A DNA stretch of 64,000 nucleotides, taken from an uncultured Candidatus Saccharibacteria bacterium (lineage in GTDB: Bacteria > Patescibacteriota > Dojkabacteria > SC72). The stretch spans positions 77,611 to 141,610 of the forward strand of contig CAYOME010000001.1 of assembly GCA_964405015.1 (NCBI GenBank), read 5' to 3'. This document shows positions 1 through 64,000 of this stretch, in pieces (within the stretch, counting starts at the first letter, position 1; every line of letters starts with the position of its first letter). The translations under genes were made by a program, and so were the position numbers. The notes under the pieces were generated by a model. It worked only from the letters and a program-made list of their open reading frames with translations. It ran no database searches and was not told where the DNA came from.

Positions 1-1
1 A

Positions 2-3000
2 GTTGAGGGAACAACAGAGGTTGATGAAACTTGTAATGTTTCAATTGGGAGTGGTATGTATTGCTATGATGATATTCAAGAAGCTATTAACAATGCGAAT
101 GATGGAAACACAATAAGTGTACTAGCTGGTACTTATGAGGTTACTAATAGTATTCTTGTTAACAAAGAAGTTTCAATCCTAGCTGAAAACGGTACAAAAG
201 TTATTAATATCGATACTCCTGCAAAATCTGTTTTTAGCATTACAAGAAGTAATGTAAGAATCGAGAATTTTGAAATTACTCATCAGAATTCTTTCCCGCT
301 TGATCATAATGAGATTGCTAATGCACTAATCTCAATCCCTGATAATGCGAACTTAACTAATGTTCAAATTAGAAATAACACTATTTATGGAAATTACACT
401 TCTGGAACATTACACAAAGATATGTATACAAGAGGTATTACAATTGGTAGTTCAGGAATCACAACATTTGATATATCTAACAATACTATTTCATCAGTTA
501 GAAATGGTATTGCTATTAGACAAAACAACACAGGAACAATAGATCAAAATATCATCTTTAATACAAAAGGTGGTGTAATGAACTATACTTCGAGTTTTGC
601 AGATGCCGATAACAGAGTAATAACAAACAACAATTGGACTGATATTCATAATGAGTGGGATATTGTATGGAATTCAGCAACCTACGGATTCCCTGATTAT
701 CAAAATAGTGTTATTACGCTATCTGTAAATAACAATAATGCATACGTGTTAGATCTAAGAAGAGACACGACTACAGAAGTTAAAACTCTATCTGGAAACA
801 GAACACCTGTTTTTGTAACAAAAACAGGTTCCGATATTGTTCATCAATCCACTGGAAATTTCAACGAACCTCTTGCATCAATTCAATTCGCAATTGAGAA
901 AGTTGCACACAACGGTAAAATTTACGTTAAAAATGGGGAATATGAAGAACAAGTTCTTCTTTCAAATAAAAATGTATCTATTATTGGAGAATCAGAAGGT
1001 AATACTAAAATCATAAGTCCCGCATCAATAGTTACAACATTTGAAAACTTAAAACCAGTAATTTCAACTTCCTTCGCAAAATTAGATTTAGAAAACATTA
1101 CAATTGACGGGCTAGGTCGAGGTAATGCCAATTATAGAATGGTAGGTATTGGTTTACAAAATTCTTTCGCCAATTTAAATAATGTCACAATCGTAAATAT
1201 AAAAGAAACACCCGCGAATGGTAATCAACACGGAGTAGGTATGTATGTATATAATTCCGACGGTATAGAGAGAATTGTTTCATTGGAATCTTTAACAGTT
1301 CATGACTATCAAAAGAACGGGTTTGTTTTTAGAGGTCAAGGATTAGTTGCAAACATTACTAATTCTCTAGTAGCTGGTCTCGGAGATATTGATTTTATTG
1401 CCCAAAATGGAATCCAATATGGAGAAGGAGCAACTGGTACTATTCAAAATAATGAAGTTTACGGAAACCTCTATACACCACAATCTTGGTCAGCCACAGG
1501 AATCCTTCTTTATAACGCTGGTAATGATTTAAAGATACAAAACAACAATATTCATAATAATGGTTGGGGAGGAATATATATATCTGGATCTGGAAACAAT
1601 CTTCAGGTATTAGATAATCATATTCATGACAATCTTGGAGATGGATTAATCTTCCAAAGTGGTTCATACGAGAACTCTTTGGTTAAAGGTAACACAATAG
1701 AGAATAATGATAACGGTATTTGGATGGATACTGGGATTTCACCAACGTTACTTGTTACTGAAAATTTCTTTAATAACACAGAATTAAATGCTTCTGATGA
1801 AGGTTCCTACTTCCTTGATAACGGCTTAAAAGGCAATTACTGGAGTGACTATACAGGCTTTGATTTAAATGGTGATGGTATTGGTGAACCACCATATCAA
1901 ATAGACTCAGACTCTTCGGATAGATATCCTCTAACAGAGCAATACTTATCAGCGAAGGTAAACAATGTAAAAGCAAATACTGATTATTACAAAAAGGGAG
2001 ATATACTTTCAGTTGAGGTTGAAGTAACTAATAATGGAAACATACCTTTGGACCCAACAAAAGAGAACTTAGTAATAAATATTACAAGACCAAATGGAAC
2101 ATATATAAGTGGTACATTCAGAGGAAAAGTATTATTAGACTTACAACCTGGTGAAACAAGATTAATTCAGTTCTACTCTACTGAACAGGCAATACCAGAA
2201 GATTGGGTAGATGGTACATATACAATACATACTTCCATATACAGTCAGAGGACTACACCTTTGAATTATCTCGTTGGAGGACAAAACTCATCCGAAACTT
2301 TCATTGTTGATTCAACAAAACCTAGTACTCCTGTAGTATTTGGATACAAAGATCCAAATACTTCTTGTGGCGGATTTACTACGAATAAAGTCACGACAGT
2401 TGATTGGTCAGATTCTTCAGATACAGGATCTTCGATAAAGGGTTACCAATATCAAATTAATTATCCTACAACAAACTCTTCAAGAGGTCTTTGGACAACC
2501 TTCTTTACTAATTCCGAATATAGAGGATCACTTAATGAGGGATCCCACTATATAAGGGTCCGAGCTCAAGACTTAGCTGGCAACTGGAGTGACTGGAGTC
2601 AGGAATGGACTAATCCTTCTAATTTAACATCCTTAGAAAAACAACAAAATTGTTCTATTACCTTAGATACCATCGTACCTCAAGCACCAACAAATCTTTA
2701 CTTCTGGGATGTAGACAATGCAAAAGCAGTACAATGCGGTGGATATAGTAATACAAGGCATATTAATGAACATTGGGATCCTTCTTCTGATGTAAATCTT
2801 AGTCACTACGAATATTCCTCCTTCAATGCTCCAAATGGGGTCGCAGGTCTTGTGAATAAAGTTCTTTTAACAAACTACTTTGATAGCTCATGGTGGAATA
2901 TACCTAAAGAAGGAACATATGGATTCCAGGTTAGGACGGTAGATCTAGCAGGCAATACTTCCCCTTTTGCTCTAACTAATGAATATGGATTTGAAAACAG

Positions 3001-4567
3001 TTGTAAGATAACAATCGATTGGACAGCACCATATGTAGAAATTACAAATCCTTCAAACAATCAATACGTGAAGGGTTCTGTAGACTTCAGAGGAACAGTT
3101 CAGGATACAAACCTCTACAGATACTATTACAGTATTCAAAATACTAAATCTGATACTCTCTATCCATCTGAATCCTTTGAAGACCTCTCCATATATCAAT
3201 GGAATACAACAGAAAAACCAGATGGAATATATGAGCTAAGACTTGAAGCAAGAGATCTAGCAAATAATAAAGATAACAATATCTCAGTAGAGTCAATAAA
3301 AGTTACAGTCGACAACACACTTCCAACAGTATCTCTCATAGATGACTTTACAATATTAGAAGGCTCTACAATACCTACAAAAGAAGTACTAGTAAAAGAC
3401 AACTATGAAATCTCTCAACTCTGTTACTCAATCACAAGTGATATTGGAGATATCTCAGAAAGATGTATTTCCCCATCTACAAGTACAAATGAATGGAATT
3501 TAGATTTCACAAATACAATATTAACACTCCTAAATACCGAATTCGGTATAACTACAATAGTAGCAGATACATCAATATTACCTGAAGGAGAATACTCAAT
3601 ATCTTACTACAGTGAAGATATGGCAGGGAATAAATCTGTTGAAGAAGAAACTGTTGTTACAATATCCAATGTATTACCAAACCTAATATTCTCATCCGAT
3701 AAGACTACTCTTGTAGAAGGAAACAATGTCATATTTAATGGACAATTTACTGATCCAGGACAAGATGACAAAGATTGGTCATACAGACTCTCTTTTGGAG
3801 ATTTAACCGCAGATATATTAGGAACAACATCTACTAATGGAAATATCATTATCAATACCTCACACACATACAACACACCAGGAACATATACAGCACAATT
3901 AGAAATCTGTGAACAAGGAGGGCTATGTACAACTTCAAATATATTGATAACTGTTAATCCGTTGATTGTAGAATCAGGAGAAGTAGCAGGAGTTACTACT
4001 ACAACGAAACCTAAAACAATACTCAAGACTCTTACAACAGTAGTTACAGATATCTTAGGTATCGGTGGAGATGAAGATGAAAAACCAGAAGAAGAATCAG
4101 ACCTTTTGGATGAGAACACATCTGAAGTAAAAGGATCTCAAACATGCGATAACCCATCAAAGATCTCAGGATATATATATCAAGACAAAGATGAGAACGG
4201 TAAAATGGATGAGAAAGAAAAGAGATATTCAGATATATCTGTAAGAATATATACAAAGATAGATGAAAAAGAAGAAACTATTAAAAATATTAAAACAGAT
4301 GACAATGGATATTGGGAAACAACCCTTTGCTCAGGAAGATATTTTGTAGAAGCAGATAAAGGTAATTTACCAAACAATTTCGATATACAAGAAAACGTTT
4401 TAGGTATAGATGTACAAGCAGAAGAAGATACAACTTTAGATTTTACTGTAACAGATGAAAGAAACTTCTTACAAAAATATTGGCTTTGGTTGTTAGTAGC
4501 TCTTACCTTAGTAGGAGGTATTGGAATATTAGTAAGCGATTCAAAGAAGAAAAAATCATACGCATAG
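2..4567 (+). CDS. Giant secreted or surface-anchored protein, 5'-truncated by the window edge. It has parallel beta-helix (NosD/PbH1-like) repeats, a PKD-like domain, an acidic linker, an SdrD-B/Cna-B-like domain and a C-terminal TM anchor.
   Basis: The ORF is open from the window start in the frame that begins at position 2. Repeated 'NNxIxxN...GI' beta-helix motifs are present. A PKD consensus reads 'SHTYNTPGTYTAQLEI'. The sequence carries an acidic D/E-rich linker and ends in a hydrophobic helix followed by a KKKK tail. Confidence 0.7.
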   Translation, partial: VEGTTEVDETCNVSIGSGMYCYDDIQEAINNANDGNTISVLAGTYEVTNSILVNKEVSILAENGTKVINIDTPAKSVFSITRSNVRIENFEITHQNSFPLDHNEIANALISIPDNANLTNVQIRNNTIYGNYTSGTLHKDMYTRGITIGSSGITTFDISNNTISSVRNGIAIRQNNTGTIDQNIIFNTKGGVMNYTSSFADADNRVITNNNWTDIHNEWDIVWNSATYGFPDYQNSVITLSVNNNNAYVLDLRRDTTTEVKTLSGNRTPVFVTKTGSDIVHQSTGNFNEPLASIQFAIEKVAHNGKIYVKNGEYEEQVLLSNKNVSIIGESEGNTKIISPASIVTTFENLKPVISTSFAKLDLENITIDGLGRGNANYRMVGIGLQNSFANLNNVTIVNIKETPANGNQHGVGMYVYNSDGIERIVSLESLTVHDYQKNGFVFRGQGLVANITNSLVAGLGDIDFIAQNGIQYGEGATGTIQNNEVYGNLYTPQSWSATGILLYNAGNDLKIQNNNIHNNGWGGIYISGSGNNLQVLDNHIHDNLGDGLIFQSGSYENSLVKGNTIENNDNGIWMDTGISPTLLVTENFFNNTELNASDEGSYFLDNGLKGNYWSDYTGFDLNGDGIGEPPYQIDSDSSDRYPLTEQYLSAKVNNVKANTDYYKKGDILSVEVEVTNNGNIPLDPTKENLVINITRPNGTYISGTFRGKVLLDLQPGETRLIQFYSTEQAIPEDWVDGTYTIHTSIYSQRTTPLNYLVGGQNSSETFIVDSTKPSTPVVFGYKDPNTSCGGFTTNKVTTVDWSDSSDTGSSIKGYQYQINYPTTNSSRGLWTTFFTNSEYRGSLNEGSHYIRVRAQDLAGNWSDWSQEWTNPSNLTSLEKQQNCSITLDTIVPQAPTNLYFWDVDNAKAVQCGGYSNTRHINEHWDPSSDVNLSHYEYSSFNAPNGVAGLVNKVLLTNYFDSSWWNIPKEGTYGFQVRTVDLAGNTSPFALTNEYGFENSCKITIDWTAPYVEITNPSNNQYVKGSVDFRGTVQDTNLYRYYYSIQNTKSDTLYPSESFEDLSIYQWNTTEKPDGIYELRLEARDLANNKDNNISVESIKVTVDNTLPTVSLIDDFTILEGSTIPTKEVLVKDNYEISQLCYSITSDIGDISERCISPSTSTNEWNLDFTNTILTLLNTEFGITTIVADTSILPEGEYSISYYSEDMAGNKSVEEETVVTISNVLPNLIFSSDKTTLVEGNNVIFNGQFTDPGQDDKDWSYRLSFGDLTADILGTTSTNGNIIINTSHTYNTPGTYTAQLEICEQGGLCTTSNILITVNPLIVESGEVAGVTTTTKPKTILKTLTTVVTDILGIGGDEDEKPEEESDLLDENTSEVKGSQTCDNPSKISGYIYQDKDENGKMDEKEKRYSDISVRIYTKIDEKEETIKNIKTDDNGYWETTLCSGRYFVEADKGNLPNNFDIQENVLGIDVQAEEDTTLDFTVTDERNFLQKYWLWLLVALTLVGGIGILVSDSKKKKSYA

Positions 4568-4573
4568 GGATAT

Positions 4574-4596
4574 AGAGGGTAGGATATCTACCCTCT
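4574..4596 (+). terminator. Probable intrinsic terminator hairpin downstream of the giant surface protein gene
   Basis: Perfect 9-bp stem AGAGGGTAG/CTACCCTCT with a 5-nt loop, lying 7 nt after the stop codon. The following U-tract is weak (GUAUUA). Confidence 0.4.
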
Positions 4597-4657
4597 GTAT
4601 TACAACCGATATTCAATGTAAAATATCCATATATATTAAAGTATTAGAAATATAGAT

Positions 4658-5332
4658 ATGCTTTTTGACACATCATATATACTGTTCATGATTCCCGCAT
4701 TCATATTAGCAATAGCTGCACAGATATGGATAACCTCATCATACAAAAAATATTCTAAACTACACCCAGGAACATCATTTACTGGTAAAGATGCTGCAGA
4801 AACAATAAATAAGGGAGAGAACTTCAATGTAGATATCCAAATATATGGACAATCCTTAGGAGATAACTTTGATCCAAGAAAAAATCTTGTAACTCTCTCT
4901 GCCTCCTCACTAGACTCTTCTGTAGCACAAATCGCTGTAGTAGCTCACGAGTTTGGTCATGTACAACAGAAGTATCAAAATTCCGCTATCTTTAATTTCA
5001 GAAATGGATTAGTACCTGTTGTTAATATTGGATCCCAATTAGGATATATATTGATAATTGTGGGGTTAATATTAAATATATTAGTAATAGCAGAAGTAGG
5101 TGTTCTTCTTTTCTCTTTAACTGCAATATTTGCTTTGATTACATTACCCATAGAGATTGATGCAAGTAAAAGAGCTTTAAAATTAATTACTAAGTACAAC
5201 TTGATAGAGGGAAGTAGAATAGATGGAGCAAAATCAGTATTGTATGCTGCAGCTACAACATATTTTGCATCCCTAGTAACATCAATACTAAATGTCTTGT
5301 ACTATGTATCCTTGATTAACAGAAGGAATTAG
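4658..5332 (+). CDS. Membrane zinc metallopeptidase (HExxH; Zn_peptidase_2-like)
   Basis: 'VVAHEFGHVQQ' HExxH motif flanked by TM helices; length ~224 aa is typical for the family. Confidence 0.6.
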   Translation: MLFDTSYILFMIPAFILAIAAQIWITSSYKKYSKLHPGTSFTGKDAAETINKGENFNVDIQIYGQSLGDNFDPRKNLVTLSASSLDSSVAQIAVVAHEFGHVQQKYQNSAIFNFRNGLVPVVNIGSQLGYILIIVGLILNILVIAEVGVLLFSLTAIFALITLPIEIDASKRALKLITKYNLIEGSRIDGAKSVLYAAATTYFASLVTSILNVLYYVSLINRRN

Positions 5333-5341
5333 ATATAATAA

Positions 5342-5356
5342 TTTGAGGGAACTTAA
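5342..5356 (+). repeat. 15-mer TTTGAGGGAACTTAA, copy 1, immediately upstream of the glmS ribozyme
   Basis: Identical 15-mer recurs at 38253-38267. An AT-rich -10-like hexamer (TATACT) follows directly. Confidence 0.5.
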
Positions 5357-5363
5357 TATACTT

Positions 5364-5498
5364 AAGCGACTGGGTATACGTATGTATACAACGAGGAGAA
5401 GGATATCGAAATAATCAGCGGGTACCTTCAGGTTGTTGTAACAACCTAAAGATGATCTACAAAGGATACAAAAGGATCACTCATTACATTCCCATATA
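5364..5498 (+). ncRNA. glmS-rz: glmS ribozyme (GlcN6P-responsive self-cleaving riboswitch) in the glmS 5' leader
   Basis: Sits directly upstream of the glmS start codon. The core 'ACGAGGAGAAGGAUAUCGAAAUAAUCAGCGGGUACCUUC' matches the conserved glmS ribozyme core (GACGAGGAuGGAGGuuAUCGAAuuuuCGGCGGAUGCCUCC). The P2.1 pair covaries: GAAGG/CCUUC here versus GGAGG/CCUCC in the consensus. A P3 hairpin GGUUGUUguaAACAACC follows, and an AGCG cleavage-site motif lies at 5365/5366. Confidence 0.7.
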
Positions 5499-5523
5499 CA
5501 ACTAAAATATTACTACTACACAT

Positions 5524-7290
5524 ATGTGCGGTATTTTTGGATACATGGGAAATTCAAATGCCCAATCAATAATTCATCATGGATTAAAAAGGTTAGAATA
5601 TAGAGGATATGACTCATGGGGTATAAGTGTAATAGAGGACGGTAAAATACATACAGACAAGAATACAGGAGAGATACCAAAACAATATATACCACAAAAA
5701 TCTTCTAATATTGGAATAGGGCATACAAGATGGGCAACACATGGAGGAGTAACAATTACAAATGCTCATCCGCATTACTCATCTGATATGAGCTTCTCAT
5801 TAGCTCAAAACGGTATAGTAGAGAACTACATTTCACTTAAAACAATGTTAATTAAAAATGGATATACCTTTTCAACTGAAGTAGATACAGAAGTAATTGT
5901 AAAACTAATTGAAGATCATCTCTCTAATTCACAAAATCTAAAACAAGCATTAATCTCCTCCTTCAAACAACTCGAAGGTAGAAACACTGTCATACTGCTT
6001 GATAGTAAAAGTAATCAAATATATGCCATTAGAAATGGAAGCCCTTTAATATTAGGAATTGGGGAGGAAGATATATATATAGCATCTGATCCATTAGCAT
6101 TCAATCAATATTGTAAAAAAATAGTAGAGATAGATAATGGTGAATTAGTAGAAATAGAGTATAAACAATACAAAATATTTGATATATCAAATAATAAATA
6201 TATTAATAGGGTACCCAAATCGATTGATTACCTTGATACAGAAGTTTCTAAAGGAATATATGATGATTACATGATTAAGGAAATAATAGAACAGAAACAT
6301 ACAATATTAACAGCAACCCAATACACACAAAAAGATCTATTAACCTTAATAACACAGATTAAAAAATCAAATACAGTATATACAATAGGAGCAGGTACTG
6401 CTGGATACAGTGCTGATCAAGTAGCCTACTATTTAAGGAAGATATCAAATATTAAGGCAATTTCTGTAAAACCATATGAGATAGAATCATATATAGAATT
6501 GATAGATAAAGATGATACCGTTCTTGCTTTCTCTCAAAGTGGAGAAACTGCAGATACATTAGAAGTAATCGAAACACTTAAACAAAAAGGTACATATATA
6601 TCAAGTGTAATAAATATGCCCAGCTCAACCCTCGAGAGACTCTCTGATAGTGTCTATATGTCCAATGCAGGTAGTGAAATATGCGTAGCCTCTACAAAGG
6701 TATTTACATCTCAAATATCATTTGGGTATCTTTTAGCTATGTGTCTTGCTGATAAATATTCTTTAGCTAAAAAAGAACTAAGTACACTATCATCAAATTT
6801 AGAAATATTCTTTTCTAAACAAATGTTAAAAAAGATAGAGAATATTTCAAAAGAATTGGTAAAACAAGAACACTTCTTTATTCTTGGTAAAGGTCAAAAC
6901 TTCCATATAGCACAGGAAGGAGCATTAAAGATAAAGGAAATATCGTACAAACATTTTGAAGGCTTTGCAGCAGGAGAACTAAAACATGGAGTAATAGCAT
7001 TAATAGAGAAGGGTACTCCAGTCATCTCTATCATTTCAAATGATGAAAACAAAAAGGATTTAATATCTGCTACTCAACAAGTTAAAGCCAGAGGAGCTTT
7101 AACAATAGGGATTGGTGATAAACAGGAAGAGAATTGTTTTGATTTTTTCATAGAAGTGCCAGATACTGATACTCTGAAATCAATATCTAATGTCATACCC
7201 TTACAACTTCTTTCATATTACATATCAAAGAAATTGGGTAATAATATAGATAAGCCAAGGAACTTAGCTAAGTCTGTAACAGTAAAGTAG
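5524..7290 (+). CDS. glmS: Glutamine--fructose-6-phosphate aminotransferase (GlcN6P synthase)
   Basis: Starts 'MCGIxG' with the Cys2 nucleophile. It has an N-terminal class-II glutamine amidotransferase domain followed by two SIS domains, and is ~588 aa. Confidence 0.95.
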   Translation: MCGIFGYMGNSNAQSIIHHGLKRLEYRGYDSWGISVIEDGKIHTDKNTGEIPKQYIPQKSSNIGIGHTRWATHGGVTITNAHPHYSSDMSFSLAQNGIVENYISLKTMLIKNGYTFSTEVDTEVIVKLIEDHLSNSQNLKQALISSFKQLEGRNTVILLDSKSNQIYAIRNGSPLILGIGEEDIYIASDPLAFNQYCKKIVEIDNGELVEIEYKQYKIFDISNNKYINRVPKSIDYLDTEVSKGIYDDYMIKEIIEQKHTILTATQYTQKDLLTLITQIKKSNTVYTIGAGTAGYSADQVAYYLRKISNIKAISVKPYEIESYIELIDKDDTVLAFSQSGETADTLEVIETLKQKGTYISSVINMPSSTLERLSDSVYMSNAGSEICVASTKVFTSQISFGYLLAMCLADKYSLAKKELSTLSSNLEIFFSKQMLKKIENISKELVKQEHFFILGKGQNFHIAQEGALKIKEISYKHFEGFAAGELKHGVIALIEKGTPVISIISNDENKKDLISATQQVKARGALTIGIGDKQEENCFDFFIEVPDTDTLKSISNVIPLQLLSYYISKKLGNNIDKPRNLAKSVTVK

Positions 7291-7292
7291 GG

Positions 7293-8006
7293 CTATAAAT
7301 CCTTAACAAGAGAATATCTAAATGCCTTTTTATGAAAGTCCGCTCTGTATAAACCAATATTAAGAGTATTTTCTACAAAATCAGGAGTAACTTGTTCATC
7401 TGTAATGTTCTCGACATTTGAGGGTGTTTTGTCTGTTCTAATTAATAACCATAATTTGTCAGTAACCAATCCGGTCATAATGGCCTTAGAATTTACTAAT
7501 GCTTTAATATCTTGGGCAGAAAAGAAATTGTAGAAGATATGACCATCTTCACGAACATGTTTAGGATGTGTATGTATATTGAATAGATATTGTACTTCTA
7601 AAGCCTTAGGTACATTTTTGTGATATACATCCTTCCTTTTTAGTAGTTTTCCATCAAGGTATAGCTCTTTACGAGCATACTGTTTTTTAAGAGGATGATG
7701 AGAATACTTTACTTGAATACTACCTCCACTTTTGACCATCTTGTCTGAACCAGTATTTACTTCTGTTAATACAACTTCACCATCAGCCCAAAATACAGAG
7801 AAAGCTCTTTCTAGTCCATCCTTGTATGTTTTGTTGTATATATTAATAAGATCATCCCAGAAATCGGAAGGAAACTGTATAGCCTTTGGAAGATTGTATG
7901 GATATGGATATAGATTAGACGATCTTAAATCAACAATCTTTCTATACAATTGTAAAAAGGTAGTAGTCTCAATTCTAGAACTAAATAAAAAATCAAAAAT
8001 TCCCAT
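7293..8006 (-). CDS. Hypothetical protein with a RadC/JAB-like (MPN+) motif
   Basis: 'IHTHP...SAQDIKAL' resembles the JAB HxH...SxxD motif of RadC-like proteins, but the spacer is longer than usual; the N-terminal half is unknown. Confidence 0.4.
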   Translation of the reverse strand: MGIFDFLFSSRIETTTFLQLYRKIVDLRSSNLYPYPYNLPKAIQFPSDFWDDLINIYNKTYKDGLERAFSVFWADGEVVLTEVNTGSDKMVKSGGSIQVKYSHHPLKKQYARKELYLDGKLLKRKDVYHKNVPKALEVQYLFNIHTHPKHVREDGHIFYNFFSAQDIKALVNSKAIMTGLVTDKLWLLIRTDKTPSNVENITDEQVTPDFVENTLNIGLYRADFHKKAFRYSLVKDL

Positions 8007-8026
8007 GTATTAATATATCATATATA

Positions 8027-9760
8027 TTACCAGGAACCACCACCAGAACCACCACCACCGCCTCCTGAACTACCTCCACCACCAAAGCCACTACCTCCAG
8101 AACTCCAACCACCTGAACTATATCCACCACCACTACCATATGATGGAGAAGGGGTATTGTATGAGCTTGGACTGTTTAATCTGTTCAATGAATCAGCAAG
8201 ATATATTGCATTGAAAGTATTAAAGTTACCGTCATACCATGTAGGCTCTTGAGTATATATATCTTCGAATTCTTTTGCCCATTTCTTCTCTAAACCGAAG
8301 ATAATGGCATATGGAAGTAATTTTTCAAATATACCTTTGTATTTCTCCGGATCATTATGAAACTCTATCCTATGCTTTTCAGCTGTATTAATGTACATCT
8401 TCAAACCCTCTAAGTAGTAATATTTCTTGTTACCATCTACAGATCTATGATCAATTGTAGATGCAAAGATAAAGAAAAGAATACCACTAAAGAATATTCC
8501 TAATCCCCATCCCAAAAGAGCATATTGAATAACAAATGACATTCCAAAAAGAATACCAAAGACTAATATAACACCAAACAAGACATACTTGTTTCTTAAA
8601 GAAAGATTCTTCTTTGAGATTAAATTTTTGTTTTTAAGAGATACCTGTCCATCAAGAAATGCCATTTGAGAAATACTAAAGAAATTTGTAAATTCCTTTA
8701 GTTTAACAGTATTTTCCTTCTCAAAAAGCTTTTTTAGAAACAATTGTGCAGAAGAAGAAAGAGTAGAAGCATCTTTTTCTAAGTTCTCTATCTCATATCT
8801 ATTCTTCTTAACCTCAATAATTTTAATATATCCACCAATAGCTAATTCAATCATTAGTGCAGTAATATGCTTTGTATTGTATTTGTTCTCAAGCAATATC
8901 CCAGAAAGTAAAGAATCCATATCCTTCTCTGGTTCATAGTTAGGAATTACAGTAATCTTTTCATTTTCATATTTCTTCTTAAGAAAACCAAAAAGAAATA
9001 TACCCAATGGAATAGGTAGGACAATACCAATATTGGAAATAATAGCTAACCATATCTGATCCTTTGTAGTATCTTCTAAAATACCTTTCTCTAACTTAAC
9101 AGCAAAGGTATACCCCTCATATGGTTGTAATGTAGTATTAGGTCTAACAACAATATTTTGATCAGAGATATTTTCAATAGTACAATCTTGAGAATCAGAA
9201 TCCATCGACCCTGTAAAACAGATACTCTCTAAGACCTTACCTGGAAGTAGAATATTGGCAGATGCTTTTTCAATAGGCATGGACCAACCAGGACCAATGA
9301 TATTTAAATATACCTCATCATTCTCTTCAAAATATGAAATACCTGAATACTTAAGAGTATATTTAATAACATATGTATATGTACCCTGTATATATTTATC
9401 TGGATCACCAATTCTTAACTTAGCCCAACCACTCTCATCAGACCTTGTGTACATATTGTATGTTTTTAAGGAAGGATTAGAAGTAGGGTAGTAATATACC
9501 TCATCAATAACTAAGGGGGTATTTCTTCTAAATAACTTTACAGAATATACATATGGTACTTCCCATTCAATACCATGCTTGTAACCTGAAGGATCAAAAG
9601 TAATTTCTTCTACAATATTAGTAGTAGCATCACTATTAACTTTAATATTACTCTTAAATTCTAATATCCTATCACCCTCACTCTGCGCAAAAACAGGATT
9701 AACAAAAAAGAATGATCCAATTAAAGCTAAAGAGAGAAGAAAGATTCTTACATTCTTCAT
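8027..9760 (-). CDS. DUF2207-family membrane protein with a Gly/Ser-rich C-terminal tail
   Basis: It has a signal peptide, a large extracytoplasmic domain, TM helices and a terminal tail 'GGGSSGGGGGGSGGGSW'. It sits adjacent to LemA, the usual LemA-DUF2207 pairing. Confidence 0.6.
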   Translation of the reverse strand: MKNVRIFLLSLALIGSFFFVNPVFAQSEGDRILEFKSNIKVNSDATTNIVEEITFDPSGYKHGIEWEVPYVYSVKLFRRNTPLVIDEVYYYPTSNPSLKTYNMYTRSDESGWAKLRIGDPDKYIQGTYTYVIKYTLKYSGISYFEENDEVYLNIIGPGWSMPIEKASANILLPGKVLESICFTGSMDSDSQDCTIENISDQNIVVRPNTTLQPYEGYTFAVKLEKGILEDTTKDQIWLAIISNIGIVLPIPLGIFLFGFLKKKYENEKITVIPNYEPEKDMDSLLSGILLENKYNTKHITALMIELAIGGYIKIIEVKKNRYEIENLEKDASTLSSSAQLFLKKLFEKENTVKLKEFTNFFSISQMAFLDGQVSLKNKNLISKKNLSLRNKYVLFGVILVFGILFGMSFVIQYALLGWGLGIFFSGILFFIFASTIDHRSVDGNKKYYYLEGLKMYINTAEKHRIEFHNDPEKYKGIFEKLLPYAIIFGLEKKWAKEFEDIYTQEPTWYDGNFNTFNAIYLADSLNRLNSPSSYNTPSPSYGSGGGYSSGGWSSGGSGFGGGGSSGGGGGGSGGGSW

Positions 9761-9770
9761 CTATATATCC

Positions 9771-10319
9771 TTAGAACTTAATCTCAACGTTCTTTTTTTC
9801 TTCCTCTGATGCCTCAAAGAAAGGCATACTCTTGAATCCTAGTAGACCTGCAATTAGGTTGTTAGGAAATACTGCAATCTTTGTATTAAAGTCTCTAACA
9901 GTACCATTGTAAAATCTTCTAGCCTTCTGGATATTGTCTTCTAATTCCTTAAGATTTGCTTGAAGTTGCATAAAGTTCTCATTTGCTTTTAACTCAGGAT
10001 ATGCCTCTGCTATTGCAAATATCTTAGCAATACCATTGGAGAGCTCACCCTCCAATGCCATCTTCTCATCTAATGTACCAGCACCCATAGCCTTGGATCT
10101 TAACTCTGCAACATTCTCAAATATCTCTTTCTCATGTTTTGCATATCCCTTAACAATCTCTACAAGATTAGGAATCATGTCATATCTCTGCTTTAGGAAA
10201 GTTTCAATATCAGATGCAGCTTCATCTACTGTAAGCTTTAATTTTACTAAACCGTTGTAAAGTGAGATTAGAAATATTGCGATTAATGCTAATACTCCAA
10301 GTAATATAGTCCAGCCCAT
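9771..10319 (-). CDS. lemA: LemA family protein
   Basis: N-terminal TM helix followed by the 'YNGLV...RYDMIPNLVEIVKGYAKHE' LemA signature. Confidence 0.85.
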   Translation of the reverse strand: MGWTILLGVLALIAIFLISLYNGLVKLKLTVDEAASDIETFLKQRYDMIPNLVEIVKGYAKHEKEIFENVAELRSKAMGAGTLDEKMALEGELSNGIAKIFAIAEAYPELKANENFMQLQANLKELEDNIQKARRFYNGTVRDFNTKIAVFPNNLIAGLLGFKSMPFFEASEEEKKNVEIKF

Positions 10320-10390
10320 ATATAGAAGAGATACTGAAATTAATATATTTAAGTATATTGAATATCTAATAAAAGTTCAAATAGAACTTG

Positions 10391-12202
10391 TTAGTTATAT
10401 CCCTTTGCTTGTTTGTTAAAATTGCTTGCGTATATACCCTTACTCTTAATTAGTTCATCATGTGTACCCTCTTGAACAATATTTCCATCTCTTAATACAA
10501 TTATTCTATCAGCATTTCTTACAGTAGAAAACCTATGTGAGATTATCAATACTGTCTTGTTATCAAAGAAATTGTATATTCTGTTAAATATCTTGTACTC
10601 TGCATCTGCATCAATTGCACTAGTAGGTTCATCAAATATTGCAAATGGTGCATCTCTGTAAAAGAATCTAGCGATAGCAATCTTTTGTTGTTGACCCTTA
10701 CTTGGTTTAATACCTCCCTTAAATCTCTCACTCATTACTGTTTGATATCCTTTCTTGTATTTAAGTATGAACTCATGAGCATCTGCATTCTTTGCACATT
10801 CAACAATCCTATCCCTATCTATACTTTTAACAGATTTACCCATATATATATTCTCTTCTACAGTAAGACTGTCATAGAAGTTAAAATCTTGAAACAGTAC
10901 TCCAACATTCTTGTACCAATCATTTAGAGTAAGATCTTTAAGATCAGTGCCATTAATTAAAATCTCTCCTTCTTGAGGATCATATATCCTACAAAGAAGT
11001 TTAACCAATGTAGATTTACCAGCACCATTCTCTCCAACTATCGCTATCTTCTCACCTGCCTCAATCTTAAAAGTAAAGTTGTTAAAGATATTTCTTTTGT
11101 TGTTAGGATAGTGGAATGATACATTCTTGAATTCAATACTAGGGGGATTAATTAATCTTTCTAATCTAATAGTTCCATCAGGTACTACCGGTTTAAGTTT
11201 AAAGAATTCATACACCTCTTTCTCTTTTAATACGATGTCTGTAAACAAAACTATCTCAGAGGAAAACCAAGACATACCTCCATAAAAATTGTTAATGGCT
11301 CCAATATAGAAGGAGGTTTGGCCAATAGACACTACTTTGTTAAATGCCATCATAAAGACCTGTACAGAACCACCTAATACAACAAAAAGGTTTAGGAAGT
11401 CTACACCAAAGCTAGTAAATGATTCTGCCTTTACAATCTTTTTGTACCCACTATTAAAATAAATAAAAAAGTTTCTGAATTTTGCATCTAAATATTTATA
11501 CCCACCAACCAATGTTACTTCATCCATAGTTTCTGGTTCAGAAAGATATCCAGAAGCCCACCATGCTTTCCTTCTTTCCTGAGTATTTTTGTCAGAGGTT
11601 TGCCATTCAAAGTCCTTTTTAAGAAAATATCTACTCTGGAAATATGAAACTATTGAAATCAATATAATAGCAATTCCTACCCAAGCAGAAAAAGAAAATA
11701 CTACTAATGCAGAAACTGCTGTTTGTACAAAAGATGCAACAATTCTAACGATACCCTGATTCACATCTACAATATTATGTAACCAATCATGTGCAATATT
11801 TCTTTTGTTAGCAACACTGGGTAATTGGATAGTTTGAACTCCAAGTTCTAATATCTTTTCATATTCCATTTGCGAAAGATATGATTGAGAAATTCTTCTT
11901 CTAACCCTGTTTATATAGCTATCTACATTGTTCGCAATAATAGATAACAGTTGAACTAATCCTAATAGAGCTACCATTGGTAATATACCTTTTATATTCG
12001 CACTCTCAGTACCTATAAGTGCAATAAGGGAATCAATAATCCTTGCTACAATATATATATTTATCAACGATGTTAAATTCCTATATATCGTAGTTATAAA
12101 TGTAGTTACAGTAAGAAATGGAGACATATTCCAATTCAACTTCAAAGACCACAGTGAAATATCTATATAATCTTTAAAAGATAAGGATTTCTTTTTTGAC
12201 AT
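10391..12202 (-). CDS. ABC transporter, fused permease/ATP-binding exporter (MsbA-like)
   Basis: Six-TM N-terminal domain; Walker A 'GENGAGKST', signature 'SKGQQQKIAIAR', and Walker B 'IFDEPTSAID'. Confidence 0.85.
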   Translation of the reverse strand: MSKKKSLSFKDYIDISLWSLKLNWNMSPFLTVTTFITTIYRNLTSLINIYIVARIIDSLIALIGTESANIKGILPMVALLGLVQLLSIIANNVDSYINRVRRRISQSYLSQMEYEKILELGVQTIQLPSVANKRNIAHDWLHNIVDVNQGIVRIVASFVQTAVSALVVFSFSAWVGIAIILISIVSYFQSRYFLKKDFEWQTSDKNTQERRKAWWASGYLSEPETMDEVTLVGGYKYLDAKFRNFFIYFNSGYKKIVKAESFTSFGVDFLNLFVVLGGSVQVFMMAFNKVVSIGQTSFYIGAINNFYGGMSWFSSEIVLFTDIVLKEKEVYEFFKLKPVVPDGTIRLERLINPPSIEFKNVSFHYPNNKRNIFNNFTFKIEAGEKIAIVGENGAGKSTLVKLLCRIYDPQEGEILINGTDLKDLTLNDWYKNVGVLFQDFNFYDSLTVEENIYMGKSVKSIDRDRIVECAKNADAHEFILKYKKGYQTVMSERFKGGIKPSKGQQQKIAIARFFYRDAPFAIFDEPTSAIDADAEYKIFNRIYNFFDNKTVLIISHRFSTVRNADRIIVLRDGNIVQEGTHDELIKSKGIYASNFNKQAKGYN

Positions 12203-12308
12203 ATATATTTAGAAAAAGGCAATTTTAACTATGAATAATATCAAACAAACGCATTCTGATGCAATATTGTATACATTTAACCCTTCTGGTATAATATAAA
12301 TGTAGTAA

Positions 12309-13034
12309 TTACTTACTTAAATACATCTTTCTCTCCTTTTCATCCATTCTCTCAATAGCATATCTTAATGTAGTTCTACTCATAGATGAGATGTTCTCAT
12401 TAAGGAATTCTCTCAATACATTAATATCTCTCTTACCAACCTCTCTTAACATCCATCCTACAGCTTTGTGAATTAAATCGTGTTTGTGATTTAACAATTC
12501 TTTAGAAATCTTCAAGGTATCTTCAAAAATATTTCTTCTAATGAAAGAGTAGGTAGATACAATTGATATCCTTTGTTTCCAAAGATCATTGGATTTAACT
12601 AAGGTATACAGGATATCCTTCCTTTGAGAATTTAAATACAAATATTCACCAACAATCTTACTACAAGAAAGATCTACAATATCCCAATTGTTTACACCAT
12701 TAAGATTTTCAATATAGAAATTAAAGATCTTTTCTTTACCAACAGTATCTTCTTTTTCAAATTTGTATGTCAAAATAATATAACCCAGTAACCTTACCTC
12801 ATGTATGGGACTTTCTACTAATTCCTTAACATCTGTTATTTGAATATCCTTGTAATATTTCTTAGCAACAAGTCGTATATTAGGTACTGTAACTCCCCAG
12901 AATGTATCACCATATCCATATTCTCCTTTGGCTGTTTTGAAAAATCGAGGAAAGAAAAGAGCTTTTTCTTTGTTACTAAGTTCTTTAAGTTCCTTTAAGA
13001 TAGCGTTAGAGATATTCATATGTAATAATAGCAT
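12309..13034 (-). CDS. DNA alkylation repair protein (AlkD/AlkC-like HEAT-repeat family)
   Basis: ~240-aa all-helical protein whose N-terminus 'ILKELKELSNKEKALFFPRFFKT...YGV' matches the DNA_alkylation family pattern. Confidence 0.5.
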   Translation of the reverse strand: MLLLHMNISNAILKELKELSNKEKALFFPRFFKTAKGEYGYGDTFWGVTVPNIRLVAKKYYKDIQITDVKELVESPIHEVRLLGYIILTYKFEKEDTVGKEKIFNFYIENLNGVNNWDIVDLSCSKIVGEYLYLNSQRKDILYTLVKSNDLWKQRISIVSTYSFIRRNIFEDTLKISKELLNHKHDLIHKAVGWMLREVGKRDINVLREFLNENISSMSRTTLRYAIERMDEKERKMYLSK

Positions 13035-13060
13035 CAGAAATTAAACTTACGTATACACAT

Positions 13061-14428
13061 ATGAAACTAATATCCCAATTCTCTAACAAATACAACAATA
13101 TTACATACAAAACATATGAACTAGATAATGGAATTAAGGTATTACACTTAGATAACCCTGCAACAATTGATTTCGATTTTGCATTAATATTTAAAGCTGG
13201 TAGTTCATTTGAAACTAAAGAAGACGTACCTAGAGGTACTGCACATTTCTTAGAGCATATGTTACTTAATCCTAATTCTACATTTAAAACAAAAGAAGAA
13301 GTGGATAGATTTGAACAAGGTAATAAAGAGAGGCCAGCAATATATTCAAATGCATATACCACTAGAAAATATATATATATTACATGTCACTCTAACGAAC
13401 AGGGAGATATGAGGGTATTAGATCGTATGGAGAGTGTATTACAATTCCCTAAAAAGAAATTTGCAAATCAAATGGAAAAGGAAAGGGGAATAATATTAGC
13501 AGAGAAGAGTAGGAAACCTAAGAAAGAGAAAGATGGATATCTAATGAGTTTGGAATTCCTTTTTAAGGGTATACAAGATGAATTCACATATGACATATTG
13601 GGAGAAAGTGATGATATTAAAAATATTAATATTGATCATTTAGAGAAATTCTTCAAAAACAGGTTTGTATCTGGTAATTGTACCCTCGCTATACAAAGTA
13701 ATGGAGATTTAAAAAAGAGTGTAGAGAACAAATTAGAAGAGATATCAAAATGTATTGCTTTAGGTGAGGTTAATAACCTACGTGAAGTAGAATTAGAGAA
13801 TAGGTTTAGGATAGGGACATTTACAGAGGAAAGAGCTAATGGTATCAGTGTTTCATTAATATATTTTAATAAGGAAGATAGAAAGATAGATTACAAGAAA
13901 TACGCTGTTGAATATATTACTGGTAGGTTAATAGATTGGCTCTCTTTTGATATTTTAAGAGAGAAGATGAGTTTAATATATGATTTTTCGGTATTTAAGA
14001 ATAGTAATCTTTCATTTGATTACTCAATGAGTGGTTTTAGGTTTGTTACAGAGAAAGAGAAGATGCCTAAGATGTTGGATGAATTTTCTAAGTTACTTCA
14101 TACAACAACATTTAGTTTTCTTAAAACTAAAAGGGGTAAGGAGTGGTTTGATGATGTAATTAGTACATATATATTTCCTAGAACTACAAAATTTAATGAA
14201 GAATTAGCTGAAAATGGTGTAGTTGTACTGTTAGAAGATAGTGAGATATTTAATTCAAATACAGCTATTAGAGAAGCTAAAAAGGTAACTATAGAGGATA
14301 TTAAAGAATATTTAAATCAAAGACTATCAATATCTCCTCATATTTGGGTAGAGAGTGATCTTTCAAAGAAAGATATGGAGAAAATGATTAAGGAATCACC
14401 TTTTTACAAGGAGTTTAATGGGGTATAA
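13061..14428 (+). CDS. M16 (pitrilysin) family peptidase-like protein
   Basis: Inverted zinc motif 'HFLEHM' (HxxEH) near the N-terminus; ~455 aa. Confidence 0.6.
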   Translation: MKLISQFSNKYNNITYKTYELDNGIKVLHLDNPATIDFDFALIFKAGSSFETKEDVPRGTAHFLEHMLLNPNSTFKTKEEVDRFEQGNKERPAIYSNAYTTRKYIYITCHSNEQGDMRVLDRMESVLQFPKKKFANQMEKERGIILAEKSRKPKKEKDGYLMSLEFLFKGIQDEFTYDILGESDDIKNINIDHLEKFFKNRFVSGNCTLAIQSNGDLKKSVENKLEEISKCIALGEVNNLREVELENRFRIGTFTEERANGISVSLIYFNKEDRKIDYKKYAVEYITGRLIDWLSFDILREKMSLIYDFSVFKNSNLSFDYSMSGFRFVTEKEKMPKMLDEFSKLLHTTTFSFLKTKRGKEWFDDVISTYIFPRTTKFNEELAENGVVVLLEDSEIFNSNTAIREAKKVTIEDIKEYLNQRLSISPHIWVESDLSKKDMEKMIKESPFYKEFNGV

Positions 14429-14861
14429 TAGGGGATTAAATATTAAGATCATTGAACTACATATCATGGTAGAAATAGAATATACCGAAGAATATCAAAA
14501 GAATTCTGCAGAATTTTTAGAGACTCTCTCCTTTTATGGTATAGAAGCAGAAAGGGCCCCAATATATATAAACCAATTAATAGGAGCTATAACTACAAAG
14601 GTACACATTACTCGTCCGAGATTAGAGAACGCATATACGATATGTCCATACAACGCCACTATCTATGAATTCGAAGGCTCGAGATATCTTCAAATAGATA
14701 CACGTTTCAACCTATTACCTGAGTACGTGTATGATGCAATAGAGGGTATTTCCATTCTCTTTCCATTAAATGGTTGGGGAAGAGTTGATCTTGATACAAA
14801 TGAGATAGAGACACAAGTTGATTGGGAAGAACTTTACATTGAGGTTAACGAAGAAAAGTAG
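14418..14861 (+). CDS. Hypothetical protein
   Basis: ORF that overlaps the end of the peptidase gene by 11 nt, which suggests translational coupling; no recognisable motif. Confidence 0.4.
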   Translation: MGYNRGLNIKIIELHIMVEIEYTEEYQKNSAEFLETLSFYGIEAERAPIYINQLIGAITTKVHITRPRLENAYTICPYNATIYEFEGSRYLQIDTRFNLLPEYVYDAIEGISILFPLNGWGRVDLDTNEIETQVDWEELYIEVNEEK

Positions 14862-14869
14862 AAAGAAAC

Positions 14870-15250
14870 ATGGCCGAAAGAAGAGAATCACCATCCTTTA
14901 TCAATGAATACAACCTCTTAATTGAGGCTTTACCTAATTATGGTATTACACAGGAACAGTTCGATACATATCTTAATGAAATGATCGATAGGATTCAATA
15001 TATTGTAGATGATCAAGGTAGAATACCATCATATTCATACCTAATGGATGTATATCATCTAAGAATATTAAACAATGAAGATGGTACATATATACAAGTA
15101 GGTACTACATTTGAAGTCCTAGAAGGGAAAAAAGATGACTTAGTAGCTAATAAAGGATGGATATATTTTCCATTTAAGGGTGATTGTGAATTTAATCTCG
15201 CTTCTCAAGAAATGTATACCAATATCACATGGCATCATATTAGAGCATAA
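14870..15250 (+). CDS. Hypothetical protein
   Basis: ORF in the same operon; no recognisable motif. Confidence 0.4.
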   Translation: MAERRESPSFINEYNLLIEALPNYGITQEQFDTYLNEMIDRIQYIVDDQGRIPSYSYLMDVYHLRILNNEDGTYIQVGTTFEVLEGKKDDLVANKGWIYFPFKGDCEFNLASQEMYTNITWHHIRA

Positions 15251-15296
15251 TTGTAATAAATAGGTTACAATATCTAATAACTTTATCCATATTCAA

Positions 15297-15971
15297 ATGG
15301 AAGAACAAATAACTAATCCAGTAGAAGTACCTGTTAAAAAGAAAAGTAATGGATGTTTAATATCCTTTCTAGTTCTTTTAGTAATATTCATATTACTTGG
15401 TGTAGTAGGATATCTTTCATACAAAGAAATAGTAGAAAAGTTTAAACCAAAAGATTTAGGAATATCATATTCACAAGAAGATCTTACTGATTTCTTTAAC
15501 AATGTTGGTTTAGATGCAGATCCAGAGAAGATATGTATAGGGTGTGAAGTACCTGTATACTCAGATCCTAAGGAAGTAAACTTAGTTATCACTAATGAAC
15601 AAGCTTCTGCAGCATTTGAATATATTAATGAGAATATGCCAGTAGGTAGTATTAGTAATACTCAGATTAAGTTTAATGATGGTTTAGCAGAAGTAACTAC
15701 TACTCTTTCATACAATGGACAAACATTCCCTATATATCTAGCAGGTACTTTAGAAAAAGATACTATTACATCTGTAAAGGGTAATATACAATCACTTAAA
15801 GCAGGTGGTATATCTGTACCAGAGAGTATTGTACAGGTAGCAGAGGAAGGTATTCTTTCAATATTTAACAAGACTCTTTCAGATATTGGTGATAACGTAA
15901 GGATAGATGTGTTAGAGATTACTTCGGATGGTTTAGTATTTGAGGGTATATTACCTTCTAAGGCTAAATAG
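15297..15971 (+). CDS. Hypothetical membrane-anchored protein
   Basis: N-terminal TM helix 'CLISFLVLLVIFILLGVVGYL' followed by a soluble domain. Confidence 0.45.
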   Translation: MEEQITNPVEVPVKKKSNGCLISFLVLLVIFILLGVVGYLSYKEIVEKFKPKDLGISYSQEDLTDFFNNVGLDADPEKICIGCEVPVYSDPKEVNLVITNEQASAAFEYINENMPVGSISNTQIKFNDGLAEVTTTLSYNGQTFPIYLAGTLEKDTITSVKGNIQSLKAGGISVPESIVQVAEEGILSIFNKTLSDIGDNVRIDVLEITSDGLVFEGILPSKAK

Positions 15972-16016
15972 GTGATATAAATATTTGAAGAAGTAGGGTA
16001 TAATATTTGTCATTAT

Positions 16017-16094
16017 GGTGGCTATAGCTCAATTGGTTAGAGCATCGGTTTGTGGAACCGAGGGTTGTGGGTTCAAGTCCCATTAGCCACCCCA
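16017..16094 (+). tRNA. tRNA-His (anticodon GTG), with encoded G-1 and encoded CCA
   Basis: A cloverleaf was built by hand. The acceptor stem is GTGGCTA/TAGCCAC with G-1:C73. D-arm is GCTC...GAGC and the anticodon stem is TCGGT/ACCGA with loop TTGTGGA. The T-arm is GTGGG-TTCAAGT-CCCAT, and the 3' end is CCA. Confidence 0.9.
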
Positions 16095-17576
16095 TTCTTG
16101 AGTTTTATTCAAATCGTATATCAGGTTAAACGGACTTTTCAGCTCTACATAGAGTTTTTTGTCGTCTACTTCAAGGTTCGAGGAAAGCATTCCTAGGAGT
16201 TGTCGTTTTCTTTCAATTTTCGAACTTTCAAATATTTCCCAAGCTCTTGATGTTATAGAAATTAGGTCTGTAACAACCTTTCCGTAGTTTATACTTGCAT
16301 CAAAGTATCTGTTCTTCTTTTCTTGTAACGACTCTTGTTCATCCTTCAATGACATTGCTTTTTTATCGTATATATCCTGTGTAATACTCTTCTTCAATGC
16401 AAAGTCCAGTAAAGTATCTAACTCTTTATCAAGTTCCTTTAAGCGTTTATCTATCCTTTCAACCTGTTCATCTTCAAATTTTCTTTTTTCTTTACTTATC
16501 CTGTTAATATCCCCAATGATTTCATCCATATATTCTGGAGGGATGACTAGTCCCTCCAAATAACTTTTGAGTTGCTCTAAAAGTATCTTTTCTGATACAT
16601 TCATATTTCCGCACTCTTCTTTTGAAGTGTTACATTGAGCATAGTTATTACCCTTTGTAGTGTATGTAGAAAACATCTTTCCACACTTCTTACATCTTAA
16701 TAGCCCTTTGAATATGTATTCCTTATCTCGATACCTTTCTGCATATCTAGATTTACCATCCTTAACCTCTTGGCATACATCAAACAGTTCTTTTGAAATG
16801 ATAGTTCCAAAATTATGAGGGTAATTAGTCTCTTTTATCCTGTATATTCCATAGTAGATAGGGTCTTTGAGCATTCTTTCAATATGAGATGTTGAAATAG
16901 GTCTCTCAATTCCACCTTTACCTTTTGTGGTTAATCCTTTTTCTCGCATTAGCTTTGCAAGTTTTTTGAAAGAGTATGTGCCTGTTGAATATAGTTCAAA
17001 GGCTTCTTTTACAAGTGGAGCTTTCTCTATGTCTAAAACCCCTTTAGAGCGTTCCTTACCGCTTATATTAACTCTTTGGTTAAGATACCCAACAGGAAGT
17101 TTCCCAATAGGTCTGCCTTGTGCTAGGTTTTCTTCTAGAGCCTTCCTAGTATTGTCGCTAACATACATACAATACATTTTTGCGCCCATAATAGACATAT
17201 CGTATCTTATCCAACTATCTGTTTTGGATTTACTGTCTATTACTAAATTTTCAGAAACGAAGTGTAAAATGACTTTACCATCTCGAATATTCTCATCAAG
17301 ATACACTTGTTCCTTGAAACCTCTTTGGAATCTATCAACTCTATCTGTAATTATTGCTAACGGCTCTTTTCCTGTCTGTTCGATAGCGTCATCTACAATC
17401 TTTAGGAATTTCTTTCTTTCGCCTCTAGTAGAGCTTTCTACTATTTGATAAGGCTCGTGGAGTAACTCAAAGTTCTTATCTTTGATATAATTATCTAACC
17501 TTCGGAGTTGTGCTTCTAGGGATAAACCATCTTCTTGGTCTCTAGAAGACACTCTAGCTATGATTATTGCTTTCAT
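16083..17576 (-). CDS. Large serine recombinase (integrase) 1
   Basis: N-terminal resolvase domain 'AIIIARVSSRDQ' with the catalytic Ser, a recombinase domain, a Cys-rich zinc ribbon (CKKCGK...C..C) and a C-terminal coiled coil. The 3' end overlaps tRNA-His by 12 nt. Confidence 0.9.
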   Translation of the reverse strand: MKAIIIARVSSRDQEDGLSLEAQLRRLDNYIKDKNFELLHEPYQIVESSTRGERKKFLKIVDDAIEQTGKEPLAIITDRVDRFQRGFKEQVYLDENIRDGKVILHFVSENLVIDSKSKTDSWIRYDMSIMGAKMYCMYVSDNTRKALEENLAQGRPIGKLPVGYLNQRVNISGKERSKGVLDIEKAPLVKEAFELYSTGTYSFKKLAKLMREKGLTTKGKGGIERPISTSHIERMLKDPIYYGIYRIKETNYPHNFGTIISKELFDVCQEVKDGKSRYAERYRDKEYIFKGLLRCKKCGKMFSTYTTKGNNYAQCNTSKEECGNMNVSEKILLEQLKSYLEGLVIPPEYMDEIIGDINRISKEKRKFEDEQVERIDKRLKELDKELDTLLDFALKKSITQDIYDKKAMSLKDEQESLQEKKNRYFDASINYGKVVTDLISITSRAWEIFESSKIERKRQLLGMLSSNLEVDDKKLYVELKSPFNLIYDLNKTQEWGG

Positions 17577-20061
17577 CAGTGTAATTCATTCTAAAACTTA
17601 TTCTATTTTCATAATTATCTTGCTTGACTAATTCGTAATAGAATTTATCATTCAGCTTTGCCTTCACTACACCTTCAGCTTCTAATCTTTCTATGGACAT
17701 TTCATTGATAAAATTGAATAAGTCTCCTTTATACAATGTGTCTTTGTTGCCTTCTAAATGCTCACCTTTGCTTTCAACAATATAGACAAAATCAAGTTTT
17801 CCATCCTCATCCTTCTTTGCTACCACAAAGTCAGGTCTAACCTTATCTTTTTGCCATCCTTGAATTGCATACCAGCCCTTACTTGCTCTATTTCTAACCC
17901 ACCAAATGGTGTTTTTTTGTCTTTCTAAATGCTTCGCGACATCAAGCTCTAATCCGTTTATGCTTGTAATATCAAAGTCTTCATATAGGTAATACTTGTA
18001 TGGGTTGTGCGGATAATCTTTGATTTTATCTTGCTCTGGTAATCTGAAACCAATTTCCTTGTCGCTAACTGCTATTACAAGTGTTTTGTCATCAACCATC
18101 CTATTAAATATCTCTTTTTCTTGGACTCTTTTGATATTTTCAAATGCTTTGATAATTTCAGAAATGATAAAACCATTATATTTACCTAAATCTTTTTCGT
18201 CTTTTACTTTCTTGATAAGTAACTTAAACAACTTTTCTGAAATATATCTAGATACAAAGGCATTTTCTATATAGTCATTTAATCTTCTTGTTAAGTATTC
18301 TGTATCGAAATGAACATCACTAAACCTTACTTCACTGCTCATACTCTCTGTGATAGCTCCTTCATCCATACCAACCTTAATAAGTGTTGTTTCAAATGTC
18401 TCATTGCCAATTAAAGGAATAATACCATCTGTTATAGTTTCCAAATCAACTCCTTCATAATCAATCTTTGGCTTTATATCTACACTATAGTTAAACTCTC
18501 TGTATAAACCATTCTTCTCTTTTATTAGCCATAAAGGAAGATACAAACTTTCAGGATACTTCTCTTTTAGCTCTCTCTTAATCTTCACGACCTTTGTTAC
18601 TGATTCACTTGTTTCAGTTTCTGTATTGATACTGTATTTGGCTAAATCATCAAGTCCTTCGTTCTTAAATCCATTCTTGATTGTAGTTAGAATATTTTGA
18701 GTATGTCCGTTACAGTAATAAATATAGCTCTCGTCTAGGATTGGAGTTCCAGTCTTCTTGCCAAATGGTTGTCTTAAGACTCTTCCTACTAACTGGGTTA
18801 CGCTTGTATTTGAATTTACATTAGGGATAATTCCCAAAATATATGCAAACGGACAATCCCAACCTTCTTTTAGAGCATCTTTAGTTATTATGTATCTGAT
18901 AGGGCATTCTCTCGAAAGAAGGTCTATATTTTCAATATCATTTACACTACTTGTTTTTATAGCGATTTCTTCATCGGGAACACCTATGTCCTTTAGATAT
19001 TCTTTAATATCTTCACTATGCACAAAACCTTTTCCTCTCTGCTCTTTACCAGTTCTTTCTACTTGTATCAAGGCTATTGGTCTTATGTATTGTCCTGTGT
19101 TACTGTCATAATCTTTAGCTACTTTCTCTATCTTCTCTCTATAATCCTTAATCTCTTTCGTCATTGTTTGCCAATCTTCATTGCTAGTTGGAGCAATTAT
19201 GTTCATATCCAGCTTAACCATTTCTGCATCTTTTAGCTCTTGTCCTGTTACAGAAACCAATACATTCATTCCTGCCTTTGGAGTTGCTGAAAAACCTACA
19301 ACCATAGAAGGATTTAATCCATTAACAGTTTCAATTGCCTTTGGTGAGAATACTTTGTGTATTTCATCAATGATAATAAGAGGTCTTGTCAACCTTAAGA
19401 CATTTCCTAAACTTGTTTTAACCTGTGGCATAAAAGAATTAACACCTTGAAAGACATCAAGATTAGGAACTTTTTCTAATAGCTCGTGATGTAAGTCATA
19501 TCTGTTATCTTGTGGAAAGAAAGAGTTGTATGAGCCACTATCCATAAACACTTTGAGGCTTTCTTTTGTAGTTCTATTTACTGATTGAATCATAAGCATA
19601 AGAACTACAAGGTTTTCTTCTACATCTTCCGCTCTTAATTCCTGATTCTTTTCTACAATAAGAGTATGTCCTGCACTTGCTTGGTCTAGTAGTTGTCTAT
19701 ATGGGTCTGCTTTATCTCTTAACCTTTCTACTGTTTGAGAGTAGATAATTTCAGATGGAACTATCCATACAACAAGTCCTGTTTTTCTTTTAGCAAATAT
19801 GTCTTGATACTGTCTTATTGTATCTACTGCCAAGAGCGTTTTACCGCCCCCTGTAGGAACTTTAATACACAGTCGAGGGTAGAACTCATTTAGACCATTT
19901 CTATCCATATCTGGGACTCTAGAGAGTCCTACCTTATTGAATGCTAGTTGAACCCAAGCGTCTGGGTCAACATCCTTCAACAAGCTTCTTACTTCAGATG
20001 CTGTTTCTAGGTAATCTTTGAGCTTTTTAGCTACTTTTGTTTGATATGGCTTGAATATCAT
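17554..20061 (-). CDS. res: Type III restriction enzyme, Res subunit
   Basis: SF2 helicase motifs: Walker A 'PTGGGKT' and DEAH-box 'IIIDEIHK'. ~835 aa. Sits immediately downstream of mod with a 2-nt gap. Confidence 0.85.
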   Translation of the reverse strand: MIFKPYQTKVAKKLKDYLETASEVRSLLKDVDPDAWVQLAFNKVGLSRVPDMDRNGLNEFYPRLCIKVPTGGGKTLLAVDTIRQYQDIFAKRKTGLVVWIVPSEIIYSQTVERLRDKADPYRQLLDQASAGHTLIVEKNQELRAEDVEENLVVLMLMIQSVNRTTKESLKVFMDSGSYNSFFPQDNRYDLHHELLEKVPNLDVFQGVNSFMPQVKTSLGNVLRLTRPLIIIDEIHKVFSPKAIETVNGLNPSMVVGFSATPKAGMNVLVSVTGQELKDAEMVKLDMNIIAPTSNEDWQTMTKEIKDYREKIEKVAKDYDSNTGQYIRPIALIQVERTGKEQRGKGFVHSEDIKEYLKDIGVPDEEIAIKTSSVNDIENIDLLSRECPIRYIITKDALKEGWDCPFAYILGIIPNVNSNTSVTQLVGRVLRQPFGKKTGTPILDESYIYYCNGHTQNILTTIKNGFKNEGLDDLAKYSINTETETSESVTKVVKIKRELKEKYPESLYLPLWLIKEKNGLYREFNYSVDIKPKIDYEGVDLETITDGIIPLIGNETFETTLIKVGMDEGAITESMSSEVRFSDVHFDTEYLTRRLNDYIENAFVSRYISEKLFKLLIKKVKDEKDLGKYNGFIISEIIKAFENIKRVQEKEIFNRMVDDKTLVIAVSDKEIGFRLPEQDKIKDYPHNPYKYYLYEDFDITSINGLELDVAKHLERQKNTIWWVRNRASKGWYAIQGWQKDKVRPDFVVAKKDEDGKLDFVYIVESKGEHLEGNKDTLYKGDLFNFINEMSIERLEAEGVVKAKLNDKFYYELVKQDNYENRISFRMNYTDESNNHS

Positions 20062-20063
20062 CG

Positions 20064-21647
20064 CTATTTTTCTCTTTCAAATAGGTTATACGGAATACTT
20101 ACGAACTTGATATTGAATTGCTCCAAGTATTCATCATCCATAAAACAAGCAGGTGCATATACAATCTTTTTAGTCTCATTCCCTTCGGAAATTTCTTTAG
20201 CCCATTCAAAGGTTATAGCCATCTTCTTAAGTTCTTCCATATCAGGAGTGTAGAGTAGGTATACTTCTGTGTGGTCTACTTTTCCTGCTAGATATTTCTT
20301 TTCATCTATATCTTTGTCTTTTGGTGATTGTCCTGTTGCAAGGTAATACACATATTTCGCTAATTGTTTATATGTAGGCAATTGTCCTGATAGTATCGTT
20401 TCAGCATCTATTGGTTGTCCAACTCTTCTATATTCAAAACCAATATCTTTATTTGTTAATTTCTTCTCAATTACTTTTACAACTCTCTCTCTTGTAATAT
20501 CTCTTGCAATATTCTTCTTTGGCTCCTTTTCACTGTTTTCAGGCATTTGAATAAGGATAAATTTTCTATTACCTTCGTCTTCTTCATTTAACTCTAAAAC
20601 TGCTTGTGCTGTAGTTCCTGAACCTGCAAAAGCATCTAGAATAATGCCATCTTTATTTGGCGATAAACTAATTAAATGTTTAAGTAAAGTAACTGGTTTT
20701 GGGTTCTCAAACAGACTTTCCTCGCCAAGTAACTCTCGTAAATCACGGCTTGCTGAATCTGTTGTTCCATATAAATCGAGCAAATTGGGTTGAGCAGAAA
20801 GGCTGTCTTCTTCTTCGAAATCGTATATTTTTAATCGAACAATTCCATCGTCACCTTTTACAAAACGACCCTTCTCTTCAAGGGCTAAAGCTTTATCTTT
20901 GCCTATTTGCCATCTTTTCCCTCTGCGTGGCTTTTGTCCCAGTATCTCGAATTGCATAGAGTCCCTTTTATAGCTTCCAGTGTTTTTCTTCTCTATAACA
21001 CTTAATCTATAATTACCCTCTTCATCATCGTATGGATATTCCCTTGTTTCAGAACTTCTTACCCTTGGGTTCAACTTTGCTTTTGTAGTTTTGGAATAGC
21101 ATAAAATATACTCCGTAAGAGAGCTAACCTCTGCACCTGTTACATTGGATGTTGTTCCTTTCTTCTTCCATAGAAAGGTTGCCTTAAAATTTTCATCAGT
21201 AAAAATTTCATCCATAATGTCTCGAAGGCGGTGTATTTCGTTATCGTCGAGACTAATAAAAATCACCCCACTTTCAGAGAGCAACTCCCTCATAAGTTTT
21301 AATCTTGGAGTCATCATAGATAACCATTTATCGTGTCTTGTTAAATCATCAGAACCTACTTCTTTACCTATCCATTCCTTTACCAAAGGGCTGTTTACAT
21401 TGTCGTTGTAAACCCAGCCCTCATTTCCTGTGTTGTAAGGCGGGTCTATATAGATACAATCAACTTTCCCTGTGTATTGTGGTAACAAGCTCTTCAACGC
21501 GGGCAAATTATCACCTTCAATAATCAAGTTTCCATCTGCTTTATCCTGTTTATATGAGAGTTTTTCATCTAAATCTAAAGTATGGTATGGAACTGACATA
21601 TGATGATTCCATATTATGTTTTTACCCTTAAATTGTAGAGTTGCCAT
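20064..21647 (-). CDS. mod: Type III restriction-modification methyltransferase, Mod subunit (N6-adenine, beta class)
   Basis: Motif IV 'IYIDPPYNTG' and AdoMet motif 'FAGSGTTAQA'; the order is mod-res, as in Type III systems. Confidence 0.9.
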   Translation of the reverse strand: MATLQFKGKNIIWNHHMSVPYHTLDLDEKLSYKQDKADGNLIIEGDNLPALKSLLPQYTGKVDCIYIDPPYNTGNEGWVYNDNVNSPLVKEWIGKEVGSDDLTRHDKWLSMMTPRLKLMRELLSESGVIFISLDDNEIHRLRDIMDEIFTDENFKATFLWKKKGTTSNVTGAEVSSLTEYILCYSKTTKAKLNPRVRSSETREYPYDDEEGNYRLSVIEKKNTGSYKRDSMQFEILGQKPRRGKRWQIGKDKALALEEKGRFVKGDDGIVRLKIYDFEEEDSLSAQPNLLDLYGTTDSASRDLRELLGEESLFENPKPVTLLKHLISLSPNKDGIILDAFAGSGTTAQAVLELNEEDEGNRKFILIQMPENSEKEPKKNIARDITRERVVKVIEKKLTNKDIGFEYRRVGQPIDAETILSGQLPTYKQLAKYVYYLATGQSPKDKDIDEKKYLAGKVDHTEVYLLYTPDMEELKKMAITFEWAKEISEGNETKKIVYAPACFMDDEYLEQFNIKFVSIPYNLFEREK

Positions 21648-21843
21648 ATTTTTTACTTTTTTCCAAAAAATTATTTAGGTCTTGGACATCTATTCTGTAT
21701 TGTTTACCGACTTTATAAGCAGTTAGCTTACCTGCTTTTACCCATCTAAATACAGTCAAATAGGATATTTTTAATAATTCAGCGATTTCATCTATTGTGT
21801 AGAATTGTGTGGCAGTTTTTTCTTGGTTATTCATCTTTATCAT
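21628..21843 (-). CDS. Excisionase/AlpA-family helix-turn-helix protein, a putative recombination directionality factor or R-M controller
   Basis: 71 aa; 'YTIDEIAELLKISYLTVFRWVKAGKLTAYKVGKQYRI' matches the HTH_17 excisionase-family HTH. Overlaps the mod start by 20 nt. Confidence 0.7.
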   Translation of the reverse strand: MIKMNNQEKTATQFYTIDEIAELLKISYLTVFRWVKAGKLTAYKVGKQYRIDVQDLNNFLEKSKKYGNSTI

Positions 21844-21883
21844 TATTTAACATTTTATATAAATATTCAAGAGATATGGAAAA

Positions 21884-23029
21884 TTATTTATGAACTACTC
21901 CTGTTAATTCTCTAGGTATAGTAACAAATAGGTTAAATTTGGATAATTGCTCATCAATATCATTGATAATATATGCCCTGTTATCCTCAACCTTTAGATT
22001 CTTAAGGAGTTTTTTGTAATTGCTCCATTTGTAACTGTCCTTTCCATACCAACCCATTGTGCTTCTTAATGCTTGAATCCCTCTAGTAGATATAATCCCT
22101 TGCATAAAAGATGTATTTATTAACTGTCTCTCTGATAGTTGTGGGTTTAGATTTTTAATAGATATCATCTTCTCGTAAAAATCCTCAGGCTTCCAAGTGA
22201 TACTTACATATTTATTTTTTATCTCTTTATTCCAAAAACTCGATAACATTGCTTGTGATAGCTTCCTACTGAATAGCTCTTTGAAGGTAAGTGGTGTTTC
22301 AGAATACTCAGGAGCGTAGCTCTGAATCTTTCTTTTTATTGCTTTCTGCCCAGTCATTCTAAACTCAAAACGCAGATAGTTATTATTAGGTAACTCATCA
22401 AGGAGATTAAGTTGTGTATATACTTGTTTATCTATACTCCTATCTTCGCTTATTTTACCTTGCTCTAATTCCCTTACTTTGTCATAAATAGCAAATTCAC
22501 TATCCTTATTATGTATATGTATTATTTGACCACCATTTTTGAATTGGTTCTCTGAGAAATCCTGCTTTAGATTGGTATCCAAAGCTTTCTTAAGCTGATT
22601 TAATACCATAGGACAGTTCAAGCCATCAGATAGCAGTATATTCTTAGAGAAGTGTATACCAACAACCTTAGAATCGATTAGACGCCCTCTAGAGATATGA
22701 AATTGATGCATCTTAAGTTTTAATTCAAGTTCATCAATGATTGATTCAAAATCATATTCACACACCTCTTGAAAATTGTTCTTGTAGAGTAGTTTAGGTA
22801 TTGAGAATTGAATATTTAAGCTAATATCTAATTCATTACGATACCTTCTGTAGAGAGTGTAAATAGGCACATATATACCTAGTTTTCTTTCTATCTCACT
22901 CGGATTTCGAGTATAAAATCTATAACCTCTGTCTGTTGTAAAAACATTCATAGCAGAGGGATTAAATTGTTCTAAATTGCCTATATCCATCTTTGTTGCT
23001 GGTATGGATAGAGTTATTGTGTCTATCAT
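21884..23029 (-). CDS. Hypothetical protein of the island core, weakly Rep_trans-like (a possible replication initiator)
   Basis: 381 aa. The N-terminus 'IDTITLSIP' and the internal 'RFEFRMTGQKA' recall rolling-circle Rep_trans proteins, but the resemblance is weak. Confidence 0.35.
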   Translation of the reverse strand: MIDTITLSIPATKMDIGNLEQFNPSAMNVFTTDRGYRFYTRNPSEIERKLGIYVPIYTLYRRYRNELDISLNIQFSIPKLLYKNNFQEVCEYDFESIIDELELKLKMHQFHISRGRLIDSKVVGIHFSKNILLSDGLNCPMVLNQLKKALDTNLKQDFSENQFKNGGQIIHIHNKDSEFAIYDKVRELEQGKISEDRSIDKQVYTQLNLLDELPNNNYLRFEFRMTGQKAIKRKIQSYAPEYSETPLTFKELFSRKLSQAMLSSFWNKEIKNKYVSITWKPEDFYEKMISIKNLNPQLSERQLINTSFMQGIISTRGIQALRSTMGWYGKDSYKWSNYKKLLKNLKVEDNRAYIINDIDEQLSKFNLFVTIPRELTGVVHK

Positions 23030-23291
23030 TCTTTTTCAATACTTCTTTTAATCTTTTATTTACTGCTTTCTCTATCGCTTGCCCTGATTCTTTGTTGATA
23101 GGGTAGTAGATATTGAAATTCTTCTCTCCAACCTTCCTTGTTGGATATACAAGTCGATATGATTCTTCTTCTAATCGCTTTATAACACCAATATTCCCAA
23201 GATAGATTGCATCTCCAATTACCAAACTTGCAAACGCTACTAATCCCTCTTTTGGCTTTACCAAATCAATACTTATTTCACTTATTTTCAT
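22962..23291 (-). CDS. SpoVG-like nucleic-acid-binding protein
   Basis: 'LVAFASLVIGDAIYLGNIGVIKRLEEESYRLVYPTRKVGEKNFNIYYPINKESGQAIEKAV' aligns with the conserved SpoVG core (KAxASITLDxxFVVxDIRVIxGxxGLFVAMPS...DIAHPINxxxRxxIQDAV). ~100 aa. Confidence 0.6.
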   Translation of the reverse strand: MKISEISIDLVKPKEGLVAFASLVIGDAIYLGNIGVIKRLEEESYRLVYPTRKVGEKNFNIYYPINKESGQAIEKAVNKRLKEVLKKNDRHNNSIHTSNKDGYRQFRTI

Positions 23292-23546
23292 TTACCTATA
23301 GCTTTAATTTAATATTCTCCTGTTCTATTTCATCTAAAAGAACAACAAAGTTAATTAGCTTCTCTATTTCGAAAGATTGTTCTGGAGATGTTTTAATAGT
23401 TGACTTATTTTCTATCAGTTTCTTCCATTTCTTATACTTTTGTTCTTTTTTGATATTTTCCATCATCAAGTAGATTCTATGATGACAGCTATAACCCTGT
23501 CGTAAAACAGGGATAAAATGGGATTTAATGGGATAGTTTGGAACTG

Positions 23547-24194
23547 TTACAATGTTACAGGGTTTTTGAATTTGATAGTGCTCTTTTCTGGATTAATGCT
23601 ATCTTCGTGGATATCAAAAAAAGTATCCTTCAGACCAGCTCTGAAACCCCATCTATCTGTAATCTTTTGGAATTTATCACTAATCACAATTCCTAATTGT
23701 TTTTCAAGTTCTTCCTTTTTATATATTGTATTTGGGTTATCATATAACCATTTGAATATACTTTCATTATCACGACCGAATTGCGGCTTAGAGAGTAATA
23801 TCTTTCCGTTTAATCTAATATTCCTATCTGATTTATACTCAACAAAAAAGTGATTGTTTTCAATTGTATTCTGGATAGAGTCGACCACATTAAGTTCCGA
23901 AGTAGCTTGAGCTATCAATTTTAAAAAATAATCTTTGTCTTTTACCTTTATATTATACCGAGCAGGAATAGGGGGTGGGAAATAACCTTCAAAGGGATTA
24001 AAAATTTCAAGTATTTCTAATTTACCATCCCTTTCAAATTGGTATAGGATAGAAAGTGCCTCATCATATTTAATATCTTTGATATGTTCACATCCAAAAT
24101 CTAATGTAGGATTTTCATCGGAAAGAACGAGCTTTGTAGCATCTATAATTGCAATAGCAAACTGTATTTTCTTTTCCTCGTAATTCATCTTCAA
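23547..24194 (-). CDS. Hypothetical protein (island cargo)
   Basis: 215-aa ORF; no recognisable motif. Confidence 0.4.
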   Translation of the reverse strand: MKMNYEEKKIQFAIAIIDATKLVLSDENPTLDFGCEHIKDIKYDEALSILYQFERDGKLEILEIFNPFEGYFPPPIPARYNIKVKDKDYFLKLIAQATSELNVVDSIQNTIENNHFFVEYKSDRNIRLNGKILLSKPQFGRDNESIFKWLYDNPNTIYKKEELEKQLGIVISDKFQKITDRWGFRAGLKDTFFDIHEDSINPEKSTIKFKNPVTL

Positions 24195-24479
24195 TACATC
24201 GTTATTTAATAGTTGTTTTAATAGTATTATAGCACTGCTTAAAGAAATCTTCTTAAGACAACTTTTATTCTCGGATATCTATATATGTAAACAACACCCC
24301 CTCCCTGGATACCCTATATCTACAAATAACAAAAATTTTCAATAAAAAGATAAGGAAGAAAGTCCTGTCTAATAAGAAAATTGACTCACGAGATGGTTTT
24401 CACAAGACCAAAATTGAATTCATAAAATTAACCCAATAAAAACAGTTGGGAAATGATTAAAAATAGGTGAGATAACTCT

Positions 24480-24800
24480 CTACTCTTTAAATCCAGTGGA
24501 ATCACGACAAAGAGTTCTTAACGTCTCTATGTCCTCTGTTCTCATATTAGGAAGACCTAGACCTTCTGAAACACATTCCATATATTTTTTTCTTTTTGCC
24601 TCGTTTTGAGATTCTAACTCTACCATTTGGTCCAGAATTAACTGTTCCTGTTGGTTTTGTAATTCCAATTCTCTTATCTGCCTATCAGAAATATCTTTGC
24701 TATTTTTTTGCCATACAAACCCAATAATAACTGCTACCAAAACTAGGGACACTCCAATAATCAAAGAGACTGTAACTGTAGTGTTATTCTTCTTTGCCAT
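24480..24800 (-). CDS. Small membrane-anchored coiled-coil protein
   Basis: An N-terminal TM helix followed by a Q/E-rich coiled coil. Confidence 0.4.
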   Translation of the reverse strand: MAKKNNTTVTVSLIIGVSLVLVAVIIGFVWQKNSKDISDRQIRELELQNQQEQLILDQMVELESQNEAKRKKYMECVSEGLGLPNMRTEDIETLRTLCRDSTGFKE

Positions 24801-24878
24801 AAGAGCAATGCTAAATTTATAACCAATTATAACAAAAATGGCTTAACGGTTACAGTTTGTTTACAGTATAATCAACAT

Positions 24879-25844
24879 ATGAGTGAAGAAGTATTGAAAA
24901 AGAAACAAATTATAGAGAAACAACACTATATTCCGCAATTTTACCTAAAACAGTTTGAAGATAAGAATCATCTGATTCAGAGGCTAGATATTAAAGCAAA
25001 CGTAATAATTAAGCCCAAGGGTAAGAAGGGTATTTGCTTTGACAAATTTTTCTATGCTTTAGAAACAGGTGTAGAAGATGAAGTCAGTCAATTGGTAGAA
25101 GAATGGTTAGGTAACCTAGAGAAACACTTATCAAAAAAACTCCCTGAGATAATAGACTCTCTATCCTGTAATGATGCTGTCCCTGATGAAGACAAATATG
25201 ATGTTGCAATGTTAATGGCAATGTTATATTTAAGAGGTCCTGTCTTCCGTAGGAAGCTAAACGAAATGAGATTATCAGGTATAAAACAACTTCTTCAAAT
25301 GTTTTCAAAAATTCCGAAAGATACAGTTGAAGATTATTTTAAGAATCGATATGAAGTTAGCCTAACAAAGGCAGAATTAAACAAACTCCTAAATGGTGAG
25401 GTTGACGACCTAAAGTTTAACAACCTTCTTCATTTGGAAATGATGAACGAGTTACGAGGTTTTTCAAATATGCTTTTTGGGCAAGAATGGCTGGTTTATA
25501 GAAATAAGTCTAGTTATCCATTTGTTACTTCTGATAATCCTTTGAGCCCTGAGAGGTTAGAAAGAAAAAACTTCTATACTGGTGCTTTTATGGATTACAC
25601 TTATCATTTCGCATTATCACCGAAGATACATATTGTTAGTAAAATGCCTAGATTTGTTGAAGGAAAAAAACTTCATAGAAAAACTTTAACAGAAACAGAT
25701 AATGATTTAGTTTTGAGATTGAATCTCTATGTAGCAGATACTTGTAGACAGTTTGTATATGCGTCGAAACGAAGTGCTTTAGAAGATATTTCTGATATTA
25801 TCAGAAGATACAAAGAAATTATTAGACTCAAACAGGAAGAATAA
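24879..25844 (+). CDS. DUF4238-family protein
   Basis: The N-terminal 'QHYIPQFYLKQF' hallmark of DUF4238; ~320 aa. A TATAAT hexamer lies 10 nt upstream of the ATG. Confidence 0.55.
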   Translation: MSEEVLKKKQIIEKQHYIPQFYLKQFEDKNHLIQRLDIKANVIIKPKGKKGICFDKFFYALETGVEDEVSQLVEEWLGNLEKHLSKKLPEIIDSLSCNDAVPDEDKYDVAMLMAMLYLRGPVFRRKLNEMRLSGIKQLLQMFSKIPKDTVEDYFKNRYEVSLTKAELNKLLNGEVDDLKFNNLLHLEMMNELRGFSNMLFGQEWLVYRNKSSYPFVTSDNPLSPERLERKNFYTGAFMDYTYHFALSPKIHIVSKMPRFVEGKKLHRKTLTETDNDLVLRLNLYVADTCRQFVYASKRSALEDISDIIRRYKEIIRLKQEE

Positions 25845-25918
25845 TCAAGCAATATTAAAACCAAAATTCAAAATTGAAACAACTCTATCAATTAGAATAA
25901 CTTGTTCAGAGTCAAGGT

Positions 25919-27571
25919 TCATAATAACGTCATATAACCGACCCCAGATAATATTTTCATAGATTCTAATGCGTTAAAAGGTTCACGAAGCTCATAGTGA
26001 AGCACCTTTTTATCACCTACAGAAATGTTCACAAACACTAATTTGACCAACTGATCAATTAGATAGGCATTTTCAGTATTTTCTATTGTAGCAACTATGT
26101 TTTTAAAGAAGTTCACAAATAAATCATAATCAGGGAATTCAACATTTGCATGATATTCAGCTTCCTTATTCTGAACTTCTAGACCCTCTCTTTCTACCTC
26201 TAGATCTCTTATTTGGTGAATAATAATCTTCATTTCTTTTGAAAGCTGATTATTAACCACTTCATCTGTGGTTTTCAATATTTTCTCACTATATAGATTC
26301 CTCTTCTTCTCAAGACTAGTAATTCTTATATTCAATTTCCTAATTTCCTCATTTCTTTCTTTTGTTAAAGAATTTACCTCTTCAAAGTAAATCATCTTAG
26401 TTTTATCATAACTAGGCCTTGTAACATTCAAATTCTTACTTATAAAATCAGTTACAAAATCTAGAATTATCTTACCTCTAATTGTATTAGCAATCGGTTT
26501 AATCTTTTTTGTCCTTCTAGTTTCTTTACACTTATTATTCCCACAAGTAACATTCAAATATCTATCAGACTTTCCTGCACTGACACCTGGAATCATAATA
26601 GAACCACAATCACTGCACATTACAAAATCCTTAAAAGGTCTGAAGTTATTATTCATTTTCCAACCTCTTGGATATATTGTTCCTCTCTTTTGAATTGCGA
26701 TGAAATCAGAAGCCGAAACCATAGGTTTAAAATCAGGATCAACAGATAATAAATCAATAACTTGATCACCATAACAATAAAAGCCCGCAGAAAATGGATC
26801 CTTAAAGAAGCCAGAAAGCTTACCCGTATTTAACTCTAATCCTTCATTTTCTAATTCAGCAACAATCTCTTTCTGGGATTTTCCTTCTTTATATTGTTCC
26901 CAAGCATAAGTATAACTATCGTAAGTGTTTTTATCGGGTCTAAAGAAATCAGCTTTATTGGGAAGATATCCTTTTTTACTGGATCCCATGTATTTACCCT
27001 CACTAACTTTCTTCTTATTTCCTCTTTTTGTATCTTCAGAAAGTTTATCCGAGAATTCCTTAGCCATTGCAAAAAGGATACTTAATGTCATTTTACCCGC
27101 CGCATCATTATTGAAAGTGTAAGAGGGGAATTTGAGGTCAATAATATGGTCGTTGTCCAACATGTCCATAATCTCACCTGACTCTTTCATGTTCCTTGCT
27201 AATCGGTCTGGATGCCATGCAAGAATGGAATTATATGAATTCCCTGAGTTCAAGGTATCAAGCATTCTTTGAAATTCAAGTCGCTTACCAGCTGTCATAG
27301 CACTTTTTTCTTCTCTAATAATCTCAACAACTTCTAGATTATTATCCTTAGCAAATTTCTTACAAATATCTATCTGATCATCAATAGATTGAACTTGTCT
27401 CTTTTCATCTTCGGTAGATTTACGAGCATAAATAACATAGAGAGCTTTCTTATCTATTAAATCTCTTTCATCTTTAGTCTTTTTCTTTTTAGAGTTGTAA
27501 ACTTGAGCGTAAGAGCGCAGTAATTCTCTAGATTGAACTTCTGTAAGTTTGTCCGCAGATTCCTTCATCAA
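25919..27571 (-). CDS. Large serine recombinase 2
   Basis: Resolvase domain 'ALYVIYARKSTEDE' with the catalytic Ser, a recombinase domain, a zinc ribbon 'CSDCGS...CGNNKC' and a C-terminal coiled coil. Same orientation as recombinase 1. Confidence 0.85.
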   Translation of the reverse strand: MMKESADKLTEVQSRELLRSYAQVYNSKKKKTKDERDLIDKKALYVIYARKSTEDEKRQVQSIDDQIDICKKFAKDNNLEVVEIIREEKSAMTAGKRLEFQRMLDTLNSGNSYNSILAWHPDRLARNMKESGEIMDMLDNDHIIDLKFPSYTFNNDAAGKMTLSILFAMAKEFSDKLSEDTKRGNKKKVSEGKYMGSSKKGYLPNKADFFRPDKNTYDSYTYAWEQYKEGKSQKEIVAELENEGLELNTGKLSGFFKDPFSAGFYCYGDQVIDLLSVDPDFKPMVSASDFIAIQKRGTIYPRGWKMNNNFRPFKDFVMCSDCGSIMIPGVSAGKSDRYLNVTCGNNKCKETRRTKKIKPIANTIRGKIILDFVTDFISKNLNVTRPSYDKTKMIYFEEVNSLTKERNEEIRKLNIRITSLEKKRNLYSEKILKTTDEVVNNQLSKEMKIIIHQIRDLEVEREGLEVQNKEAEYHANVEFPDYDLFVNFFKNIVATIENTENAYLIDQLVKLVFVNISVGDKKVLHYELREPFNALESMKILSGVGYMTLL

Positions 27572-27878
27572 CTACATTATATAGTATCCTTCGGTATCTT
27601 TTACATAATATTTTTACGTTTAGCTTTTTTAACCTTCTTTCCAGAAGATTTCGCAATTTCAGCATTAACAGACTCTATGAGAATGGGAATGTTTTTAATC
27701 GGATTTTCAATTGTAATTGGTTTTATTCTTGTCAAAAAAGTAGAAAGTTACAAGTAACTTTCCATCCTTTTTTGTGTTTTTCTCAATCATCTCACTACCA
27801 TTCCCAGTGGTAGTTATTACATTATGAAAGAATCCTATCCATTTTGCAACTCATAATATTCAGATCTATAATTAAAAC

Positions 27879-29585
27879 ATGAAGGATGATATGGAATCTC
27901 TCCAGCCTTTTTGGGCTTCAGCGGATGAACTTTATGGAGAAATAAAAAGAGAAAAGGAAACCCTTATTGATTTAATAAAGGATTTAGATAAAAGAGAATT
28001 GATAAGAATATTCTCTGAACTTGTCGATGAGATAAATAAAAACAAGATGGCATTAAATGCCCAATATATACTTCCTTATCTAAACAGAAAAGAGAGAAAA
28101 AGACTTGAAAAGATTATCGACCTTGAAAAAGACTTCTTAATACACAAACAGCAATTATTTACTGCAATGAAGATTGTCTTCAAATATGCAAATGGTGATG
28201 AAAAAGTAACCGAGGAAAACAAATCAAAAATAGGGAAGTTTTTATTAAGTATCAACTATCTTTCAGATGAAGACGCTCGAGTAAAGAATGAGGAAAGACC
28301 TGATGACCTATTAAACAATTTAACAGGTGATCTCCTACCAGTCTTCTTCATTTCTGCAATTCTTGATCCTTCCAATAGATTCACAACACATTCTTTAGCT
28401 AGACAGTATTATAATTTTGTTCGATACTGGGAAGATCACTCTGGAGATAAAGATCTTGCAGTTCTTGAAGAAGATTTTGAAAAACTCACAGGTTTAAAGC
28501 TAAAAGATTACTTTACACTTTGCTTTGCTCTCGCATATCAAATAGTAAATGAGAAAGAATTCAAACCTCTAGATCTATTAAAATACTTTTCAAATACAAC
28601 GTTAGAAAAAGAAGTGAAATATTTAGAAGGGAGATTTTCTTCGAGCATTGAAGATTATAAGAAATCACCATTCTGGAATCCGAAAGAAGAAACACTACAA
28701 TCTCTAATGAAAGCAGATTATCTACCTATTATACAAAAACCATTGTGTTTAATAGACGACAAGAACAGTATAATCTTAGACAAATCTCTCTTAGCAAAGA
28801 AAATTCTTGAAGATCCATACTGGATACTAGAAAATCATTATTTAGCTCAAAAAGATGAAAAGAAAAGAAGGCAGCTATCAAGTGCTTTTGGGAATATGTG
28901 GCAAGATTATGTTTTAAAACAAATTCAGACAAATTTAACAACCAATGTCACAGAACTAGATGAAGAAGAATCAACAGGACAAATTGCAGACTTTTTAATA
29001 GAAACAGATAGTGCAATCATTGTAATTGAAACGAAGCATTTTATATACAGTTTGGATACTCAATCTGGAAAGCTTGAGAGTTTCAAGAAGGATACAGAGA
29101 AAGTTTTTGGAGATAAGCATGGCCTAATCCAAATAGATAGCACAATAGAGAATCTCAAACTAGAAGAAAAAGGGAAAAAGATATACAGAGTTATAATGAC
29201 CGATGAACTTGTTCCTGAAAATTTTATTTACTTCAAATACTATGAAGATCAATTTCCAAGCTATACCCCGAAGAATGAAAATATCAGCTATCCCATTGTT
29301 ATCACAAAAGATGAATTTGAAAGAATTATCACAGTTGGAGAAAAAGAATTTTGTGAATTACTAGAAATCCGAGATCAGGAATTGAAAGATCACGATGGTA
29401 AGGGTTTAACAAAAAATAAAGATGTCCAGAACACAATGCTAACATTGCAAGAGCATCCTGATCTAAAAAATAAAGAAAAGAATAATGTTTATTCAAAAGA
29501 GTTATTTGATGAACTCGCAGATTACGTTCGAAAATACTTATTTCCTAAGAAATACGAAGAAGAAAAAAAGGATAAGCAAAAATAA
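27879..29585 (+). CDS. Hypothetical protein with a C-terminal PD-(D/E)xK-like motif (putative nuclease)
   Basis: 568 aa. 'IADFLIETDSAIIVIETKH' gives a D...E-x-K arrangement on beta-strand-like hydrophobic segments; the N-terminal 350 aa are helical and unknown. Confidence 0.4.
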   Translation: MKDDMESLQPFWASADELYGEIKREKETLIDLIKDLDKRELIRIFSELVDEINKNKMALNAQYILPYLNRKERKRLEKIIDLEKDFLIHKQQLFTAMKIVFKYANGDEKVTEENKSKIGKFLLSINYLSDEDARVKNEERPDDLLNNLTGDLLPVFFISAILDPSNRFTTHSLARQYYNFVRYWEDHSGDKDLAVLEEDFEKLTGLKLKDYFTLCFALAYQIVNEKEFKPLDLLKYFSNTTLEKEVKYLEGRFSSSIEDYKKSPFWNPKEETLQSLMKADYLPIIQKPLCLIDDKNSIILDKSLLAKKILEDPYWILENHYLAQKDEKKRRQLSSAFGNMWQDYVLKQIQTNLTTNVTELDEEESTGQIADFLIETDSAIIVIETKHFIYSLDTQSGKLESFKKDTEKVFGDKHGLIQIDSTIENLKLEEKGKKIYRVIMTDELVPENFIYFKYYEDQFPSYTPKNENISYPIVITKDEFERIITVGEKEFCELLEIRDQELKDHDGKGLTKNKDVQNTMLTLQEHPDLKNKEKNNVYSKELFDELADYVRKYLFPKKYEEEKKDKQK

Positions 29586-30125
29586 TACCAAGATTTTTAC
29601 CAAGTTTTCCATAGTTTTTTAGTAACAAGGGAAGTTTTGAAACGCTTATGTAAATGCTACTAGTAGTTAACCAATAAGTATCACCAGGGAAAAGAAAGTA
29701 GAGTGTCTTAAGAAATACTCTTAAACCATCCATCTATTTTCTATCCTTTGTGAGGATCACTCCCTCAACATCTATGTATATCTTCATGTTACTACTATTT
29801 AATATTAATAACCCTCAACTTTCAAACCATTTTCCACTAAACACTTCCTATATTGATCAGGAGAATGAAGAATATTTAAAAGAAAATTATAAAGTAAAGG
29901 ATTAGTCTGGAAGGATATCCCCCCTAAAACTAAGTCTATCTTCCAATATATTCCAACATGGTCATCCATACCCCGATGTAACTAATCATCTACTTTGTAT
30001 CAATTTCCGACACACTAAATATTGAAATTTTGTTTTCATACCATGTATTACCATGTTTTGTTGAAAAAAGATGTAGTAGGGTAGCAATAATGGATTTTTA
30101 TTAAAGACATTAAAATTGCAACGTT

Positions 30126-30824
30126 TTAGTAATTATTTATTAAATCTATACCCTTTTCTGCATCAGGAAATACTTCAAACTTATATTTATTTGTAAAATA
30201 ATATTCAGGTAACTGTGAGAGTATCTTAGAATTAGATTCACCTTTCAACTGGTGATCACATCCCTCTATAATATGTGTTTGAACAGTCCTTGCGCTACTT
30301 GTATATCCTTTAAGGAATTCAAGGGTGTCAGGGGCTATTACAGAGTCTTCTGAGCCTATCACAATGAATAGATCTCCCTTATATCGTGGTAAATACTTCT
30401 GAATATCTTCCCTCAAGTTAGGGAGATTTATAAATGGATTAATAACTAAGACTTTGGTTACTTCTGGAAATTCCCAAGCTGTAAGTAATGCTGAAGCACC
30501 TCCAGCTGAGAATCCCATTAAAAATATTTCAGGGGTTTCAGATACAACGAATTCCAACGTTTTTTCTAAAGTGTAGTTAATCACCGTCCTTGCAGTTTCG
30601 TTGTAATCCTGAGGTCTTTCATTAGGTATTCTTACAAATGAAGCGATATTCCTTTTTTGAAGATAATTAGCTAAATTCAAGTATTTATTCTCATATCCTT
30701 CAGAAGTTCCACCTGCTCCAGGAATATTAATAATTACTTTGTTTGTTGAAGTAGGGTGATATGAGACAGGAATATCCCACCATGATTTAAGATAGATCTT
30801 TTCAGTTATGAAGGTATCACTCAC
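30126..30824 (-). CDS. Alpha/beta hydrolase (esterase or dienelactone-hydrolase-like)
   Basis: Nucleophile elbow 'GFSAGG' (GxSxG) and a C-terminal His (CDHQ). 232 aa. Confidence 0.6.
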   Translation of the reverse strand: MSDTFITEKIYLKSWWDIPVSYHPTSTNKVIINIPGAGGTSEGYENKYLNLANYLQKRNIASFVRIPNERPQDYNETARTVINYTLEKTLEFVVSETPEIFLMGFSAGGASALLTAWEFPEVTKVLVINPFINLPNLREDIQKYLPRYKGDLFIVIGSEDSVIAPDTLEFLKGYTSSARTVQTHIIEGCDHQLKGESNSKILSQLPEYYFTNKYKFEVFPDAEKGIDLINNY

Positions 30825-30827
30825 TTC

Positions 30828-31289
30828 CTAATATAATGCTCCTTGAATTACTTTAAAATATTTACCTCTATTCCTGTGATATTGGGGAAATTCTTTCTCT
30901 AAGTTTTCTACAATTTCCTTAAGGTTATTATCAACCTTTCTCCAGCAATCTAGTTTATCCTTTTGACATAGTATTTTTTCTTCATCACCAGAGATTCTAT
31001 TAGTAAACCAGTAAACTTTGTGTCTAAAATCGATAGCATCTGTTCTCAGGTCTTCCCAATTTACAACCTTCATAAACTTTAATCTATAGAATATATCTCT
31101 CTCCAAGACTCTATCAAAGTGTTCAATTAGTAAAGACGTATCACCACTTCTACAAAGGGTAGATAATATAAATACATTTCCATCAAATATCGTAGATAGT
31201 ATATCTAGAAATTCTTTTAGGTATGGCATTTGTTTACCATCTTTTATTAATATGACATTATCAATATCTATATATGCTCTCATAATCAT
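30828..31289 (-). CDS. Small HAD-like hydrolase (possible nucleotidase)
   Basis: N-terminal 'AYIDIDNVIL' matches HAD motif I (DxDx[TV]), with 'ILSTL' and 'GDEE' as candidate motifs II and IV. Only 153 aa. A 3-nt gap separates it from the hydrolase. Confidence 0.35.
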   Translation of the reverse strand: MIMRAYIDIDNVILIKDGKQMPYLKEFLDILSTIFDGNVFILSTLCRSGDTSLLIEHFDRVLERDIFYRLKFMKVVNWEDLRTDAIDFRHKVYWFTNRISGDEEKILCQKDKLDCWRKVDNNLKEIVENLEKEFPQYHRNRGKYFKVIQGALY

Positions 31290-31325
31290 ATGATTATAAA
31301 TGATCTGTGATTCTATACAGAAGCT

Positions 31326-31829
31326 TTACTCCTTAAATAATCCTCTCCTTTGACCTTCTTCTACTCCATATCCAATTCTTACTTCAAGCCTAGAATCTAA
31401 CTGCTTTTTTAATTCTCTGTAGGAATCAATCATCATTTTATATTCAATAAAAGATATTTCTTCTTTTTTATCTTTAGCCTCCTTGAGGACTGTAATTAGT
31501 GCAGTTAACACTTGTATATTTTTCTCAAACAAGTCTAAGTATTGTTTTAAGAGAACATCCTCTGGGAAATCTTTTCGAGATTGTATTTTCTCTAAGCTTT
31601 GTTTACATACCAAAAGATCATTCAAACAATCTTCGGATTTATCCTCATTTTTATTAAGCATTAGTTGCAAAACGGATTTGTCTTTTTGGAAGTATACCCT
31701 ATCTATCTCATTAAAAATTTTGAATACCTGAAAAGAATCTACTATTGCTTGTGTGTAAGCCTCTTTATCGTCTGACATATAAACTTCTGACCAAGTTATA
31801 TATAAATTGTTTGTGAGTATTTGAGACAA
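31326..31829 (-). CDS. Hypothetical helical protein; the start codon is uncertain (TTG at 31829 or ATG at 31778)
   Basis: The 167-aa ORF in the track begins at a TTG; the first ATG would give 150 aa. First gene of a three-gene minus-strand operon. Confidence 0.4.
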   Translation of the reverse strand: MSQILTNNLYITWSEVYMSDDKEAYTQAIVDSFQVFKIFNEIDRVYFQKDKSVLQLMLNKNEDKSEDCLNDLLVCKQSLEKIQSRKDFPEDVLLKQYLDLFEKNIQVLTALITVLKEAKDKKEEISFIEYKMMIDSYRELKKQLDSRLEVRIGYGVEEGQRRGLFKE

Positions 31830-31831
31830 GT

Positions 31832-31950
31832 GGTCTCCCGCTCACAGGTAGGTATCGCTACTCTACCTACTAGGGTTTCCCCTAGTAACCAGGTCAGTGA
31901 TTGCAAGACGGAAGACCGCCTATAACACTGACCTGGATTTAATTTTCTTT
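31832..31950. other. GC-rich structured element of unknown function: three perfect hairpins, a possible pseudoknot and a T-rich tail
   Basis: H1 is GTAGGTA-(9 nt)-TACCTAC at 31848-31870. H2 is TAGGG-TTTC-CCCTA at 31871-31884. H3 is CCAGGTCAGTG-(26 nt)-CACTGACCTGG at 31889-31936. The 5' GGUCUCC (31832-31838) can pair with GGAAGACC (31910-31917) in the H3 loop. H3 is followed by ATTTAATTTTCTTT on the + strand. Local GC is far above the ~30% background. Confidence 0.5.
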
Positions 31951-32023
31951 ACCATGCCTAATAAATAGGTTTAGGTAACTAAGATAATATTATTATGAGT
32001 TTGATAATTTTACAAATGCATAA

Positions 32024-33901
32024 TTAGAATCTATATACAATGTTCTTTTTTGCCTTTCTTTGACCACTGAAATCAAGAAGCATTTTTTCGAAATTCTCAT
32101 TACTTTCTTTTAACTTTTTTTGTTTTTTATCATAATAAAGAGTATCTTCAACAAACCCTTTAATTTCACTTGATACTAACTTAGTTGTGTCTTGAGGACA
32201 AACAGACAACAATTCTAATAGCATAGAAAATACTAAATTACTGACAAAGAAATAATATGGTATTAACTCGTTATTAAAACCTACTTCTAAATGATCCGCT
32301 CCGTTGTGTATAATCTTTGAGCGATATGAATAAGCTTTGCTATATCTTTTATTAAAATTCTGAAAATTTAAGCCTAAAGACTTAATTATTTTAGAATGAT
32401 TTTTAAAGAGCTCTTTATTTTGATAATTTATTGAATGTTCGTATTCTAAAGCATTACGCATATTTGAATTTTTAAATTCAGGAACTTTGTTGATTATCTC
32501 AATTATCTTTTTAAACTCTAGGTCTCCTTCGCCTTTTCTCCTAGAAGGAGTAAAATATGCTCCGAGTTTATCTATAATTCCCCACAGCTCTACGTAGGAG
32601 GATGCTAAAGAATGGGGTTGCTTAGAATCACGGTAATCCCTCAACAAGCCTTTTATGAAAAGCCTGAAGTTCTTACCTTTTCTATGAAGATTTGTTATTG
32701 ATGGATTTAGATATTTTGCATACTCAAAACTATACAACGAATTATAGGATCTTCCTTTATGACTATTATAAATGTAATTCCTCTCTGAAAAAATCGCGTT
32801 TCTATTAAATAACGATAAAATCAAAGATATCTCTTCAAGAAATTCTAACGGTTGTTCAACTTTTTGGGAATTTAATTCTAATGTATGTGTCCAAATCATT
32901 CTCCCCTCCGATGGAGGAAATATTTCCTCTTTAATCTCAGCTGGAATCCCAAGGGAGATATCTACAGATCTCTTAGAGGTCTTAGTCGGTTTATAAAAAA
33001 ATCTCATATCTTGATCATAAGTGAGATTCTTAACAATCCTAAATCGAGATGCGGAGATATAAGGAAAGCCATCGATCTCAAAGTTGTAAAGTTTATATAG
33101 CAATATTTTACTTTTCGAATCAAGACCTCTATCCTTTATATTTATTAGCAATCCAGTTGACAAATCAGACTTTAAAAAAGTATCTTTTATAGAGATAAAT
33201 CCACCTTTGTATGAATACCTTTCTTCCAATAATTTTAACAACCTTTCTGAAAATATATAGAATTCACCTAAAAATATGTTAACAGCTTTGAAAAGTTCAG
33301 GAATAGGTGAATTGTCTCTTGGTATAATACTAATCTTTTTCGTTCCATCTTCTTCTATAGATGTTTGCGCTTTTGTCATGTTTAAATACCCTTTTTGAAA
33401 CCTGTTCAACAAAATTTGTATTTGCTGTTGATTCTCAGTTAACAGAAAAAGCTTCAAGTATTCTGCAATTGTTGTATCTCTTAGCGCTAGCTCGTTAATA
33501 ATCTCTTCAACCTGAATTTCTTCATCTTTGACACCCAAATCAAAGAAATAAGCAATAAAATTTAACATACTATATTTTATTGTGTAAATGTGGTTGATCA
33601 GATCTAACAAAAGGAAACCTTTGACGAAGTCTTTGCTATACATCTCATTAGAAAGGGGTAGTTCGCCATTTATATGTTTAACTGAAAAATTCAAATCTTT
33701 TATTCGATCACGTAAATAAATAATTCTTTGTAGAGAGGCTTGATTACGAACAAACTTGTTAATGTTTAGTTTTTCATGAATGCTAACTCCTGAATTTAAT
33801 GGATCCTCTGTTGCAAACTGCGATACAGTAGATTGTATCTTATCCCATATTTCTAATATTTTTTCCGGATCTTCTGTAACACTTAGTTTATTATGTTCCA
33901 A
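32024..33901 (-). CDS. Hypothetical protein with a C-terminal Rx4H (HEPN-like) motif
   Basis: 625 aa, mostly helical. 'YRSKIIHNGADH' near the C-terminus fits the HEPN Rx4-6H signature. No other recognisable domain. Last gene of the MmeI-like operon. Confidence 0.4.
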   Translation of the reverse strand: MEHNKLSVTEDPEKILEIWDKIQSTVSQFATEDPLNSGVSIHEKLNINKFVRNQASLQRIIYLRDRIKDLNFSVKHINGELPLSNEMYSKDFVKGFLLLDLINHIYTIKYSMLNFIAYFFDLGVKDEEIQVEEIINELALRDTTIAEYLKLFLLTENQQQIQILLNRFQKGYLNMTKAQTSIEEDGTKKISIIPRDNSPIPELFKAVNIFLGEFYIFSERLLKLLEERYSYKGGFISIKDTFLKSDLSTGLLINIKDRGLDSKSKILLYKLYNFEIDGFPYISASRFRIVKNLTYDQDMRFFYKPTKTSKRSVDISLGIPAEIKEEIFPPSEGRMIWTHTLELNSQKVEQPLEFLEEISLILSLFNRNAIFSERNYIYNSHKGRSYNSLYSFEYAKYLNPSITNLHRKGKNFRLFIKGLLRDYRDSKQPHSLASSYVELWGIIDKLGAYFTPSRRKGEGDLEFKKIIEIINKVPEFKNSNMRNALEYEHSINYQNKELFKNHSKIIKSLGLNFQNFNKRYSKAYSYRSKIIHNGADHLEVGFNNELIPYYFFVSNLVFSMLLELLSVCPQDTTKLVSSEIKGFVEDTLYYDKKQKKLKESNENFEKMLLDFSGQRKAKKNIVYRF

Positions 33902-33922
33902 TGCTTAATTATTATGTTAATT

Positions 33923-34597
33923 TTATTCTGAATTTTCTGGCCATAATTTTGGCATAGATTCAGGAGCACGAATTTGCCAAAATGTATTCGGAATACTAAG
34001 ATTCTTATCATCGTCTTCATGATAAAAAGTGATATTTTTATAGGGATCAAATGCATTAAGTCCATATTGAGAACATAGCAATATTCCAAGCGCAGCAACA
34101 GAGAACACTGCATTTTCCAGGTTCGCCCAATAAAATTTAGAGTCTCTATTATGTTTTACTTGATTATATACATAATACCAGTCTAACCATTCTCCATTAT
34201 CGCAGAACTTCCAAACATCAGAATATCCTGAACAGCTCTGCCATGTCATATAAGGAGATAAATTCGCACCATATTGTCCTTCTATTTTCCAATCAGCTAA
34301 AAGGGGAGAATAAAAACAATAATCATAAAGCTCGAGTTTATTTGCTGATTTAAAATAAGTTTCAATATTGGAATTCTTTATCTCTTCATCAGTTGAATTA
34401 TTCTTCTTTAATATCTGGCGAGAAACATTTTCAAATTCAGTCCCACATCTGAGAATTATTTCATAAAAACGATGAGAGTAGGTTTGCTTGTTTTGATCAA
34501 CAGGTTCTATATAATCAAAAGTTTTTAAAAGGTCACTCTCTAAAAGGTTGTATGCTTTGCAATTAGAAAACCTTCTATCCACTTCCAGTCTATTCAT
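33923..34597 (-). CDS. Hypothetical protein (Trp/Tyr/Cys-rich)
   Basis: 224 aa with no recognised motif; a 21-nt gap separates it from the next gene. Confidence 0.45.
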   Translation of the reverse strand: MNRLEVDRRFSNCKAYNLLESDLLKTFDYIEPVDQNKQTYSHRFYEIILRCGTEFENVSRQILKKNNSTDEEIKNSNIETYFKSANKLELYDYCFYSPLLADWKIEGQYGANLSPYMTWQSCSGYSDVWKFCDNGEWLDWYYVYNQVKHNRDSKFYWANLENAVFSVAALGILLCSQYGLNAFDPYKNITFYHEDDDKNLSIPNTFWQIRAPESMPKLWPENSE

Positions 34598-34636
34598 GGC
34601 CTTTTATTACATTAATTTAGTCATCCATTACGTTAA

Positions 34637-37600
34637 TTAGAAAGCCACAGTGTCAATTTCTTTGATTATTTTATCAGTTTCTCTAAGAACTATTGTTATC
34701 ATGGAATAGTGTTCAATATCATCAGGACTTAATTCTCTCCCTTTCCTATCCATCAACCATTTCTGAGCTGGTTGATATCCACCTATATAGAAATTCCAAG
34801 CTACTTCGGATACATTTCCGAAACATTGAGTAGAGTTGACATATATCTTTCCATCCTCAAACTTTGTCCTTTCAACAACATTATTTCCTTCTCCTAGGTA
34901 TGATACCTCGTATGGGTCTATATTCTTGTGTTCGAGTAGATGATATTTGATAAGTTCATTTCCTAATTTAGTCAATTTATCAAATGTCTCCCGGTCTTTA
35001 GGATATGGAATTCTAGGATAATCAATTTTTAAAAATTCTTGAAATTTCTCTCTATATTTTGAACTATTAAGAACAGCGTAAGTATACCTAAGAATCTCTT
35101 CTGGAGTTATTTTGCCAATGTGAGACTCTATCTTTTCAATGATACCTTCGTTTAAGTTAGCTTTCCTCACATCTTCACCCTCGGTAAAAGTATAGAGTGG
35201 AAATATTTGCTCTGCACCTTGCATACCTGGCCGAGACCAATATCTTCTGTCGACAATTCGATTAGAGATAAAACAAGGGGAGCTTCGAGATTCGTCAAAA
35301 CCTCTTTTCACAATAAGACCTACATTATTTCTCAACATATACTTCATAACGTTATATCTGCCATTGCATACAAAGCCATTCTGTTTACCGGTATAGAAGG
35401 TCTTACGAATATCAAAGGGTCTATATAAGATATCAACAAAATTAGTATATTCACCGATATTTTGAAGGATGTCTGCCTTTGCTCTGTTGATTTTCCAATC
35501 TCGTGAATCCTTCGTTTTATATTTTAAGGCAATTTCGTTTTCCGACAGATCGGCAAAATCATCAACAACATTCCGGATTTCTTGATCTGTAAATTGAATT
35601 GCTATCGAATCCCTAACAGTTTCAACACCAGAGACAGATTGAATAAATAAACCATCTATAGGAATATATTCATCGTAAATTGACTTATTCGTAAAATCTT
35701 TTTTAACAAAATAAAAATTTGGTTTAGTATAGTCAAGCTTAGAATACTCAATCTTATCAAATTCATTTGATAATCCCTCAAATTTCTTTTTTCTCAATCC
35801 AAATAGATCTTTATGATAAACACTTGCTAAGTTTGTTTTATCATTTCCAACTTTAACAAAAATGTTAATAGAAACACCTTGTTGGATATCAAAAACATTC
35901 TCATCCCTTGAACCATCTGGTGCAACTTCCTTCTTTTTTGAGTTTCCATGCAAGTCTAGTATATAAATATTATCAAATGTCTCTAAAAGGTGCTTTCGCA
36001 TTTGCCTATGGGTGATACCATCCAAAAATGAATTATTTGTAATCATTGCCACAATTCCACTACCATTCTTCTCAACTAATGATTCTGCAAACCTTATAAA
36101 CTTTATATAATCATCATCTAGATTTATTTTTTTCTCATTTAAATCTTGTTTGTATACTTTAATTAAATTCTGAATCCAATCTCCTTTATTTTGTGAACTA
36201 ACACTATATGGAGGGTTTCCTAATATAACCATTATGGGTTTGTCTTTTTTAATCTCAGAAGCTTCTTTAGACTCTTGAGATATACTATCAGCTAAACCAA
36301 AGCCTTCGAACATATCACCAATTGTGTTTCCTTCTTCCAGAGAATTAGTTAGGTAGATTCCTAATCTTCTGTTGTTAAAGTATTTGAAACCCATTTCTTT
36401 TAACAACATACTCATCTTCAGATGAGCAATGGTATATGGAGCAATCATTATTTCAAATCCAAATAACCTCGGAAGAACTTCATGTAATACATAGCTTCCC
36501 CAATTTCCAGCTTGTTTTTGTCTTCTCTCGTGTATTATCTTGATAACTTCCGTTAAAAAAGTTCCTGTTCCTGTAGCAGGGTCTAATACTTGAACTACAT
36601 GTCCTTTTTCATTCTTGGAGCTGTTCGCAAGTCCTCCTGTGAGCTTAAAATCATGTTCTAGTATATGGTCTACACTTTTTACAATGAATTGAACAACTGG
36701 AAGTGGGGTATAGTAAGCTCCAAATTCTTTTCTCTTCTTACTATCATACTCTTGTAGAAAATCCTCATAGAAGTGTATTACAGGGTCTTTAGATCCTTTC
36801 TCCGTGCCGTAATAATTACTGATGAGTTTAGAGATATCTGAATGAGAAAATACTCTACAAAGCTCATCAACGATACTATCCAATCTGTCATCAAAATCAG
36901 CTCCTGCTATATGGTCGAAGAAATGTCTTAGTAGTGGGTTTGAAGCTGGAACTAAATCCCTAGCTTCTGACCTAGTAAAAGTATCAGGAGATGTATCGTG
37001 GAATCTTGCAACAAACAAGCCGTAGACTAGAGTTTGTGCATACATGTCTGCGAAATCATCGGTTGACATATCATGTATGAGTTGTCTTTTCATGGTCTCG
37101 TAGACTTTATAGATACTTCGCTTCTCTTTTTCAGGACTATTAAGCATCTCTCTTGCATTCTCTCTAATACGATATGCTTTTCCACCCATTATCTTAGCCA
37201 GATGAGAACCAGATTTAATTGCTTCTTTATGAGATTCCGTAAATTGGATTAATGTTTTTCTTAATAGCTCAAAGTTTTCTGGATTGTATGATAGGGTTCT
37301 TTCTTTTTTATCGTATGAAGCAATAGAAATAGGCTCAACGTATTTAATTCCGTTCCTGTAGAATCTAAATTCTAAATAATCTGTTAATATGAGATTGTCA
37401 TATCCATAATATCGCGTAAGTTGTTCAGATTTCTCAATCTTATCAAGTGATACTCCAATATCTTTTACTTCTACATAAAGTAGGGGAACACTTCCTTTTG
37501 ATAAAACAAAGTCTGGCTTATTACCACCTACAGCCTTTCCATCGTGATCAATGTTTGTAACTTTTATTTCGCTAAATATTTCTTTTAGAAAGTTTTCGAA

Positions 37601-37708
37601 TGGTGTCCGGTATCCATATTCCGATGTTTGTGTTTGTGAATACTTTTCAGATACTTCGTTTAAGTAGCGATTCAATATCTCGTAGGTTGTTTTTAAAGTT
37701 GTATCCAT
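34637..37708 (-). CDS. MmeI-family Type IIL restriction-modification enzyme (fused PD-ExK endonuclease, gamma-class N6-adenine methyltransferase and target-recognition domain)
   Basis: The N-terminal 'PDFVLSKGSVPLLYVEVKDIGVSLDK' parallels the MmeI nuclease motif 'VDLFWPGILLIEMKSRGKDLDK'. 'GAYYTPLPVV' matches MmeI 'GAHYTSEANI'. Motif IV 'ILGNPPYSV' matches MmeI 'ILGNPPFVG'. 1023 aa. Confidence 0.85.
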   Translation of the reverse strand: MDTTLKTTYEILNRYLNEVSEKYSQTQTSEYGYRTPFENFLKEIFSEIKVTNIDHDGKAVGGNKPDFVLSKGSVPLLYVEVKDIGVSLDKIEKSEQLTRYYGYDNLILTDYLEFRFYRNGIKYVEPISIASYDKKERTLSYNPENFELLRKTLIQFTESHKEAIKSGSHLAKIMGGKAYRIRENAREMLNSPEKEKRSIYKVYETMKRQLIHDMSTDDFADMYAQTLVYGLFVARFHDTSPDTFTRSEARDLVPASNPLLRHFFDHIAGADFDDRLDSIVDELCRVFSHSDISKLISNYYGTEKGSKDPVIHFYEDFLQEYDSKKRKEFGAYYTPLPVVQFIVKSVDHILEHDFKLTGGLANSSKNEKGHVVQVLDPATGTGTFLTEVIKIIHERRQKQAGNWGSYVLHEVLPRLFGFEIMIAPYTIAHLKMSMLLKEMGFKYFNNRRLGIYLTNSLEEGNTIGDMFEGFGLADSISQESKEASEIKKDKPIMVILGNPPYSVSSQNKGDWIQNLIKVYKQDLNEKKINLDDDYIKFIRFAESLVEKNGSGIVAMITNNSFLDGITHRQMRKHLLETFDNIYILDLHGNSKKKEVAPDGSRDENVFDIQQGVSINIFVKVGNDKTNLASVYHKDLFGLRKKKFEGLSNEFDKIEYSKLDYTKPNFYFVKKDFTNKSIYDEYIPIDGLFIQSVSGVETVRDSIAIQFTDQEIRNVVDDFADLSENEIALKYKTKDSRDWKINRAKADILQNIGEYTNFVDILYRPFDIRKTFYTGKQNGFVCNGRYNVMKYMLRNNVGLIVKRGFDESRSSPCFISNRIVDRRYWSRPGMQGAEQIFPLYTFTEGEDVRKANLNEGIIEKIESHIGKITPEEILRYTYAVLNSSKYREKFQEFLKIDYPRIPYPKDRETFDKLTKLGNELIKYHLLEHKNIDPYEVSYLGEGNNVVERTKFEDGKIYVNSTQCFGNVSEVAWNFYIGGYQPAQKWLMDRKGRELSPDDIEHYSMITIVLRETDKIIKEIDTVAF

Positions 37709-37782
37709 ATACTGTATCTGCTTAGTCTCGATAGACGTTACTCATCTGACCCATTATACTTCGAAATCGTCTCTATTTAAAA

Positions 37783-38250
37783 CTAATATTTTTTATATGT
37801 CGTTATGGTTATATCTGTCTTCTCAATTTCTATAGTTTCAACCATATCACATTTAATACCGTATGCCTTCTTTATACGGTTCACTTCTTCTTTTTGAGTT
37901 TTCCTTCTAGTTATCTTTTTAATAACCTTGATAGGTTCTGCAATCGCAAACTCGACAAGCTTTTCAATTAAGATTCCCTTCACCAGATCAGGAATACCCT
38001 CCCAAATGTTGAGTATTATTTCTTGAATAGATGCTCCAGCACCTCTTTCTTCATGTATGTATCTTCTCTCAACTACATAATAAGAGTTCGTTAATTCAAA
38101 GCCCTCACGCGACTCTAAATACTCTTCGAGGGCATTAAAATCAAATTGATCAGGTAGGTCAACTTCAATTACCTCGACAAGCTCTCCTTCCCCGGGGTTA
38201 TCATCAGTCCTAAGATATCTCTTAATAATGAAATTGTTGATATCACTCAT
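37783..38250 (-). CDS. Hypothetical protein, first gene of the MmeI-like operon
   Basis: 155-aa acidic protein; 74-nt gap to the MmeI-like gene. Confidence 0.45.
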   Translation of the reverse strand: MSDINNFIIKRYLRTDDNPGEGELVEVIEVDLPDQFDFNALEEYLESREGFELTNSYYVVERRYIHEERGAGASIQEIILNIWEGIPDLVKGILIEKLVEFAIAEPIKVIKKITRRKTQKEEVNRIKKAYGIKCDMVETIEIEKTDITITTYKKY

Positions 38251-38252
38251 TA

Positions 38253-38267
38253 AGTTTGAGGGAACTT
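38253..38267 (+). repeat. 15-mer TTTGAGGGAACTTAA, copy 2
   Basis: Identical to 5342-5356; lies just upstream of the start of the minus-strand 155-aa gene, inside the island. Confidence 0.5.
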
Positions 38268-38536
38268 AAGTTATTTATGTATTGTATACGAAAGCTTCAC
38301 TTTGTTAAACTCCATAGAAGCATGTTCAACTAATACAAATTTCACCCTTTAGAATATTATGTTCACAACAAATCCTCCTAACATAGAAGGATATTAAAAT
38401 TTATAATCTATAAAATACTTTACTTCACTATTCAGATCTTTAGATAAGATATCATTTAGCTGTTTTATAGCCTTCTTGAAGTTCTCTACTGTCAGTTTAG
38501 ACAGTAATTCAAAATGTTCACGTTGATAGATCTTCT

Positions 38537-38545
38537 CCACCCCAT
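38537..38545 (+). repeat. Candidate attR core: a direct repeat of the tRNA-His 3' end (CCACCCCAT)
   Basis: Exact 9-mer copy of 16087-16095 (the tRNA 3' terminus). It is GC-rich in an AT-rich intergenic region and sits where the accessory cargo ends. Confidence 0.4.
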
Positions 38546-38607
38546 ATCCTAATATCTCAACCTCTGTATATATAGTATAATTTCTTTATAAACTATATCT
38601 CAATCAT

Positions 38608-39249
38608 ATGAATGTACAATTAAGAGAAAGACTGATTAATATAACCAAAGAAAAAATAAGATCTGATGATCCCTCCCATGACATTCTTCACATATTAAGA
38701 GTTCTTGCAAATGCTGAATATATCGCAAACAAGGAGGGGGGAGACTTAGATATTGTAATACCTGGAGCATTATTCCATGATTTAATCTGTTACGATAAAA
38801 ACGACCCAAGAGACAAATATTCAATAAGTGAAAGTGCAGAAATGGCAAGTAAAATACTTAAAGAGATAGAAGAATATCCAAAAGAGAAAATAAAGAAAGT
38901 TCAAAGTGCAATATTATCTACATCATTCACCCATGGCAAAGAAACTGAGAATTTAGAAGATGAAATAGTACAAGCTTCTGATATGCTTGAAGCTGTAGGA
39001 GCTATTTCAATTATGAGAACATTCTCCTCTGGAGGAAAAATGAATAGAAAATTCTATGATATCACTGACCCATTTGGAGAAAGAAGGAATTTTGATGATA
39101 TGAAATATTCTATTGATCTTTTTTATACAAGACTATTGAAAATAAAGGATAGAATAAAAACTAACACTGCAAAGGAAATTGCTGAAAGAAGAACTAAGAT
39201 TGTTATAGAATTTTTAGAAGAATTTAAGAGAGAATTAAAGGGAGAATAA
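38608..39249 (+). CDS. HD-domain phosphohydrolase
   Basis: 'HDILHILRV' and 'FHDL' give the H...HD...D metal-binding pattern. 213 aa. Confidence 0.65.
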   Translation: MNVQLRERLINITKEKIRSDDPSHDILHILRVLANAEYIANKEGGDLDIVIPGALFHDLICYDKNDPRDKYSISESAEMASKILKEIEEYPKEKIKKVQSAILSTSFTHGKETENLEDEIVQASDMLEAVGAISIMRTFSSGGKMNRKFYDITDPFGERRNFDDMKYSIDLFYTRLLKIKDRIKTNTAKEIAERRTKIVIEFLEEFKRELKGE

Positions 39250-39285
39250 CTCTATACGTTTTTAAAGAATTTGATATATTAGACT

Positions 39286-39828
39286 ATGCATCCAATACAA
39301 GCCCTTTTATTATTTTTCTCTCTTCTCATCATTCTATTATTCTCACTCATGCTAAGGAGACCCAAGGATAATCAAAAAGAAGAGAGACGAATGAAAAGTG
39401 GATTTTACTTAGATGAAGAAAGAATTAAGAAAATACTTGCAACACAAAATAAGAAAGGAGAAGGTGTTATTATACACCATGAAGATGAACCCTCTTTGCA
39501 ATTATGTTATCGAGAAGCAATAGAATACTCAGGAGAAAAATGTATATCCGTAATTGATGCATATGAGTTATTTGACCTTTTGTCACATCAAAAATGTAAA
39601 CTCCTAATAACAGGTATGTTACAAAACAGAGTAAATGGGTTAGAGGTAATCGATATTGTTAGAAATACACTTAAATTAAAAGTCCCGATATTAGTACTTT
39701 CAAACGTATCTGCAGAGTTAATGATAAAAGATGCATTCGAGCTAGGAGCAGATGTATATTTAGTAAAAACAGATATTAAAACAATTGAAGATTTAATGAC
39801 ACCAATTTATAAACTTATCAAGAAATAA
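39286..39828 (+). CDS. Membrane-anchored receiver-like (pseudo-receiver) domain protein
   Basis: N-terminal TM helix followed by a CheY-like (beta-alpha)5 pattern, with 'LLITGMLQNRVNGLEVI' where the phospho-acceptor Asp would be; the Asp is replaced. Confidence 0.35.
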   Translation: MHPIQALLLFFSLLIILLFSLMLRRPKDNQKEERRMKSGFYLDEERIKKILATQNKKGEGVIIHHEDEPSLQLCYREAIEYSGEKCISVIDAYELFDLLSHQKCKLLITGMLQNRVNGLEVIDIVRNTLKLKVPILVLSNVSAELMIKDAFELGADVYLVKTDIKTIEDLMTPIYKLIKK

Positions 39829-39891
39829 TCCTATTACTAACTCCTTAATCTGATATAATCAGTTCAAGAGATATTTTAAAAACTTGTTAGA

Positions 39892-41301
39892 ATGCAAATG
39901 CTTTCTTTACAATTCCTCCTCTTTTTAATACTAGTATTACCCATAACAATCATCTTCAAATGGAAAAGGAAATATCTACCAATATGGATATTAATAATCT
40001 CTCTGATCTTTTACTACCTAGCAGGACCTAATTACTTAGTACTAACAATATCTTCAATATTAATAAATTACATATTTAATATATTAATATCTAAAGGAGA
40101 CAAAAGATCGAAGATATTCTTTGTAATATCGATAATCTTGAATGTACTCTTCTTAAGTACATTTAAATATTGGAAAGTAGTATTAGATGAGATACTAATA
40201 CTAAACAGTACATACAAATGGGATATGAACATACCACAAATAGAGTTGATAATACCTTTAGGTTTGTCATATTACACATTTAAACAAATAGCTCATTTAG
40301 TAGATGTATATAGAGGTACAATACAAAAGATAAATTTCTTTAAATATGCATCCTACATACTCTTCTTCCCAGAAATAATATCAGGACCAATTACAAAACC
40401 ACTCGAATACTACTCACAACTACATACACACGAAAACAACAAAATAGAAGTAGGTGAGGTTGGTAAGTTACTAATATCCTCTATTATAAAAAAATGGGTA
40501 ATAGCTAGTTACCTATATATGTATGTAGAAGGACCATTTAGAACACCTGAAATGTATAGCAGTATTGATTTAATAATTTCAATGTTTGCATACTCCACAA
40601 TGATATATTGTGACTTTAGTGGGTATACTGATCTAGCAATATTAGTAAGTAAATTACTAGGATTTAAATCAACTGAAAACTTTAATTCACCATACAGTGC
40701 AACTAACATTAAAGACTTCTGGTCTAGATGGCATATATCCCTCTCTAGTTGGTTAAAAACATATGTATATATATCATTGGGTGGAAATAGAAAGGGTATA
40801 TTAAGAAAATATCTCAATATTTTTTTAACAATGATAGTTAGTGGACTATGGCATGGAGCAGGATTAACATATTTAATATGGGGTCTAATACATGCCGTTG
40901 GTACGGTATTCTCACATATATTTGGAGATATTAAGAGGGTTAGAGAGAATAGTATATTTTCTAAAATATTATCTCTTGTAGGATGGATATTAACAACATT
41001 ACTAGTATCATTTGCATGGATATTCTTTAATGCAGATACCACAACAACAGCTACAACCTTTATTAATGGAATATTTACCTCCTCAATAGATCAACACAGA
41101 CTACTTAATGCATCAATAATTTTAGTAATATCCTTCGTATATATTTCCAATCTACTTAGAGGTAAGATTGGATTAATATTCGAGAAGATCTTAAACAAAC
41201 AAAAGACATATATTGCATACATATTAATAGTAATATTCACATTACTTGCACTCTCCTTAGGTCCTGAAACTGTCCCCCCATTTATATATTTTAACTTTTA
41301 A
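39892..41301 (+). CDS. MBOAT-family membrane O-acyltransferase (AlgI/DltB-like)
   Basis: Multi-TM protein with the conserved MBOAT histidine region 'SGLWHGAGLTYLIWGLIHAVG'. 469 aa. Confidence 0.75.
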   Translation: MQMLSLQFLLFLILVLPITIIFKWKRKYLPIWILIISLIFYYLAGPNYLVLTISSILINYIFNILISKGDKRSKIFFVISIILNVLFLSTFKYWKVVLDEILILNSTYKWDMNIPQIELIIPLGLSYYTFKQIAHLVDVYRGTIQKINFFKYASYILFFPEIISGPITKPLEYYSQLHTHENNKIEVGEVGKLLISSIIKKWVIASYLYMYVEGPFRTPEMYSSIDLIISMFAYSTMIYCDFSGYTDLAILVSKLLGFKSTENFNSPYSATNIKDFWSRWHISLSSWLKTYVYISLGGNRKGILRKYLNIFLTMIVSGLWHGAGLTYLIWGLIHAVGTVFSHIFGDIKRVRENSIFSKILSLVGWILTTLLVSFAWIFFNADTTTTATTFINGIFTSSIDQHRLLNASIILVISFVYISNLLRGKIGLIFEKILNKQKTYIAYILIVIFTLLALSLGPETVPPFIYFNF

Positions 41302-41304
41302 TAT

Positions 41305-42279
41305 ATGAAAAAGGATCTCAAAATATTAATATTCCTTCTCTCATTGCTATTACTCCTTGTAATACTTTCTCTCTCATCAATATCTAAAGATATATCATCA
41401 AAGAGTGATAAATATTCTAATATCTTTAATTCAAAGATTTTTAAAGTTGTTAGTGCTCCTTCAGAATATATTGAAAAAGTAGCATTAAATATTAAAGAGG
41501 ATATATTACTTAATCCGAAATCATTGTACATACAAGATAATACCAAAGTAGAAAAAGAAGAAGAGGTGAGTACTGAAAAAGAATTAGTAATAAATGAAGC
41601 AGAGGTAATTAAACCTGAGGTAATAAAACCAAAGAAGAACAATATACAATTACCATTGAAAGCATTACTAATAGGGGATTCGTTAATAATCGAGAAATTT
41701 GGGCCAGCAGTAGAACAAAGACTTAAATCAATAGAGGGTATTGATGTATATAGAGAGGGCCACTATTCAACTGGTATAAATAGAATAGACTACTATGATT
41801 GGTATAAACGAACTAGAGAATTAATATCTAGTTACAATCCAGATATATTAATAGTATTTCTTGGTGCTAATGATGGTCAAAATATACATGGTACCGATGG
41901 TTCATATGGTAAATGGCCTAGTACTAATTGGGATAGTATATATAAAGAGAGAGTCGATACTTACCTAAGTGAGTTTTCACCATTAGTAGATAAAATATAT
42001 TGGATTGGTCACCCTATACCTCGAACTACCGATTTTCAAAGCAAATTTTCAAAGATGAATTCTATATATATATCGTCAATAGAGGAATATAAAAATGTTA
42101 AATATATTGATAGTTGGAATAGATTTGCAGTTAATGGAGCATATTCTCCAACCCTTGCAGATGATACTGGTCTAGTACAGTATGTTAAGGCTTCAGATGG
42201 TGTTCATTTAACACATCATGGTTCTAAGATATTAACAGATTTGTTAATTCAATATATGAAAGAGGATATAGAGTTTTAA
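41305..42279 (+). CDS. SGNH/GDSL hydrolase-fold protein (AlgX/AlgJ/DltD-like partner of the MBOAT)
   Basis: Signal or TM N-terminus, 'LLIGDSLII' GDSL block and 'DGVHLT' DxxH catalytic block; 3-nt gap to the MBOAT gene. Confidence 0.65.
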   Translation: MKKDLKILIFLLSLLLLLVILSLSSISKDISSKSDKYSNIFNSKIFKVVSAPSEYIEKVALNIKEDILLNPKSLYIQDNTKVEKEEEVSTEKELVINEAEVIKPEVIKPKKNNIQLPLKALLIGDSLIIEKFGPAVEQRLKSIEGIDVYREGHYSTGINRIDYYDWYKRTRELISSYNPDILIVFLGANDGQNIHGTDGSYGKWPSTNWDSIYKERVDTYLSEFSPLVDKIYWIGHPIPRTTDFQSKFSKMNSIYISSIEEYKNVKYIDSWNRFAVNGAYSPTLADDTGLVQYVKASDGVHLTHHGSKILTDLLIQYMKEDIEF

Positions 42280-42280
42280 T

Positions 42281-42868
42281 ATGAAATACTTACCATTACT
42301 ATTATTTATTTTTCCATTTTTGTTTTTATCTTTTATCTTGTGTTTAAGATATACCAATTGGGGAAAAGGTTTCTCTGGGGAATTGATTGTCTCATTGTTT
42401 TTAAGGAAATTAGATCCTAAGATATACAAGGTAATAAACAATATCTATATATCAAATTCTAAAGACGTAGTTCAAATAGATCATATTGTAATTTCTAAGT
42501 TTGGAATCTTTGTAATAGATACAAAGAACTGGTTTCAAGAAATTAAGGGAAATGTTAATGATAATCATTGGTGGAATAAAGTAATCTATCAGAACGAAAA
42601 GCATAAATCATTATTAAAAATTGTTTTGGAGTGTAATCCAAGAATGGTATCTATTGTAGCTTTTTCTGGATATTCAAAAATTAATGTAAAAGGAAATATA
42701 AAGGATACGTATCTTGTAAATATTTCTAAATTACTTGAAATAATACGTTCATATAACGAGATCAAGCTTGAAAAGAATGAAATAATTGCAATATATAACA
42801 AACTTTTGAGTATAAAGAAAAATATGCACAAATACAGAATATTACATAAATCAAAATATCGTTCCTAA
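42281..42868 (+). CDS. NERD (nuclease-related domain) protein
   Basis: 'IDHIVISKFGIFVIDTKNW' matches the NERD core; N-terminal TM helix. Confidence 0.6.
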   Translation: MKYLPLLLFIFPFLFLSFILCLRYTNWGKGFSGELIVSLFLRKLDPKIYKVINNIYISNSKDVVQIDHIVISKFGIFVIDTKNWFQEIKGNVNDNHWWNKVIYQNEKHKSLLKIVLECNPRMVSIVAFSGYSKINVKGNIKDTYLVNISKLLEIIRSYNEIKLEKNEIIAIYNKLLSIKKNMHKYRILHKSKYRS

Positions 42869-42884
42869 ACATTCAATTAACAAA

Positions 42885-43538
42885 GTGATACAATCTACTA
42901 TGAAAAAATACGTAATACCAATAATAATATTAACAATATCAATAATCCTCTCTATATACTTCTACCCATTACTACCAGAGAGTGTAGCATCACACTGGAA
43001 TGCAAATGGGCAAGTAGATGGATATTCCTCAAAATTAACTAGTGTAATAATGTTTCCAGCGCTTCAATTATTCATGTTAGTACTACTAGTATTCATACCA
43101 AGAATAGATCCAAAGAGAGAGAATATTAAGACATTTGAAAAGGAATTCCTTCTGTTTATAAACTCAATGTTAATATTCTTTACCTTAATACAATTACAAA
43201 CCTTTCTTTGGAGTACAGGAACTCAAATCCCCATGAACTCAACAATGGCTGTATTAATGGGAGCCCTTTTCTTAGTTATGGCATACCTAATTAAAAATGC
43301 TAAACAAAATTACACAATAGGTATTAGAACACCATGGACATTAAATAGTGAAAAGGTATGGAACAAAACACATGCCCTAGGATATAAACTCTTTGGGATA
43401 TCTGGAATACTTTCCATATTGTCTGCATTTGTTCCTCAATACTCATATATTATCGTGTTAGCAAGTGTCTTAACCTCTTCTGCATATGTATTCCTCTATT
43501 CATACCTAGAATACAAAAAAGAATTGCATAATAAATAG
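42885..43538 (+). CDS. Polytopic membrane protein (SdpI/DUF1648-like)
   Basis: Four or five TM helices; no catalytic motif. Confidence 0.4.
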   Translation: MIQSTMKKYVIPIIILTISIILSIYFYPLLPESVASHWNANGQVDGYSSKLTSVIMFPALQLFMLVLLVFIPRIDPKRENIKTFEKEFLLFINSMLIFFTLIQLQTFLWSTGTQIPMNSTMAVLMGALFLVMAYLIKNAKQNYTIGIRTPWTLNSEKVWNKTHALGYKLFGISGILSILSAFVPQYSYIIVLASVLTSSAYVFLYSYLEYKKELHNK

Positions 43539-43539
43539 T

Positions 43540-43974
43540 ATGAGATTAGAAACTTCAATATTAAAAATTTTCATCCTTCTTTTGGCAATATTTGTACTTG
43601 GTTTTGCTTTCATAGTAATACCCGATGAAATTAATATGAATGGAATCGGCAAAGACCTTTTACTTTTTACTGTAATGTATATTTCTCTAATTCCATTTTT
43701 GTATTCCTTGTTCCAAACCTTTAACTTACTTACATATATCGAAAAGAATAATCTTGTATCTGAGCTAGGAATAACAGCCTTAAAAAAAATTAAATACTCT
43801 GCATTAATATTTAGTCTCTTGTATACCATCCTACTACCAAGAATGTTTGAGATAACACAGAAAGAAGATGCTCCTGGAGTACTCTTAATAGGATTAACCT
43901 TTACTTTTGTACCATTGATAATTGCTTTGTTTGTATCCTTAATGGGCAAGATTCTTTCAAAAAAGATCATTTAG
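43540..43974 (+). CDS. Small polytopic membrane protein
   Basis: Four predicted TM helices; 2-nt gap to the previous gene. Confidence 0.4.
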   Translation: MRLETSILKIFILLLAIFVLGFAFIVIPDEINMNGIGKDLLLFTVMYISLIPFLYSLFQTFNLLTYIEKNNLVSELGITALKKIKYSALIFSLLYTILLPRMFEITQKEDAPGVLLIGLTFTFVPLIIALFVSLMGKILSKKII

Positions 43975-44114
43975 GTATTAAATCTCATTTTTCATAACTA
44001 TATCTTTCCTTTCATATTTCGTGTACAATGCATATTGTAGATTGAAACAGTTCAATTTCCTTTCAAAGAATTTGTTGTTAATACATTTACATATTAATTT
44101 TTATTTATATTTAA

Positions 44115-44378
44115 ATGGATAACACCAAGTTATTTGTAGGAGGAATCTCCTGGAACCTAAGAAACGAAGACCTTCAAAAGGCTTTCGAAGAGATAGGTGA
44201 AGTAGTAGAGGCTGTCATAATCATGGACAGAGCTACTGGTAAATCTAAAGGATTCGGATTCGTAACCATGAAGACAGTTGAAGATGCTCAAAAAGCAATC
44301 ACTGAATTAAATGGTAAAGAATTAGACGGAAAACCATTGACAGTTAACGAGGCAAAACCTCAGAAACCTAGATTTTAA
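44115..44378 (+). CDS. RRM-type RNA-binding protein
   Basis: RNP2 'LFVGGI' and RNP1 'KGFGFVTM'; 87 aa. Confidence 0.9.
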   Translation: MDNTKLFVGGISWNLRNEDLQKAFEEIGEVVEAVIIMDRATGKSKGFGFVTMKTVEDAQKAITELNGKELDGKPLTVNEAKPQKPRF

Positions 44379-44389
44379 GGATTTAAGAG

Positions 44390-44414
44390 AAGGACCCCTA
44401 GGGGTCCTTTTTTA
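44390..44414 (+). terminator. Intrinsic terminator
   Basis: Perfect palindrome AGGACCCCTAGGGGTCCT followed by TTTTTT, 12 nt after the RRM stop codon. Confidence 0.75.
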
Positions 44415-44435
44415 AATAAGTAAATATCAATTTCT

Positions 44436-45317
44436 ATGCAATATCACAAGATCCTCTCCATAGGGCTTAATACATCATCAGAAGAAAAATACAGGATTCA
44501 AACAGAACTCCTAAAAAAAAACATCTCCTTAGATATTGCTTCCATTAAAGATCCGATCTTCAAAATAATTGAAGGCATTGTATATGCAGATATAAATGGA
44601 AACAATCTAACAGGATATGAATACGTATGGATACAATCAGGATGGAATACTACCCATATGGCATATCTTCTTCATATATATCTTACATATATGGGAATTC
44701 CACATAACATACCTAGTAAACAAGATACAAAGATTACAGATATCTTCTCCTTGGCTATTAACAACGTAAGTGTACCAAATACATTCTTTCACAATGGATT
44801 AAAAATAAATGATACACACATAGATGAAATAGAAAGAATTTGTAATATACCATGTATATACAAGAAACTCTCAGGATCTCTTGGTTCACAGGTATTTTTA
44901 ATACAAGATAAATCGTTGATATACGAAGCTATTAGAAAAAACCGTAAATACAACAGCTATATATTTCAACAATACATACCAAATGATTTTGATTACAGAG
45001 TTGTAATAGCAAATGAATTAACTACTTCCGTATGTAAAAGAACAAGAGTAAGTGACTCATACAGAAACAATGTAGCTCTTGGAGCCTCAGAAGAGTTCAT
45101 AGATATTGAAGATACCCCTATTGATATACTAGAGTTAGCACAAAATGCATCAAAAATATTAAATCTCAATTGGGCGGGAGTAGATATTGTAGTAGATAAA
45201 GAAACAAACAAAAATTACATATTAGAAGTAAACAGAAGACCAGGACTAACAGAAAACTCAACAGAGATATCAGCCTTCTATTCACAAATAAATGGAATAT
45301 TAGCCAACATATTCTAA
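44436..45317 (+). CDS. ATP-grasp family protein (RimK/glutathione-synthetase-like)
   Basis: 'IPCIYKKLSGSLGSQVFL' ATP-grasp B-loop-like segment and the overall ~290-aa architecture. Confidence 0.45.
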   Translation: MQYHKILSIGLNTSSEEKYRIQTELLKKNISLDIASIKDPIFKIIEGIVYADINGNNLTGYEYVWIQSGWNTTHMAYLLHIYLTYMGIPHNIPSKQDTKITDIFSLAINNVSVPNTFFHNGLKINDTHIDEIERICNIPCIYKKLSGSLGSQVFLIQDKSLIYEAIRKNRKYNSYIFQQYIPNDFDYRVVIANELTTSVCKRTRVSDSYRNNVALGASEEFIDIEDTPIDILELAQNASKILNLNWAGVDIVVDKETNKNYILEVNRRPGLTENSTEISAFYSQINGILANIF

Positions 45318-45477
45318 CTAAACCTCTTGAATATTCCAGATATAATACTAAAATGAATTCATAAAGAAATTCATAATAATAAGTACAATCTTACTCTTTC
45401 TTTCTGTATTCATAATTCTCTACTTTTTTGTATTCACATATAATATATACAATCAAAAGATTGAAATAGAACCTTCT

Positions 45478-46995
45478 GTGTTTTCTACCCCAATACCAAT
45501 AGCAAACCCTCTATCTACAAAAGAAATTTACAAATTACCTGCAAACTTTGAAGATATAATAACTACTTACAATCTACCAATTGGTAACAAAGAAATAAAT
45601 GAGTTACTTTTAACTGGTTACATATACATTGAAAATCCAACCTCCGAAGCTATTTCAGAAAATACACCCCTTACAATTACATCAGAGAATATTCAAGAAT
45701 ATATATCTCAAGAAATAAATATAGTTGAAGAGAAAATTAAATATAGAATTGAAAAAGAACTTATTAAAGAAATACAAAAACAAAGATTCAAAGTCCTTTT
45801 TATATATCCAATATCAGAAGGGGAAGAAAAAACAATATTATTAAATGTATTAACAAATAATATTGAAAGATTACAATCTTCTAATATTGAAAGGTTTCTT
45901 TCACTTACCAATGACTCAAAAAGAAATTTCTCACTATTAAATGTTCACAAAGAAATTGGAGAATCTAATATCCCTAATGAAGAAATATCGCAGATTAAGA
46001 ATCAGACAAATGTTGTAGACGAACAAGAATATATTGAACAACTAAGAAACTACATAGAACAAAAACGAAAACATTTACAATCCTTAGATATTTACAACAA
46101 TGACTATGAAGAAGTTCTTCTTAAACTTGATGAGATACAAAACAAAGATAAAGAAACTTTAAGTAAAATACTTTCTGAAGAGTACCAACACAATATATTT
46201 TGGGTAAATAAAGACGGATTGTTATCTCTTTCAAAAACAAACAGAATTTATCAGAATGCAGTATTGAATAATGATAACTTCAATATTGGATATGACATTC
46301 AACCGAATTCTCAAACTCCAAATACCGTACGAATACCCATACTAATGTATCACCACATAGGATATCCCCCAGAAGGATCTTCTAAATTTGTCTCTGGCCT
46401 ATACACCTCTCCAGAGATATTTGAAGAACAAATTGCATACTTAACAAAGAAGAATTACAAAACATTAAACTCAAAAGACTTTTTACAAATATTATCAACA
46501 AATCAAAACCCCTCTCAAAAAAGTATTCTTTTAACTTTTGATGATGGTACTTCCTCTCACTATTCTCAAGCATACAAAATATTGAAAAAATACAATCAAG
46601 TAGGAATATTTTTTGTAACCTCAAATCGATCACAACTTTCAACATTACAATTAAAAGAAATGGCTTCAAATGGTATGGATATTCAATCACATTCACAAAC
46701 ACATCCAGATCTCTCTAAAATATCTGATTCTTCTCGCATACAAAGTGAAATAGGGGGGAGTAAAACCAATCTAGAAGCTAGAACCGGATATAGTGTAATA
46801 TCTATCGCATATCCAGGATGTGCTGCAAATTCATATATATTCAAATCCGTAGCTAATAACGGATATCAGTTAGGCTTCTCTTGTGGAAAGAGTATAGACC
46901 ATAGATATTCCTCACGTCTCTCTCTCTCGAGAGTACATAATCCTAATAATCTTGATGATCTTAAAAAGATACTCTCAGGAATATATCCATTTTAA
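45478..46995 (+). CDS. Polysaccharide deacetylase (NodB-domain) protein with a long N-terminal extension
   Basis: C-terminal 'ILLTFDDGTSSH' (NodB motif 1: D-D plus His), followed by 'H..H' metal-ligand blocks. Confidence 0.65.
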   Translation: MFSTPIPIANPLSTKEIYKLPANFEDIITTYNLPIGNKEINELLLTGYIYIENPTSEAISENTPLTITSENIQEYISQEINIVEEKIKYRIEKELIKEIQKQRFKVLFIYPISEGEEKTILLNVLTNNIERLQSSNIERFLSLTNDSKRNFSLLNVHKEIGESNIPNEEISQIKNQTNVVDEQEYIEQLRNYIEQKRKHLQSLDIYNNDYEEVLLKLDEIQNKDKETLSKILSEEYQHNIFWVNKDGLLSLSKTNRIYQNAVLNNDNFNIGYDIQPNSQTPNTVRIPILMYHHIGYPPEGSSKFVSGLYTSPEIFEEQIAYLTKKNYKTLNSKDFLQILSTNQNPSQKSILLTFDDGTSSHYSQAYKILKKYNQVGIFFVTSNRSQLSTLQLKEMASNGMDIQSHSQTHPDLSKISDSSRIQSEIGGSKTNLEARTGYSVISIAYPGCAANSYIFKSVANNGYQLGFSCGKSIDHRYSSRLSLSRVHNPNNLDDLKKILSGIYPF

Positions 46996-47033
46996 TACCA
47001 AAAATACCCATTGATTAGATGATATAATCTAGA

Positions 47034-48155
47034 ATGAAATTCATATTTACATTCATAACCGCGATATTACTCTTCATCCCTTCATTTCTTTCTCCAAATA
47101 GTATAACCAAAATAGAGAGAGTACAAGTTGAAGAAAAAGTAGATATTAAATCTAAAGAAGAGATACTACTAGAGAGTATGACCATAGAGGAGAAGGTAGG
47201 ACAACTCTTCATATTTGGCTTTGATGGTACTACATTAACAGAAAGTAATAGGAATTTTCTTTCACAAAGACACATCGGAGGAGTAATACTCTTCAGTAAG
47301 AATATTTCCAATGAACAACAATTAAAAGATTTAATAACTGATATACAGAGTTTAAACAGAATTCCACTCTTTGTATCAATTGATCAAGAAGGTGGTAGTG
47401 TAGCAAGAATAAAGTGGAATGATGTACTTACAAAATCCCAAAGCAATATTTCAAATCCCCAAGAAGCATACAATATAGCTAAAAGTAGAGGAGATCTTCT
47501 AAAACAATATGGTATTAACATGAACCTAGCCCCAGTTATTGAATATTCTACTAATACCAACTCCTTTATGTACAAAAGAGTGTTCAGAGGATCTTTAGAA
47601 GAAGTAATACAAAAAGGAATATATTCAGTAAATGGATACAAAGATGCAGGAATATTAGCTATACCAAAACACTATCCAGGTCATGGAGATACTTTAGTAG
47701 ACTCACATTACTCATTACCTGTAGTTGATGTAACTGATCAGGGATGGAATGAATATACCAGACCATTCATTGATGTCATCCAAGGTAGTAATCCTGATGG
47801 AATAATGGTGGGACATATTAAATATCCAAATATTGATACTTTACCTTCTACAATATCGGGTAAAATAATTGAAGAGAAACTAAAAACTAATCTTAACTTC
47901 AATGGTCTAGTTATTTCAGATGACATGGAAATGGATGCCTTAGAAGGCTTCGGAACTCATCAAGAGATGGCAAAAAGTGCTCTTTTAGCTGGTAACGATA
48001 TTCTCATATACAGTAAATACAGAGAAGAGATACCTACAATACAAAAGGATGTATATGAATACATCTTGGAAGAATGTAGGAGTGGAAATATTAATATAGA
48101 GGAGAAGGTTTTAAGGATATTAAAAATGAAGTATAAATACGGAATTATTAATTAG
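47034..48155 (+). CDS. nagZ: Beta-N-acetylhexosaminidase (GH3, NagZ-like)
   Basis: Signal peptide, GH3 N-terminal domain with 'KHYPGHGDT' and an 'ISDDMEMDAL' Asp-nucleophile region. Confidence 0.8.
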   Translation: MKFIFTFITAILLFIPSFLSPNSITKIERVQVEEKVDIKSKEEILLESMTIEEKVGQLFIFGFDGTTLTESNRNFLSQRHIGGVILFSKNISNEQQLKDLITDIQSLNRIPLFVSIDQEGGSVARIKWNDVLTKSQSNISNPQEAYNIAKSRGDLLKQYGINMNLAPVIEYSTNTNSFMYKRVFRGSLEEVIQKGIYSVNGYKDAGILAIPKHYPGHGDTLVDSHYSLPVVDVTDQGWNEYTRPFIDVIQGSNPDGIMVGHIKYPNIDTLPSTISGKIIEEKLKTNLNFNGLVISDDMEMDALEGFGTHQEMAKSALLAGNDILIYSKYREEIPTIQKDVYEYILEECRSGNINIEEKVLRILKMKYKYGIIN

Positions 48156-48224
48156 TCAAAGAAATGCTTTACAAAATTTTTTGTAACTGGCAATATTAGA
48201 ATAATAATATAAAGCCCCGATATA

Positions 48225-51200
48225 ATGAAAACAAGGATTAAGGGAAGATCATTTCCAATACTCTTTCTAGGACTACTTACTCTAATACCCTTACTCCTTT
48301 TCGCTTTTTTCACATATAAAGACTCCTTTGTTAAACTAGTAAATGCAGATGCATTTACAGATGCATGTGTTAATCAGTGTGTAACATCGACTGGTGACCC
48401 TGACTTTATGAGTGATGGATGTAGCTATCTTTGTAATGATGGAAATACCACATATGGTTGTTTACTTGCTTCTGAAATAGGATGGTTTGATCCAGCATAC
48501 TCTGTAGATGCACCACAGTGGTGTATACATGTACAAACTCCAACACAAATGTGTATTGATAGATGTAAGCTTCAAAACGATAGCTATGATGATTATGAAT
48601 CAAAGTGTACTACTACTTGTACAAATGCAAATGGAGACAGTACTTCTTGTTGGCTAATGTCAGAAATGAATTTCGATGCAAGTGTAAATCGTGAATTCTG
48701 TTCTCTTTTGGATTTTGTACCAACAGGTTCAGGAACTTCAGATGAAATGGCAATCTTTCCAGCCTCGAATTACTACGATGTAGAAACAGGATATTCTCAA
48801 AATATCACAGGTACAATAACCTCTCTTTATCCAATTAGTTATCTTGATATAAGAGAAGACTTGGATGGAGGATTTTACGGTTCTTGCGATTACGAACAAA
48901 TAGGTGAAAGTGAATATTCTTTTTCCTGTTACACTGGGACATTAAGTGATCCAAATTCATCATATTTCTATTTTCTTTTTGGAGAAAATGCGAATTCTGA
49001 ATATGTTCAATCCGATTATATAGAATTACATACCTACGTTTTAGAAGAACCTGGAGGAAATCCAGAAATTAGACTTACCTTGGTACCATCAAAGACCATT
49101 AATGACACTTTCCTAGTAAGAGGAATAGCTGCTAATCCAGGAGGTACAAATATTACTGATATAAATATCCTTTCTAACTATGTAGGAGGCTTCTCCACTG
49201 CAACAAGCCCATGTACAGCAGTTGATGGTACCCTAAATTCAAATTCTGAAGAATTTAGTTGTTCATTTCCAATTACAAATACTGATGGTATTAATGAATA
49301 TTGTGTAGAATACTATGATCAAGATCTGAATCGTATAGAAACATGTTCACAGGTCATTCATACAACTAATGTCACAGATGGGTTAGTGGGATATTGGTCT
49401 TTAGATGGTCTTACACCTTTAAATGAGATAACCGGATATGGTGGTATAGGGGCTATAAATCATGCTAACGGTCTTGATTCTGTACCAGGATATTTAAATG
49501 ATGCAATGAGTTTTTACAATGGCTCATACTTCTATACTAGTGATTACAATGAACATTTTTCATTCTCCAATCCAGATTCCGAATTTATCGTTGAAACATA
49601 TGTTTACTTAAATGAGGCCCCTGGTGGATACCCAATACTTGTTTCTAAAATGTCTGATGGAGTAGATGGTATGGGAATGCCACAATATTCCTGGTCATTA
49701 GGTTTAACAAATGCAGGAGGTATTTCTTGTGCAATAAATGGTTATGAAAATAGGATAATGACTCATGCAGAAGCAGCTATTACTTTCGGACAGTGGAACA
49801 AGTTAGCCTGTTCTTGGAATGCGGGAACTCATGAATTAAAAGGATATATCAATGACGAAGAAGTAGCTTCTACAGTATTAAGCCCTGAAATAATTCCATA
49901 CGCTTCAGATAAAAATATTACCTTTGCTGCAAGACAAGACGGGTATGAAGCTTTTACAGGCCAATTAGATGAAATAAAAATATATGATTTAACTGTACCA
50001 ACAGGATCTGGTTCTGTAGATTACTTTTCAAATCTTAACACTCCAGCAGTCATCGAAGATGTTTCCACCTTTAATCTTACAGGGACATCTGCACATACTG
50101 GTAATATTGAGAATGTACAGTACAGGAAATACGAAGTAGGATTAGCTGAAAATGACAACTGGCAAAACTGTACATGTACAGATGGATCATGTAATTTCTC
50201 AGAAGAAGAATTCTCATGTTCAATATCCAATATTTCAGAATCTGGGACATATGCATATCAACTTAGATTAGTATCAGAAGGTGTAAATCTTTCTCCAAGT
50301 GATTGGGAGACTGCCGAAGTAACAAGAGAAGATACGAGAGAGTTAATAGCCTGGTGGGGATTTGATAATGCTACAACTCTGTATGATTACTCAGGTAACA
50401 ACTATAACGGAACAATAGGAGGTACAACTTCAGTAAGTACATCTCCAGTAACAGGATCATCCACCAATACATTCGATACCAATACTATCGCTACAATTCC
50501 AGATCCAACAGGAGCTTTTGATTTTGCAGAAGAGAATGCTCATTACGAATTAGAGATGAGAATTAAACAAAATTCAGATACTCTCGCAGGTGATTACGAT
50601 TTCATTCAGAAATACAGAAATGATGGTGGTAATTCATGGGATATTGATTTCATGACTAACAGAATTAATGGAGCTATATATTCAGCGAACAACGAATTCT
50701 TTAGAACATCTCAATCTACACCAGGTACTACGATACTCTCTCCAGATACATGGCATACAGTTAGATTTGTATACAGTAATACCGATCAAACAGTATATAT
50801 TCAAGTAGATGGAAATACCCCAGAATACTTTGGAAGTACGAGAGAATTCCCTCTTCAAGTATCTACAGGAAACTTAGTCATTAAAGCAAACAACTACTTC
50901 AGAGGTGAAATAGATGATATTAAGATATTTAGAGGAGGTGATGCAAAAGCTCCTGATGTATCCTTTGAACAATTCTCAGATTTAGACAGAGTGACAAGTA
51001 ATGTTGTAAACCTCGATGTTACAGTTACTGATCAAACAGGAATTGAAAATTTTGAATATCTCTTCCACAATAGTGACTATGGAATAGATCTTGATTCACT
51101 AGGATGGATTCAGGCAACAAATCCTACAACCGGAAACTGGGGAGATAAACAATTGGTATTTAACATTGAGTCTTTACCACTTACAGATGGTCCTTGGTAT

Positions 51201-54200
51201 TTGTATGTAAGAGCTACAGACTCTTACAACTTTAAACACTTGTATGAAAATGGATGGTTTACTACTTACTCAACAGCTTCCCCATCAGCAATGCCATATC
51301 TCCATTTCATTGTTGAAGCACAAGATACAACCCCACCATATATTTTTGCTCATTCCATTATTCCAAACCCTACGGTAGATAAAAGCCCAGGTGTAAGAGG
51401 ATATGTTAGGGATTTTGAACAACAAAATACTGGAGATACAAGTAGTAATATCTTAAGTATTGAATATAGACTTAATGGAGGCAATTGGAATTTAATACCT
51501 TCATTGGATAATTCGTATGATTCTCCAAATGAAGAATTCTATTTCTTACTAAACGATCTTACTCCAGGTGAATATACCTTAGATATTAGAGCAACAGATG
51601 CAAGTGGAAATAGCACAGATGATAATGATTCATCACATACAGAAACCTTCACCATATACGAACTAGAAGAAACACCAGATATATCAGTAATCAGTAAGGA
51701 GGAGGATTTTAATGACCATACATATCATGATGTTCTTTTCTCTGATGGTGTTTGGGGAAATGGGATACTTAGATTAAGACAAAGTATGGAATTTAACCAA
51801 ACAACAGCACTCTTTACAAATAATAATGATTTTGGTTGGGAATATGGAGATACAAGAACAGGAGTAATAGAGGCATACGATGGGAATGTATGGGTAATTA
51901 CAAATAATAACAATGTAATACTTTACAACGTAAATACTACCCAATATGAAGAATATCTACCATTCAAAAGTACATTAGAGAGAATATCCGATATTAAAGA
52001 TTTTGTTAACAATGGAAGAAGATATTTACTCATTTCTTACGAGAATGGAAGTACATTAATATATGATTTAAACAATACTCCTTTTGATTCATCAGATGAT
52101 ATAGGTCCAGTCGACTATGGTACAAAAGATGGTTTCAATCTCTTTAGAATGTTTACAGATGTTAGTATAGATACAAGAAACGGAAAGTTTGCATATTTTG
52201 CAGAAGTAAATAATCCATCTCCAGAAGGAACTGTATACTTCTATATATGGATCGATACTAAAGGAACCATAATGGATGTATCAGATGATACATATGTTAC
52301 ATGGGGAGCAGAGGATAACTTGTTCTATAGAAATGAAGCATATGGATACCAAGATGTAAATGACTTCACAGCAACATACTTTGATCAATCCTCAAACATC
52401 TTCTATGCCGCAAGTTTTGATTGGTCAATATACCAATGTACAGATGGCGGAACACCAGAGGATAAGAGTGATGACTCATGTCAAAGATTTGCATATCCAA
52501 ATGGAACATACCAAGTCTTCGATATTCTTAAAGATAGCAATGGACAATTCTGGTTTGGAGGAAATCTTGGATTAACGAGATTGAATAACAAAGGAACACT
52601 TAGTATCTCCGATGATGAAAAAGTAACAGTTCTTTCAGCTCAAGACCTTGGTTCTCAAGAAATCTCTAAATTAGGGTGGATCGAAGGAGAGTATCCAGTT
52701 GGTGATGAAATATGGATGATGACAAGGAATGGATACCTCAAAGCCCTAGAGATGAACTTCACATATAATGATACGTTAGATGATACTTACTACAATTATA
52801 AAATAAAGAATCTTTCTAACAGACAGGGTAATCTAGGACTTTTTACAGTAGGAGATAGAAATACAATATATACATCAATACAAGGATACGGTTTACAAAA
52901 GATAGAGCTTGAGAGAGATTTTGAAGATTTAAATAAAATAGAGATGCTTCCTATACCTCCAGATGGTATTCTTGCAATAAATTACATAGACTTAGAAGAA
53001 GTACTTGGATCTGTAACCAATGGAAGTGCATATACATTCAATGACTTAGTCTCATATGAAGTCTCTAATGACTCAGGAGTAACTTGGTATCCAATATCAG
53101 AAGGTAATAGGGTAGAATTCCCAACTCCAGATTATAAATTAAAACTAAGAATAAATCTTACAAAGGGATCTTCTCCAATAATTGATTTAATCCGTCTTTC
53201 ATATATAACATATCCTGAAAAAGATCCTGATCTCTGTGATATTAGGATTAACACACTTAAACCGCAAATCTCTACAATACAAAACAATGGTTCCAAGAGC
53301 CTTGTCTTAAATTTTACAGGTATAAGTGGTGAACCAAATATTCAAGGATATACTTTAGAATATGGACTCTCTGAGACAGTATTCCAATACACTCCAGTTT
53401 CATTAAATACCTCAACAACTACTTACACATTAAATGACCTGTCTCCAAATACTAAATACTTCTTTAGAATTAAAGGTATTACTGATTGTACTACTAGTGA
53501 TTGGTCCTCAGTCCTATCTGCAACAACATCTTCGATAGTTACAACAACACCAAAAGCTCCAACCCCTAAGACACCAGCTCCTACAGAAGAACCACTACAA
53601 TCCATTTGTGGAGAGATCTGTAATATTGATTCCGATTGTACAGATTCAAACAATTTCTGTAATTTGGGAAAATGCGAATTAAAAAGTAGTCAATGTGATA
53701 TTGGACAGAAACTTGATGATAATAAGTGTTCATGTGTACAAGAAACTTCAATTGGAGGAATGTGTGGACAACCATGTACTGGGAACTCACAGTGTACAGA
53801 AGCAAACAATGAGTGCAATGGTGATAAATGTGTATTAATTTCATGCCCATCTGGATACAAAATAACCAATGATAGCTGTGGATGTATATTAATAACTAAA
53901 GAGGACAATACCAATGATAAACAAGGAATATTTGAAAAATTTCTTAACTTTATCCAAAACTTAGATATTCCGAAGACATCTGCAACAACAACCGCTGCAT
54001 TAGTTGGAGTATCTTTACTTTCAATCTTCGTTGGCAAATCTCATGTATTAGGATATGCTCTTCAATCTACTGGTTGGTTCTTATCAATATTTAAGATAAG
54101 GAAAAAAGACCAAGAATATGGATTGGTTTACAATTCTATTACAAAAGAACCTATTAATAGAGCTATTGTAAGAATCTATAACGAGAATAATAAACTTGTA

Positions 54201-54896
54201 TTAACTACAGTTACAAATATATATGGAGTATTTGATGTAAATATTAAGGAAAAAGGTAAATATACAATAGAAGTCTCTGATAAAGATACACAATTCCCTT
54301 CAAGATTAATCACAGGAAATAGTGATGGTATATATAACAATATATATAAAGGTGAAGAGTTCTTCTTTGATTCAGATTCTCCTTTAAACTTCTCTATACC
54401 ACTAGACCCTATCAACGAAAAATCAGAAAAATATACACAAACTATATTAAGAAATCGAATTTCTACGGTAATAAATCTCTTACAAAATATATTCTTTGTT
54501 GTCGGAATCTTACTTTCTACCTACCTATTTATTAATTATCCATCCACTATAAATACCCTAATTATGATTCTTTACATCATAATATTAATAATAAACATAT
54601 ATATACTTTTGAAAGGATTCAGAAGATATGGAAGTATTAAGAATCAATATAACGATACAGTTCCATATTCTGAAATAGGATTAAAGGATTTAGAGTTTGG
54701 TGAAATAAAATATCAAAGAATAGCAGACGAAAAAGGAAGATATAGATTCATTATAGAAGGTGGAGATTATGAATTAGTATCTCTATCTCCTAAATATAGT
54801 ATTGATGAGGCTCAACAAAAATATATAAAGAGTATGAATAATGGTATGAAAGTAATTAATAGGGATGTATATATTAAAGAGAAAAATATAGTATAG
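48225..54896 (+). CDS. Giant (2223 aa) cell-surface protein with Cys-rich modules, concanavalin/LamG-like jelly-rolls, FN3 domains, a Pro/Thr linker, EGF-like Cys repeats, a carboxypeptidase-regulatory-like domain and C-terminal TM helices
   Basis: N-terminal TM or signal segment, a FN3 consensus 'YTLEYGL...YFFRIKGI...W', a 'TTTPKAPTPKTPAPT' linker, a 'CxxxxxC' EGF-like tandem and 'IVRIYNENNKLVLTTVTNIYGVFDV'. A hydrophobic C-terminal region is also present. Confidence 0.7.
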   Translation: MKTRIKGRSFPILFLGLLTLIPLLLFAFFTYKDSFVKLVNADAFTDACVNQCVTSTGDPDFMSDGCSYLCNDGNTTYGCLLASEIGWFDPAYSVDAPQWCIHVQTPTQMCIDRCKLQNDSYDDYESKCTTTCTNANGDSTSCWLMSEMNFDASVNREFCSLLDFVPTGSGTSDEMAIFPASNYYDVETGYSQNITGTITSLYPISYLDIREDLDGGFYGSCDYEQIGESEYSFSCYTGTLSDPNSSYFYFLFGENANSEYVQSDYIELHTYVLEEPGGNPEIRLTLVPSKTINDTFLVRGIAANPGGTNITDINILSNYVGGFSTATSPCTAVDGTLNSNSEEFSCSFPITNTDGINEYCVEYYDQDLNRIETCSQVIHTTNVTDGLVGYWSLDGLTPLNEITGYGGIGAINHANGLDSVPGYLNDAMSFYNGSYFYTSDYNEHFSFSNPDSEFIVETYVYLNEAPGGYPILVSKMSDGVDGMGMPQYSWSLGLTNAGGISCAINGYENRIMTHAEAAITFGQWNKLACSWNAGTHELKGYINDEEVASTVLSPEIIPYASDKNITFAARQDGYEAFTGQLDEIKIYDLTVPTGSGSVDYFSNLNTPAVIEDVSTFNLTGTSAHTGNIENVQYRKYEVGLAENDNWQNCTCTDGSCNFSEEEFSCSISNISESGTYAYQLRLVSEGVNLSPSDWETAEVTREDTRELIAWWGFDNATTLYDYSGNNYNGTIGGTTSVSTSPVTGSSTNTFDTNTIATIPDPTGAFDFAEENAHYELEMRIKQNSDTLAGDYDFIQKYRNDGGNSWDIDFMTNRINGAIYSANNEFFRTSQSTPGTTILSPDTWHTVRFVYSNTDQTVYIQVDGNTPEYFGSTREFPLQVSTGNLVIKANNYFRGEIDDIKIFRGGDAKAPDVSFEQFSDLDRVTSNVVNLDVTVTDQTGIENFEYLFHNSDYGIDLDSLGWIQATNPTTGNWGDKQLVFNIESLPLTDGPWYLYVRATDSYNFKHLYENGWFTTYSTASPSAMPYLHFIVEAQDTTPPYIFAHSIIPNPTVDKSPGVRGYVRDFEQQNTGDTSSNILSIEYRLNGGNWNLIPSLDNSYDSPNEEFYFLLNDLTPGEYTLDIRATDASGNSTDDNDSSHTETFTIYELEETPDISVISKEEDFNDHTYHDVLFSDGVWGNGILRLRQSMEFNQTTALFTNNNDFGWEYGDTRTGVIEAYDGNVWVITNNNNVILYNVNTTQYEEYLPFKSTLERISDIKDFVNNGRRYLLISYENGSTLIYDLNNTPFDSSDDIGPVDYGTKDGFNLFRMFTDVSIDTRNGKFAYFAEVNNPSPEGTVYFYIWIDTKGTIMDVSDDTYVTWGAEDNLFYRNEAYGYQDVNDFTATYFDQSSNIFYAASFDWSIYQCTDGGTPEDKSDDSCQRFAYPNGTYQVFDILKDSNGQFWFGGNLGLTRLNNKGTLSISDDEKVTVLSAQDLGSQEISKLGWIEGEYPVGDEIWMMTRNGYLKALEMNFTYNDTLDDTYYNYKIKNLSNRQGNLGLFTVGDRNTIYTSIQGYGLQKIELERDFEDLNKIEMLPIPPDGILAINYIDLEEVLGSVTNGSAYTFNDLVSYEVSNDSGVTWYPISEGNRVEFPTPDYKLKLRINLTKGSSPIIDLIRLSYITYPEKDPDLCDIRINTLKPQISTIQNNGSKSLVLNFTGISGEPNIQGYTLEYGLSETVFQYTPVSLNTSTTTYTLNDLSPNTKYFFRIKGITDCTTSDWSSVLSATTSSIVTTTPKAPTPKTPAPTEEPLQSICGEICNIDSDCTDSNNFCNLGKCELKSSQCDIGQKLDDNKCSCVQETSIGGMCGQPCTGNSQCTEANNECNGDKCVLISCPSGYKITNDSCGCILITKEDNTNDKQGIFEKFLNFIQNLDIPKTSATTTAALVGVSLLSIFVGKSHVLGYALQSTGWFLSIFKIRKKDQEYGLVYNSITKEPINRAIVRIYNENNKLVLTTVTNIYGVFDVNIKEKGKYTIEVSDKDTQFPSRLITGNSDGIYNNIYKGEEFFFDSDSPLNFSIPLDPINEKSEKYTQTILRNRISTVINLLQNIFFVVGILLSTYLFINYPSTINTLIMILYIIILIINIYILLKGFRRYGSIKNQYNDTVPYSEIGLKDLEFGEIKYQRIADEKGRYRFIIEGGDYELVSLSPKYSIDEAQQKYIKSMNNGMKVINRDVYIKEKNIV

Positions 54897-54925
54897 TTTG
54901 TATACCTAACGTAGAATTACAATCA

Positions 54926-55450
54926 ATGTACCTATCTAACAAAACAATTAAAGAATATATAGAGAATGGAAAGATTGCTGTAATAGGGGATATAAATATC
55001 GAAACAGTAGGTATCACTATGCATCTTGGGAATGAATTACTAATACCTGCTCTTAATCAAGTAATTGATCCTCATAATTTAAAGGATGTTAAATATATTA
55101 AGGAAGATATTTCTGTAAAACCCCATCTCTTAACTCCAAATGAATTTGTATTAGGAAGTACTAAGGAAATATTAAGAACAGATAAAGATATACTCACACT
55201 AATTGATGGAAGAAGTACATATGCTCGATTAGGTATATCTATACACATATCTGCAATGTCTTTAGATGGTTTACCCTTTGGTTTAGAGAGTTCCGTATTA
55301 GAGATAAAAAACAATGGTAACAATTCTGTATTACTGTATTCAGGAGAGGCATTTGGTACATATCTTTTTGCCAAACTTTCAGAACCAATAGAGGGAGAAA
55401 AGAATTCACCATACAAAAATCAAATCGGAGTTACACCTCCAATGATATAA
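54926..55450 (+). CDS. dcd: dCTP deaminase/dUTPase-fold protein
   Basis: ~174 aa; N-terminal 'MYLSNKTIKEYIENGKI' and a trimeric dUTPase-like beta pattern with conserved Ser/Asp blocks. Confidence 0.65.
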   Translation: MYLSNKTIKEYIENGKIAVIGDINIETVGITMHLGNELLIPALNQVIDPHNLKDVKYIKEDISVKPHLLTPNEFVLGSTKEILRTDKDILTLIDGRSTYARLGISIHISAMSLDGLPFGLESSVLEIKNNGNNSVLLYSGEAFGTYLFAKLSEPIEGEKNSPYKNQIGVTPPMI

Positions 55451-55454
55451 AAAA

Positions 55455-55478
55455 AGAGAAGGCCATACGGCCTTCTCA
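55455..55478 (-). terminator. Intrinsic terminator, mainly for the convergent minus-strand cupin gene
   Basis: Perfect 9-bp stem GAGAAGGCC/GGCCTTCTC with an ATAC loop; on the minus strand it is followed by TTTTTTTA. Located between convergent genes. Confidence 0.6.
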
Positions 55479-55498
55479 ATTACATACTCAACAGGAAT

Positions 55499-55879
55499 TT
55501 ACTGATGGTGCTCTTCTGCAGCCATAGCATCCTCTTTTGTTACATGCTCTGTACCCTCGGGATGATTTGAAGGACTATATATTGTATATAGCTTTAAATC
55601 CTCGTCAGAATCATTTATTACATTATGCAATGTACCAGCAGGTACAATAGCTACCATATCTTCCTCTAAGATACTCTCTTCACCATTCATCACTATCTTA
55701 GCTCTACCTTCTTCAACTCTAAAGAATTGATCTACATCATTATGAACCTCTTCACCGATATCCTCACCGGGCTTAAGAGACATAACTACAAGTTGCATAT
55801 GAGAACCAGTAAATAGTACCTTCCTAAAACTACTGTTTTGAGAAGTCCTATCCTCAATATTATCTACATATCCGATCAT
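55499..55879 (-). CDS. Cupin-domain protein
   Basis: Small beta-barrel pattern with 'G.E..EH.H' and 'H.V.N' motifs. 126 aa. Confidence 0.55.
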   Translation of the reverse strand: MIGYVDNIEDRTSQNSSFRKVLFTGSHMQLVVMSLKPGEDIGEEVHNDVDQFFRVEEGRAKIVMNGEESILEEDMVAIVPAGTLHNVINDSDEDLKLYTIYSPSNHPEGTEHVTKEDAMAAEEHHQ

Positions 55880-55917
55880 ATATATAATTGTAAAAACTTA
55901 GATATATATATCTTACA

Positions 55918-56541
55918 CTACGATTTCAATTGCTTCCAATATATACTGGATCTTTGTATAAAGTGGTTCATAGCAAAGGTACCCATAATTAATGCTAGTT
56001 GAGCATGCCAGAAAAGAAAATCAAATTCTAAGTCATACAAAGAAGTAATTTCATATCTCAATATTAAAAATATACCGAATCCGAATGTAGGAACAAGAAA
56101 GAATATACCCATTAAAGTAGTAAACAATGCATTGAATTTTAATATTGTAAAACCCTTAATATATCCCTTCTTGGATATATAGTTAAGACCCCAATACAAT
56201 GCTGTAACAAGAAGAATAGGTAAGAGTAATTTATATGAGGCTTCCTTTTGAGCATCACCAATACCAAATGTCTCTAACAATCTATAAGAGTTAGGGTTAT
56301 GATCTCTTCCTTCCCCTCCCTTATCTTTGAAAGATTGTGTTATATCAGTACCACAATATTCTCTAATATCTACAAATCTTTCATGAGATCTAATATATTT
56401 AGAAATATCATATACCTTGTCCTCAAATATTACCCAACAATCATTCTCTAAATTATGCTTAGATATCTCTTCTTTGGTATATGCAAAAAGAGGTGTAACA
56501 GATAACAAAAGTAAAACAAAAGAGAGTAAATACTTTTTCAC
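55918..56541 (-). CDS. Membrane protein with a cytochrome-b5-like domain (HPGG replaced) and C-terminal TM helices
   Basis: 'DCWVIFEDKVYDISKYI.SHERF...CGTDITQSF' follows the cytochrome-b5 fold pattern but has HERF instead of HPGG. Confidence 0.3.
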   Translation of the reverse strand: MKKYLLSFVLLLLSVTPLFAYTKEEISKHNLENDCWVIFEDKVYDISKYIRSHERFVDIREYCGTDITQSFKDKGGEGRDHNPNSYRLLETFGIGDAQKEASYKLLLPILLVTALYWGLNYISKKGYIKGFTILKFNALFTTLMGIFFLVPTFGFGIFLILRYEITSLYDLEFDFLFWHAQLALIMGTFAMNHFIQRSSIYWKQLKS

Positions 56542-56562
56542 AAAATTACTTACTAAAATTAT

Positions 56563-57321
56563 CTATACAAGTTTAGGGAGTAATACTCCTGTATTTTTTA
56601 CATATTTAGCATATTCCTCATTACCCTCATATCTCTTCATATATGATTTCTCTAACGTAGGAATACCTGATACGAAAAGAAGAAGATATGAAATATATAT
56701 TGGAGAAACAATTGTTAACAATGCGATACCATTTAAATATGGAAGCGTAAATACAAATACACCAATCCACATAAGGATCTCACCTAGATAGTTAGGATGT
56801 CTTGAATATTTCCATAGACCTGTATTAATCCATTTACCTTTGTTCTCTTCCTTATTCTTAAATATATATTTTTGAATATCAGCAATAGTCTCAATTGTTA
56901 AACCAAATAGTGAGATAAACAAACCTATTATGGAGAATGTATTTAATTCTGTATTACCTTCATAAAGAAGTACATATGTAGTAGGAAGTAATATTACAAA
57001 TATAGAGATAGCTTGTAATATCCAAAAGCCTCCGAATTTTGTAATACTCTCTCTAATACCATCAAATCTTTTATCTGTTTTAGTTTTTAATATCCTAACA
57101 AACAAATATATTGATATTCTTAATCCCCATAACACTATTAGAGAAGTTAATACCCATTTATATACTGATATATATTCATATCCCAAATACAAAGCGAATA
57201 GGGAAGAAAAGATAAAAGTTAAACCGTATGAAAGATCTGTTACTTTGTCGGTTTTCCTTAATGCTGCATATATGAAAAAGAGAACTTGAAGAATGAATAT
57301 AAAAAGGAATACGTACAACAT
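56563..57321 (-). CDS. DUF1295/ICMT-like membrane methyltransferase-fold protein
   Basis: 'WKYSRHPNYLGEILMWIGVF' C-terminal signature of the ICMT/NnrU/DUF1295 superfamily; multi-TM. Confidence 0.55.
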   Translation of the reverse strand: MLYVFLFIFILQVLFFIYAALRKTDKVTDLSYGLTFIFSSLFALYLGYEYISVYKWVLTSLIVLWGLRISIYLFVRILKTKTDKRFDGIRESITKFGGFWILQAISIFVILLPTTYVLLYEGNTELNTFSIIGLFISLFGLTIETIADIQKYIFKNKEENKGKWINTGLWKYSRHPNYLGEILMWIGVFVFTLPYLNGIALLTIVSPIYISYLLLFVSGIPTLEKSYMKRYEGNEEYAKYVKNTGVLLPKLV

Positions 57322-57665
57322 ATATTAATATACTAATATTATCCTTACATTATACCTAAACATAGATATTAGTAAATTACTCAAGACATAAATATTGACA
57401 ATGATATTTCCAAGATGTAGATTTTAGGTACATGGATACTTGAATCCTAATGGCTAGTCCTTGAGACAATGTTTTGATAGAGGTCCAATCATCGAAATCT
57501 TAACTACCATGGATGAGAGTAATACTGTTAGTAACTTCGGTTACTGACGCTTAAACAGTTGATTGGTGTAATTACTAATCGTATATATCTGTTTAAGTTA
57601 ACACTTGTACTGAGATGTATAAGTTCCTTGTATTGAACAGTATAGATTGGTATGCTGTTCTCCTT

Positions 57666-59264
57666 TTACACTTCCATTAATTTCCGGATTGTTCTTACCT
57701 TAGAAGTCGCTAATTCAATGATTGATACTGCATCTACAAACACATTACCATTGTAATCCCCCTCTTGTTGAAGTTTGTTAACATGAATATCAAATTGTTC
57801 CTGAATATGAGATACCAATTCAATCTCCATCTTGCGAATTTCCTTTATCTTTTCTTCAGATGGTTCAAGAATTAGAGGTACAACATATTTTAATAGCTCT
57901 AAATATTCACTATGAAGAGAATTCAACTCATCAATACACACATCCTTATCCTTGTATCCTAAGTCATGCATTCTATTAAAGACATTTGATAGATCCTTTC
58001 CCAAATCACCAATCTGTTCAATTGTATTGGATATTTTTACTAGTAATACACTGCTATGAGCATCAACAATTGATAATCTCTTTTTAGCAACATCCACTAT
58101 CGCTTTAGTTATCTCTTCATCTAAGTAGTCATTTAAGGTCTCTAGCTTTTGTATTTTCATTTTAGTCTGCTTACTTGGGTTGTAATATATACTAATTGCT
58201 TCTTGATATATTTTAATAGTGTTTTGAATTGAATATACTAATTCCCTTCTAATATTTTGTAATTTAACTTCTGGAGTACTCTTTCCACTGTTTAGATATT
58301 TTGGTTTAAACAATACTTCCTCTTCTTCACCTCTAACTATCTTTTTTACAAGGCTTTCAAATGGAGAAAGTAATATGAGGAAAAGAATAGAGTTAATTAC
58401 ATTAAACAAAAAATGTGCTAAAGCAGCCTGATTCGCAACTTCCTCTACTAAATATCCCAAGACACTAATGAATTGGGGGAGAAGAAGCATGAATATGAAA
58501 GTACCAATGAGGTTGAAAAGAAGATTTGCAACACCAGCTCTTTTCGCATGTAAAGAGAGTCTAAAGGATGCTATAAAGGCAGTAAAGCTAGAACCTACAT
58601 TTGCACCTAAAATCATAGGAATAGCTACTTCAACAGGGATTAGTCCCTCAAGAGAAAGTATTACTACTATACCAGAAGTAACAGAACTAGAATGAATTAT
58701 TAATGTTAGTAATGCTGATACTAAGTAAGCAAATATTGGATTCGAAAGATCAGATAATATTTCTTTCACCATTAGATTGTCACTTAATGGAGCAATAGCA
58801 GAGGAAAGAAGATTAAGAGTAAATAGTATAAAACCTAAAAAGAATATTGGCTTCCCTATTAACTTAAACCTCCTACCTGCAAATCTTAATATAGTACCAA
58901 CAATTATCAATATCGGAGCAATAGCTTGGGAATTTATCAATACCAACTGAGCAGTAATTGTTGTTCCAATGTTTGTACCAAAGATAATGCTTAGACTTTC
59001 ACTAAAGGAAATTACTCCTGTGTTAACAAGTATAACTGCTATCACTGAAACTGCAGAACTAGATTGTATAACTGCAGTGGATATAGCTCCAGTTATTAAT
59101 CCTACAATCCTAAATTTCGCTAATTCCCCTATTAAGTTCCTAAATTTCTCTGCAGCTAATATTTGAAACTCATTACTTAAACTATCGATAGCATAGAGAA
59201 ATAGTATTAAGGCAGAGGTAATACCAAGAAATATATTTAGATATATTGGATCAATAGATATCAT
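57666..59264 (-). CDS. Na+/phosphate cotransporter (NptA/YjbB family) with a C-terminal PhoU-like domain
   Basis: Two internal transporter repeats with 'QSSSA...GTNIGTT' motifs, plus a C-terminal helical PhoU-like domain. Confidence 0.75.
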   Translation of the reverse strand: MISIDPIYLNIFLGITSALILFLYAIDSLSNEFQILAAEKFRNLIGELAKFRIVGLITGAISTAVIQSSSAVSVIAVILVNTGVISFSESLSIIFGTNIGTTITAQLVLINSQAIAPILIIVGTILRFAGRRFKLIGKPIFFLGFILFTLNLLSSAIAPLSDNLMVKEILSDLSNPIFAYLVSALLTLIIHSSSVTSGIVVILSLEGLIPVEVAIPMILGANVGSSFTAFIASFRLSLHAKRAGVANLLFNLIGTFIFMLLLPQFISVLGYLVEEVANQAALAHFLFNVINSILFLILLSPFESLVKKIVRGEEEEVLFKPKYLNSGKSTPEVKLQNIRRELVYSIQNTIKIYQEAISIYYNPSKQTKMKIQKLETLNDYLDEEITKAIVDVAKKRLSIVDAHSSVLLVKISNTIEQIGDLGKDLSNVFNRMHDLGYKDKDVCIDELNSLHSEYLELLKYVVPLILEPSEEKIKEIRKMEIELVSHIQEQFDIHVNKLQQEGDYNGNVFVDAVSIIELATSKVRTIRKLMEV

Positions 59265-59319
59265 ACTTTACCTAATTTATCATACTCTTGAAAAAGTACC
59301 AACATATACATCCATACCA

Positions 59320-60138
59320 TTGAAAATATTCAATATCCTGGATAGGATATATATAATTAAATTTTTTAAACATAGTATGGATAAATACAAAAATCTAAGA
59401 ACCTACAACATAGTAATGGGGTTCTTTCACTTTGTACAAGCAGTACTCATGGTTGTACTAAGTAATGACTTTGCTCTACCTGTAGTTACAAATTACCTAA
59501 AGTTCAATACACAGACTCTCTCGTTACAACCATTAATGGAAAATCTAACAGACTTAAGAGTAGGGTATCTAGTAGCATCCTTCCTCTTCCTTTCATCCAT
59601 AGCCCACTTTACAATTTCCCTTCCTAAGGTATATGAATGGTATGTAGCAAATCTAAAAAAGGGTATCAACTATGCTAGATGGTATGAATATTCACTCAGT
59701 TCATCAGTAATGATTGTAGTAGTCGCTATGTTAGTAGGTGTATATGACCTAAGTACATTAATCCTTCTCTTCTTCATGAATATGATGATGATTCTCTTTG
59801 GATTGATGATGGAATTACATAACCAGACTACTAAAAAGACTGACTGGACATCATACATATTTGGATGTATTGCAGGAGCTATCCCATGGGTAGTAATTGC
59901 ATTGTATCTATTCGGGTCTGGTGATGGTGAGAACAAAGCTCCTGACTTTGTATATTGGATATTCTTTAGTATTTTTGTATTCTTTAATTCCTTTGCCTTT
60001 AATATTGTTCTTCAATACAAAAAGATTGGTAAATGGAGCGACTATACATTCGGAGAGAAGGTATATATATTACTAAGCCTTGTAGCAAAGACATTACTTG
60101 CATGGCAAGTATTTGCTGGAACATTAAGACCTGTATAA
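59320..60138 (+). CDS. Heliorhodopsin
   Basis: Seven TM helices. 'YNIVMGFFHFVQAVLMVVLSNDFALPV' matches the heliorhodopsin TM1 signature. The TM7 Schiff-base lysine lies in 'LLSLVAKTLLAWQVFAG'. Confidence 0.8.
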   Translation: MKIFNILDRIYIIKFFKHSMDKYKNLRTYNIVMGFFHFVQAVLMVVLSNDFALPVVTNYLKFNTQTLSLQPLMENLTDLRVGYLVASFLFLSSIAHFTISLPKVYEWYVANLKKGINYARWYEYSLSSSVMIVVVAMLVGVYDLSTLILLFFMNMMMILFGLMMELHNQTTKKTDWTSYIFGCIAGAIPWVVIALYLFGSGDGENKAPDFVYWIFFSIFVFFNSFAFNIVLQYKKIGKWSDYTFGEKVYILLSLVAKTLLAWQVFAGTLRPV

Positions 60139-60147
60139 GTATATATA

Positions 60148-60654
60148 GTGGGGAAATTAATAACCGTATTCGACAAAATGCAAAATGGCTATCAATATGA
60201 GCTTACAGAAGATATTGGTAGCCATTTTCATCCAGATTTCAAACCAGAGTTAACTCCTAAAGAAATGCTTGAATTAGGAGTATTTGGAGGCAAATATATG
60301 ACAGATTGTCAGAATGAATTCCCCAAAGAATGGTTTACTCATGCCAAGCTATCCCCTCTTAAAAAGAATATCTCTCTTAATTACTTTAAAGTAGATGCAA
60401 GTATGCCATTGTCATATTGGCAAGAAAAAGGTTGGATATATGAAGATGATCCTAGAGGATGGTTTCAATGGTATTGTAGATATTACATGGGTAGACGATT
60501 ACCAAAGGAAGATCAAAGACAGATTAAAAGATGGAAATCAATAACTAGACATGTACAAGCAGTAAAGAAAAATTGTAAGAGTGGAGATTTAGAATGTAGA
60601 AAAAAACAAAGACAAGCACTTCTACACTGGGCATATGATAGTAGAAAATATTAA
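60148..60654 (+). CDS. Conserved hypothetical protein co-transcribed with the heliorhodopsin
   Basis: Only a 9-nt gap after the heliorhodopsin stop. Trp/Arg-rich, with 'GWFQWYCRYYMGRR'. No known motif recognised. Confidence 0.45.
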   Translation: MGKLITVFDKMQNGYQYELTEDIGSHFHPDFKPELTPKEMLELGVFGGKYMTDCQNEFPKEWFTHAKLSPLKKNISLNYFKVDASMPLSYWQEKGWIYEDDPRGWFQWYCRYYMGRRLPKEDQRQIKRWKSITRHVQAVKKNCKSGDLECRKKQRQALLHWAYDSRKY

Positions 60655-60678
60655 TTTCTAGTACTCATACCCACCCCC

Positions 60679-61863
60679 ATGGTAAAATATTGGGATATGG
60701 AAAAAACAATATATTTAGACAACGCTGCTACTACAAAAATACACCTAGAGGTACTTGAATCAATGATGCCATATCTAACAGATACATATGGTAATCCATC
60801 AAGTATATATACCTTGGGTAGAAAAAGCAGAGAGGCTATAGATTTATCCAGAGACAAAATTGCAAAGATATTAAATGCAAAATCTTCAGAGATCTATTTC
60901 ACAAGTGGAGGTAGTGAGTCAGATAACTGGGGGATTAAGGGCGTTGCTTTTGCTAATGAGAAAAAAGGTAAACATATAATTACTACAAATATTGAACATC
61001 ATGCAGTACTTCATACTTGCCAATATTTAGAAAAATATGGATTTGAAATTACATATCTTCCTGTTAAAGAAAATGGAATAGTGGATATTAATGATCTAAG
61101 GAATGCAATTAGGGATGATACCATTCTTGTATCAGTAATGTTTGCAAACAATGAAATTGGAACAATCCAACCTGTTAAAGCAATAGGGGAAATTACAAAA
61201 GAGAAGGGGATATATTTTCATACTGATGCTGTACAAGCAGTAGGTAATATTCCAATTGATGTAGAAGAGTTAAATATAGATTTAATGTCACTTTCAGGTC
61301 ATAAATTTAATGGACCAAAGGGAGTGGGTATTCTCTACGTTAGAAGTGGAGTAAATATTCAAAGCTTAATACATGGAGGAGCTCAAGAGAGAAATAGGAG
61401 AGCTGGTACAGAGAATGTAGCAGGTATAGTAGGAATAGCTAAGGCATTAGAATTGGCAACTAAGGATATTGAAAAAAAGAATGAATACCTTTCTTCATTA
61501 AGAGATATGACAATACAAGGATTAATGAAAAGAATACCCGATACAATATTAAATGGTGATCCCAATCTTCGATTACCAGGGAATGTAAATGTCTGTTTTA
61601 AATATATAGAGGGGGAATCAATATTACTAATGCTAGATATGAAAGGTATATATGCTTCTAGTGGATCAGCATGTACCTCAGGATCCCTAGATCCTTCACA
61701 CGTACTTTTAGCAATAGGTAGACCTCATGAGATTGCTCATGGGTCCTTAAGGTTAACATTCTCAATGGAAAATACTAAAGAGGATGTAGAATATATATTA
61801 GATGTATTACCTCCAATTGTTCAAAGGCTTAGAGATATGTCTCCATTAATTTCTAAAGAATAA
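60679..61863 (+). CDS. nifS: Cysteine desulfurase (NifS/IscS)
   Basis: PLP-lysine motif 'SLSGHKFNGPKG' and active-site Cys in 'SSGSACTS'. Confidence 0.9.
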   Translation: MVKYWDMEKTIYLDNAATTKIHLEVLESMMPYLTDTYGNPSSIYTLGRKSREAIDLSRDKIAKILNAKSSEIYFTSGGSESDNWGIKGVAFANEKKGKHIITTNIEHHAVLHTCQYLEKYGFEITYLPVKENGIVDINDLRNAIRDDTILVSVMFANNEIGTIQPVKAIGEITKEKGIYFHTDAVQAVGNIPIDVEELNIDLMSLSGHKFNGPKGVGILYVRSGVNIQSLIHGGAQERNRRAGTENVAGIVGIAKALELATKDIEKKNEYLSSLRDMTIQGLMKRIPDTILNGDPNLRLPGNVNVCFKYIEGESILLMLDMKGIYASSGSACTSGSLDPSHVLLAIGRPHEIAHGSLRLTFSMENTKEDVEYILDVLPPIVQRLRDMSPLISKE

Positions 61864-61867
61864 TCAT

Positions 61868-62251
61868 ATGACAGGATACAGTGAAAAAGTTATGGATCAT
61901 TTTTTTAATCCTAGAAATGTAGGAGTAATAGAAGATGCAGATGCAATTGGTGAAGTTGGTAATCCTAAATGTGGGGATATAATGCGTATGTATTTAAAGA
62001 TAGAGAAGGATGTAATAGTAGACGTTAAATTTCAAACATTTGGATGTGGTGCTGCTGTAGCTACTAGTAGTATGGTTACTGAATTAATTAAGGGTAAAAC
62101 AATAGACGAGGCATTAGAGATTACAAATAAACAGGTAGCTGATGCATTAGATGGTCTTCCCCCAATTAAAATGCATTGTTCTAATCTTGCAGAATCTGCA
62201 GTTAAAAAAGCTATTGAGAATTATAAATCAAAGAATGGAAACAAAAAGTAA
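61868..62251 (+). CDS. nifU: Fe-S cluster scaffold protein (NifU/IscU)
   Basis: 'GNPKCGD', 'FGCGAA' and 'HCS' conserved Cys blocks. Confidence 0.85.
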   Translation: MTGYSEKVMDHFFNPRNVGVIEDADAIGEVGNPKCGDIMRMYLKIEKDVIVDVKFQTFGCGAAVATSSMVTELIKGKTIDEALEITNKQVADALDGLPPIKMHCSNLAESAVKKAIENYKSKNGNKK

Positions 62252-63302
62252 TAAAAAAGTAATGCTAGGAATGAGTGGAGGAGTAGATAGTTGTGTATCT
62301 GCATATCTACTTAAACAACAAGGATATGATGTAATAGGGGTACATATGCAAGTATGGACAGACACATCACATGATGATGGTTGTTGTTCTCTTTCATCAG
62401 TTGAAGATGCTAGAAGGGTAGCCAATTTAGTTGGTATCCCTTTCTATGTTTTTAATATGAAAGAGGATTTTCAGAAGTATGTAATTGAATATTTTGTAAA
62501 AGAATATGAATCAGGAAGAACACCAAATCCATGTATCGCTTGTAATAGGTATGTGAAGTTTGGAGCTTTGTTAGACAAGGCAAAGAGTATGGATATCGAA
62601 TATATATCTACTGGTCACTATGCACGTATAGAGGAGAAGGATGGGAGATATCTTCTTAAAAAGGCAGTAGATAGTAATAAAGATCAAACATATGTACTTT
62701 ACAACCTTACACAAGATCAACTCTCTAAAACGATATTTCCTTTAGGAGGATATATTAAAGAAGATGTGAGAAAGATAGCTAAAGAATTAGGTTTTTCTGT
62801 TGCTTCTAAACCAGATAGCCAAGAAATATGCTTTGTTACAGATAACGATCATAATAGATTCATCAAAGATCATACCGGGAAAGATCCTCTACCTGGAGAT
62901 TTTGTAGACATAGATGGGAATATATTAGGTAAACATGAAGGTATTACAAAATATACAATTGGTCAAAGAAGAGGGTTAGGTGTAGTTACTGGTAAACCTA
63001 TGTTTGTTCTTGATATAGATGCAACAAATAACCAGGTAATACTAGGAAGTAACGAGGATCTCTTTACAGATGAAATAGTTACAAACGATCTTAATTGGAT
63101 ATCGATAGGTGAATTAAAAGAACCAATGAATGTAAAAGCAAAGATTAGGTACAAAGCTACTGAGTCTGATGCATTACTAACACCAATTTCAGATACCGAA
63201 GTAATCGTAAAGTTCAAAGAAAAACAAAGAGCTTCTACCTCAGGCCAATCAGTCGTCTTCTACGATGGAGATACGGTAATAGGTGGTGGAATAATTGTAT
63301 AG
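62235..63302 (+). CDS. mnmA: tRNA 2-thiouridylase MnmA
   Basis: PP-loop 'LGMSGGVDS' and the 'CIACN' Cys block. The start is moved to the ATG at 62235 (METKSNKK...) rather than the track's 62151, which would overlap nifU by 100 nt. Confidence 0.85.
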   Translation: METKSNKKVMLGMSGGVDSCVSAYLLKQQGYDVIGVHMQVWTDTSHDDGCCSLSSVEDARRVANLVGIPFYVFNMKEDFQKYVIEYFVKEYESGRTPNPCIACNRYVKFGALLDKAKSMDIEYISTGHYARIEEKDGRYLLKKAVDSNKDQTYVLYNLTQDQLSKTIFPLGGYIKEDVRKIAKELGFSVASKPDSQEICFVTDNDHNRFIKDHTGKDPLPGDFVDIDGNILGKHEGITKYTIGQRRGLGVVTGKPMFVLDIDATNNQVILGSNEDLFTDEIVTNDLNWISIGELKEPMNVKAKIRYKATESDALLTPISDTEVIVKFKEKQRASTSGQSVVFYDGDTVIGGGIIV

Positions 63303-63383
63303 ATACAAGAGAAACTCTTCCTCCTTGCTTGTCCTCCTTTTGATGTGTTAACTTAGAGGTAGAATAATTTTAAGTATTAACAT

Positions 63384-64000
63384 ATGGAAGATATTTCCCT
63401 ATCAACTCCTGTAGTAGAACAGGAAAAAGGTAAGAAAAGTAAAACCTTACTCTTTATTTTCATTGCTACAACAATTCTATCCTTAATTGCATTAGTAACA
63501 TTAGGCTACCTGTATCTACAAGAGATGAAATCTCAAGGTAAAAATATTTTTACAATTAACAGTGTAGATCCATCTATAGCTAACAAGCTTTCAGGTGCAA
63601 TCGTGTATTCATCAGATAAAAGTGAAAACGCAGATTACTTCTCTCCATCATTGGAGTTGACATTTAAATACAATGAAAAGGTTTTAACAATGTCTGAAGG
63701 TTCTTCATATATCTCAGTTATGCCAAAAGAGTGGGAGATCTTTTCAACAGGATATCTTAAAACAACACCTACATCTGATATTAAAGGATTCTTCTTAGCA
63801 AACAACTTGTATACAGATTTAGAGGTAAAGAAAGAAGAAAATAAGGATGGTATTGGATATATACTTTTCTCCTATTCCCAGAAATCATTACTAGATGATT
63901 CTAAGACTACAAAGAGTCTTTCCGTTGTTTATAAACAGCTAGAGGAAGGTAAGAGTGCTTACTTTGAAATTAGAGAATATGACTACCAATCTAATACAGA
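63384..64000 (+). CDS. Membrane-anchored hypothetical protein, 3'-truncated by the window end
   Basis: Open frame from the ATG at 63384 to the window end with no stop codon (manually translated MEDISLSTPVVEQEKGKKSKTLLFIFIATTILSLIALVTLGYLYLQEM...). N-terminal TM helix. Confidence 0.45.
   Translation, partial: MEDISLSTPVVEQEKGKKSKTLLFIFIATTILSLIALVTLGYLYLQEMKSQGKNIFTINSVDPSIANKLSGAIVYSSDKSENADYFSPSLELTFKYNEKVLTMSEGSSYISVMPKEWEIFSTGYLKTTPTSDIKGFFLANNLYTDLEVKKEENKDGIGYILFSYSQKSLLDDSKTTKSLSVVYKQLEEGKSAYFEIREYDYQSNT

Follow-up and report, generated by a model that had tools for sequence, protein, structure and literature searches.

A glmS ribozyme with a trimmed P4 domain in the glmS leader of a Dojkabacteria-like bacterium

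Introduction

The glmS ribozyme (RF00234) has been characterised in Bacillus subtilis, B. cereus/anthracis and Thermoanaerobacter tengcongensis. The locus studied here raises the question of whether the same kind of RNA is present in front of a glmS gene in another host, and, if so, how much of its structure has been kept. An earlier note on this DNA had recognised by eye a glmS ribozyme at 5364-5498 of the window (the whole 64 kb stretch of DNA that was analysed) and had named a cmsearch with RF00234 as a check. It had also taken the presence of the element as a sign of a Gram-positive lineage. The family assignment, the host, the leader, the core and the periphery of the element are described below. 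All the features are located on the + strand.

Family assignment and mechanism

When the 64 kb are scanned with Rfam 15, three matches reach the gathering thresholds, and one of them is to RF00234. This match is located at 5354-5490 and spans model positions 1-167 of 167, with an E value of 2.2e-11 (64 kb, both strands, 4227 families). Its score of 60.2 bits is well over the gathering score of 37. The region picked out by eye is the same element. The glmS leader (5′ UTR) that carries the ribozyme fold is placed at 5347-5493.

The 3′ end of the ribozyme is about 30 nt 5′ of the glmS start codon (ATG at 5524) on the same strand, which puts the cleavage site 158 nt 5′ of the start codon, in agreement with the distances given in the earlier note. 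The gene (5524-7290) codes for glutamine--fructose-6-phosphate transaminase, with 588 residues and the N-terminal sequence MCGIFGY. The open reading frame is full length in both protein family models, NF001484 (580 bits, cut-off 381) and TIGR01135 (556 bits, cut-off 418). The full-length RF00234 match and the bona fide glmS frame downstream bear out the placement of a glmS ribozyme in the glmS leader.

We consider the element to be a genuine glmS ribozyme, a member of the class of GlcN6P-dependent self-cleaving riboswitches, with a probability of about 0.9. As read by alignment, the features that define the RF00234 core are found in the window, those of the peripheral P4.1 helix and its loop L4, which catalysis does not require, are not, and P2.2 can be drawn with pairs that are without variation. 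Minimum-free-energy folding of 5354-5530 is uninformative (z = -1.2), as expected because the glmS ribozyme is a pseudoknotted RNA. A 23-residue open reading frame at 5343-5414, overlapping the ribozyme, is regarded as spurious; its TTG start is not kept in the relatives.

From the model match and the covariation, the RNA is predicted to fold into a double-pseudoknot core formed by P2, P2.1 and P2.2, flanked by P1, the P3/P3.1 pseudoknot and the P4 hairpin. The GGGAA segment at the start of the transcript would probably pair with UUCCC after P3.1 (candidate helix P0). By analogy with the family, accumulated GlcN6P, the product of the GlmS pathway, would bind beside G1 as the cofactor and lead to cleavage of the A5365/G5366 bond. 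This would leave a glmS mRNA with a 5′-OH end as the 3′ product, and its inactivation would exert negative feedback on cell-wall precursor synthesis. In the glmS family, GlcN6P is the cofactor of cleavage and the 5′-OH product is inactivated (PMC8495972; PMC10810187; PMC5473149). In B. subtilis, the cleaved glmS mRNA decays through RNase J1 (PMC10810187).

Host lineage and related loci

The nearest GlmS proteins, among contigs representing one genome per species, are 71-72% identical to that of the window and come from metagenome-assembled genomes of Candidatus Dojkabacteria/candidate division WS6. In a large protein collection, the relatives of GlmS run from 75% down to 53% identity, and all the named ones belong to Dojkabacteria/WS6. 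The gene order of the window, Zn_peptidase_2, glmS, a hypothetical protein, DUF2207 and LemA, recurs in the closer relatives. The window is AT-rich, with a G+C content of about 32%.

Matches to RF00234 are present just upstream of glmS in 6 of 6 Dojkabacteria-type loci on genome contigs (49-67 bits), and in 11 of 11 further loci (10 of them distinct; 48-68 bits) reached by way of GlmS homologues that are less closely related. Each of the 16 related loci examined has the ribozyme in the same position, and the match in the window is not a chance one. Four more sequences of the clade were obtained from a pattern scan of metagenomes, which returned 120 matches, mostly chance occurrences in G+C-rich genes, with about 40 real ribozymes. 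The resulting clade set contains 19 distinct sequences (that of the window and those of 18 relatives), for which a covariance model was built and the sequences were realigned. In viral contigs, the scan for clade-type ribozymes produced only two chance matches, in coding sequence, and that for canonical G63 ribozymes found none.

The evidence from GlmS, from the order of the genes and from the subtype of the ribozyme agrees, and the host is therefore assigned to the candidate phyla radiation (CPR), as a Dojkabacteria/WS6-like member. The placement in a Gram-positive lineage, in the classical sense, does not hold, as the proteins closest to GlmS, with 71-75% identity and with the gene order kept, are from Dojkabacteria/WS6, within the CPR. 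The presence of a glmS ribozyme by itself does not mean "Gram-positive".

Promoter, leader and the candidate helix P0

A promoter-like site is located at 5312-5339, with TTGATT (5312-5317), a spacer of 16 nt and TATAAT (5334-5339), matching the consensus at 10 of 12 positions in a consensus scan. The relatives have, at the same distance from the ribozyme, either TTAACA and TGTATAAT separated by 16 or 17 nt or TTGACC and TGTAATAT separated by 17 nt. From the site in the window, transcription is predicted to start near A5346/G5347, giving a leader of about 20 nt before the cleavage site. The expectation in the earlier note of a 5′ UTR with a likely start just upstream fits this conserved site, from which the start itself is predicted.

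The predicted 5′ end of the mRNA, GGGAA (5347-5351), is complementary to UUCCC (5489-5493), which directly follows the 3′ strand of P3.1. Complementary variants are present at these positions in the relatives, including GGGGA/UCCCC, UGGGAA/UUCCCA, CUUAGGGAA/UUCCCUAAG, UAGGG/CCCUA and AGGG/CCCU. A more distant relative (L159, GlmS 54% identical to that of the window) has the complementarity GUAGGG/CCCUAC despite a leader of 37 nt. RNAalifold, given a MAFFT alignment made without regard to structure, also predicts the helix de novo. Standard pairs are found in 78% of cases for P0, compared to 72% in shuffles (1/500); the control with the partners slid by -1 gives 66%, with an equal covariation score. 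The evidence is suggestive of a helix in which the 5′ end of the mRNA would pair with the tail after P3.1, closing the whole fold. Since the pair count by itself is just suggestive, P0 is listed as a candidate only.

Two other explanations for the purine-rich start of the transcript were considered and rejected. GGGAA is 170 nt from the ATG, in a largely Shine-Dalgarno-less organism, which argues against a Shine-Dalgarno site. A GGG follows TATAAT at only 2 of 62 sites in the window, which argues against a general feature of promoters.

The structure of the leader could bear on the outcome of cleavage. It is conceivable that cleavage responds to GlcN6P but affects the mRNA in a manner different from that in Bacillus, mainly by removal of the 20-nt leader and opening of the P0 clamp and not by RNase J1 attack. 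The consequence could be altered protection of the 5′ end, or altered translation of an mRNA that carries no Shine-Dalgarno site. Candidate P0 would place the predicted 5′ terminus in a helix with the tail of the ribozyme, and a Shine-Dalgarno-like motif is present for only 3 of the 33 long open reading frames of the window and is absent at glmS. Moreover, no RNase J family match is found among the open reading frames of at least 450 residues in the window. On the other hand, the window covers only part of the genome, and RNase J may be encoded elsewhere; P0 is suggestive and the transcription start is a prediction. We regard this output as rather unlikely, and prefer the feedback scheme of the family, with inactivation of the cleaved glmS mRNA, as the working description.

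Cleavage site, core and P2.2

The scissile bond is located between A-1 (5365) and G1 (5366), where the window sequence UUAAGCGAC aligns to the RF00234 consensus aAaAGCGCC. The earlier note had proposed the bond A5365/G5366 tentatively, and alignment to RF00234 points to the same one. The immediate context is AAGCGAC in the window, compared to AAGCGCC in the consensus, and the sequence A/GCG at the cleavage site is invariant in 19 of 19 clade members.

The core strand ACGAGG (5391-5396), which includes the 5′ strand of P2.1 (CGA, 5392-5394), is invariant in the clade. Its last residue, G5396, is the equivalent of the active-site guanine, as assigned by position from the RF00234 mapping (PMC11602151); this guanine is G42 in B. 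subtilis and G40 in T. tengcongensis (PMC11602151). The residues A-1, G1, C2, G3, ACGAGG, C65, G66 and G67 are all invariant in the clade. Departures from the Rfam consensus are observed at C4/C5, at the G before ACGAGG (A or U in the clade), at G63 and at U69/G70, and positions 68-70 vary within the clade.

The earlier note could not reconstruct P2.2 by hand. A helix of five pairs with one unpaired purine can now be drawn, with a register that comes from comparison between lineages. The 5′ strand is CGACUG (5367-5372), in which A5369 is proposed to be unpaired, and the 3′ strand is CAGCG (5416-5420), with A5417 at the position of a G in the consensus, as placed by the RF00234 alignment and the pair counts. 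The proposed pairs are C5367-G5420, G5368-C5419, C5370-G5418, U5371-A5417 and G5372-C5416, and they are found in the clade as C-G (19/19), G-C (19/19), C-G (15/19), U-A (19/19) and G-C (19/19), respectively. The helix is 96% paired and its pairs never vary within the clade; the register is therefore taken from the comparison with ribozymes of the GCGCUGG type in other lineages.

The P2.2 helix of B. subtilis includes C62 and C65 as paired residues (PMC10810187). Together with the consensus strands GCGCCuG and CGgCG, these residues give the pairs C2-G66, G3-C65, C4-G64, C5-G63 and G7-C62. Compared to this consensus, the window strand GCGACUGG has one more nucleotide between G3 and P1, a feature common to the 19 clade sequences, and it corresponds to GCGCUGG plus one purine. 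In the subgroup of the clade with GCGUAUGG, U4 would pair with G64 and A5 would be left unpaired. Full-length ribozymes of other lineages and environments often have A at position 63, which was therefore rejected as a lineage-specific character. In the metagenome scan, ribozymes with A63 typically have GCGCUGG or GCGCUAG as the 5′ strand, such that a U-A pair replaces C5-G63, with the G63/C5 side of this exchange being that of the Rfam consensus.

These differences lie close to the cofactor pocket, and could indicate a working ribozyme of the glmS type with an altered cofactor response, such as another ligand, another affinity or constitutive cleavage. The extra purine of the P2.2 strand is two nucleotides from G1, G63 is replaced by A, and positions 68-70 are variable. 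In B. subtilis, the A68U mutation changes the reaction rate, and a small number of active-site mutations can abolish the requirement for GlcN6P (PMC11602151). However, the element consistently accompanies glmS with a constant spacing, and the residues of the cleavage site and core listed above are without exception in the clade. The A63 residue, in addition, occurs across many environments in full-length glmS ribozymes that are ordinary in other respects. An altered response is accordingly given little weight, and GlcN6P-dependent cleavage is kept as the preferred reading of the core.

Paired elements and covariation

Pairs were counted over the 19 distinct clade sequences, for a structure that includes the pseudoknots, with 500 shuffles and slid partners as controls. 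Standard pairs are present in 89.4% of the cells, compared to 75.3% in the shuffles and 35-42% with slid partners. The covariation score is 0.393, compared to 0.161 in the shuffles, and the observed value is reached by 0 of the 500.

P1 (5374-5389) is a hairpin of 6 bp, with GUAUAC on both strands and a GUAU loop. It is 97% paired in the clade, and five of its six pairs are changed on both sides. The 3′ strand of P2.1 (UCG, 5406-5408) is 98% paired with CGA at 5392-5394 and nearly invariant.

P2 is formed by GAAGG (5398-5402) and CCUUC (5425-5429). It is 100% paired, with four of the five pairs changed on both sides and with variants such as AGGAG/CUCCU and GAAAG/CUUUC in the relatives. The compensatory change that the earlier note had seen in this helix stands, the second pair being A-U in the window and G-C in the consensus, but the helix is P2 and not "P2.1" as it had been called. 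In the naming used for B. subtilis, the G48-C72 pair of the GGAGG/CCUCC helix belongs to P2, and P2.1 comprises C38-G55, G39-C54 and A40 (PMC11602151).

P3 (5431-5446) is a hairpin with the strands GGUUG and CAACC and the loop UUGUAA. It is 98% paired and all five of its pairs are changed on both sides, in support of the P3 hairpin of the earlier note. The loop contains the 5′ strand of the P3.1 pseudoknot (UGUAA, 5437-5441), which is complementary to UUACA at 5484-5488; all the clade members keep the complementarity between this 3′ strand and the P3 loop. Read sequence by sequence, P3.1 has 4-6 bp in 19 of 19 members, with at least eight distinct complementary variants, among them UGUAA/UUACA, UGUAU/AUACA, AUGCA/UGCAU, AUGUAU/AUACAU, AUUG/CAAU, ACUG/CAGU and GCUG/CAGU. 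In fixed alignment columns it is only 61% paired, because the register shifts between subgroups.

The trimmed P4 domain

P4 is shortened and located at 5453-5479, with UGAUC (5453-5457) paired to GAUCA (5475-5479). It is 94% paired, and all five pairs are changed on both sides. The helix closes an A-rich loop of 17 nt, UACAAAGGAUACAAAAG, which consists of the two strands of IL4 joined by 2-4 nt. The ACAAA...ACAAA strands of IL4 are kept in the loop of nearly all clade members.

In the RF00234 alignment, the sequences of the window and of the 18 relatives have deletions at the model positions of P4.1, and the L4 GNRA tetraloop is absent. The P4 loop has 14-17 nt in 19 of 19 clade members, compared to 27-44 nt in ribozymes that bear P4.1. 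Relative L159 retains P4.1, with a GUAA loop, and the loss therefore appears to have taken place within this CPR group.

The two peripheral contacts known from B. subtilis are affected differently. The IL4 adenosines of that ribozyme stack in the minor groove of P2.1, in a contact that is sensitive to mutation, and a G-C pair of P1 is the docking site of its L4 tetraloop, in a contact that is intolerant of substitution (PMC11602151). As P4.1 and its tetraloop are gone, the docking contact between the tetraloop and P1 is also lost in the clade, which in view of this intolerance is a point against the main reading. The P1 pair that matches the L4 docking site is A-U in 13 of 19 members and C-G in 6 of 19, which fits the loss of L4. 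The accessory domain is dispensable for catalysis and matters at low Mg2+ (PMC1635283), such that function can be reconciled with a trimmed periphery.

The absence of P4.1 and L4, together with the several changed consensus positions, might be expected of a decaying relic that no longer cleaves, but this is highly improbable, as 19 distinct sequences have this trimmed architecture in common, with GlmS proteins only 53-75% identical to that of the window, compensatory changes are present in P1, P2, P3, P3.1 and P4, the catalytic nucleotides are invariant and the A-runs of IL4 are retained. As judged from the comparison of these sequences, the five helices are maintained by compensatory changes and the element is a folded RNA.

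Discussion

The element of the window shares with the characterised glmS ribozymes its position in the glmS 5′ UTR, the A/GCG site and the ACGAGG core with the active-site guanine. It has, as they do, P2 and P2.1 of the double pseudoknot, P1, P3/P3.1, P4 and the A-rich IL4, and P2.2 can be drawn as proposed above. It differs from them in the absence of the P4.1 helix, the L4 GNRA tetraloop and the L4-P1 docking, a difference common to the clade, and P1 has only 6 bp in the window. Further differences are the extra nucleotide between G3 and P1, a proposed U-A in place of the C-G pair at the equivalent of 5/63, an A or U before ACGAGG, the candidate leader-tail helix, and a host from the CPR and not from Bacillota.

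Two other kinds of glmS ribozyme provide useful comparisons. Minimal core constructs, which run from P1 to P2.2 and lack the P3/P4 accessory domain, are catalytic in vitro, and the accessory domain mainly permits activity at physiological Mg2+ (PMC1635283; PMC11602151). Unlike these constructs, the element of the window is natural, and only the distal P4.1/L4 is lost from it, with P3, P3.1, P4 and the IL4 adenosines kept. The full-length A63 ribozymes from metagenomes (gut and others; L030, L047 and L057) have UCAGCGG and not UCGGCGG, as does the window, and their P2 is often GAAGG/CCUUC, also as in the window; their 5′ strand is GCGCUGG. In contrast to the window, they have a long P4.1 hairpin and a longer, G+C-rich P1.

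As a class, the glmS ribozyme is textbook knowledge, in its mechanism as well as in its genomic context. Three points go beyond routine annotation here: a host from the CPR, an L4-P1 clamp that has been lost naturally, and the possible leader-tail helix. No report joining glmS with the CPR or Patescibacteria was found in a literature search. A natural glmS ribozyme without P4.1 was likewise not found in the part of the literature that was searched, with the main phylogenetic survey of the class lying outside that part, and such variants may have been described earlier.

It is tempting to view the ribozymes of Dojkabacteria as a distinct structural subclass, in which the P4.1/L4-P1 clamp has been lost and its role has been taken over by a helix between the 5′ end and the tail. 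We put this forward as a tentative proposal, and think it somewhat doubtful on the present comparison of sequences. If it is true, cleavage would both create the 5′-OH end and free the 20-nt leader that had held the 5′ terminus paired, and ribozyme folding would be coupled to 5′-end protection and to feedback control in a nearly Shine-Dalgarno-less organism. A leader-tail helix, if real, would be a new peripheral way of stabilising the glmS ribozyme fold.

For the biophysics of the ribozyme, the clade offers a natural experiment, a whole lineage in which the IL4 adenosines have been kept and the L4-P1 contact, intolerant of substitution in B. subtilis, is missing. For the organism, the glmS 5′ UTR can be annotated securely, together with a likely promoter, in a poorly known CPR bacterium. 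By analogy with the family, this annotation would extend to feedback control over the synthesis of cell-wall precursors in a member of the CPR.

Variation in the glmS ribozyme core

In many of the full-length glmS ribozymes found in gut and other metagenomes (loci L030-L149), the G at position 63 is replaced by A. Some of these A63 ribozymes carry the 5′ strand GCGCU(G/A)G, with which a U-A pair is possible. In others the 5′ strand is GCGCA(A/U/G)G, and a Watson-Crick partner for A63 is not obvious. As A63 is found with both types of strand, the P2.2 pair at this position seems, judging from the sequences, to be tolerant to change.

In the glmS ribozyme of a more distant relative (locus L159, 744-955, 58.2 bits; its GlmS protein is 54% identical), about 53 nt are inserted between the equivalents of A56 and U61, which places the insertion in the core, between P2.1 and P2.2. 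P4.1 is kept in this ribozyme, with a GUAA loop. The leader has 37 nt, and its GUAGGG segment is complementary to CCCUAC in the tail, the positions of the candidate helix P0.

Annotation of glmS and other elements

Some GlmS homologs in the database (P0038, P0043, P0083 and P0117) have 604-649 residues, compared to the usual number of about 590. In the related locus L154, the called start of glmS is located upstream of the MCG start, within the ribozyme/leader region. Gene callers sometimes over-extend glmS into the ribozyme.

In HGW-Dojkabacteria-1, an Rfam match to the c-di-GMP-II-GAG riboswitch (L001, 73-159; 46.2 bits, with a gathering score of 40) lies roughly 2.9 kb upstream of glmS. The window has no counterpart of this riboswitch.

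Two very large ORFs of the window, both on the plus strand, probably encode surface proteins. The first (56-4567, 1503 residues) has NosD-like parallel β-helix repeats and an OmpL47-type domain, and the second (48225-54896, 2223 residues) has Laminin_G_3, fn3 and CarboxypepD_reg domains.

A possible island at the tRNA-His gene

The region 16018-38250 has the appearance of a mobile or defence island that has integrated next to a tRNA gene. The tRNA-His gene (16018-16094, plus strand) is abutted by the gene for a large serine recombinase (16083-17576, minus strand). Next in order are a ResIII helicase and N6_N4 DNA methylase and DUF4238, then another serine recombinase (25919-27571), the LOOT RNA described below and, at 34637-37708, a restriction-modification enzyme of Type ISP. 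A 21-mer search allowing up to three mismatches found no repeat copy of the 3′ end of tRNA-His, and a shift in G+C content is not clear across the region.

The LOOT RNA (RF03000; 31851-31977, minus strand) matches the full Rfam model with 57.9 bits, compared to a gathering score of 46.4. It is flanked by two ORFs on the same strand (31326-31829 and 32024-33901), both without a Pfam match. A search of the literature library for this RNA family produced nothing usable.

Translation initiation

A Shine-Dalgarno-like motif was observed upstream of only 3 of 33 long ORFs in the window. In addition, TATAAT-like boxes are positioned 6-10 nt 5′ of the ATG in several ORFs, such as the ones that start at 24879, 27879 and 47034. 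Together, these features suggest that Shine-Dalgarno-independent initiation is widespread in this organism and that leaderless mRNAs are possible.

Follow-up and report, generated by a model that had tools for sequence, protein, structure and literature searches.

The 22.45-kb island at the end of a tRNA-His gene in the chromosome of this uncultured Candidatus Dojkabacteria (CPR) bacterium contains two genes for large serine recombinases (LSRs), and the question is whether it represents one mobile element or two, and whether it is still mobile. Within the window (the whole stretch of DNA analysed, 64,000 nucleotides), the island very probably comprises two independent integrative elements in tandem, designated E1 and E2, each with its own LSR and both directed at the same ACCCCA target in tRNA-His; we infer that this copy is mobile. 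A preliminary description had proposed two such elements, each with its own serine recombinase, and homology breakpoints, recurrent junctions and relatives (L numbers below) all agree. The target and boundaries are:

16018-16094, + strand: tRNA-His(gtg), CCA encoded (ARAGORN; Rfam tRNA, 70.9 bits)
16087-16095: attL1 core CCACCCCAT, the host tRNA/E1 junction (junction table)
25900-25951: right terminal (P) arm of E1 and hybrid core, the E1/E2 junction
38359-38545: right terminal region and P arm of E2, ending in core CCACCCCAT (38537-38545), which is attR2 (L012 homology; junction table)

The attachment site has the 3' half of tRNA-His as its left (B) arm, and three direct copies of ACCCCA, the discriminator and CCA end of the tRNA, bound E1 (16095-25946, 9.85 kb) and E2 (25947-38544, 12.6 kb). 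The minimal shared core at attL1 is ACCCCA at 16089-16094; exact matches to the longer sequence CCACCCCAT (9 nt) occur at 16087 and 38537 and nowhere else in the 64 kb; and the hybrid core CCGACCCCAG at 25941-25950 is situated within the LSR2 open reading frame, at its 3' end. Crossover is confined to the last 6-9 nt (ACCCCA) of tRNA-His. The 3' strand of the acceptor stem is specific to the host, and the 80 nt from 16015 to 16094, which include the whole tRNA, are 100% identical to the tRNA of L013. Integration probably leaves the tRNA intact, since the exchange involves no more than its final few bases. Dyad symmetry in the reconstructed attachment sites was not above chance. In the P arm, an outer GGTTCA-like motif lies 5-6 bp farther out than in the B arm, an offset that agrees with the ZD-motif shift model of phage serine integrases (PMC3783163). 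Composition, suggested earlier as a check on the island, gave a divided answer: the tetranucleotide signature of 16-38.5 kb is unlike both flanks, at a distance about three times that between the flanks themselves, but G+C content is uniform (0.32-0.33) across island and flanks.

Both recombinase genes lie on the same strand:

16083-17576, - strand: LSR1, large serine recombinase, 497 aa (Pfam Resolvase, Recombinase and Zn_ribbon_recom)
25919-27571, - strand: LSR2, second large serine recombinase, 549-550 aa (Pfam Resolvase, 2.5e-25; weak zinc ribbon)

Both reading frames are full length with the catalytic serine context present, and the two proteins are 22% identical (BLASTP). LSR2 has no match to the Pfam Recombinase domain and its zinc ribbon falls under the cut-off; in the PDB, the sole sequence match of the recombinases is the catalytic domain of TP901-1 (E 8e-4). 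The LSR1 frame passes through the core and stops 12 nt inside tRNA-His, an overlap already recognized in the preliminary description; with a crossover this close to the tRNA end, and with the final LSR1 codons and stop consisting of host tRNA DNA, the accompanying proposal that the element re-supplies the tRNA end does not hold to any substantial extent. The LSR2 frame passes through the hybrid core into E1; the coordinates previously given for this gene stand, but the boundary placed there moves to the hybrid core. Since both frames cross the crossover core, the LSR C-termini are set by the junction; LSR1 homologues have ...(E/K)WG in common and diverge thereafter. Relatives of LSR1 (55-89% identity) adjoin tRNA-His in other genomes, the LSR2 relative in L013 (57% identity) overlaps tRNA-His by 22 nt, and the 3' end of the LSR gene meets tRNA-His on the opposite strand in L004-L007, L011, L013, L133 and L136.

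DNA homology to independently sampled relatives ends at the cores, within a few bases. L004, in which E1 is not followed by LSR2, is 93.7% identical to the window until 25950, where homology ends; the LSR2 homology of L013 ends at 25941; and positions 1339-1525 of L012 are 90.9% identical to 38359-38545, with homology ending exactly at 38545. The terminal arms recur in the same contexts. The P' arm of E1 follows tRNA-His in the window, L004, L006, L007, L011 and L133 (junction table); the E1 P arm then ACCCCA forms the element end in L004, L006, L003, L133 and L136; and the window's own E1 P arm is found also in L004, L011, L012, L003, L133, L136 and L141. The P' arm of E2 comes after tRNA-His in L013 and, in the window and L011/L012, after the E1 P arm; the E2 P arm is the element end in the window, L012 and L013. 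E1 stands alone between direct cores in L006 (8.4 kb) and L133 (6.6 kb), E2 alone in L013 (about 8.1 kb), E1 with E2 in L011/L012, and E1 with another E1 in L136, an NCBI Dojkabacteria genome; L003 has two E1-type modules on a contig without the tRNA and without the end of the second element. L013, L020 and L133 are syntenic with the window in the left flank (from M16 peptidase to GlmS or an ABC transporter) but not downstream of the tRNA. The comparison with related genomes called for earlier thus revealed the same element types at tRNA-His elsewhere, but not a conspecific empty site; the L020 contig has only 1.9 kb past its tRNA, with reading frames that are uninformative. An E1-only circle (16.09 kb joined to 25.95 kb) had been left out of the candidate junctions first listed, and the JGI contig L141, from a relative, carries the predicted E1 junction (P arm, core, P' arm), representing either an E1 circle or a head-to-tail tandem.

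The other features of E1 are:

17554-20061, - strand: Type III restriction subunit, res (Pfam ResIII; PADLOC REase_III, 3.7e-145)
20064-21647, - strand: Type III modification methyltransferase, mod (Pfam N6_N4_Mtase, 2.4e-40)
21628-21843, - strand: HTH_17 excisionase-family protein, 71 aa (Pfam HTH_17, 3.4e-14; PHROG excisionase families)
21884-23029, - strand: Rep_trans-fold protein, 381 aa
22962-23291, - strand: SpoVG-like backbone protein (Pfam SpoVG, 6.7e-9)
23296-24194, - strand: backbone reading frames of 57 aa and 215 aa (conserved in L004, L007 and L011)
24480-25844: right-end cargo slot, with a 106-aa membrane protein (- strand) and a DUF4238 protein (+ strand; Pfam DUF4238, 3.2e-35)

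E1 has a conserved backbone of small reading frames, SpoVG-like protein, Rep_trans-fold initiator, HTH_17 excisionase-like protein and LSR1, with two cargo slots, one immediately before the LSR gene, which it overlaps, occupied here by the Type III restriction-modification (R-M) system, and one at the right end, occupied by DUF4238 and the membrane protein. Domain matches (HTH_17, N6_N4_Mtase, ResIII, SpoVG, DUF4238) bear out the identities first given to these genes, and the Rep_trans fold, which is supported for the 381-aa protein, does so for the gene called Rep-like. This protein is a candidate rolling-circle replication initiator or MOB_T-like relaxase, without sequence-level membership in the families of Rep_trans initiators (RepD/RepDE, RepSTK1) or of MOB_T relaxases of monoderm ICEs/IMEs; neither an ori nor an oriT was identified. 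The SpoVG-like protein is found in every E1-type locus. The HTH_17 protein, 69-98% conserved in L003, L004, L006, L007 and L011 and kept in L007 despite a different R-M cassette there, belongs to the backbone and is a candidate regulator or directionality factor. Family searches with the 57-aa and 215-aa proteins gave no match. The membrane protein and DUF4238 are common to the window and L004 (93-96%); neither was matched in L003, L006, L007 or L011, which have other genes at the element ends. R-M cassettes are exchanged in front of the recombinase across E1 elements. The gene spacing was confirmed (HTH/mod overlap of 20 nt, mod/res gap of 2 nt, res/LSR1 overlap of 23 nt), the R-M/recombinase overlaps persist with each of three different R-M cassettes, and from sequence it is plausible that the R-M and integrase genes are co-transcribed.

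E2 combines LSR2 and conserved terminal arms with a variable cargo, here as follows:

27879-29585, + strand: cargo protein, 568 aa (weak GapS1-like match)
29586-30125: 540-nt gap (blastn; L012 gene table)
30126-31829, - strand: three-gene cargo block, alpha/beta-hydrolase-like (232 aa), 153-aa and 167-aa proteins (weak hydrolase matches near cut-offs)
31851-31977, - strand: LOOT RNA, RF03000 (Rfam, 57.9 bits versus gathering score 46.4, E 1e-8)
32024-38250, - strand: Type IIG R-M operon, 155-aa, 1023-aa REase-MTase, 224-aa and 625-aa proteins (PADLOC REase_MTase_IIG, 1.1e-268)

The protein previously called MmeI-like is the Type IIG enzyme (Pfam Type_ISP_C, 4e-76; N6_Mtase; Eco57I), and the structured element is the LOOT RNA, whose match covers the full-length model and which has a counterpart in L012 (43.8 bits). 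In contrast, the label PD-ExK for the 568-aa protein was not sustained: Pfam and PADLOC gave no match, and the NCBIfam GapS1 match (6e-10, 38.6 bits versus a cut-off of 320) is sub-threshold. The non-coding gap is real; 29588-29861 within it is 88-90% conserved in the E2 of L011 and L012 (blastn) and has the appearance of a decayed 130-aa gene. A 38% relative of the 153-aa protein is present in L011 and L012, and family searches with the 155-, 224- and 625-aa proteins gave no match, except that the 224-aa protein matched a PHROG of unknown function. The term defence-rich depends on the two R-M systems, DUF4238 and the weak GapS1-like match; most of the E2 cargo is without annotation.

The architecture might record past insertions in a copy that is now fixed, with recombinases that lack excision activity or have another role. 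This is unlikely, yet deserves weight: the three Logan samples that cover the E1/E2 junction, L008-L010, match the window there at 100% identity (no sample extends across the tRNA or across all three junctions), and decayed remnants occur elsewhere (a 71-nt LSR1 3' remnant in L066, LSR fragments in L013 and L047). However, the two LSR frames, Rep, HTH_17 and the arms of both elements remain intact and are conserved; nearly identical elements occur in different genomes beside different tRNA-His variants; and a contig with an attP-type junction exists.

It is improbable that the 22 kb form one composite element moving as a unit (attL1 x attR2) with LSR2 and the second block as cargo or a nested insertion. 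The outermost cores do have the longest identity, the 9 nt of CCACCCCAT, and the order of E1 then E2 is seen again in L011/L012, but there the E2 cargo is unlike that of the window although E1 is similar, and each type occurs alone at tRNA-His with its own pair of arms (L006, L133, L013). Moreover, attL1 has the P' arm of LSR1 and attR2 the P arm of LSR2, so that neither enzyme would meet its own arm pair.

That the region represents a defective prophage or phage satellite, or two of them, is very improbable, even though LSRs are typical integrases of phages, distant relatives of LSR1 (21-48%, mostly 28-36% identity) occur in IMG/VR contigs, and HTH_17 matches PHROG excisionase families. Capsid, terminase, tail and lysis genes were not found; nine of the ten reading frames scanned against PHROGs (E1 backbone, E2 unknowns) had no function-annotated match; Rep is absent in INPHARED phages and almost absent in IMG/VR; and the elements measure only 6.6-12.6 kb. 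That the recombinases are invertases or resolvases phase-varying the adjacent R-M systems is scarcely credible, for despite operonic linkage to R-M genes both have a large C-terminal extension (497 and 550 aa), inverted repeats flanking mod or res were not found, and direct cores and homology breakpoints fit integration.

The domain set of Resolvase, Recombinase and zinc ribbon is that of the phage serine integrases (LI/A118, phiC31, Bxb1, TP901-1), which likewise have a short common core and an integrase gene beside attP (PMC3783163). Identity of annotated phage LSRs is at most 33% to LSR1 and 26% to LSR2, and phage gene content is lacking in E1 and E2. Classical serine integrases mostly target protein-coding genes or intergenic sites, whereas this clade abuts tRNA 3' ends.

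The tandem arrangement has parallels in SCC composite islands and in tycheposon arrays. SCC/SCCmec elements at rlmH (orfX), with Ccr LSRs, are also LSR-driven cassettes at the extreme 3' end of a housekeeping gene that is not inactivated, stack in tandem between repeated short cores, and bear accessory or defence cargo (10.64898/2026.03.31.715619, 10.1101/336396). The elements described here differ in targeting a tRNA gene rather than rlmH, in a CPR host; LSR1 and LSR2 are putatively not Ccr orthologues, and unlike SCC, E1 has a Rep_trans initiator and the recombinase frame crosses the core. Prochlorococcus tycheposons are likewise small, integrate site-specifically at tRNA genes and bear cargo as well as replication genes; they too form tandem arrays, but 910 of 937 have tyrosine recombinases and a minority an LSR, and for replication they carry primase, helicase or polymerase modules, not the Rep_trans of E1 (10.1101/2020.12.28.424599). 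Their hosts belong to a different phylum from Dojkabacteria.

For the tandem array of two elements, integration would occur by attP x attB exchange inside the core. LSRs are not expected to target attL or attR, and stacking therefore would need one enzyme to accept the hybrid site as a pseudo-attB. E1 may excise by itself through attL1 x hybrid junction, and E2 through hybrid junction x attR2, with HTH_17 possibly being a regulator or a directionality factor. Once excised, the E1 circle may replicate or be mobilised via the Rep_trans protein, and the R-M cassettes may be expressed in one operon with the recombinase and act as both defence and addiction modules.

The island at tRNA-His consists of two integrative elements in tandem, each with its own large serine recombinase, as the preliminary description had proposed; breakpoints, arms and relatives support this arrangement and refine its coordinates. 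An E1-type element without LSR2 after it (L004) gives a 93.7% match to window positions 21201-25950 and ends there, the match to the LSR2 homologue of locus L013 reaches 25941, and a 90.9% match to L012 over 38359-38545 ends exactly at 38545. These stops in homology resolve the island into three junctions, each with the sequence ACCCCA.

Features of the island, in window coordinates
16018-16094, plus strand: tRNA-His(gtg), its last 12 nt inside the LSR1 frame
16089-16094: ACCCCA core of the left junction (attL1)
16083-17576, minus strand: first large serine recombinase (LSR1), 497 aa, with Resolvase, Recombinase and Zn_ribbon_recom domains
upstream of LSR1, minus strand: res, with a ResIII domain (PADLOC REase_III, 3.7e-145)
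upstream of res, minus strand: mod, with an N6_N4_Mtase domain
upstream of mod, minus strand: HTH_17 protein, 71 aa
25941-25946: ACCCCA core of the hybrid junction
25919-27571, minus strand: second large serine recombinase (LSR2)
27879-29585: 568-aa protein
31851-31977, minus strand: structured RNA
beyond the structured RNA: Type IIG restriction-modification (R-M) operon (PADLOC, 1.1e-268)
38539-38544: ACCCCA core of the right junction (attR2)

Arms were defined from all ACCCCA contexts in the window and the compared loci, set in tRNA orientation. Four arms recur across these contexts and place the first element (E1) at 16095-25946 and the second (E2) at 25947-38544, give or take the 6-nt core.

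Recurrent arms and where they occur
P'1, the 3' end of LSR1, ttcttgagttttattcaaatcg: after tRNA-His in the window, L004, L006, L007, L011 and L133
P1, the right end of E1, caaggttcataataacgtcatataaccg-ACCCCA and variants: at the close of the element in L004, L006, L003, L133 and L136
P'2, the 3' end of LSR2: after tRNA-His in L013, and after P1 in the window and L011/L012
P2, the right end of E2, aaaatgttcacgttgatagatcttctcc-ACCCCA: at the close of the element in the window, L012 and L013

A core of 6-9 nt is shared by all junctions, and the arms recombine as predicted in at least ten loci. The island abuts the 3' end of a tRNA gene, has an integrase gene at its edge and lies between direct repeats; CCACCCCAT has only two exact copies in the window, one at 16087, where the tRNA ends, and the other at 38537. 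GC content is flat across the island and its flanks (0.32-0.33). On the k-mer comparison that had been suggested as a check, the island stands apart: the strand-symmetric tetranucleotide distance is approximately 30 between island and flanks and 10 between flank and flank, and its rise and drop coincide with the island edges.

The gene layout read from the sequence was confirmed, including the overlap of the LSR1 gene with the tRNA 3' end, the spacing of the HTH_17, mod, res and LSR1 genes (a 20-nt overlap, a gap of 2 nt and a 23-nt overlap, in that order), and the second serine recombinase. Past HTH_17, the first block continues with a 381-aa protein, a SpoVG-like protein, small ORFs and DUF4238; the second block contains the 568-aa protein, a 540-nt gap, a hydrolase-like block, the structured RNA and then the Type IIG operon. 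The label "PD-ExK" for the 568-aa protein could not be confirmed: its sole match is to the GapS1 antiphage family (E 6e-10, 38.6 bits), below the cut-off of 320. A D...ExK-like stretch (IVIETK) is present as well, and the protein is possibly a distant defence protein encoded by a single gene. Most of the E2 cargo and the small ORFs of E1 received no function from either PADLOC or PHROGs.

The same arrangement recurs in relatives, and the names carried by homologues assign the lineage to Candidatus Dojkabacteria (WS6). LSR1 homologues of 55-89% identity are antisense to and overlap tRNA-His in L004, L005, L006, L007, L011 and L133, as does the tRNA-proximal recombinase (506 aa) of L136; an LSR2 homologue (57%) does likewise in L013, where the gene order of the left flank, from M16 peptidase to GlmS, is that of the window. 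E1 is found alone between direct cores in L006 (8.4 kb) and L133 (6.6 kb), and E2 alone in L013 (approximately 8.1 kb). E1 is combined with E2 in L011/L012, with E2 cargo unlike that of the window, and with another E1 in L136 (Dojkabacteria assembly GCA_050950225.1). Two E1-type modules without a tRNA are present in L003. In the proposed comparison with relatives, L013, L020 and L133 share left-flank synteny with the window and have other content after tRNA-His. No strictly conspecific and no clean empty site was found; the sequence downstream in L020 is only 1.9 kb long, and its ORFs have no family match. L066 was rejected as an empty site because it carries a 1.5-kb insert and a remnant of LSR1. 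An exact look-up of a 224-aa protein of the left flank returned no record.

Several loci contain what appear to be degraded copies. In L066 (Patescibacteria MAG, 5179-5249 and 6749-6853), tRNA-His is followed by approximately 1.5 kb with PIG-L deacetylase-like and 133-aa ORFs, beyond which 71 nt of the LSR1 3' end survive together with the core (87% identity); this array has decayed. Its immediate tRNA flank, TATCC, is that of attR2 in the window. LSR1-like fragments (approximately 100 aa, 32% identity) are located by the distal core in L013 (3239-3544), and a similar fragment adjoins tRNA-His in L047 (1051-1371). The fragments in L013 and L047 are probably remnants of further, older elements. 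A scan of genome contigs with the 26-nt 3' half of tRNA-His proved much too unspecific: it gave at least 119 matches, mostly in Gammaproteobacteria, of which the useful ones were L020, L066 and L047 (with its decayed recombinase remnant). More than 119 genome stretches carry an identical copy of this half, among them Pasteurellaceae, Colwellia/Thalassotalea and Saccharibacteria, so the attachment site's B arm is conserved across many lineages besides that of the host.

Both recombinases possess the catalytic domain with a serine nucleophile (PF00239, 2.8e-13 for LSR1 and 2.5e-25 for LSR2), in the contexts ARVSS (S10, invariant in the homologue alignment) and ARKST, respectively. LSR1 matches PF07508 and PF13408 above their cut-offs; LSR2 has no PF07508 match and scores 18.5 bits for PF13408, below the cut-off of 25.3, and some LSR2 homologues have both domains. 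The two are only 22% identical and thus represent two lineages acting on one core. No annotated phage recombinase exceeds 33% identity to LSR1 or 26% to LSR2. Distant LSR1 relatives abut other antisense tRNAs: tRNA-Glu in MT836653.1, and tRNA-Pro, -Arg and -Gln in IMG/VR contigs. Relatives at 31-35% identity that abut or lie within approximately 150 nt of such tRNAs were recorded in L160 (MT836653.1, 7583-9156), L161, L164, L165, L183, L174 and L185. To judge from these positions, the LSR1 clade may usually target the 3' ends of tRNA genes.

The frames of both recombinases read through the core, and since they cross the crossover point, the C-terminal tail would be rewritten at every integration, excision and stacking event. 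LSR1 homologues share a sequence up to (E/K)WG and diverge after it; LSR1-type proteins are 497 aa long at this tRNA, 515 aa where they run antisense through other tRNA-His variants, and 513, 524 or 526 aa at element-element or attP junctions.

Each element would integrate by recombinase-catalysed exchange within ACCCCA. Unidirectional attP x attB recombination, with a directionality factor required for excision, is expected of serine integrases and is predicted here; HTH_17 and the small ORF upstream of LSR2 are candidates for that factor. The suggestion that the element re-supplies the tRNA end holds for the last 6-9 nt at most. The remainder of the 3' strand of the acceptor stem is host-specific (TTAGCC here, CATCTTCC in others) and each version pairs with its own 5' strand, which leaves the tRNA intact. 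The P arms resemble the 3' half of the tRNA in register over the inner 13 nt. An outer motif similar to GGTTCA consistently aligns best 6 bp (E1) and 5 bp (E2) further out in the P arms, with per-arm scores at or below the 99th percentile of random sequence. A shift of this kind, with the ZD motif approximately 5 bp further out in attP than in attB half-sites, has been proposed for serine integrases (PMC3783163), and the P arms of E1 and E2 may follow that pattern, the per-arm statistics being weak. Dyad symmetry of the reconstructed att sites was not above chance. Either order of insertion would give the observed array, E1 entering tRNA::E2 or E2 entering the right junction of E1, and both orders would require a hybrid site to serve as a pseudo-attB.

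Predicted products of recombination, the two sides of each junction separated by a slash
E1 circle junction: ...AACGTCATATAACCGACCCCA / TTCTTGAGTTTTATTC...
E2 circle junction: ...GATAGATCTTCTCCACCCCA / GATAATATTTTCATAG...
site after loss of E1: ...CCCATTAGCCACCCCA / GATAATATTTTC...
site after loss of E2: ...CATATAACCGACCCCA / TATCCTAATATC...
empty attB: ...CCCATTAGCCACCCCA / TATCCTAATATCTC...

A metagenome scan for the predicted E1 circle junction yielded L141, which runs from the right end of E1 through the core to an LSR1 3' end and represents an excised circle or else elements arrayed head to tail. The sequence P0003/L138, which encodes the 513-aa form of LSR1, ends 90 nt beyond the junction, so that a circle and an array look alike in it. 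Two of the three metagenome matches to the attP1 pattern (L139 and L140) were chance matches, and this pattern had no match in IMG/VR; the 17 matches to the attP2 pattern in IMG/VR were rejected as chance because none had protein similarity to the window. The window copy may itself be mobile.

The backbone of E1 consists of an ORF of approximately 60 aa, the SpoVG-like protein, the 381-aa protein, HTH_17 and the recombinase. The 381-aa protein itself has no Pfam match, its sequence profile has no match in PDB, and a Foldseek search of its model against PDB returned nothing below E 1e-3. Among 40 homologues, eight match PF05144 and one PF02486, and Y182 in the motif IYDK is invariant, a candidate catalytic tyrosine. 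A Rep_trans fold is supported for this protein, which would function as a rolling-circle initiator (Rep). Neither the PLSDB plasmids nor the INPHARED phages contain it, and it is all but missing from IMG/VR.

Between backbone and recombinase lies a slot for R-M genes, occupied by Type III systems in the window, L003, L004, L006 and L011, by NgoPII and a C5 methylase in L133 and L136, and by an N6_N4 methylase and a 385-aa protein in L007. In every E1 case the start of the recombinase gene is overlapped by the upstream gene, by 23 nt or 8 nt. The R-M cassette of L007 has been replaced, and a 49-aa ORF directly before its recombinase (9874-10023) keeps the last 42 codons of res (76% identity); the 3' end of res may carry signals needed for expression of the recombinase. 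The R-M system and the recombinase may be co-transcribed, as had been suggested; scans for sigma-70 promoters and terminators were at chance level and are therefore uninformative about an operon. A second slot at the right end of E1 contains DUF4238 and a membrane protein in the window and L004, and other genes elsewhere.

What E2 has in common with its relatives is little more than LSR2, the arms, a family of 153-aa proteins and a pair of conserved stretches of non-coding DNA. The structured RNA belongs to this pair: it is a LOOT RNA (RF03000; 57.9 bits against a gathering threshold of 46.4, matching the full-length model) between a 167-aa gene and a 625-aa gene. A counterpart (43.8 bits) occupies the matching place in L012 (3339-3466, plus strand), an E2 with different cargo. 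Within the 540-nt gap, positions 29588-29861 are 88-90% identical to L011 and L012, where the matched stretch takes in the region upstream of a 130-aa gene, its first 42 or so codons and the region downstream; this gene is paralogous to the 153-aa gene of the window. Approximately 300 nt of it appear to have been lost here, and hence the gap is probably a gene remnant.

To the right of the island, the genes at 38608-43538 (HD, response regulator, MBOAT, DUF459/SGNH, NERD and SdpI) have no tblastn match in L013, L047, L066 or L020. Beyond their tRNA-His arrays, L013 and L047 continue into genes homologous to those at 45.5-55 kb of the window, L066 into homologues of those at 43.5-45.3 kb, and L133 into a GH3 gene. 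Variability may reach past 38545, yet the tetranucleotide signature there looks native. A 2223-aa ORF of the right flank (48225-54896) has homologous fragments near tRNA-His in L013 and L047. A Logan contig from SRR8925805 (L002, its positions 1-13 corresponding to 38533-38545) begins 4 nt to the left of the attR2 core; strain heterogeneity at the junction may explain why the assembly breaks there.

The elements do not qualify as prophages: no virion structural, packaging or lysis gene was found in a PHROG scan of ten ORFs from the E1 backbone and the E2 unknowns or in Pfam searches of every ORF of at least 80 aa. In function, the nearest known counterpart is the SCC composite island, in which cassettes with large serine recombinases are stacked where rlmH ends (its 3' end). 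The E1+E2 island works alike without being a member: it differs in target (tRNA-His here), in host and in recombinase lineage, no sign of Ccr orthology having been found. Tycheposons have tRNA targeting, replication genes and tandem arrays in common with E1 and E2, but mostly employ tyrosine recombinases, and tRNA 3' ends are normally the territory of tyrosine integrases. It is an unlikely extension of these observations that two unrelated recombinase lineages converged on the CCA end of tRNA-His, that the rewriting of the C-terminal tail lets the enzyme itself sense whether it is integrated and so adjusts directionality or expression, and that E1 is a rolling-circle "R-M shuttle" specific to the CPR, its recombinase translationally coupled to the restriction system it carries.

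In the collection of papers searched, none united Patescibacteria, integrative elements and serine recombinases. The analysis supplies defined mobile elements, with reconstructed attP and attB, for Dojkabacteria, members of the CPR for which almost no genetic tools exist, and two orthogonal serine recombinases on one 6-9-bp core are candidates for such tools. It also places the orphan LOOT RNA family on a serine recombinase mobile element of a named lineage. The exchange of R-M cassettes in a fixed slot overlapping the recombinase start shows clearly, in nature, how R-M systems travel on integrative elements and probably help to stabilise them. The main value of the island lies in the biology of CPR mobile elements, in the discovery of recombinase tools, and in a clade of large serine recombinases for which tRNA 3' ends look like the habitual target, tRNA-His here and tRNA-Pro, -Arg, -Gln and -Glu in distant relatives.

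Follow-up and report, generated by a model that had tools for sequence, protein, structure and literature searches.

A putative GapS1-like single-protein nuclease gene among the cargo of a serine-recombinase island at tRNA-His

The nuclease gene and its tRNA-linked island

Within the 64,000-nucleotide stretch of DNA analysed here (the window), an open reading frame on the plus strand at 27879-29585 runs from an ATG to a stop codon at 29583-29585 and encodes a protein of 568 aa counting the start, with the C-terminal peptide IADFLIETDSAIIVIETKH at aa 369-387 (nt 28983-29039), just as a preliminary description of this DNA had reported. The identical protein is encoded on two independent assembly contigs that match the window at 100% identity, and full-length homologues at 60% identity (P0002, from locus L003) and 44% identity (P0003, from locus L004, a Caldisericia MAG) coincide with the window protein in start, end and length, which indicates that the gene is real and conserved. 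On the combined evidence of the ORF list, these homologues, a match to the NCBIfam GapS1 model and an AlphaFold2 model, we annotate it as a GapS1-like single-protein nuclease gene. Its product comprises an all-helical N-terminal domain with a putative sensor or regulatory role (aa 1-326; 27879-28856, plus strand), a PD-(D/E)xK nuclease core (aa 327-486; 28857-29336, plus strand) and a C-terminal tail that is helical by DSSP and kept in close homologues (aa 487-568; 29337-29582, plus strand).

The gene lies in an island of ~22 kb (about 16.1-38.5 kb) that adjoins tRNA-His (16018-16094) and contains serine recombinase 1, a Type III restriction system, a SpoVG-like gene, a DUF4238 gene, serine recombinase 2, the nuclease gene, an alpha/beta hydrolase gene, HAD-like genes, a LOOT RNA, two unknown genes and a Type IIG enzyme. 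The nuclease is flanked by the hydrolase gene and by recombinase 2 (25919-27568, minus strand; Pfam Resolvase, E 2.5e-25), the large serine recombinase that serves as integrase of the nuclease-bearing island. Both the recombinase as neighbour and the absence of an adjacent methyltransferase had been noted in the preliminary description, and both are borne out; the nearest methyltransferases are ~6-7 kb away, in the Type III (20064-21647) and Type IIG (34637-37708) systems, each of which is self-contained.

Comparison with L003 elucidates how this arrangement arose. Recombinase 2 is 84% identical to the recombinase of L003, which abuts the 3' end of tRNA-His directly: L003 starts with 41 nt of the tRNA-His 3' end (positions 1-41, 97.6% identical to the window) that touch the stop of the recombinase-2 homologue. 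The window's counterpart of this junction is CCGACCCCA followed by GATAAT... at 25938-25946, and recombinase 1 (16083-17576) is an unrelated large serine recombinase with 22% identity to recombinase 2. From the L003 junction and its match in the window it follows that the recombinase-2 island integrated at tRNA-His and that an unrelated recombinase-1 island came in later; the latter (about 16095-25946) appears to have inserted between tRNA-His and the older recombinase-2 island. The nuclease thus adjoins recombinase 2 as the first cargo gene beside the integrase of its island, a position that accounts for their adjacency. No convincing repeats of att type emerged from a repeat search. In the window, the frame of recombinase 1 extends into tRNA-His sequence, as does that of the recombinase-2 homologue in L003. 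An island boundary immediately after the nuclease stop, where a global alignment with L003 lost similarity, was considered and rejected, as local alignment shows synteny into the HAD-like gene.

Several further features accompany these genes. The DUF4238 protein (24879-25844, plus strand; Pfam E 3e-35) lies at the right end of the recombinase-1 island and has no PADLOC 2023 hit; a single-gene DUF4238 defence system has reportedly been catalogued in a study of phage-defence hotspots. The LOOT RNA (Rfam RF03000; 31851-31977, minus strand; 57.9 bits against a gathering threshold of 46.4) sits between genes of 625 aa and 167 aa, and the homology of the window's 167-aa ORF to a 120-aa ORF of L003 is not significant (E 0.19). 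The 625-aa gene (32024-33901) and a 224-aa gene (33923-34597), both on the minus strand, lack a family match; they follow directly downstream of the Type IIG enzyme, on its strand, and are candidates for further defence genes. Outside the island, a glmS ribozyme (5354-5490, plus strand) was observed upstream of glmS (5524-7290).

The ~310-bp spacer between recombinase and nuclease, in an arrangement identical in the window and L003, is more conserved between these two loci than coding DNA. A scan of this region identified a promoter-like TTGCAA-17-TATAAT (27844-27872, plus strand) that ends 6 nt before the nuclease ATG and is kept in four loci, with an invariant -10 and a -35 conserved in L003, L004 and L005; the palindromic -35 TTGCAA (27844-27849) is common to a divergent promoter-like site on the minus strand (27849-27821). 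With TATAAT ending so near the ATG, the nuclease mRNA is predicted to be leaderless or near-leaderless. Very few of the 47 ORF starts in the window have a Shine-Dalgarno-like sequence and several genes have TATAAT 5-8 nt ahead of the ATG (among them 24879, 27568 on the minus strand, 27879, 31289 on the minus strand, and 47034), such that a leaderless start would be normal for this genome; this pattern suggests that leaderless mRNAs are common in the window's organism.

Two smaller elements were also observed in the spacer. An inverted repeat, ACTACCA-N7-TGGTAGT (27794-27814), is the same in the window and L003 bar one loop base and is degraded in L004 and L005. Directly upstream of recombinase 2 sits a small basic ORF (27601-27735, minus strand, 44 aa; in L003 1667-1831, minus strand, 54 aa) with the core TIENPIKNIPILIESVN.EIAKSS, whose DNA is more conserved than the flanking genes; a 1-nt indel alters its C-terminus, and a DNA remnant is found also in the recombinase-less L004. 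This ORF could be a recombinase helper or a leader peptide.

The 540 bp that follow the nuclease (29586-30125), previously described as a non-coding stretch, indeed hold no intact gene, and gene callers run on the identical contigs call none there; the gap is nevertheless not featureless, as the 5' part of a decayed HAD-like gene, interrupted by an in-frame stop, survives within it. This pseudogene remnant (29656-29787, minus strand), found by tblastn against the intact L003 ORF, comprises the first ~44 codons and translates as MKIYIDVEGVILTKDRK, the in-frame TAG stop, and MDGLRVFLKTLYFLFPGDTYWLTT, with the DxD motif altered to DVE. It is 73% identical to the first 44 residues of the intact 130-aa HAD-like ORF of L003 (3851-4243; E 6e-20) and paralogous to window ORF 30828-31289, and this DNA is also retained in L003 and in L005 (2322-2407). 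Read in this way, the gap is partly the product of gene decay, with no apparent tie to the nuclease. No Rfam family was matched in either flank of the nuclease at E up to 1, and a terminator scan found none after the nuclease gene.

Nuclease motif and predicted fold

The preliminary description had proposed a helical N-terminal region of ~350 aa followed by a PD-(D/E)xK-like motif, and we examined both proposals in an AlphaFold2 model built from a 59-sequence alignment (mean pLDDT 91.4, pTM 0.91). In the model, aa 1-326 are helical almost throughout. The core opens with a helix (327-353) that carries a GxxF(E/Q)xYV motif, followed by a strand (357-359), a second strand directly after D371 (beta2, 372-375), a third that holds E384-x-K386 (beta3, 379-386), helices at 399-425 with Q418, a strand (434-441), a helix (449-458) and a strand (473-476), after which the helical tail begins. 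The alpha-beta-beta-beta-alpha-beta core of the canonical PD-(D/E)xK topology is therefore present, with an acidic residue starting beta2 and a (D/E)xK in beta3 that are conserved among homologues, as is characteristic of this superfamily. The best structural neighbours of the model are likewise restriction-fold nucleases, so that core fold, neighbours and conserved residues together uphold the nuclease reading.

The motif spans 28989-29036 on the plus strand, with codons for D371 at 28989-28991, E384 at 29028-29030 and K386 at 29034-29036; Q342 (28902-28904) and Q418 (29130-29132), the auxiliary residues, fall on either side of it. Across the alignment R175, Y344 and D371 are invariant and E384 is kept in 58 of the 59 relatives, as are P288 and G338 in 57 each, Q418 in 55 and K386 in 43; the window protein possesses the complete D/E/K set. 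Such conservation of D371, E384 and K386 argues that the motif is no chance match, the aspartate and glutamate being essentially invariant and the lysine replaced in about a quarter of distant relatives. At the motif-I position the window protein has Q rather than E, as do 23 of the 59 relatives. Topology and alignments thus point to D371, E384 and K386 as the probable active-site residues in a PD-(D/E)xK geometry, and a metal-dependent phosphodiesterase activity is predicted from motif and fold.

Among the 16 relatives that lack Lys at the K386 position, 12 have S or T. In several of these (the set includes P0012, P0022, P0024, P0025 and others) an Arg was observed a few residues on, as IE(A/V)(S/T)A.R, and these proteins may constitute a sub-clade with a relocated basic residue.

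A rare clade linked to the GapS1 family

The protein had been termed an orphan, which overstates its isolation: when 1.84 billion cluster representatives were scanned exhaustively with HMMER, 65 related proteins emerged at E <= 1e-3 (16 at <= 1e-10), and there is a link to GapS1. Most relatives are 560-610 aa in length and just 17-23% identical to the window protein. The close clade is very rare, being represented by four loci, namely the window, L003 and L004 together with L005, where the copy is broken. A scan of a genome collection with the close alignment identified one locus, the Caldisericia MAG, and a viral-contig scan together with two metagenome scans added no further close-clade loci. 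A word-indexed homologue search, even with the 59-sequence profile, recovered the identical protein, a single homologue at 60% identity and a fragment, and nothing else, while tblastn of the window protein against plasmids and phages, and a PDB sequence search with the single protein, gave no matches.

No partner gene is conserved among the seven loci compared; elsewhere relatives are neighboured by restriction and defence genes, with nearby genes that include an Mrr nuclease, a PLD-SNF2 helicase with an Eco57I-like methylase, McrB_N, an SLFN-like helicase and a MazG-like gene. Neither the Caldisericia locus nor L005 has a recombinase beside the homologue. In L005 (a metagenome contig, 1-2017) the homologue lies ~190 nt past a tRNA-His 3' end, is neighboured by McrB_N, SLFN-like helicase, MazG-like and PNP_UDP genes, and is broken into three ORFs of 271, 207 and 76 aa, which probably reflects a pseudogene or sequencing frameshifts. 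Between the window and L003 the nuclease proteins are only 60% identical, as against 84% for the recombinases, with aa 241-280 the most variable segment (32%) and aa 281-320 the most conserved (78%).

A single NCBIfam model matches the window protein, NF047931 ('antiphage GapS1 family'; E 6e-10, 38.6 bits). Residues 171-394 align to positions 109-320 of the 455 in the model, so that the match takes in part of the helical domain as well as the core. With this score the protein stays well short of the curated 320-bit cutoff and hence outside the family as curated. The same model, and no other, is matched by 42 of the 59 relatives (best E 9e-24), with shorter relatives aligning over nearly its whole length, and all relatives that were individually scored fall under 320 bits, the highest reaching 93.9 bits. 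Plasmid relatives of P0066 from Pseudomonas and Nostoc were considered as bona fide GapS1 proteins and rejected, as they score 70-94 bits. GapS1 as curated is therefore one narrow subfamily within a superfamily that extends much further. Consistent with such a superfamily, an hhalign comparison of the window clade with the higher-scoring relatives yielded a probability of 99.4% (E 2.7e-21) over aa 194-499. We infer that the window nuclease represents a divergent, unannotated lineage of GapS1-like single-protein sensor-nuclease defences. The earlier suggestion of a nuclease that may be a novel solitary enzyme or an abortive-infection protein is accordingly supported, although, as a member of a GapS1-like superfamily with an Upx-like fold, the protein is not wholly novel.

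Interpretation and comparison with known systems

Together, these findings make it probable that the gene product is a stand-alone anti-phage protein of the GapS1/Upx type, combining sensor and effector in one polypeptide. A helical N-terminal domain of ~330 aa is fused to a catalytically complete PD-(D/E)xK nuclease (Q342, D371, E384, K386 and Q418) and then to a helical tail. The helical domain would keep the nuclease inactive until a phage-made protein is bound, by analogy with the capsid protein in GAPS1 and terminase in Upx, whereupon the presumably Mg-dependent nuclease would cut nucleic acid and halt the infected cell or the phage. The gene would work alone, from its own promoter and probably through a leaderless mRNA, and would move with a serine-recombinase island at the tRNA-His 3' end, in which it is the first cargo gene beside the integrase. 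The proposed setting is a tandem defence island, in which restriction systems of Type III and Type IIG and a DUF4238 gene are also found. We consider the other readings of the locus less likely than such a defence protein.

Among these, the one that fares best, though we regard it as unlikely, is a solitary DNA-restriction endonuclease (modification-dependent Type IV, or orphan Type II/IIS-like) that cuts foreign DNA without a phage-protein trigger, the helical domain serving in DNA recognition. In its favour, the island holds restriction systems, no cognate methylase is adjacent, and the structural neighbours of the core after Upx are the Type IIS/II cleavage domains of N.BspD6I, R.BspD6I, HindIII and FokI. 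These enzymes show no global similarity to the window protein (TM about 0.2), which, unlike them, has no recognisable DNA-recognition domain or cognate methyltransferase. Nor does the locus have the adjacent cognate methyltransferase of a Type II restriction-modification system, as the methylases of the island belong to the complete Type III and Type IIG systems.

The conserved arrangement beside the recombinase raises a second possibility, that the protein is an accessory or maintenance factor of the island, either a nuclease assisting recombinase 2 or an addiction module, co-regulated through the divergent promoter region. Such a role could explain why recombinase, spacer and nuclease are arranged alike in the window and L003, why the spacer exceeds coding DNA in conservation and why the divergent promoter-like sites share TTGCAA. 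However, the 44% Caldisericia homologue, the L005 copy and the distant relatives are all without a neighbouring recombinase, and placement as first cargo gene beside an attL-proximal integrase fully explains the adjacency. To our knowledge, moreover, large serine recombinases have no known need for a nuclease, and we rate an accessory role as highly improbable. We find it least probable of all that the gene is decaying or inactive, or that it encodes a nuclease for housekeeping repair with no part in defence. Although the L005 copy lies in three ORFs, the clade is extremely rare at four loci and neighbouring DNA decays, the window copy is intact, retains its full catalytic set and shares length and start with the 60% and 44% homologues, while the mobile-island location and sporadic distribution speak against a housekeeping role.

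If the preferred reading, an anti-phage protein of the GapS1/Upx type, holds, one-protein immunity of the GapS1 kind would reach well past the proteobacterial subfamily caught by current annotation models, and would include sparse proteins of 560-610 aa that are missed by Pfam and PADLOC 2023. For this genome, the nuclease would be one more ordinary cargo gene of a tRNA-linked defence island.

Among the closest known systems is GAPS1 of Vibrio parahaemolyticus (WP_005477165.1), a one-protein system encoded on a mobile island. Its PD-(D/E)xK domain is C-terminal, D313A and K328A abolish its defence, and it responds to the T7 capsid protein with dormancy as the outcome (Mahata et al., bioRxiv 10.1101/2023.03.28.534373). 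Like the window protein, GAPS1 is a single-gene system with a helical N-terminal part and a PD-(D/E)xK core in its C-terminal half, and both are carried on mobile islands; the D-to-K spacing is 15 residues in each, with D313/K328 of GAPS1 presumably mapping to D371/K386. The window protein is ~110 aa longer, by virtue of an N-terminal extension and the C-terminal helical tail, its carrier is a serine-recombinase island at tRNA-His as opposed to a GMT island, and its host is an uncultivated low-GC bacterium, unlike Vibrio. With 38.6 bits against a cutoff of 320 and ~20% identity, the transfer of function from GAPS1 is a long extrapolation.

The CRISPR ancillary nucleases Can2/Card1 (e.g. PDB 7bdv) have an N-terminal CARF (Rossmann-like) sensor for cyclic oligoadenylates, in contrast to the all-helical N-terminal domain found here, which has no CARF, and no CRISPR or CBASS genes lie near the window nuclease. 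The one Pfam match of the protein, to NERD (PF08378), is weak and sub-threshold (aa 366-435, within the core; 14.9 bits where 22.1 is the gathering threshold); this family, likewise of the PD-(D/E)xK type, is matched by only 2 of the 59 relatives. A true NERD-domain protein was observed outside the island at 42281-42868 (plus strand; Pfam E 4e-20, 72.7 bits). PADLOC 2023 gave no match for the window nuclease.

The fold of both the helical region and the C-terminal nuclease is common to the window protein and Upx (PDB 9wuf). Upx, from Salmonella enterica, is a protein of 1272 aa with three domains, including an atypical N-terminal nuclease, for which its authors reported no structural homologue in the PDB (PMC13099982); neither that paper nor a second one on Upx (PMC13601566) mentions GAPS1. 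The trigger of Upx is terminase. At the level of sequence, no kinship with Upx was detected, there being no PADLOC hit and the family profile missing the 9wuf sequence at E up to 10. The window protein, with two domains and a tail in 568 aa, does not have the three-domain layout of ~1200-1270 aa, but is about the size of the Upx CTD (715-1272), to which, judging from size and domain order, it would most simply correspond. More tentatively, and with rather less confidence than we place in a defence role, GapS1-like proteins, including that of the window, and the C-terminal half of Upx might be one ancient cassette of helical sensor plus PD-(D/E)xK nuclease, in which case the window protein could be a 'minimal Upx' whose sensor recognises a conserved structural or packaging protein of the phage, in a bacterial lineage that is little studied and poor in Shine-Dalgarno sequences. 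The fold match across both domains suggests that two separately described defence families share a sensor-nuclease module which, if true, would aid the prediction of triggers and the annotation of many 'hypothetical' island genes.

Follow-up and report, generated by a model that had tools for sequence, protein, structure and literature searches.

A LOOT RNA upstream of a three-gene unit in Candidatus Dojkabacteria: a candidate leader of a conserved hydrolase locus

Gene content and layout of the locus

Three open reading frames on the minus strand of the window, i.e., the whole 64-kb stretch of DNA that was analyzed, encode, in this order, a helical protein, a mini-HAD-like protein, and an alpha/beta hydrolase (Table 1). 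The earlier note had described these genes as tightly packed, and indeed all three are co-oriented, with intergenic gaps of 36 and 3 nt. It had left the start of the first gene undecided between a TTG and an ATG, corresponding to ORFs at positions 31326-31829 (167 aa) and 31326-31778 (150 aa). This can now be settled in favor of the ATG at 31778, because the TTG extension lies within an RNA with nucleotide-level conservation and yields unrelated “peptides” when read in other loci, and because gene callers on the source contigs give the 150-aa product. The true start of the mini-HAD-like protein is probably the second methionine (MRAYIDID), since its relatives begin with MKIYLDIDG in the alignment.

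All three proteins have relatives elsewhere. Differences between the genes and their relatives fall mostly in third codon positions for the helical gene (49, 29, and 80 differences in positions 1, 2, and 3) and for the hydrolase gene (69, 46, and 129), and the pattern is flatter for the mini-HAD gene (60, 47, and 72).

The GC-rich structured element that had been claimed upstream of the genes is real and was identified as a LOOT RNA, a motif described in Rfam (RF03000; Weinberg et al. 2017, PMC5737381). The match covers the full model and exceeds the gathering score of 46.4 bits. In positions 29900-32100, which include the stretch from LOOT to the ORFs, a search for terminator-like sites (hairpins with a T run behind them) gave none.

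Table 1. Positions of the genes and RNA features of the locus within the window.
Feature	Position	Strand	Remarks
-10-like box TAATAT	31987..31992	minus	a few nt 5' of the LOOT 5' end; called by conservation
LOOT core (RF03000), hairpins P1-P5	31851..31977	minus	cmscan 57.9 bits, E = 2.8e-8, model positions 1-121 (full)
Leader extension past the Rfam model	31779..31850	minus	contains the P6 stem, the pseudoknot partner, and the copy of the P2 5' strand
P6 stem	31841-31846 with 31812-31817	minus	in the leader extension
Pseudoknot partner GGGAGACC	31832-31839	minus	pairs with the P3 loop, 31910-31917
Copy of the P2 5' strand CTTGGTCAGAAG	31784-31795	minus	ends 5 nt before the ATG of the first gene
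Three-ORF operon	30126-31829	minus	helical protein, mini-HAD-like protein, alpha/beta hydrolase
Helical protein, 150 aa	31326..31778	minus	first gene; predicted four-helix bundle
Mini-HAD-like protein, 153 aa	30828..31289	minus	motif I DIDNV kept; motif III K to R; motif IV DD to TN
Alpha/beta hydrolase, 232 aa	30126..30824	minus	GTG start; lid-less, esterase-like; conserved anchor gene of the locus

The three encoded proteins

The third gene had been read as a GxSxG alpha/beta hydrolase, and its sequence agrees well with this assignment. The motif is GFSAG around Ser106. Residues G104, S106, D160, and H191 do not vary among 21 sequences and give a nucleophile elbow and a catalytic triad ordered Ser-Asp-His; the part of the protein that holds the acid and the His aligns with esterase 7xrh. 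The score for Pfam PF12146 (Hydrolase_4) is barely above the cut-off (28.1 bits versus 27), and the scores for eleven further alpha/beta hydrolase families are under their cut-offs. When the hydrolase profile was compared to PDB, cinnamoyl and chlorogenic esterases and a carboxylesterase were matched with E values from 2e-5 to 1e-4. The protein shares the GxSxG elbow, the Ser-Asp-His order, and a length of ~230-250 aa with lid-less carboxyl, cinnamoyl, and chlorogenic-acid esterases (PDB 7xrh, 5jd6, and 8slj); however, the similarity is marginal and partial, and these nearest solved relatives are generic. About 50 relatives (48 related clusters) with 51-63% identity were found, all from Ca. 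Dojkabacteria where a lineage is named, and the family is mostly confined to Dojkabacteria, plus one huge phage. Judged by its motifs, the hydrolase is the sole clearly intact enzyme in the window.

The second gene had been described as having a DxDxV HAD motif I, and the 153-aa protein indeed has DIDNV as residues 8-12. The gene belongs to a small family of 129-140-aa proteins that carries all four canonical HAD motifs (column identity 61%), and the window protein is 31-40% identical to the family members. Motif I is YIDIDNV in the window and YLDIDGV in the family, with D8 and D10 invariant, and motif II (Ser/Thr) is ILSTL in the window and WL(S/T)TH in the family, with T44 invariant. Conversely, the window copy has lost the lysine of motif III (RTDAID versus KTEGID in the family, in which K is at least 90% conserved) and the Mg2+-binding acidic pair of motif IV (WFTN versus WFDD in the family, at least 90% conserved); the family overall retains the latter pair, and the window copy does not. 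Because of these two losses the window protein is probably catalytically impaired or inactive, and the nucleotidase activity that had been suggested for it is doubtful in this strain.

Twelve of 17 family members match PF18143 (HAD_SAK_2), all below the Pfam gathering cut-off of 27.5 bits (best E = 1.8e-4, with 19.6 bits for the L003 copy), and this model does not match the window copy. The family resembles HAD_SAK_2 and other small cap-less HAD phosphatases in the canonical order of motifs I-IV and in the ~130-aa domain; it differs in the sub-cut-off scores, in that the RNA-repair partners (ligase and kinase) are not nearby, and in having no curated model of its own. The family profile matched PDB sequences in motif I alone, in Cof-type HAD phosphatases (E = 0.13-0.19), and the single-sequence AlphaFold model of the window protein (pLDDT 44.9) is unusable for judging a Rossmannoid fold; the proposed HAD membership is based on the motifs and the sub-threshold Pfam matches. 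A word-index protein search with this protein returned the query itself as the sole match. Weak matches of the window copy to Pfam DUF1389 and to Cas9 WED were treated as noise.

The 150-aa product of the first gene is a generic, soluble four-helix bundle. It was assigned to no family from NCBIfam or Pfam, weak Pfam matches to DUF5365 and PrpR_N being treated as noise, and the word-index search again found the query alone; an exhaustive HMMER search recovered three relatives among 1.84 billion representatives. The genomic context is known for two of the three, and both occupy the slot downstream of LOOT (L061/L062 and L066), so that the inclusion of the helical gene in the unit is backed by reuse of the same slot in two other lineages. 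In L061/L062, the helical domain is fused to another domain, and the latter immediately precedes the hydrolase in L025, L026, and L051. Both the helical protein and the mini-HAD-like protein of the window may be non-catalytic or accessory partners.

Conservation of the locus and coupling of the enzymes

The general layout of the related loci is a LOOT leader followed by at least one variable small gene and then by the conserved Ser-Asp-His alpha/beta hydrolase. The intervening small genes differ strongly among strains and usually encode multi-pass membrane proteins; the window has the soluble four-helix-bundle protein instead. NCBIfam and Pfam gave nothing for the 625-aa and 224-aa neighbors and for most LOOT-to-hydrolase genes, the sole exception being a DUF805 match. 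The companions of the hydrolase are the mini-HAD phosphatase and, often, an ADP-ribosylglycohydrolase and an FtsK-family gene. The interpretation of the FtsK-like neighbor as a secretion ATPase was rejected, as an FtsK gamma domain is present.

At 25 of 39 non-redundant loci, a homologue of the mini-HAD adjoins the hydrolase or forms a single protein with it; these homologues were obtained from loci fetched via the hydrolase. The pairing occurs in at least five different arrangements, and one lineage has a 371-aa protein that consists of the mini-HAD and the hydrolase (L053/L054). The two are recurrent neighbors in several arrangements and are fused in a single lineage, which shows them to be functionally coupled, and the hydrolase/HAD association, for which co-occurrence elsewhere was examined, is not accidental. 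These observations bear on the explanation that the three genes are unlinked leftovers assembled by insertions at a recombination hot spot. The rarity of the helical gene and the mobile elements that flank the locus would be compatible with such an origin; the repeated pairing and the fusion, together with the reuse of the helical domain in the same slot of L061 and L066, argue against it. We consider chance adjacency highly improbable for the three genes, and for the mini-HAD/hydrolase pair it is already largely refuted.

In L027, L028, L021, and L032, proteins of 391-395 aa combine an ADP-ribosylglycohydrolase domain (PF03747 ADP_ribosyl_GH, E = 7e-34) with the mini-HAD. An ADP-ribosylglycohydrolase is found near the hydrolase at 12 of 39 loci, as such a fusion or in a glycohydrolase/HAD/hydrolase neighborhood, and the best NCBIfam models for its domain are DraG and Tri1, both sub-threshold. 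We found no ADP-ribosylglycohydrolase ORF anywhere in the 64-kb window, and therefore the idea of an ADP-ribose substrate for the window enzymes is borrowed, by analogy, from the loci of relatives. A single small substrate of the ADP-ribose or nucleotide type, a phospho- or acyl-ester, may be processed by the enzymes in turn, with the glycohydrolase acting first, the phosphatase second, and the esterase last; such a pathway could serve salvage or clean-up.

Coupling of an ADP-ribosylglycohydrolase to phosphatases, HAD 5'-nucleotidases included, is a described theme (Iyer, Burroughs, Anantharaman, Aravind 2022, PMC9503650). The loci of relatives share with those systems a glycohydrolase that is fused or adjacent to a HAD-type phosphatase. 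The window differs in having no glycohydrolase and a degenerate HAD; an alpha/beta hydrolase, unmentioned in that paper, takes the place of the conserved partner, and control is apparently exerted via an RNA leader. The window unit could be a degenerate remnant of a glycohydrolase-centered system that reverses ADP-ribosylation imposed by phages or competitors, the glycohydrolase being lost and the HAD decaying in this strain. In relatives, the glycohydrolase would strip ADP-ribose, and the HAD phosphatase and the esterase would process the product. The fusions and shared neighborhoods fit this explanation, as do the DraG-like and Tri1-like affinities of the glycohydrolase domain and the role predicted for the systems of PMC9503650. 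However, 27 of 39 hydrolase loci have no glycohydrolase nearby; no Nudix/WYL regulator, chaperone, or effector typical of such systems was seen; the hydrolase is absent from the components named in PMC9503650; and the window has kept an intact, conserved hydrolase gene. We regard a remnant of this kind as unlikely.

Genomic surroundings

The earlier note had placed the operon in a defence island and had proposed that the HAD-like nucleotidase and the alpha/beta hydrolase are a pair of anti-phage effectors acting, for example, by nucleotide depletion; in such a system, the RNA would be the sensor or regulator. Defence genes are indeed found around the operon, which has a type IIG restriction enzyme, a type III-like restriction pair, serine recombinases, and a weak GapS1-like gene on its flanks. 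Positions 21591-26142 of the window are 90% identical at the DNA level to L004, and the identity is 69% for the adjacent recombinase gene and 65% for the hydrolase gene. Judged from these sequence comparisons, the restriction and recombinase genes around the operon were inserted independently of it at a hot spot and constitute separate mobile cargo.

A defence function would agree with these neighbors and with the strong strain-to-strain variation between LOOT and the hydrolase, a feature that conflict loci show. Nevertheless, a search of PADLOC-DB 2.0 with the three operon proteins matched no family (the neighboring type IIG restriction enzyme alone has a match), and the window mini-HAD has lost residues of motifs III and IV. 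Furthermore, the hydrolase and the mini-HAD are conserved within the lineage, with an FtsK-family gene beside the unit at 16 of 39 loci, and the adjacent mobile DNA has been exchanged without the operon genes. Neither the effector pair nor the notion of a mobile cassette is supported by these results, and we consider an anti-phage system quite improbable.

Structure and conservation of the candidate LOOT leader

The 221-nt leader folds with z = -5.6 compared to shuffles. Over 18 related sequences, the LOOT helices are 89-100% paired, with many compensatory changes; for the model helices, 95.4% of cells are paired versus 34-45% when the helices are slid, and 26 pairs are altered on both sides, although this covariation represents only about three haplotype groups, so that shuffle statistics overstate it (see also PMC7657543). 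In the region past the Rfam model, the pseudoknot is 100% paired in the 18 sequences, and three of its eight pairs vary on both sides. The 3' strand of P2 (31889-31899) can pair alternatively with the start region of the first gene; this helix is 84.9% paired versus 25-46% when slid, and 6 pairs vary on both sides. The 5' strand of P2, its 3' strand, and the start-region copy of the 5' strand covary three ways across the GGTCAG, GGTTAG, and CACCAA haplotypes. The alternative helix is strong in haplotype B (-22.6 versus -18.2 kcal/mol for P2) and weak in the window haplotype (-12.1 versus -20.5 kcal/mol for P2). The offset between the copy and the ATG is fixed (16-20 nt or 8 nt), and nucleotide conservation extends from LOOT up to the start codon; the copy is absent from L060. 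We rejected the alternative that the direct repeat formed by the P2 5' strand and its copy is a duplicated recombination site, because the repeat covaries with the P2 3' strand in three haplotypes and the distance to the ATG is fixed.

The -10-like box aligns to an almost invariant TATAAT in every other LOOT locus with upstream sequence included. This call is based on conservation, because a generic promoter scan did not list the box and gave sites that were no more numerous than in shuffles.

LOOT precedes the hydrolase by 0.4-2.3 kb, in the same orientation, at 15 of the 27 informative loci (non-redundant, with at least 2.5 kb of upstream sequence), the other 12 having no LOOT; these loci were reached through the hydrolase or the helical protein, and the linkage is thus prone to ascertainment bias. 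The RNA is further present in L048, L049, L007, and L066. Two gapped LOOT patterns detected at least 120 and 13 stretches in viral contigs, none of which was LOOT according to nhmmer, and the 13 stretches were negative by Rfam too.

The window RNA agrees with RF03000 in all model hairpins, which are supported by covariation in related loci. It departs from the Rfam description of a free sRNA in that it resides in Ca. Dojkabacteria, has a conserved -10 box before its 5' end, and is ~70 nt longer than the model, the added segment comprising the pseudoknot, an extra stem, and the P2 5' copy over the start of the next gene. Together, the -10 box, the covarying pseudoknot in the structured extension, and the copy of a stem strand over the first start suggest that LOOT looks like a cis-acting leader. 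Its fold may govern translation of the first gene: the P2 3' strand would pair either inside LOOT or with the P2 5' copy, which overlaps the ribosome-binding site or start codon.

Alternatively, LOOT may be an independent trans-acting small RNA that merely shares a conserved synteny with three genes that are transcribed from a promoter of their own and are not regulated by this RNA. Rfam types LOOT as “Gene; sRNA”, the genes after it vary by strain, and this explanation is also consistent with the missing start-region copy in L060 and with P2 being far more stable than the alternative helix in the window haplotype. Conversely, there is no terminator-like hairpin and T run that would end such an RNA between LOOT and the ORFs, and the conservation up to the start codon, the fixed ATG offset, and the three-way covariation all point to a connection with the downstream gene. 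We find a free small RNA rather unlikely.

Discussion

The best explanation of the data is that the three minus-strand ORFs are a single transcription unit with a promoter just 5' of LOOT and with LOOT as its 5' leader, that this unit is the version of a Ca. Dojkabacteria-conserved locus found in this strain, and that the operon does not constitute a mobile anti-phage system in its own right. We assign to this explanation, taken as a whole, a probability of about 0.5.

A further, tentative proposal, to which we give rather low odds, is that LOOT is the aptamer of a new riboswitch-like element of translational control that is specific to Ca. Dojkabacteria and is not a free small RNA. The pseudoknotted fold would determine whether the P2 3' strand remains part of the aptamer or instead sequesters the start region of the gene that follows. 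The operon, which usually encodes multi-pass membrane proteins followed by the esterase, the HAD phosphatase, and the ADP-ribosylglycohydrolase, would import and dismantle an ADP-ribose-like or nucleotide-like metabolite, and the ligand would be this metabolite or a relative. LOOT shares with anti-sequestor translational riboswitches and leaders a conserved, pseudoknotted fold followed by a sequence that can pair with an aptamer-stem strand and overlaps the ribosome-binding site or AUG, and a following gene that in most cases encodes a membrane protein. It differs in that the support comes from three haplotypes only and in the weakness of the alternative helix in the window haplotype.

These results replace a speculative defence call with a testable picture. 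In it, gene fusions connect an ADP-ribosylglycohydrolase with a lineage-specific pair of an esterase and a mini-HAD. Bacteria of this group rely on salvage and have tiny genomes; therefore, conserved genes are few in them and usually important. To our knowledge, LOOT was previously known only from metagenomes, without gene context. This orphan Rfam motif can now be assigned a host lineage and a candidate promoter, and it gains a plausible expression platform as well as a 3' extension whose pseudoknot is well supported. The question of whether LOOT is a riboswitch-like leader is directly testable, and the enzymes that it may regulate hint at candidate ligands.

Enzyme families of the operon

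We confirmed the three packed minus-strand ORFs of the earlier note, with gaps of 36 and 3 nt, as well as the DxDxV and GxSxG motifs of the 153-aa and 232-aa proteins (table). The GC-rich structured element reported upstream proved to be a full-length match to LOOT RNA (Rfam RF03000; 57.9 bits, gathering score 46.4). No terminator-like site was found anywhere in 29900-32100, and promoter-like hexamers inside the three-gene unit were not more frequent than in shuffled sequence.

The alpha/beta hydrolase is the conserved anchor of the locus. It barely passes Pfam Hydrolase_4 (28.1 bits, cut-off 27) and, counting weaker matches, hits about twelve alpha/beta hydrolase families. Its relatives form 48 clusters at 51-63% identity, of which the few named ones are Candidatus Dojkabacteria; the genome loci fetched with it (numbered L) come from metagenome-assembled genomes that are assigned to Dojkabacteria or carry the label Saccharibacteria, which suggests a Dojkabacterium as source of the window too. 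Residues G104, S106, D160 and H191 are invariant in 21 sequences. Because the PDB relatives of the family profile, although weak (E about 1e-5), are all esterases or lipases (cinnamoyl/chlorogenic-acid esterases, carboxylesterase, monoacylglycerol lipase), the protein is classed as a probable small lid-less esterase-type enzyme. A solitary homologue (36% identity, E = 2e-30), with neither mini-HAD nor ADP-ribosylglycohydrolase, was found in a 462-kb uncultured "huge phage" (L067, LR756500.1 66547-67170).

A word-index search with the 153-aa mini-HAD protein returned no relatives. A family of 129-140 aa, 31-40% identical to the window copy, was uncovered among the ORFs of the hydrolase loci; all four HAD motifs follow one another in it as YLDIDGV, WL(S/T)TH, KTEGID and WFDD. 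Matches to PF18143, the HAD domain of "Swiss Army Knife" RNA-repair proteins, occur in 12 of 17 members, all sub-threshold (best E = 1.8e-4), and the sole PDB matches of the family profile are HAD phosphatases (E = 0.13); motifs and matches together make membership of the family in the HAD superfamily probable. The single-sequence AlphaFold model had a pLDDT of 45, too low to be of use. The window copy is degenerate: D-x-D and Ser/Thr are retained, motif III Lys is replaced by Arg and motif IV Asp-Asp by Thr-Asn, and its substitutions are spread more evenly over the codon positions than those of the neighbouring genes. We read this copy as catalytically impaired or re-purposed.

Coordinates of features in the window
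Feature	Position	Strand	Remark
glmS ribozyme	5354-5490	+	Rfam RF00234, 60.2 bits
588-aa ORF	5524-7290		directly downstream of ribozyme
tRNA-His	16018-16094	+	3' end overlapped by serine recombinase gene
Large serine recombinase gene	16083-17576	-	overlaps tRNA-His
ResIII helicase/nuclease	17554-20061
N6/N4 DNA methyltransferase	20064-21647
Segment shared with L004	21591-26142		381-aa ORF, SpoVG-like genes, DUF4238
568-aa ORF	27879-29585	+	convergent with hydrolase
Alpha/beta hydrolase ORF	30126-30824	-	232 aa, GTG start, GFSAG around Ser106
Mini-HAD ORF	30828-31289	-	153 aa, DIDNV at residues 8-12
Helical protein ORF	31326-31829 or 31326-31778	-	167 aa (TTG start) or 150 aa (ATG start)
Predicted start-region hairpin	31784-31810	-	3' end at AUG
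LOOT RNA	31851-31977	-
TAATAT	31987-31992		just before LOOT 5' end
625-aa and 224-aa gene pair	32024-34597	-	just upstream of LOOT
Type IIG restriction-modification enzyme	34637-37708	-	1023 aa, PADLOC REase_MTase_IIG, E = 1e-268

Coupling across related loci

Neighbourhoods were counted over 39 non-redundant hydrolase genes (<=97% identity). The mini-HAD is fused to the hydrolase or lies <=3.5 kb away in 25 of them. The gene may be directly upstream and overlapping, convergent just downstream, directly downstream, upstream and divergent as an ADP-ribosylglycohydrolase fusion, or on the far side of an FtsK-family gene. In L053/L054, mini-HAD and hydrolase are a single 371-aa polypeptide; in L021, L027, L028 and L032, a 391-395-aa protein instead joins the mini-HAD, as its C-terminal domain, to an N-terminal domain that is clearly an ADP-ribosylglycohydrolase (PF03747, E = 7e-34). 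An ADP-ribosylglycohydrolase is near the hydrolase in 12/39, stand-alone flanking copies included, and an FtsK/SpoIIIE protein with gamma domain adjoins it in 16/39, the distant fused lineage included. Neighbourhood and fusion demonstrate coupling of mini-HAD, hydrolase and ADP-ribosylglycohydrolase. The 64-kb window contains neither ADP-ribosylglycohydrolase nor FtsK.

The locus is at its fullest on one contig (L025, 7913-14546), which has two hydrolase copies, in the order LOOT, small membrane proteins, c22-family protein, hydrolase, ADP-ribosylglycohydrolase, FtsK, mini-HAD, second hydrolase; the LOOT of this contig is under the Rfam gathering score, yet clear by nhmmer. A more distant lineage (L053/L054, L055, L057, L059; hydrolase about 36% identical) retains the order FtsK, mini-HAD, hydrolase, with the last two fused in L053/L054, so that, of all features of the locus, the FtsK link is possibly the oldest.

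For the helical protein, three relatives emerged from an exhaustive HMMER search over 1.84 billion representatives. P0051 (358 aa) is encoded between LOOT (4708-4835) and hydrolase (6001) in L061/L062, and its C-terminal half is a domain that in L025, L026 and L051 has a gene of its own immediately upstream of the hydrolase; P0053 lies in L066, in an array of LOOT, small ORF, membrane protein, helical protein and FtsK. By this placement in LOOT loci, the helical protein belongs to the locus as a rare accessory; no activity could be assigned to it. The proposal of a functional unit is supported for hydrolase and mini-HAD, and in part for the helical gene.

LOOT as a probable leader

With loci located through proteins and not through LOOT, Rfam and an nhmmer profile placed LOOT 0.4-2.3 kb upstream of the hydrolase and on its strand in 15 of the 27 loci with enough upstream sequence. 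Further copies are present in L048, L049 and L066, and the one in L007 precedes a gene that is convergent with the hydrolase. The first gene after LOOT encodes a multi-pass membrane protein in 14/17 loci. In an alignment of 18 non-redundant copies, TATAAT is near-invariant just before the 5' end (TAATAT in the window), and conservation extends about 70 nt beyond the Rfam model. The loop of hairpin P3 (GGTCTTCC) pairs with downstream GGGAGACC in a pseudoknot, 100% paired in 18/18 sequences, with three of eight pairs changing on both sides.

A copy of the P2 5' strand stands just before or over the ATG of the first ORF and covaries with P2 in three haplotypes (P2 5' strand/3' strand, then copy): CCAGGTCAGTG/CACTGACCTGG, CTTGGTCAGAAG; CCCGGTTAGTG/CACTAACCGGG, CTTGGTTAGAAG; and CCACACCAATG/CATTGGTGTGG, CCACACCAATGG with the ATG inside. 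The alternative helix between P2 3' strand and start region is 84.9% paired, compared to 25-46% in slid controls, with six pairs changing on both sides, and it should be noted that shuffle statistics overstate independence with only about three haplotypes. The ATG offset from the copy start is fixed at 16-20 nt or 8 nt; L060 lacks the copy. Extreme cross-covariation in LOOT was remarked by Rivas (PMC7657543).

The arrangement resembles that of a translational leader or riboswitch, and it settles the start of the helical gene at ATG 31778. The alternative helix is weak in the window haplotype (-12.1 versus -20.5 kcal/mol for P2); in the other haplotype group it reaches -22.6 versus -18.2 kcal/mol for P2. 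The minimum-free-energy fold of the window haplotype also allows a local hairpin in the start region, AUAACUU-GGUCAG-AAGUUUAU; since the GGUCAG copy is in its loop, a loop-to-helix contact instead of full strand exchange is possible.

Mobile surroundings

The region 16018-21647 resembles an element integrated at tRNA-His and bearing a type III-like restriction system. A DUF4238 gene, a second large serine recombinase, a weak GapS1-like gene and the type IIG enzyme are also nearby. The operon is indeed surrounded by defence genes, as the earlier note held, and by mobile ones. The segment 21591-26142 is 90% identical in DNA to L004 1-4551, a contig of another Dojkabacterium, whereas the adjoining recombinase and hydrolase genes reach only 69% and 65% (hydrolase protein, about 58%). 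The segment is recently exchanged mobile cargo, and judged by the difference in identity its movement is independent of the operon. In 18 of 39 loci there are serine recombinases <=7 kb from the hydrolase. The locus itself is not cargo but the neighbour of an integration hot spot.

Among other neighbours, the 568-aa ORF has a weak NERD match, a sub-threshold match to antiphage GapS1 (NCBIfam, E = 6e-10, 38.6 bits, cut-off 320) and no relatives in the other loci. The 625-aa/224-aa pair, whose sole Pfam signal is a weak DUF5677 match, has homologues beside LOOT elsewhere, those of the 625-aa protein in L061/L062 on the opposite strand and those of the 224-aa protein in L014 and L066. Homologues of the type IIG enzyme occur near the hydrolase in 12 fetched loci, there on its other side, indicating by comparison with L017/L018 that the LOOT-to-hydrolase segment is inverted relative to the tRNA/restriction-enzyme flanks. 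The 588-aa ORF behind the glmS ribozyme is presumably glmS; a second ribozyme copy is present in L013.

Functional interpretation

A published account describes ADP-ribosylglycohydrolase coupled to phosphatases, HAD 5'-nucleotidases among them, and takes the coupling to reverse viral ADP-ribosylation (PMC9503650). That paper mentions no alpha/beta hydrolase, and the window lacks ADP-ribosylglycohydrolase, so we do not assign the operon to this system. The earlier reading as a defence effector operon is not supported. Hydrolase, mini-HAD and ADP-ribosylglycohydrolase would act one after another on an ADP-ribose- or nucleotide-like phospho-/acyl-ester, serving either salvage or conflict, and LOOT would gate translation through strand exchange. 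Of the side results, the most interesting is the argument for LOOT as a putative cis-acting, pseudoknotted leader in Dojkabacteria.
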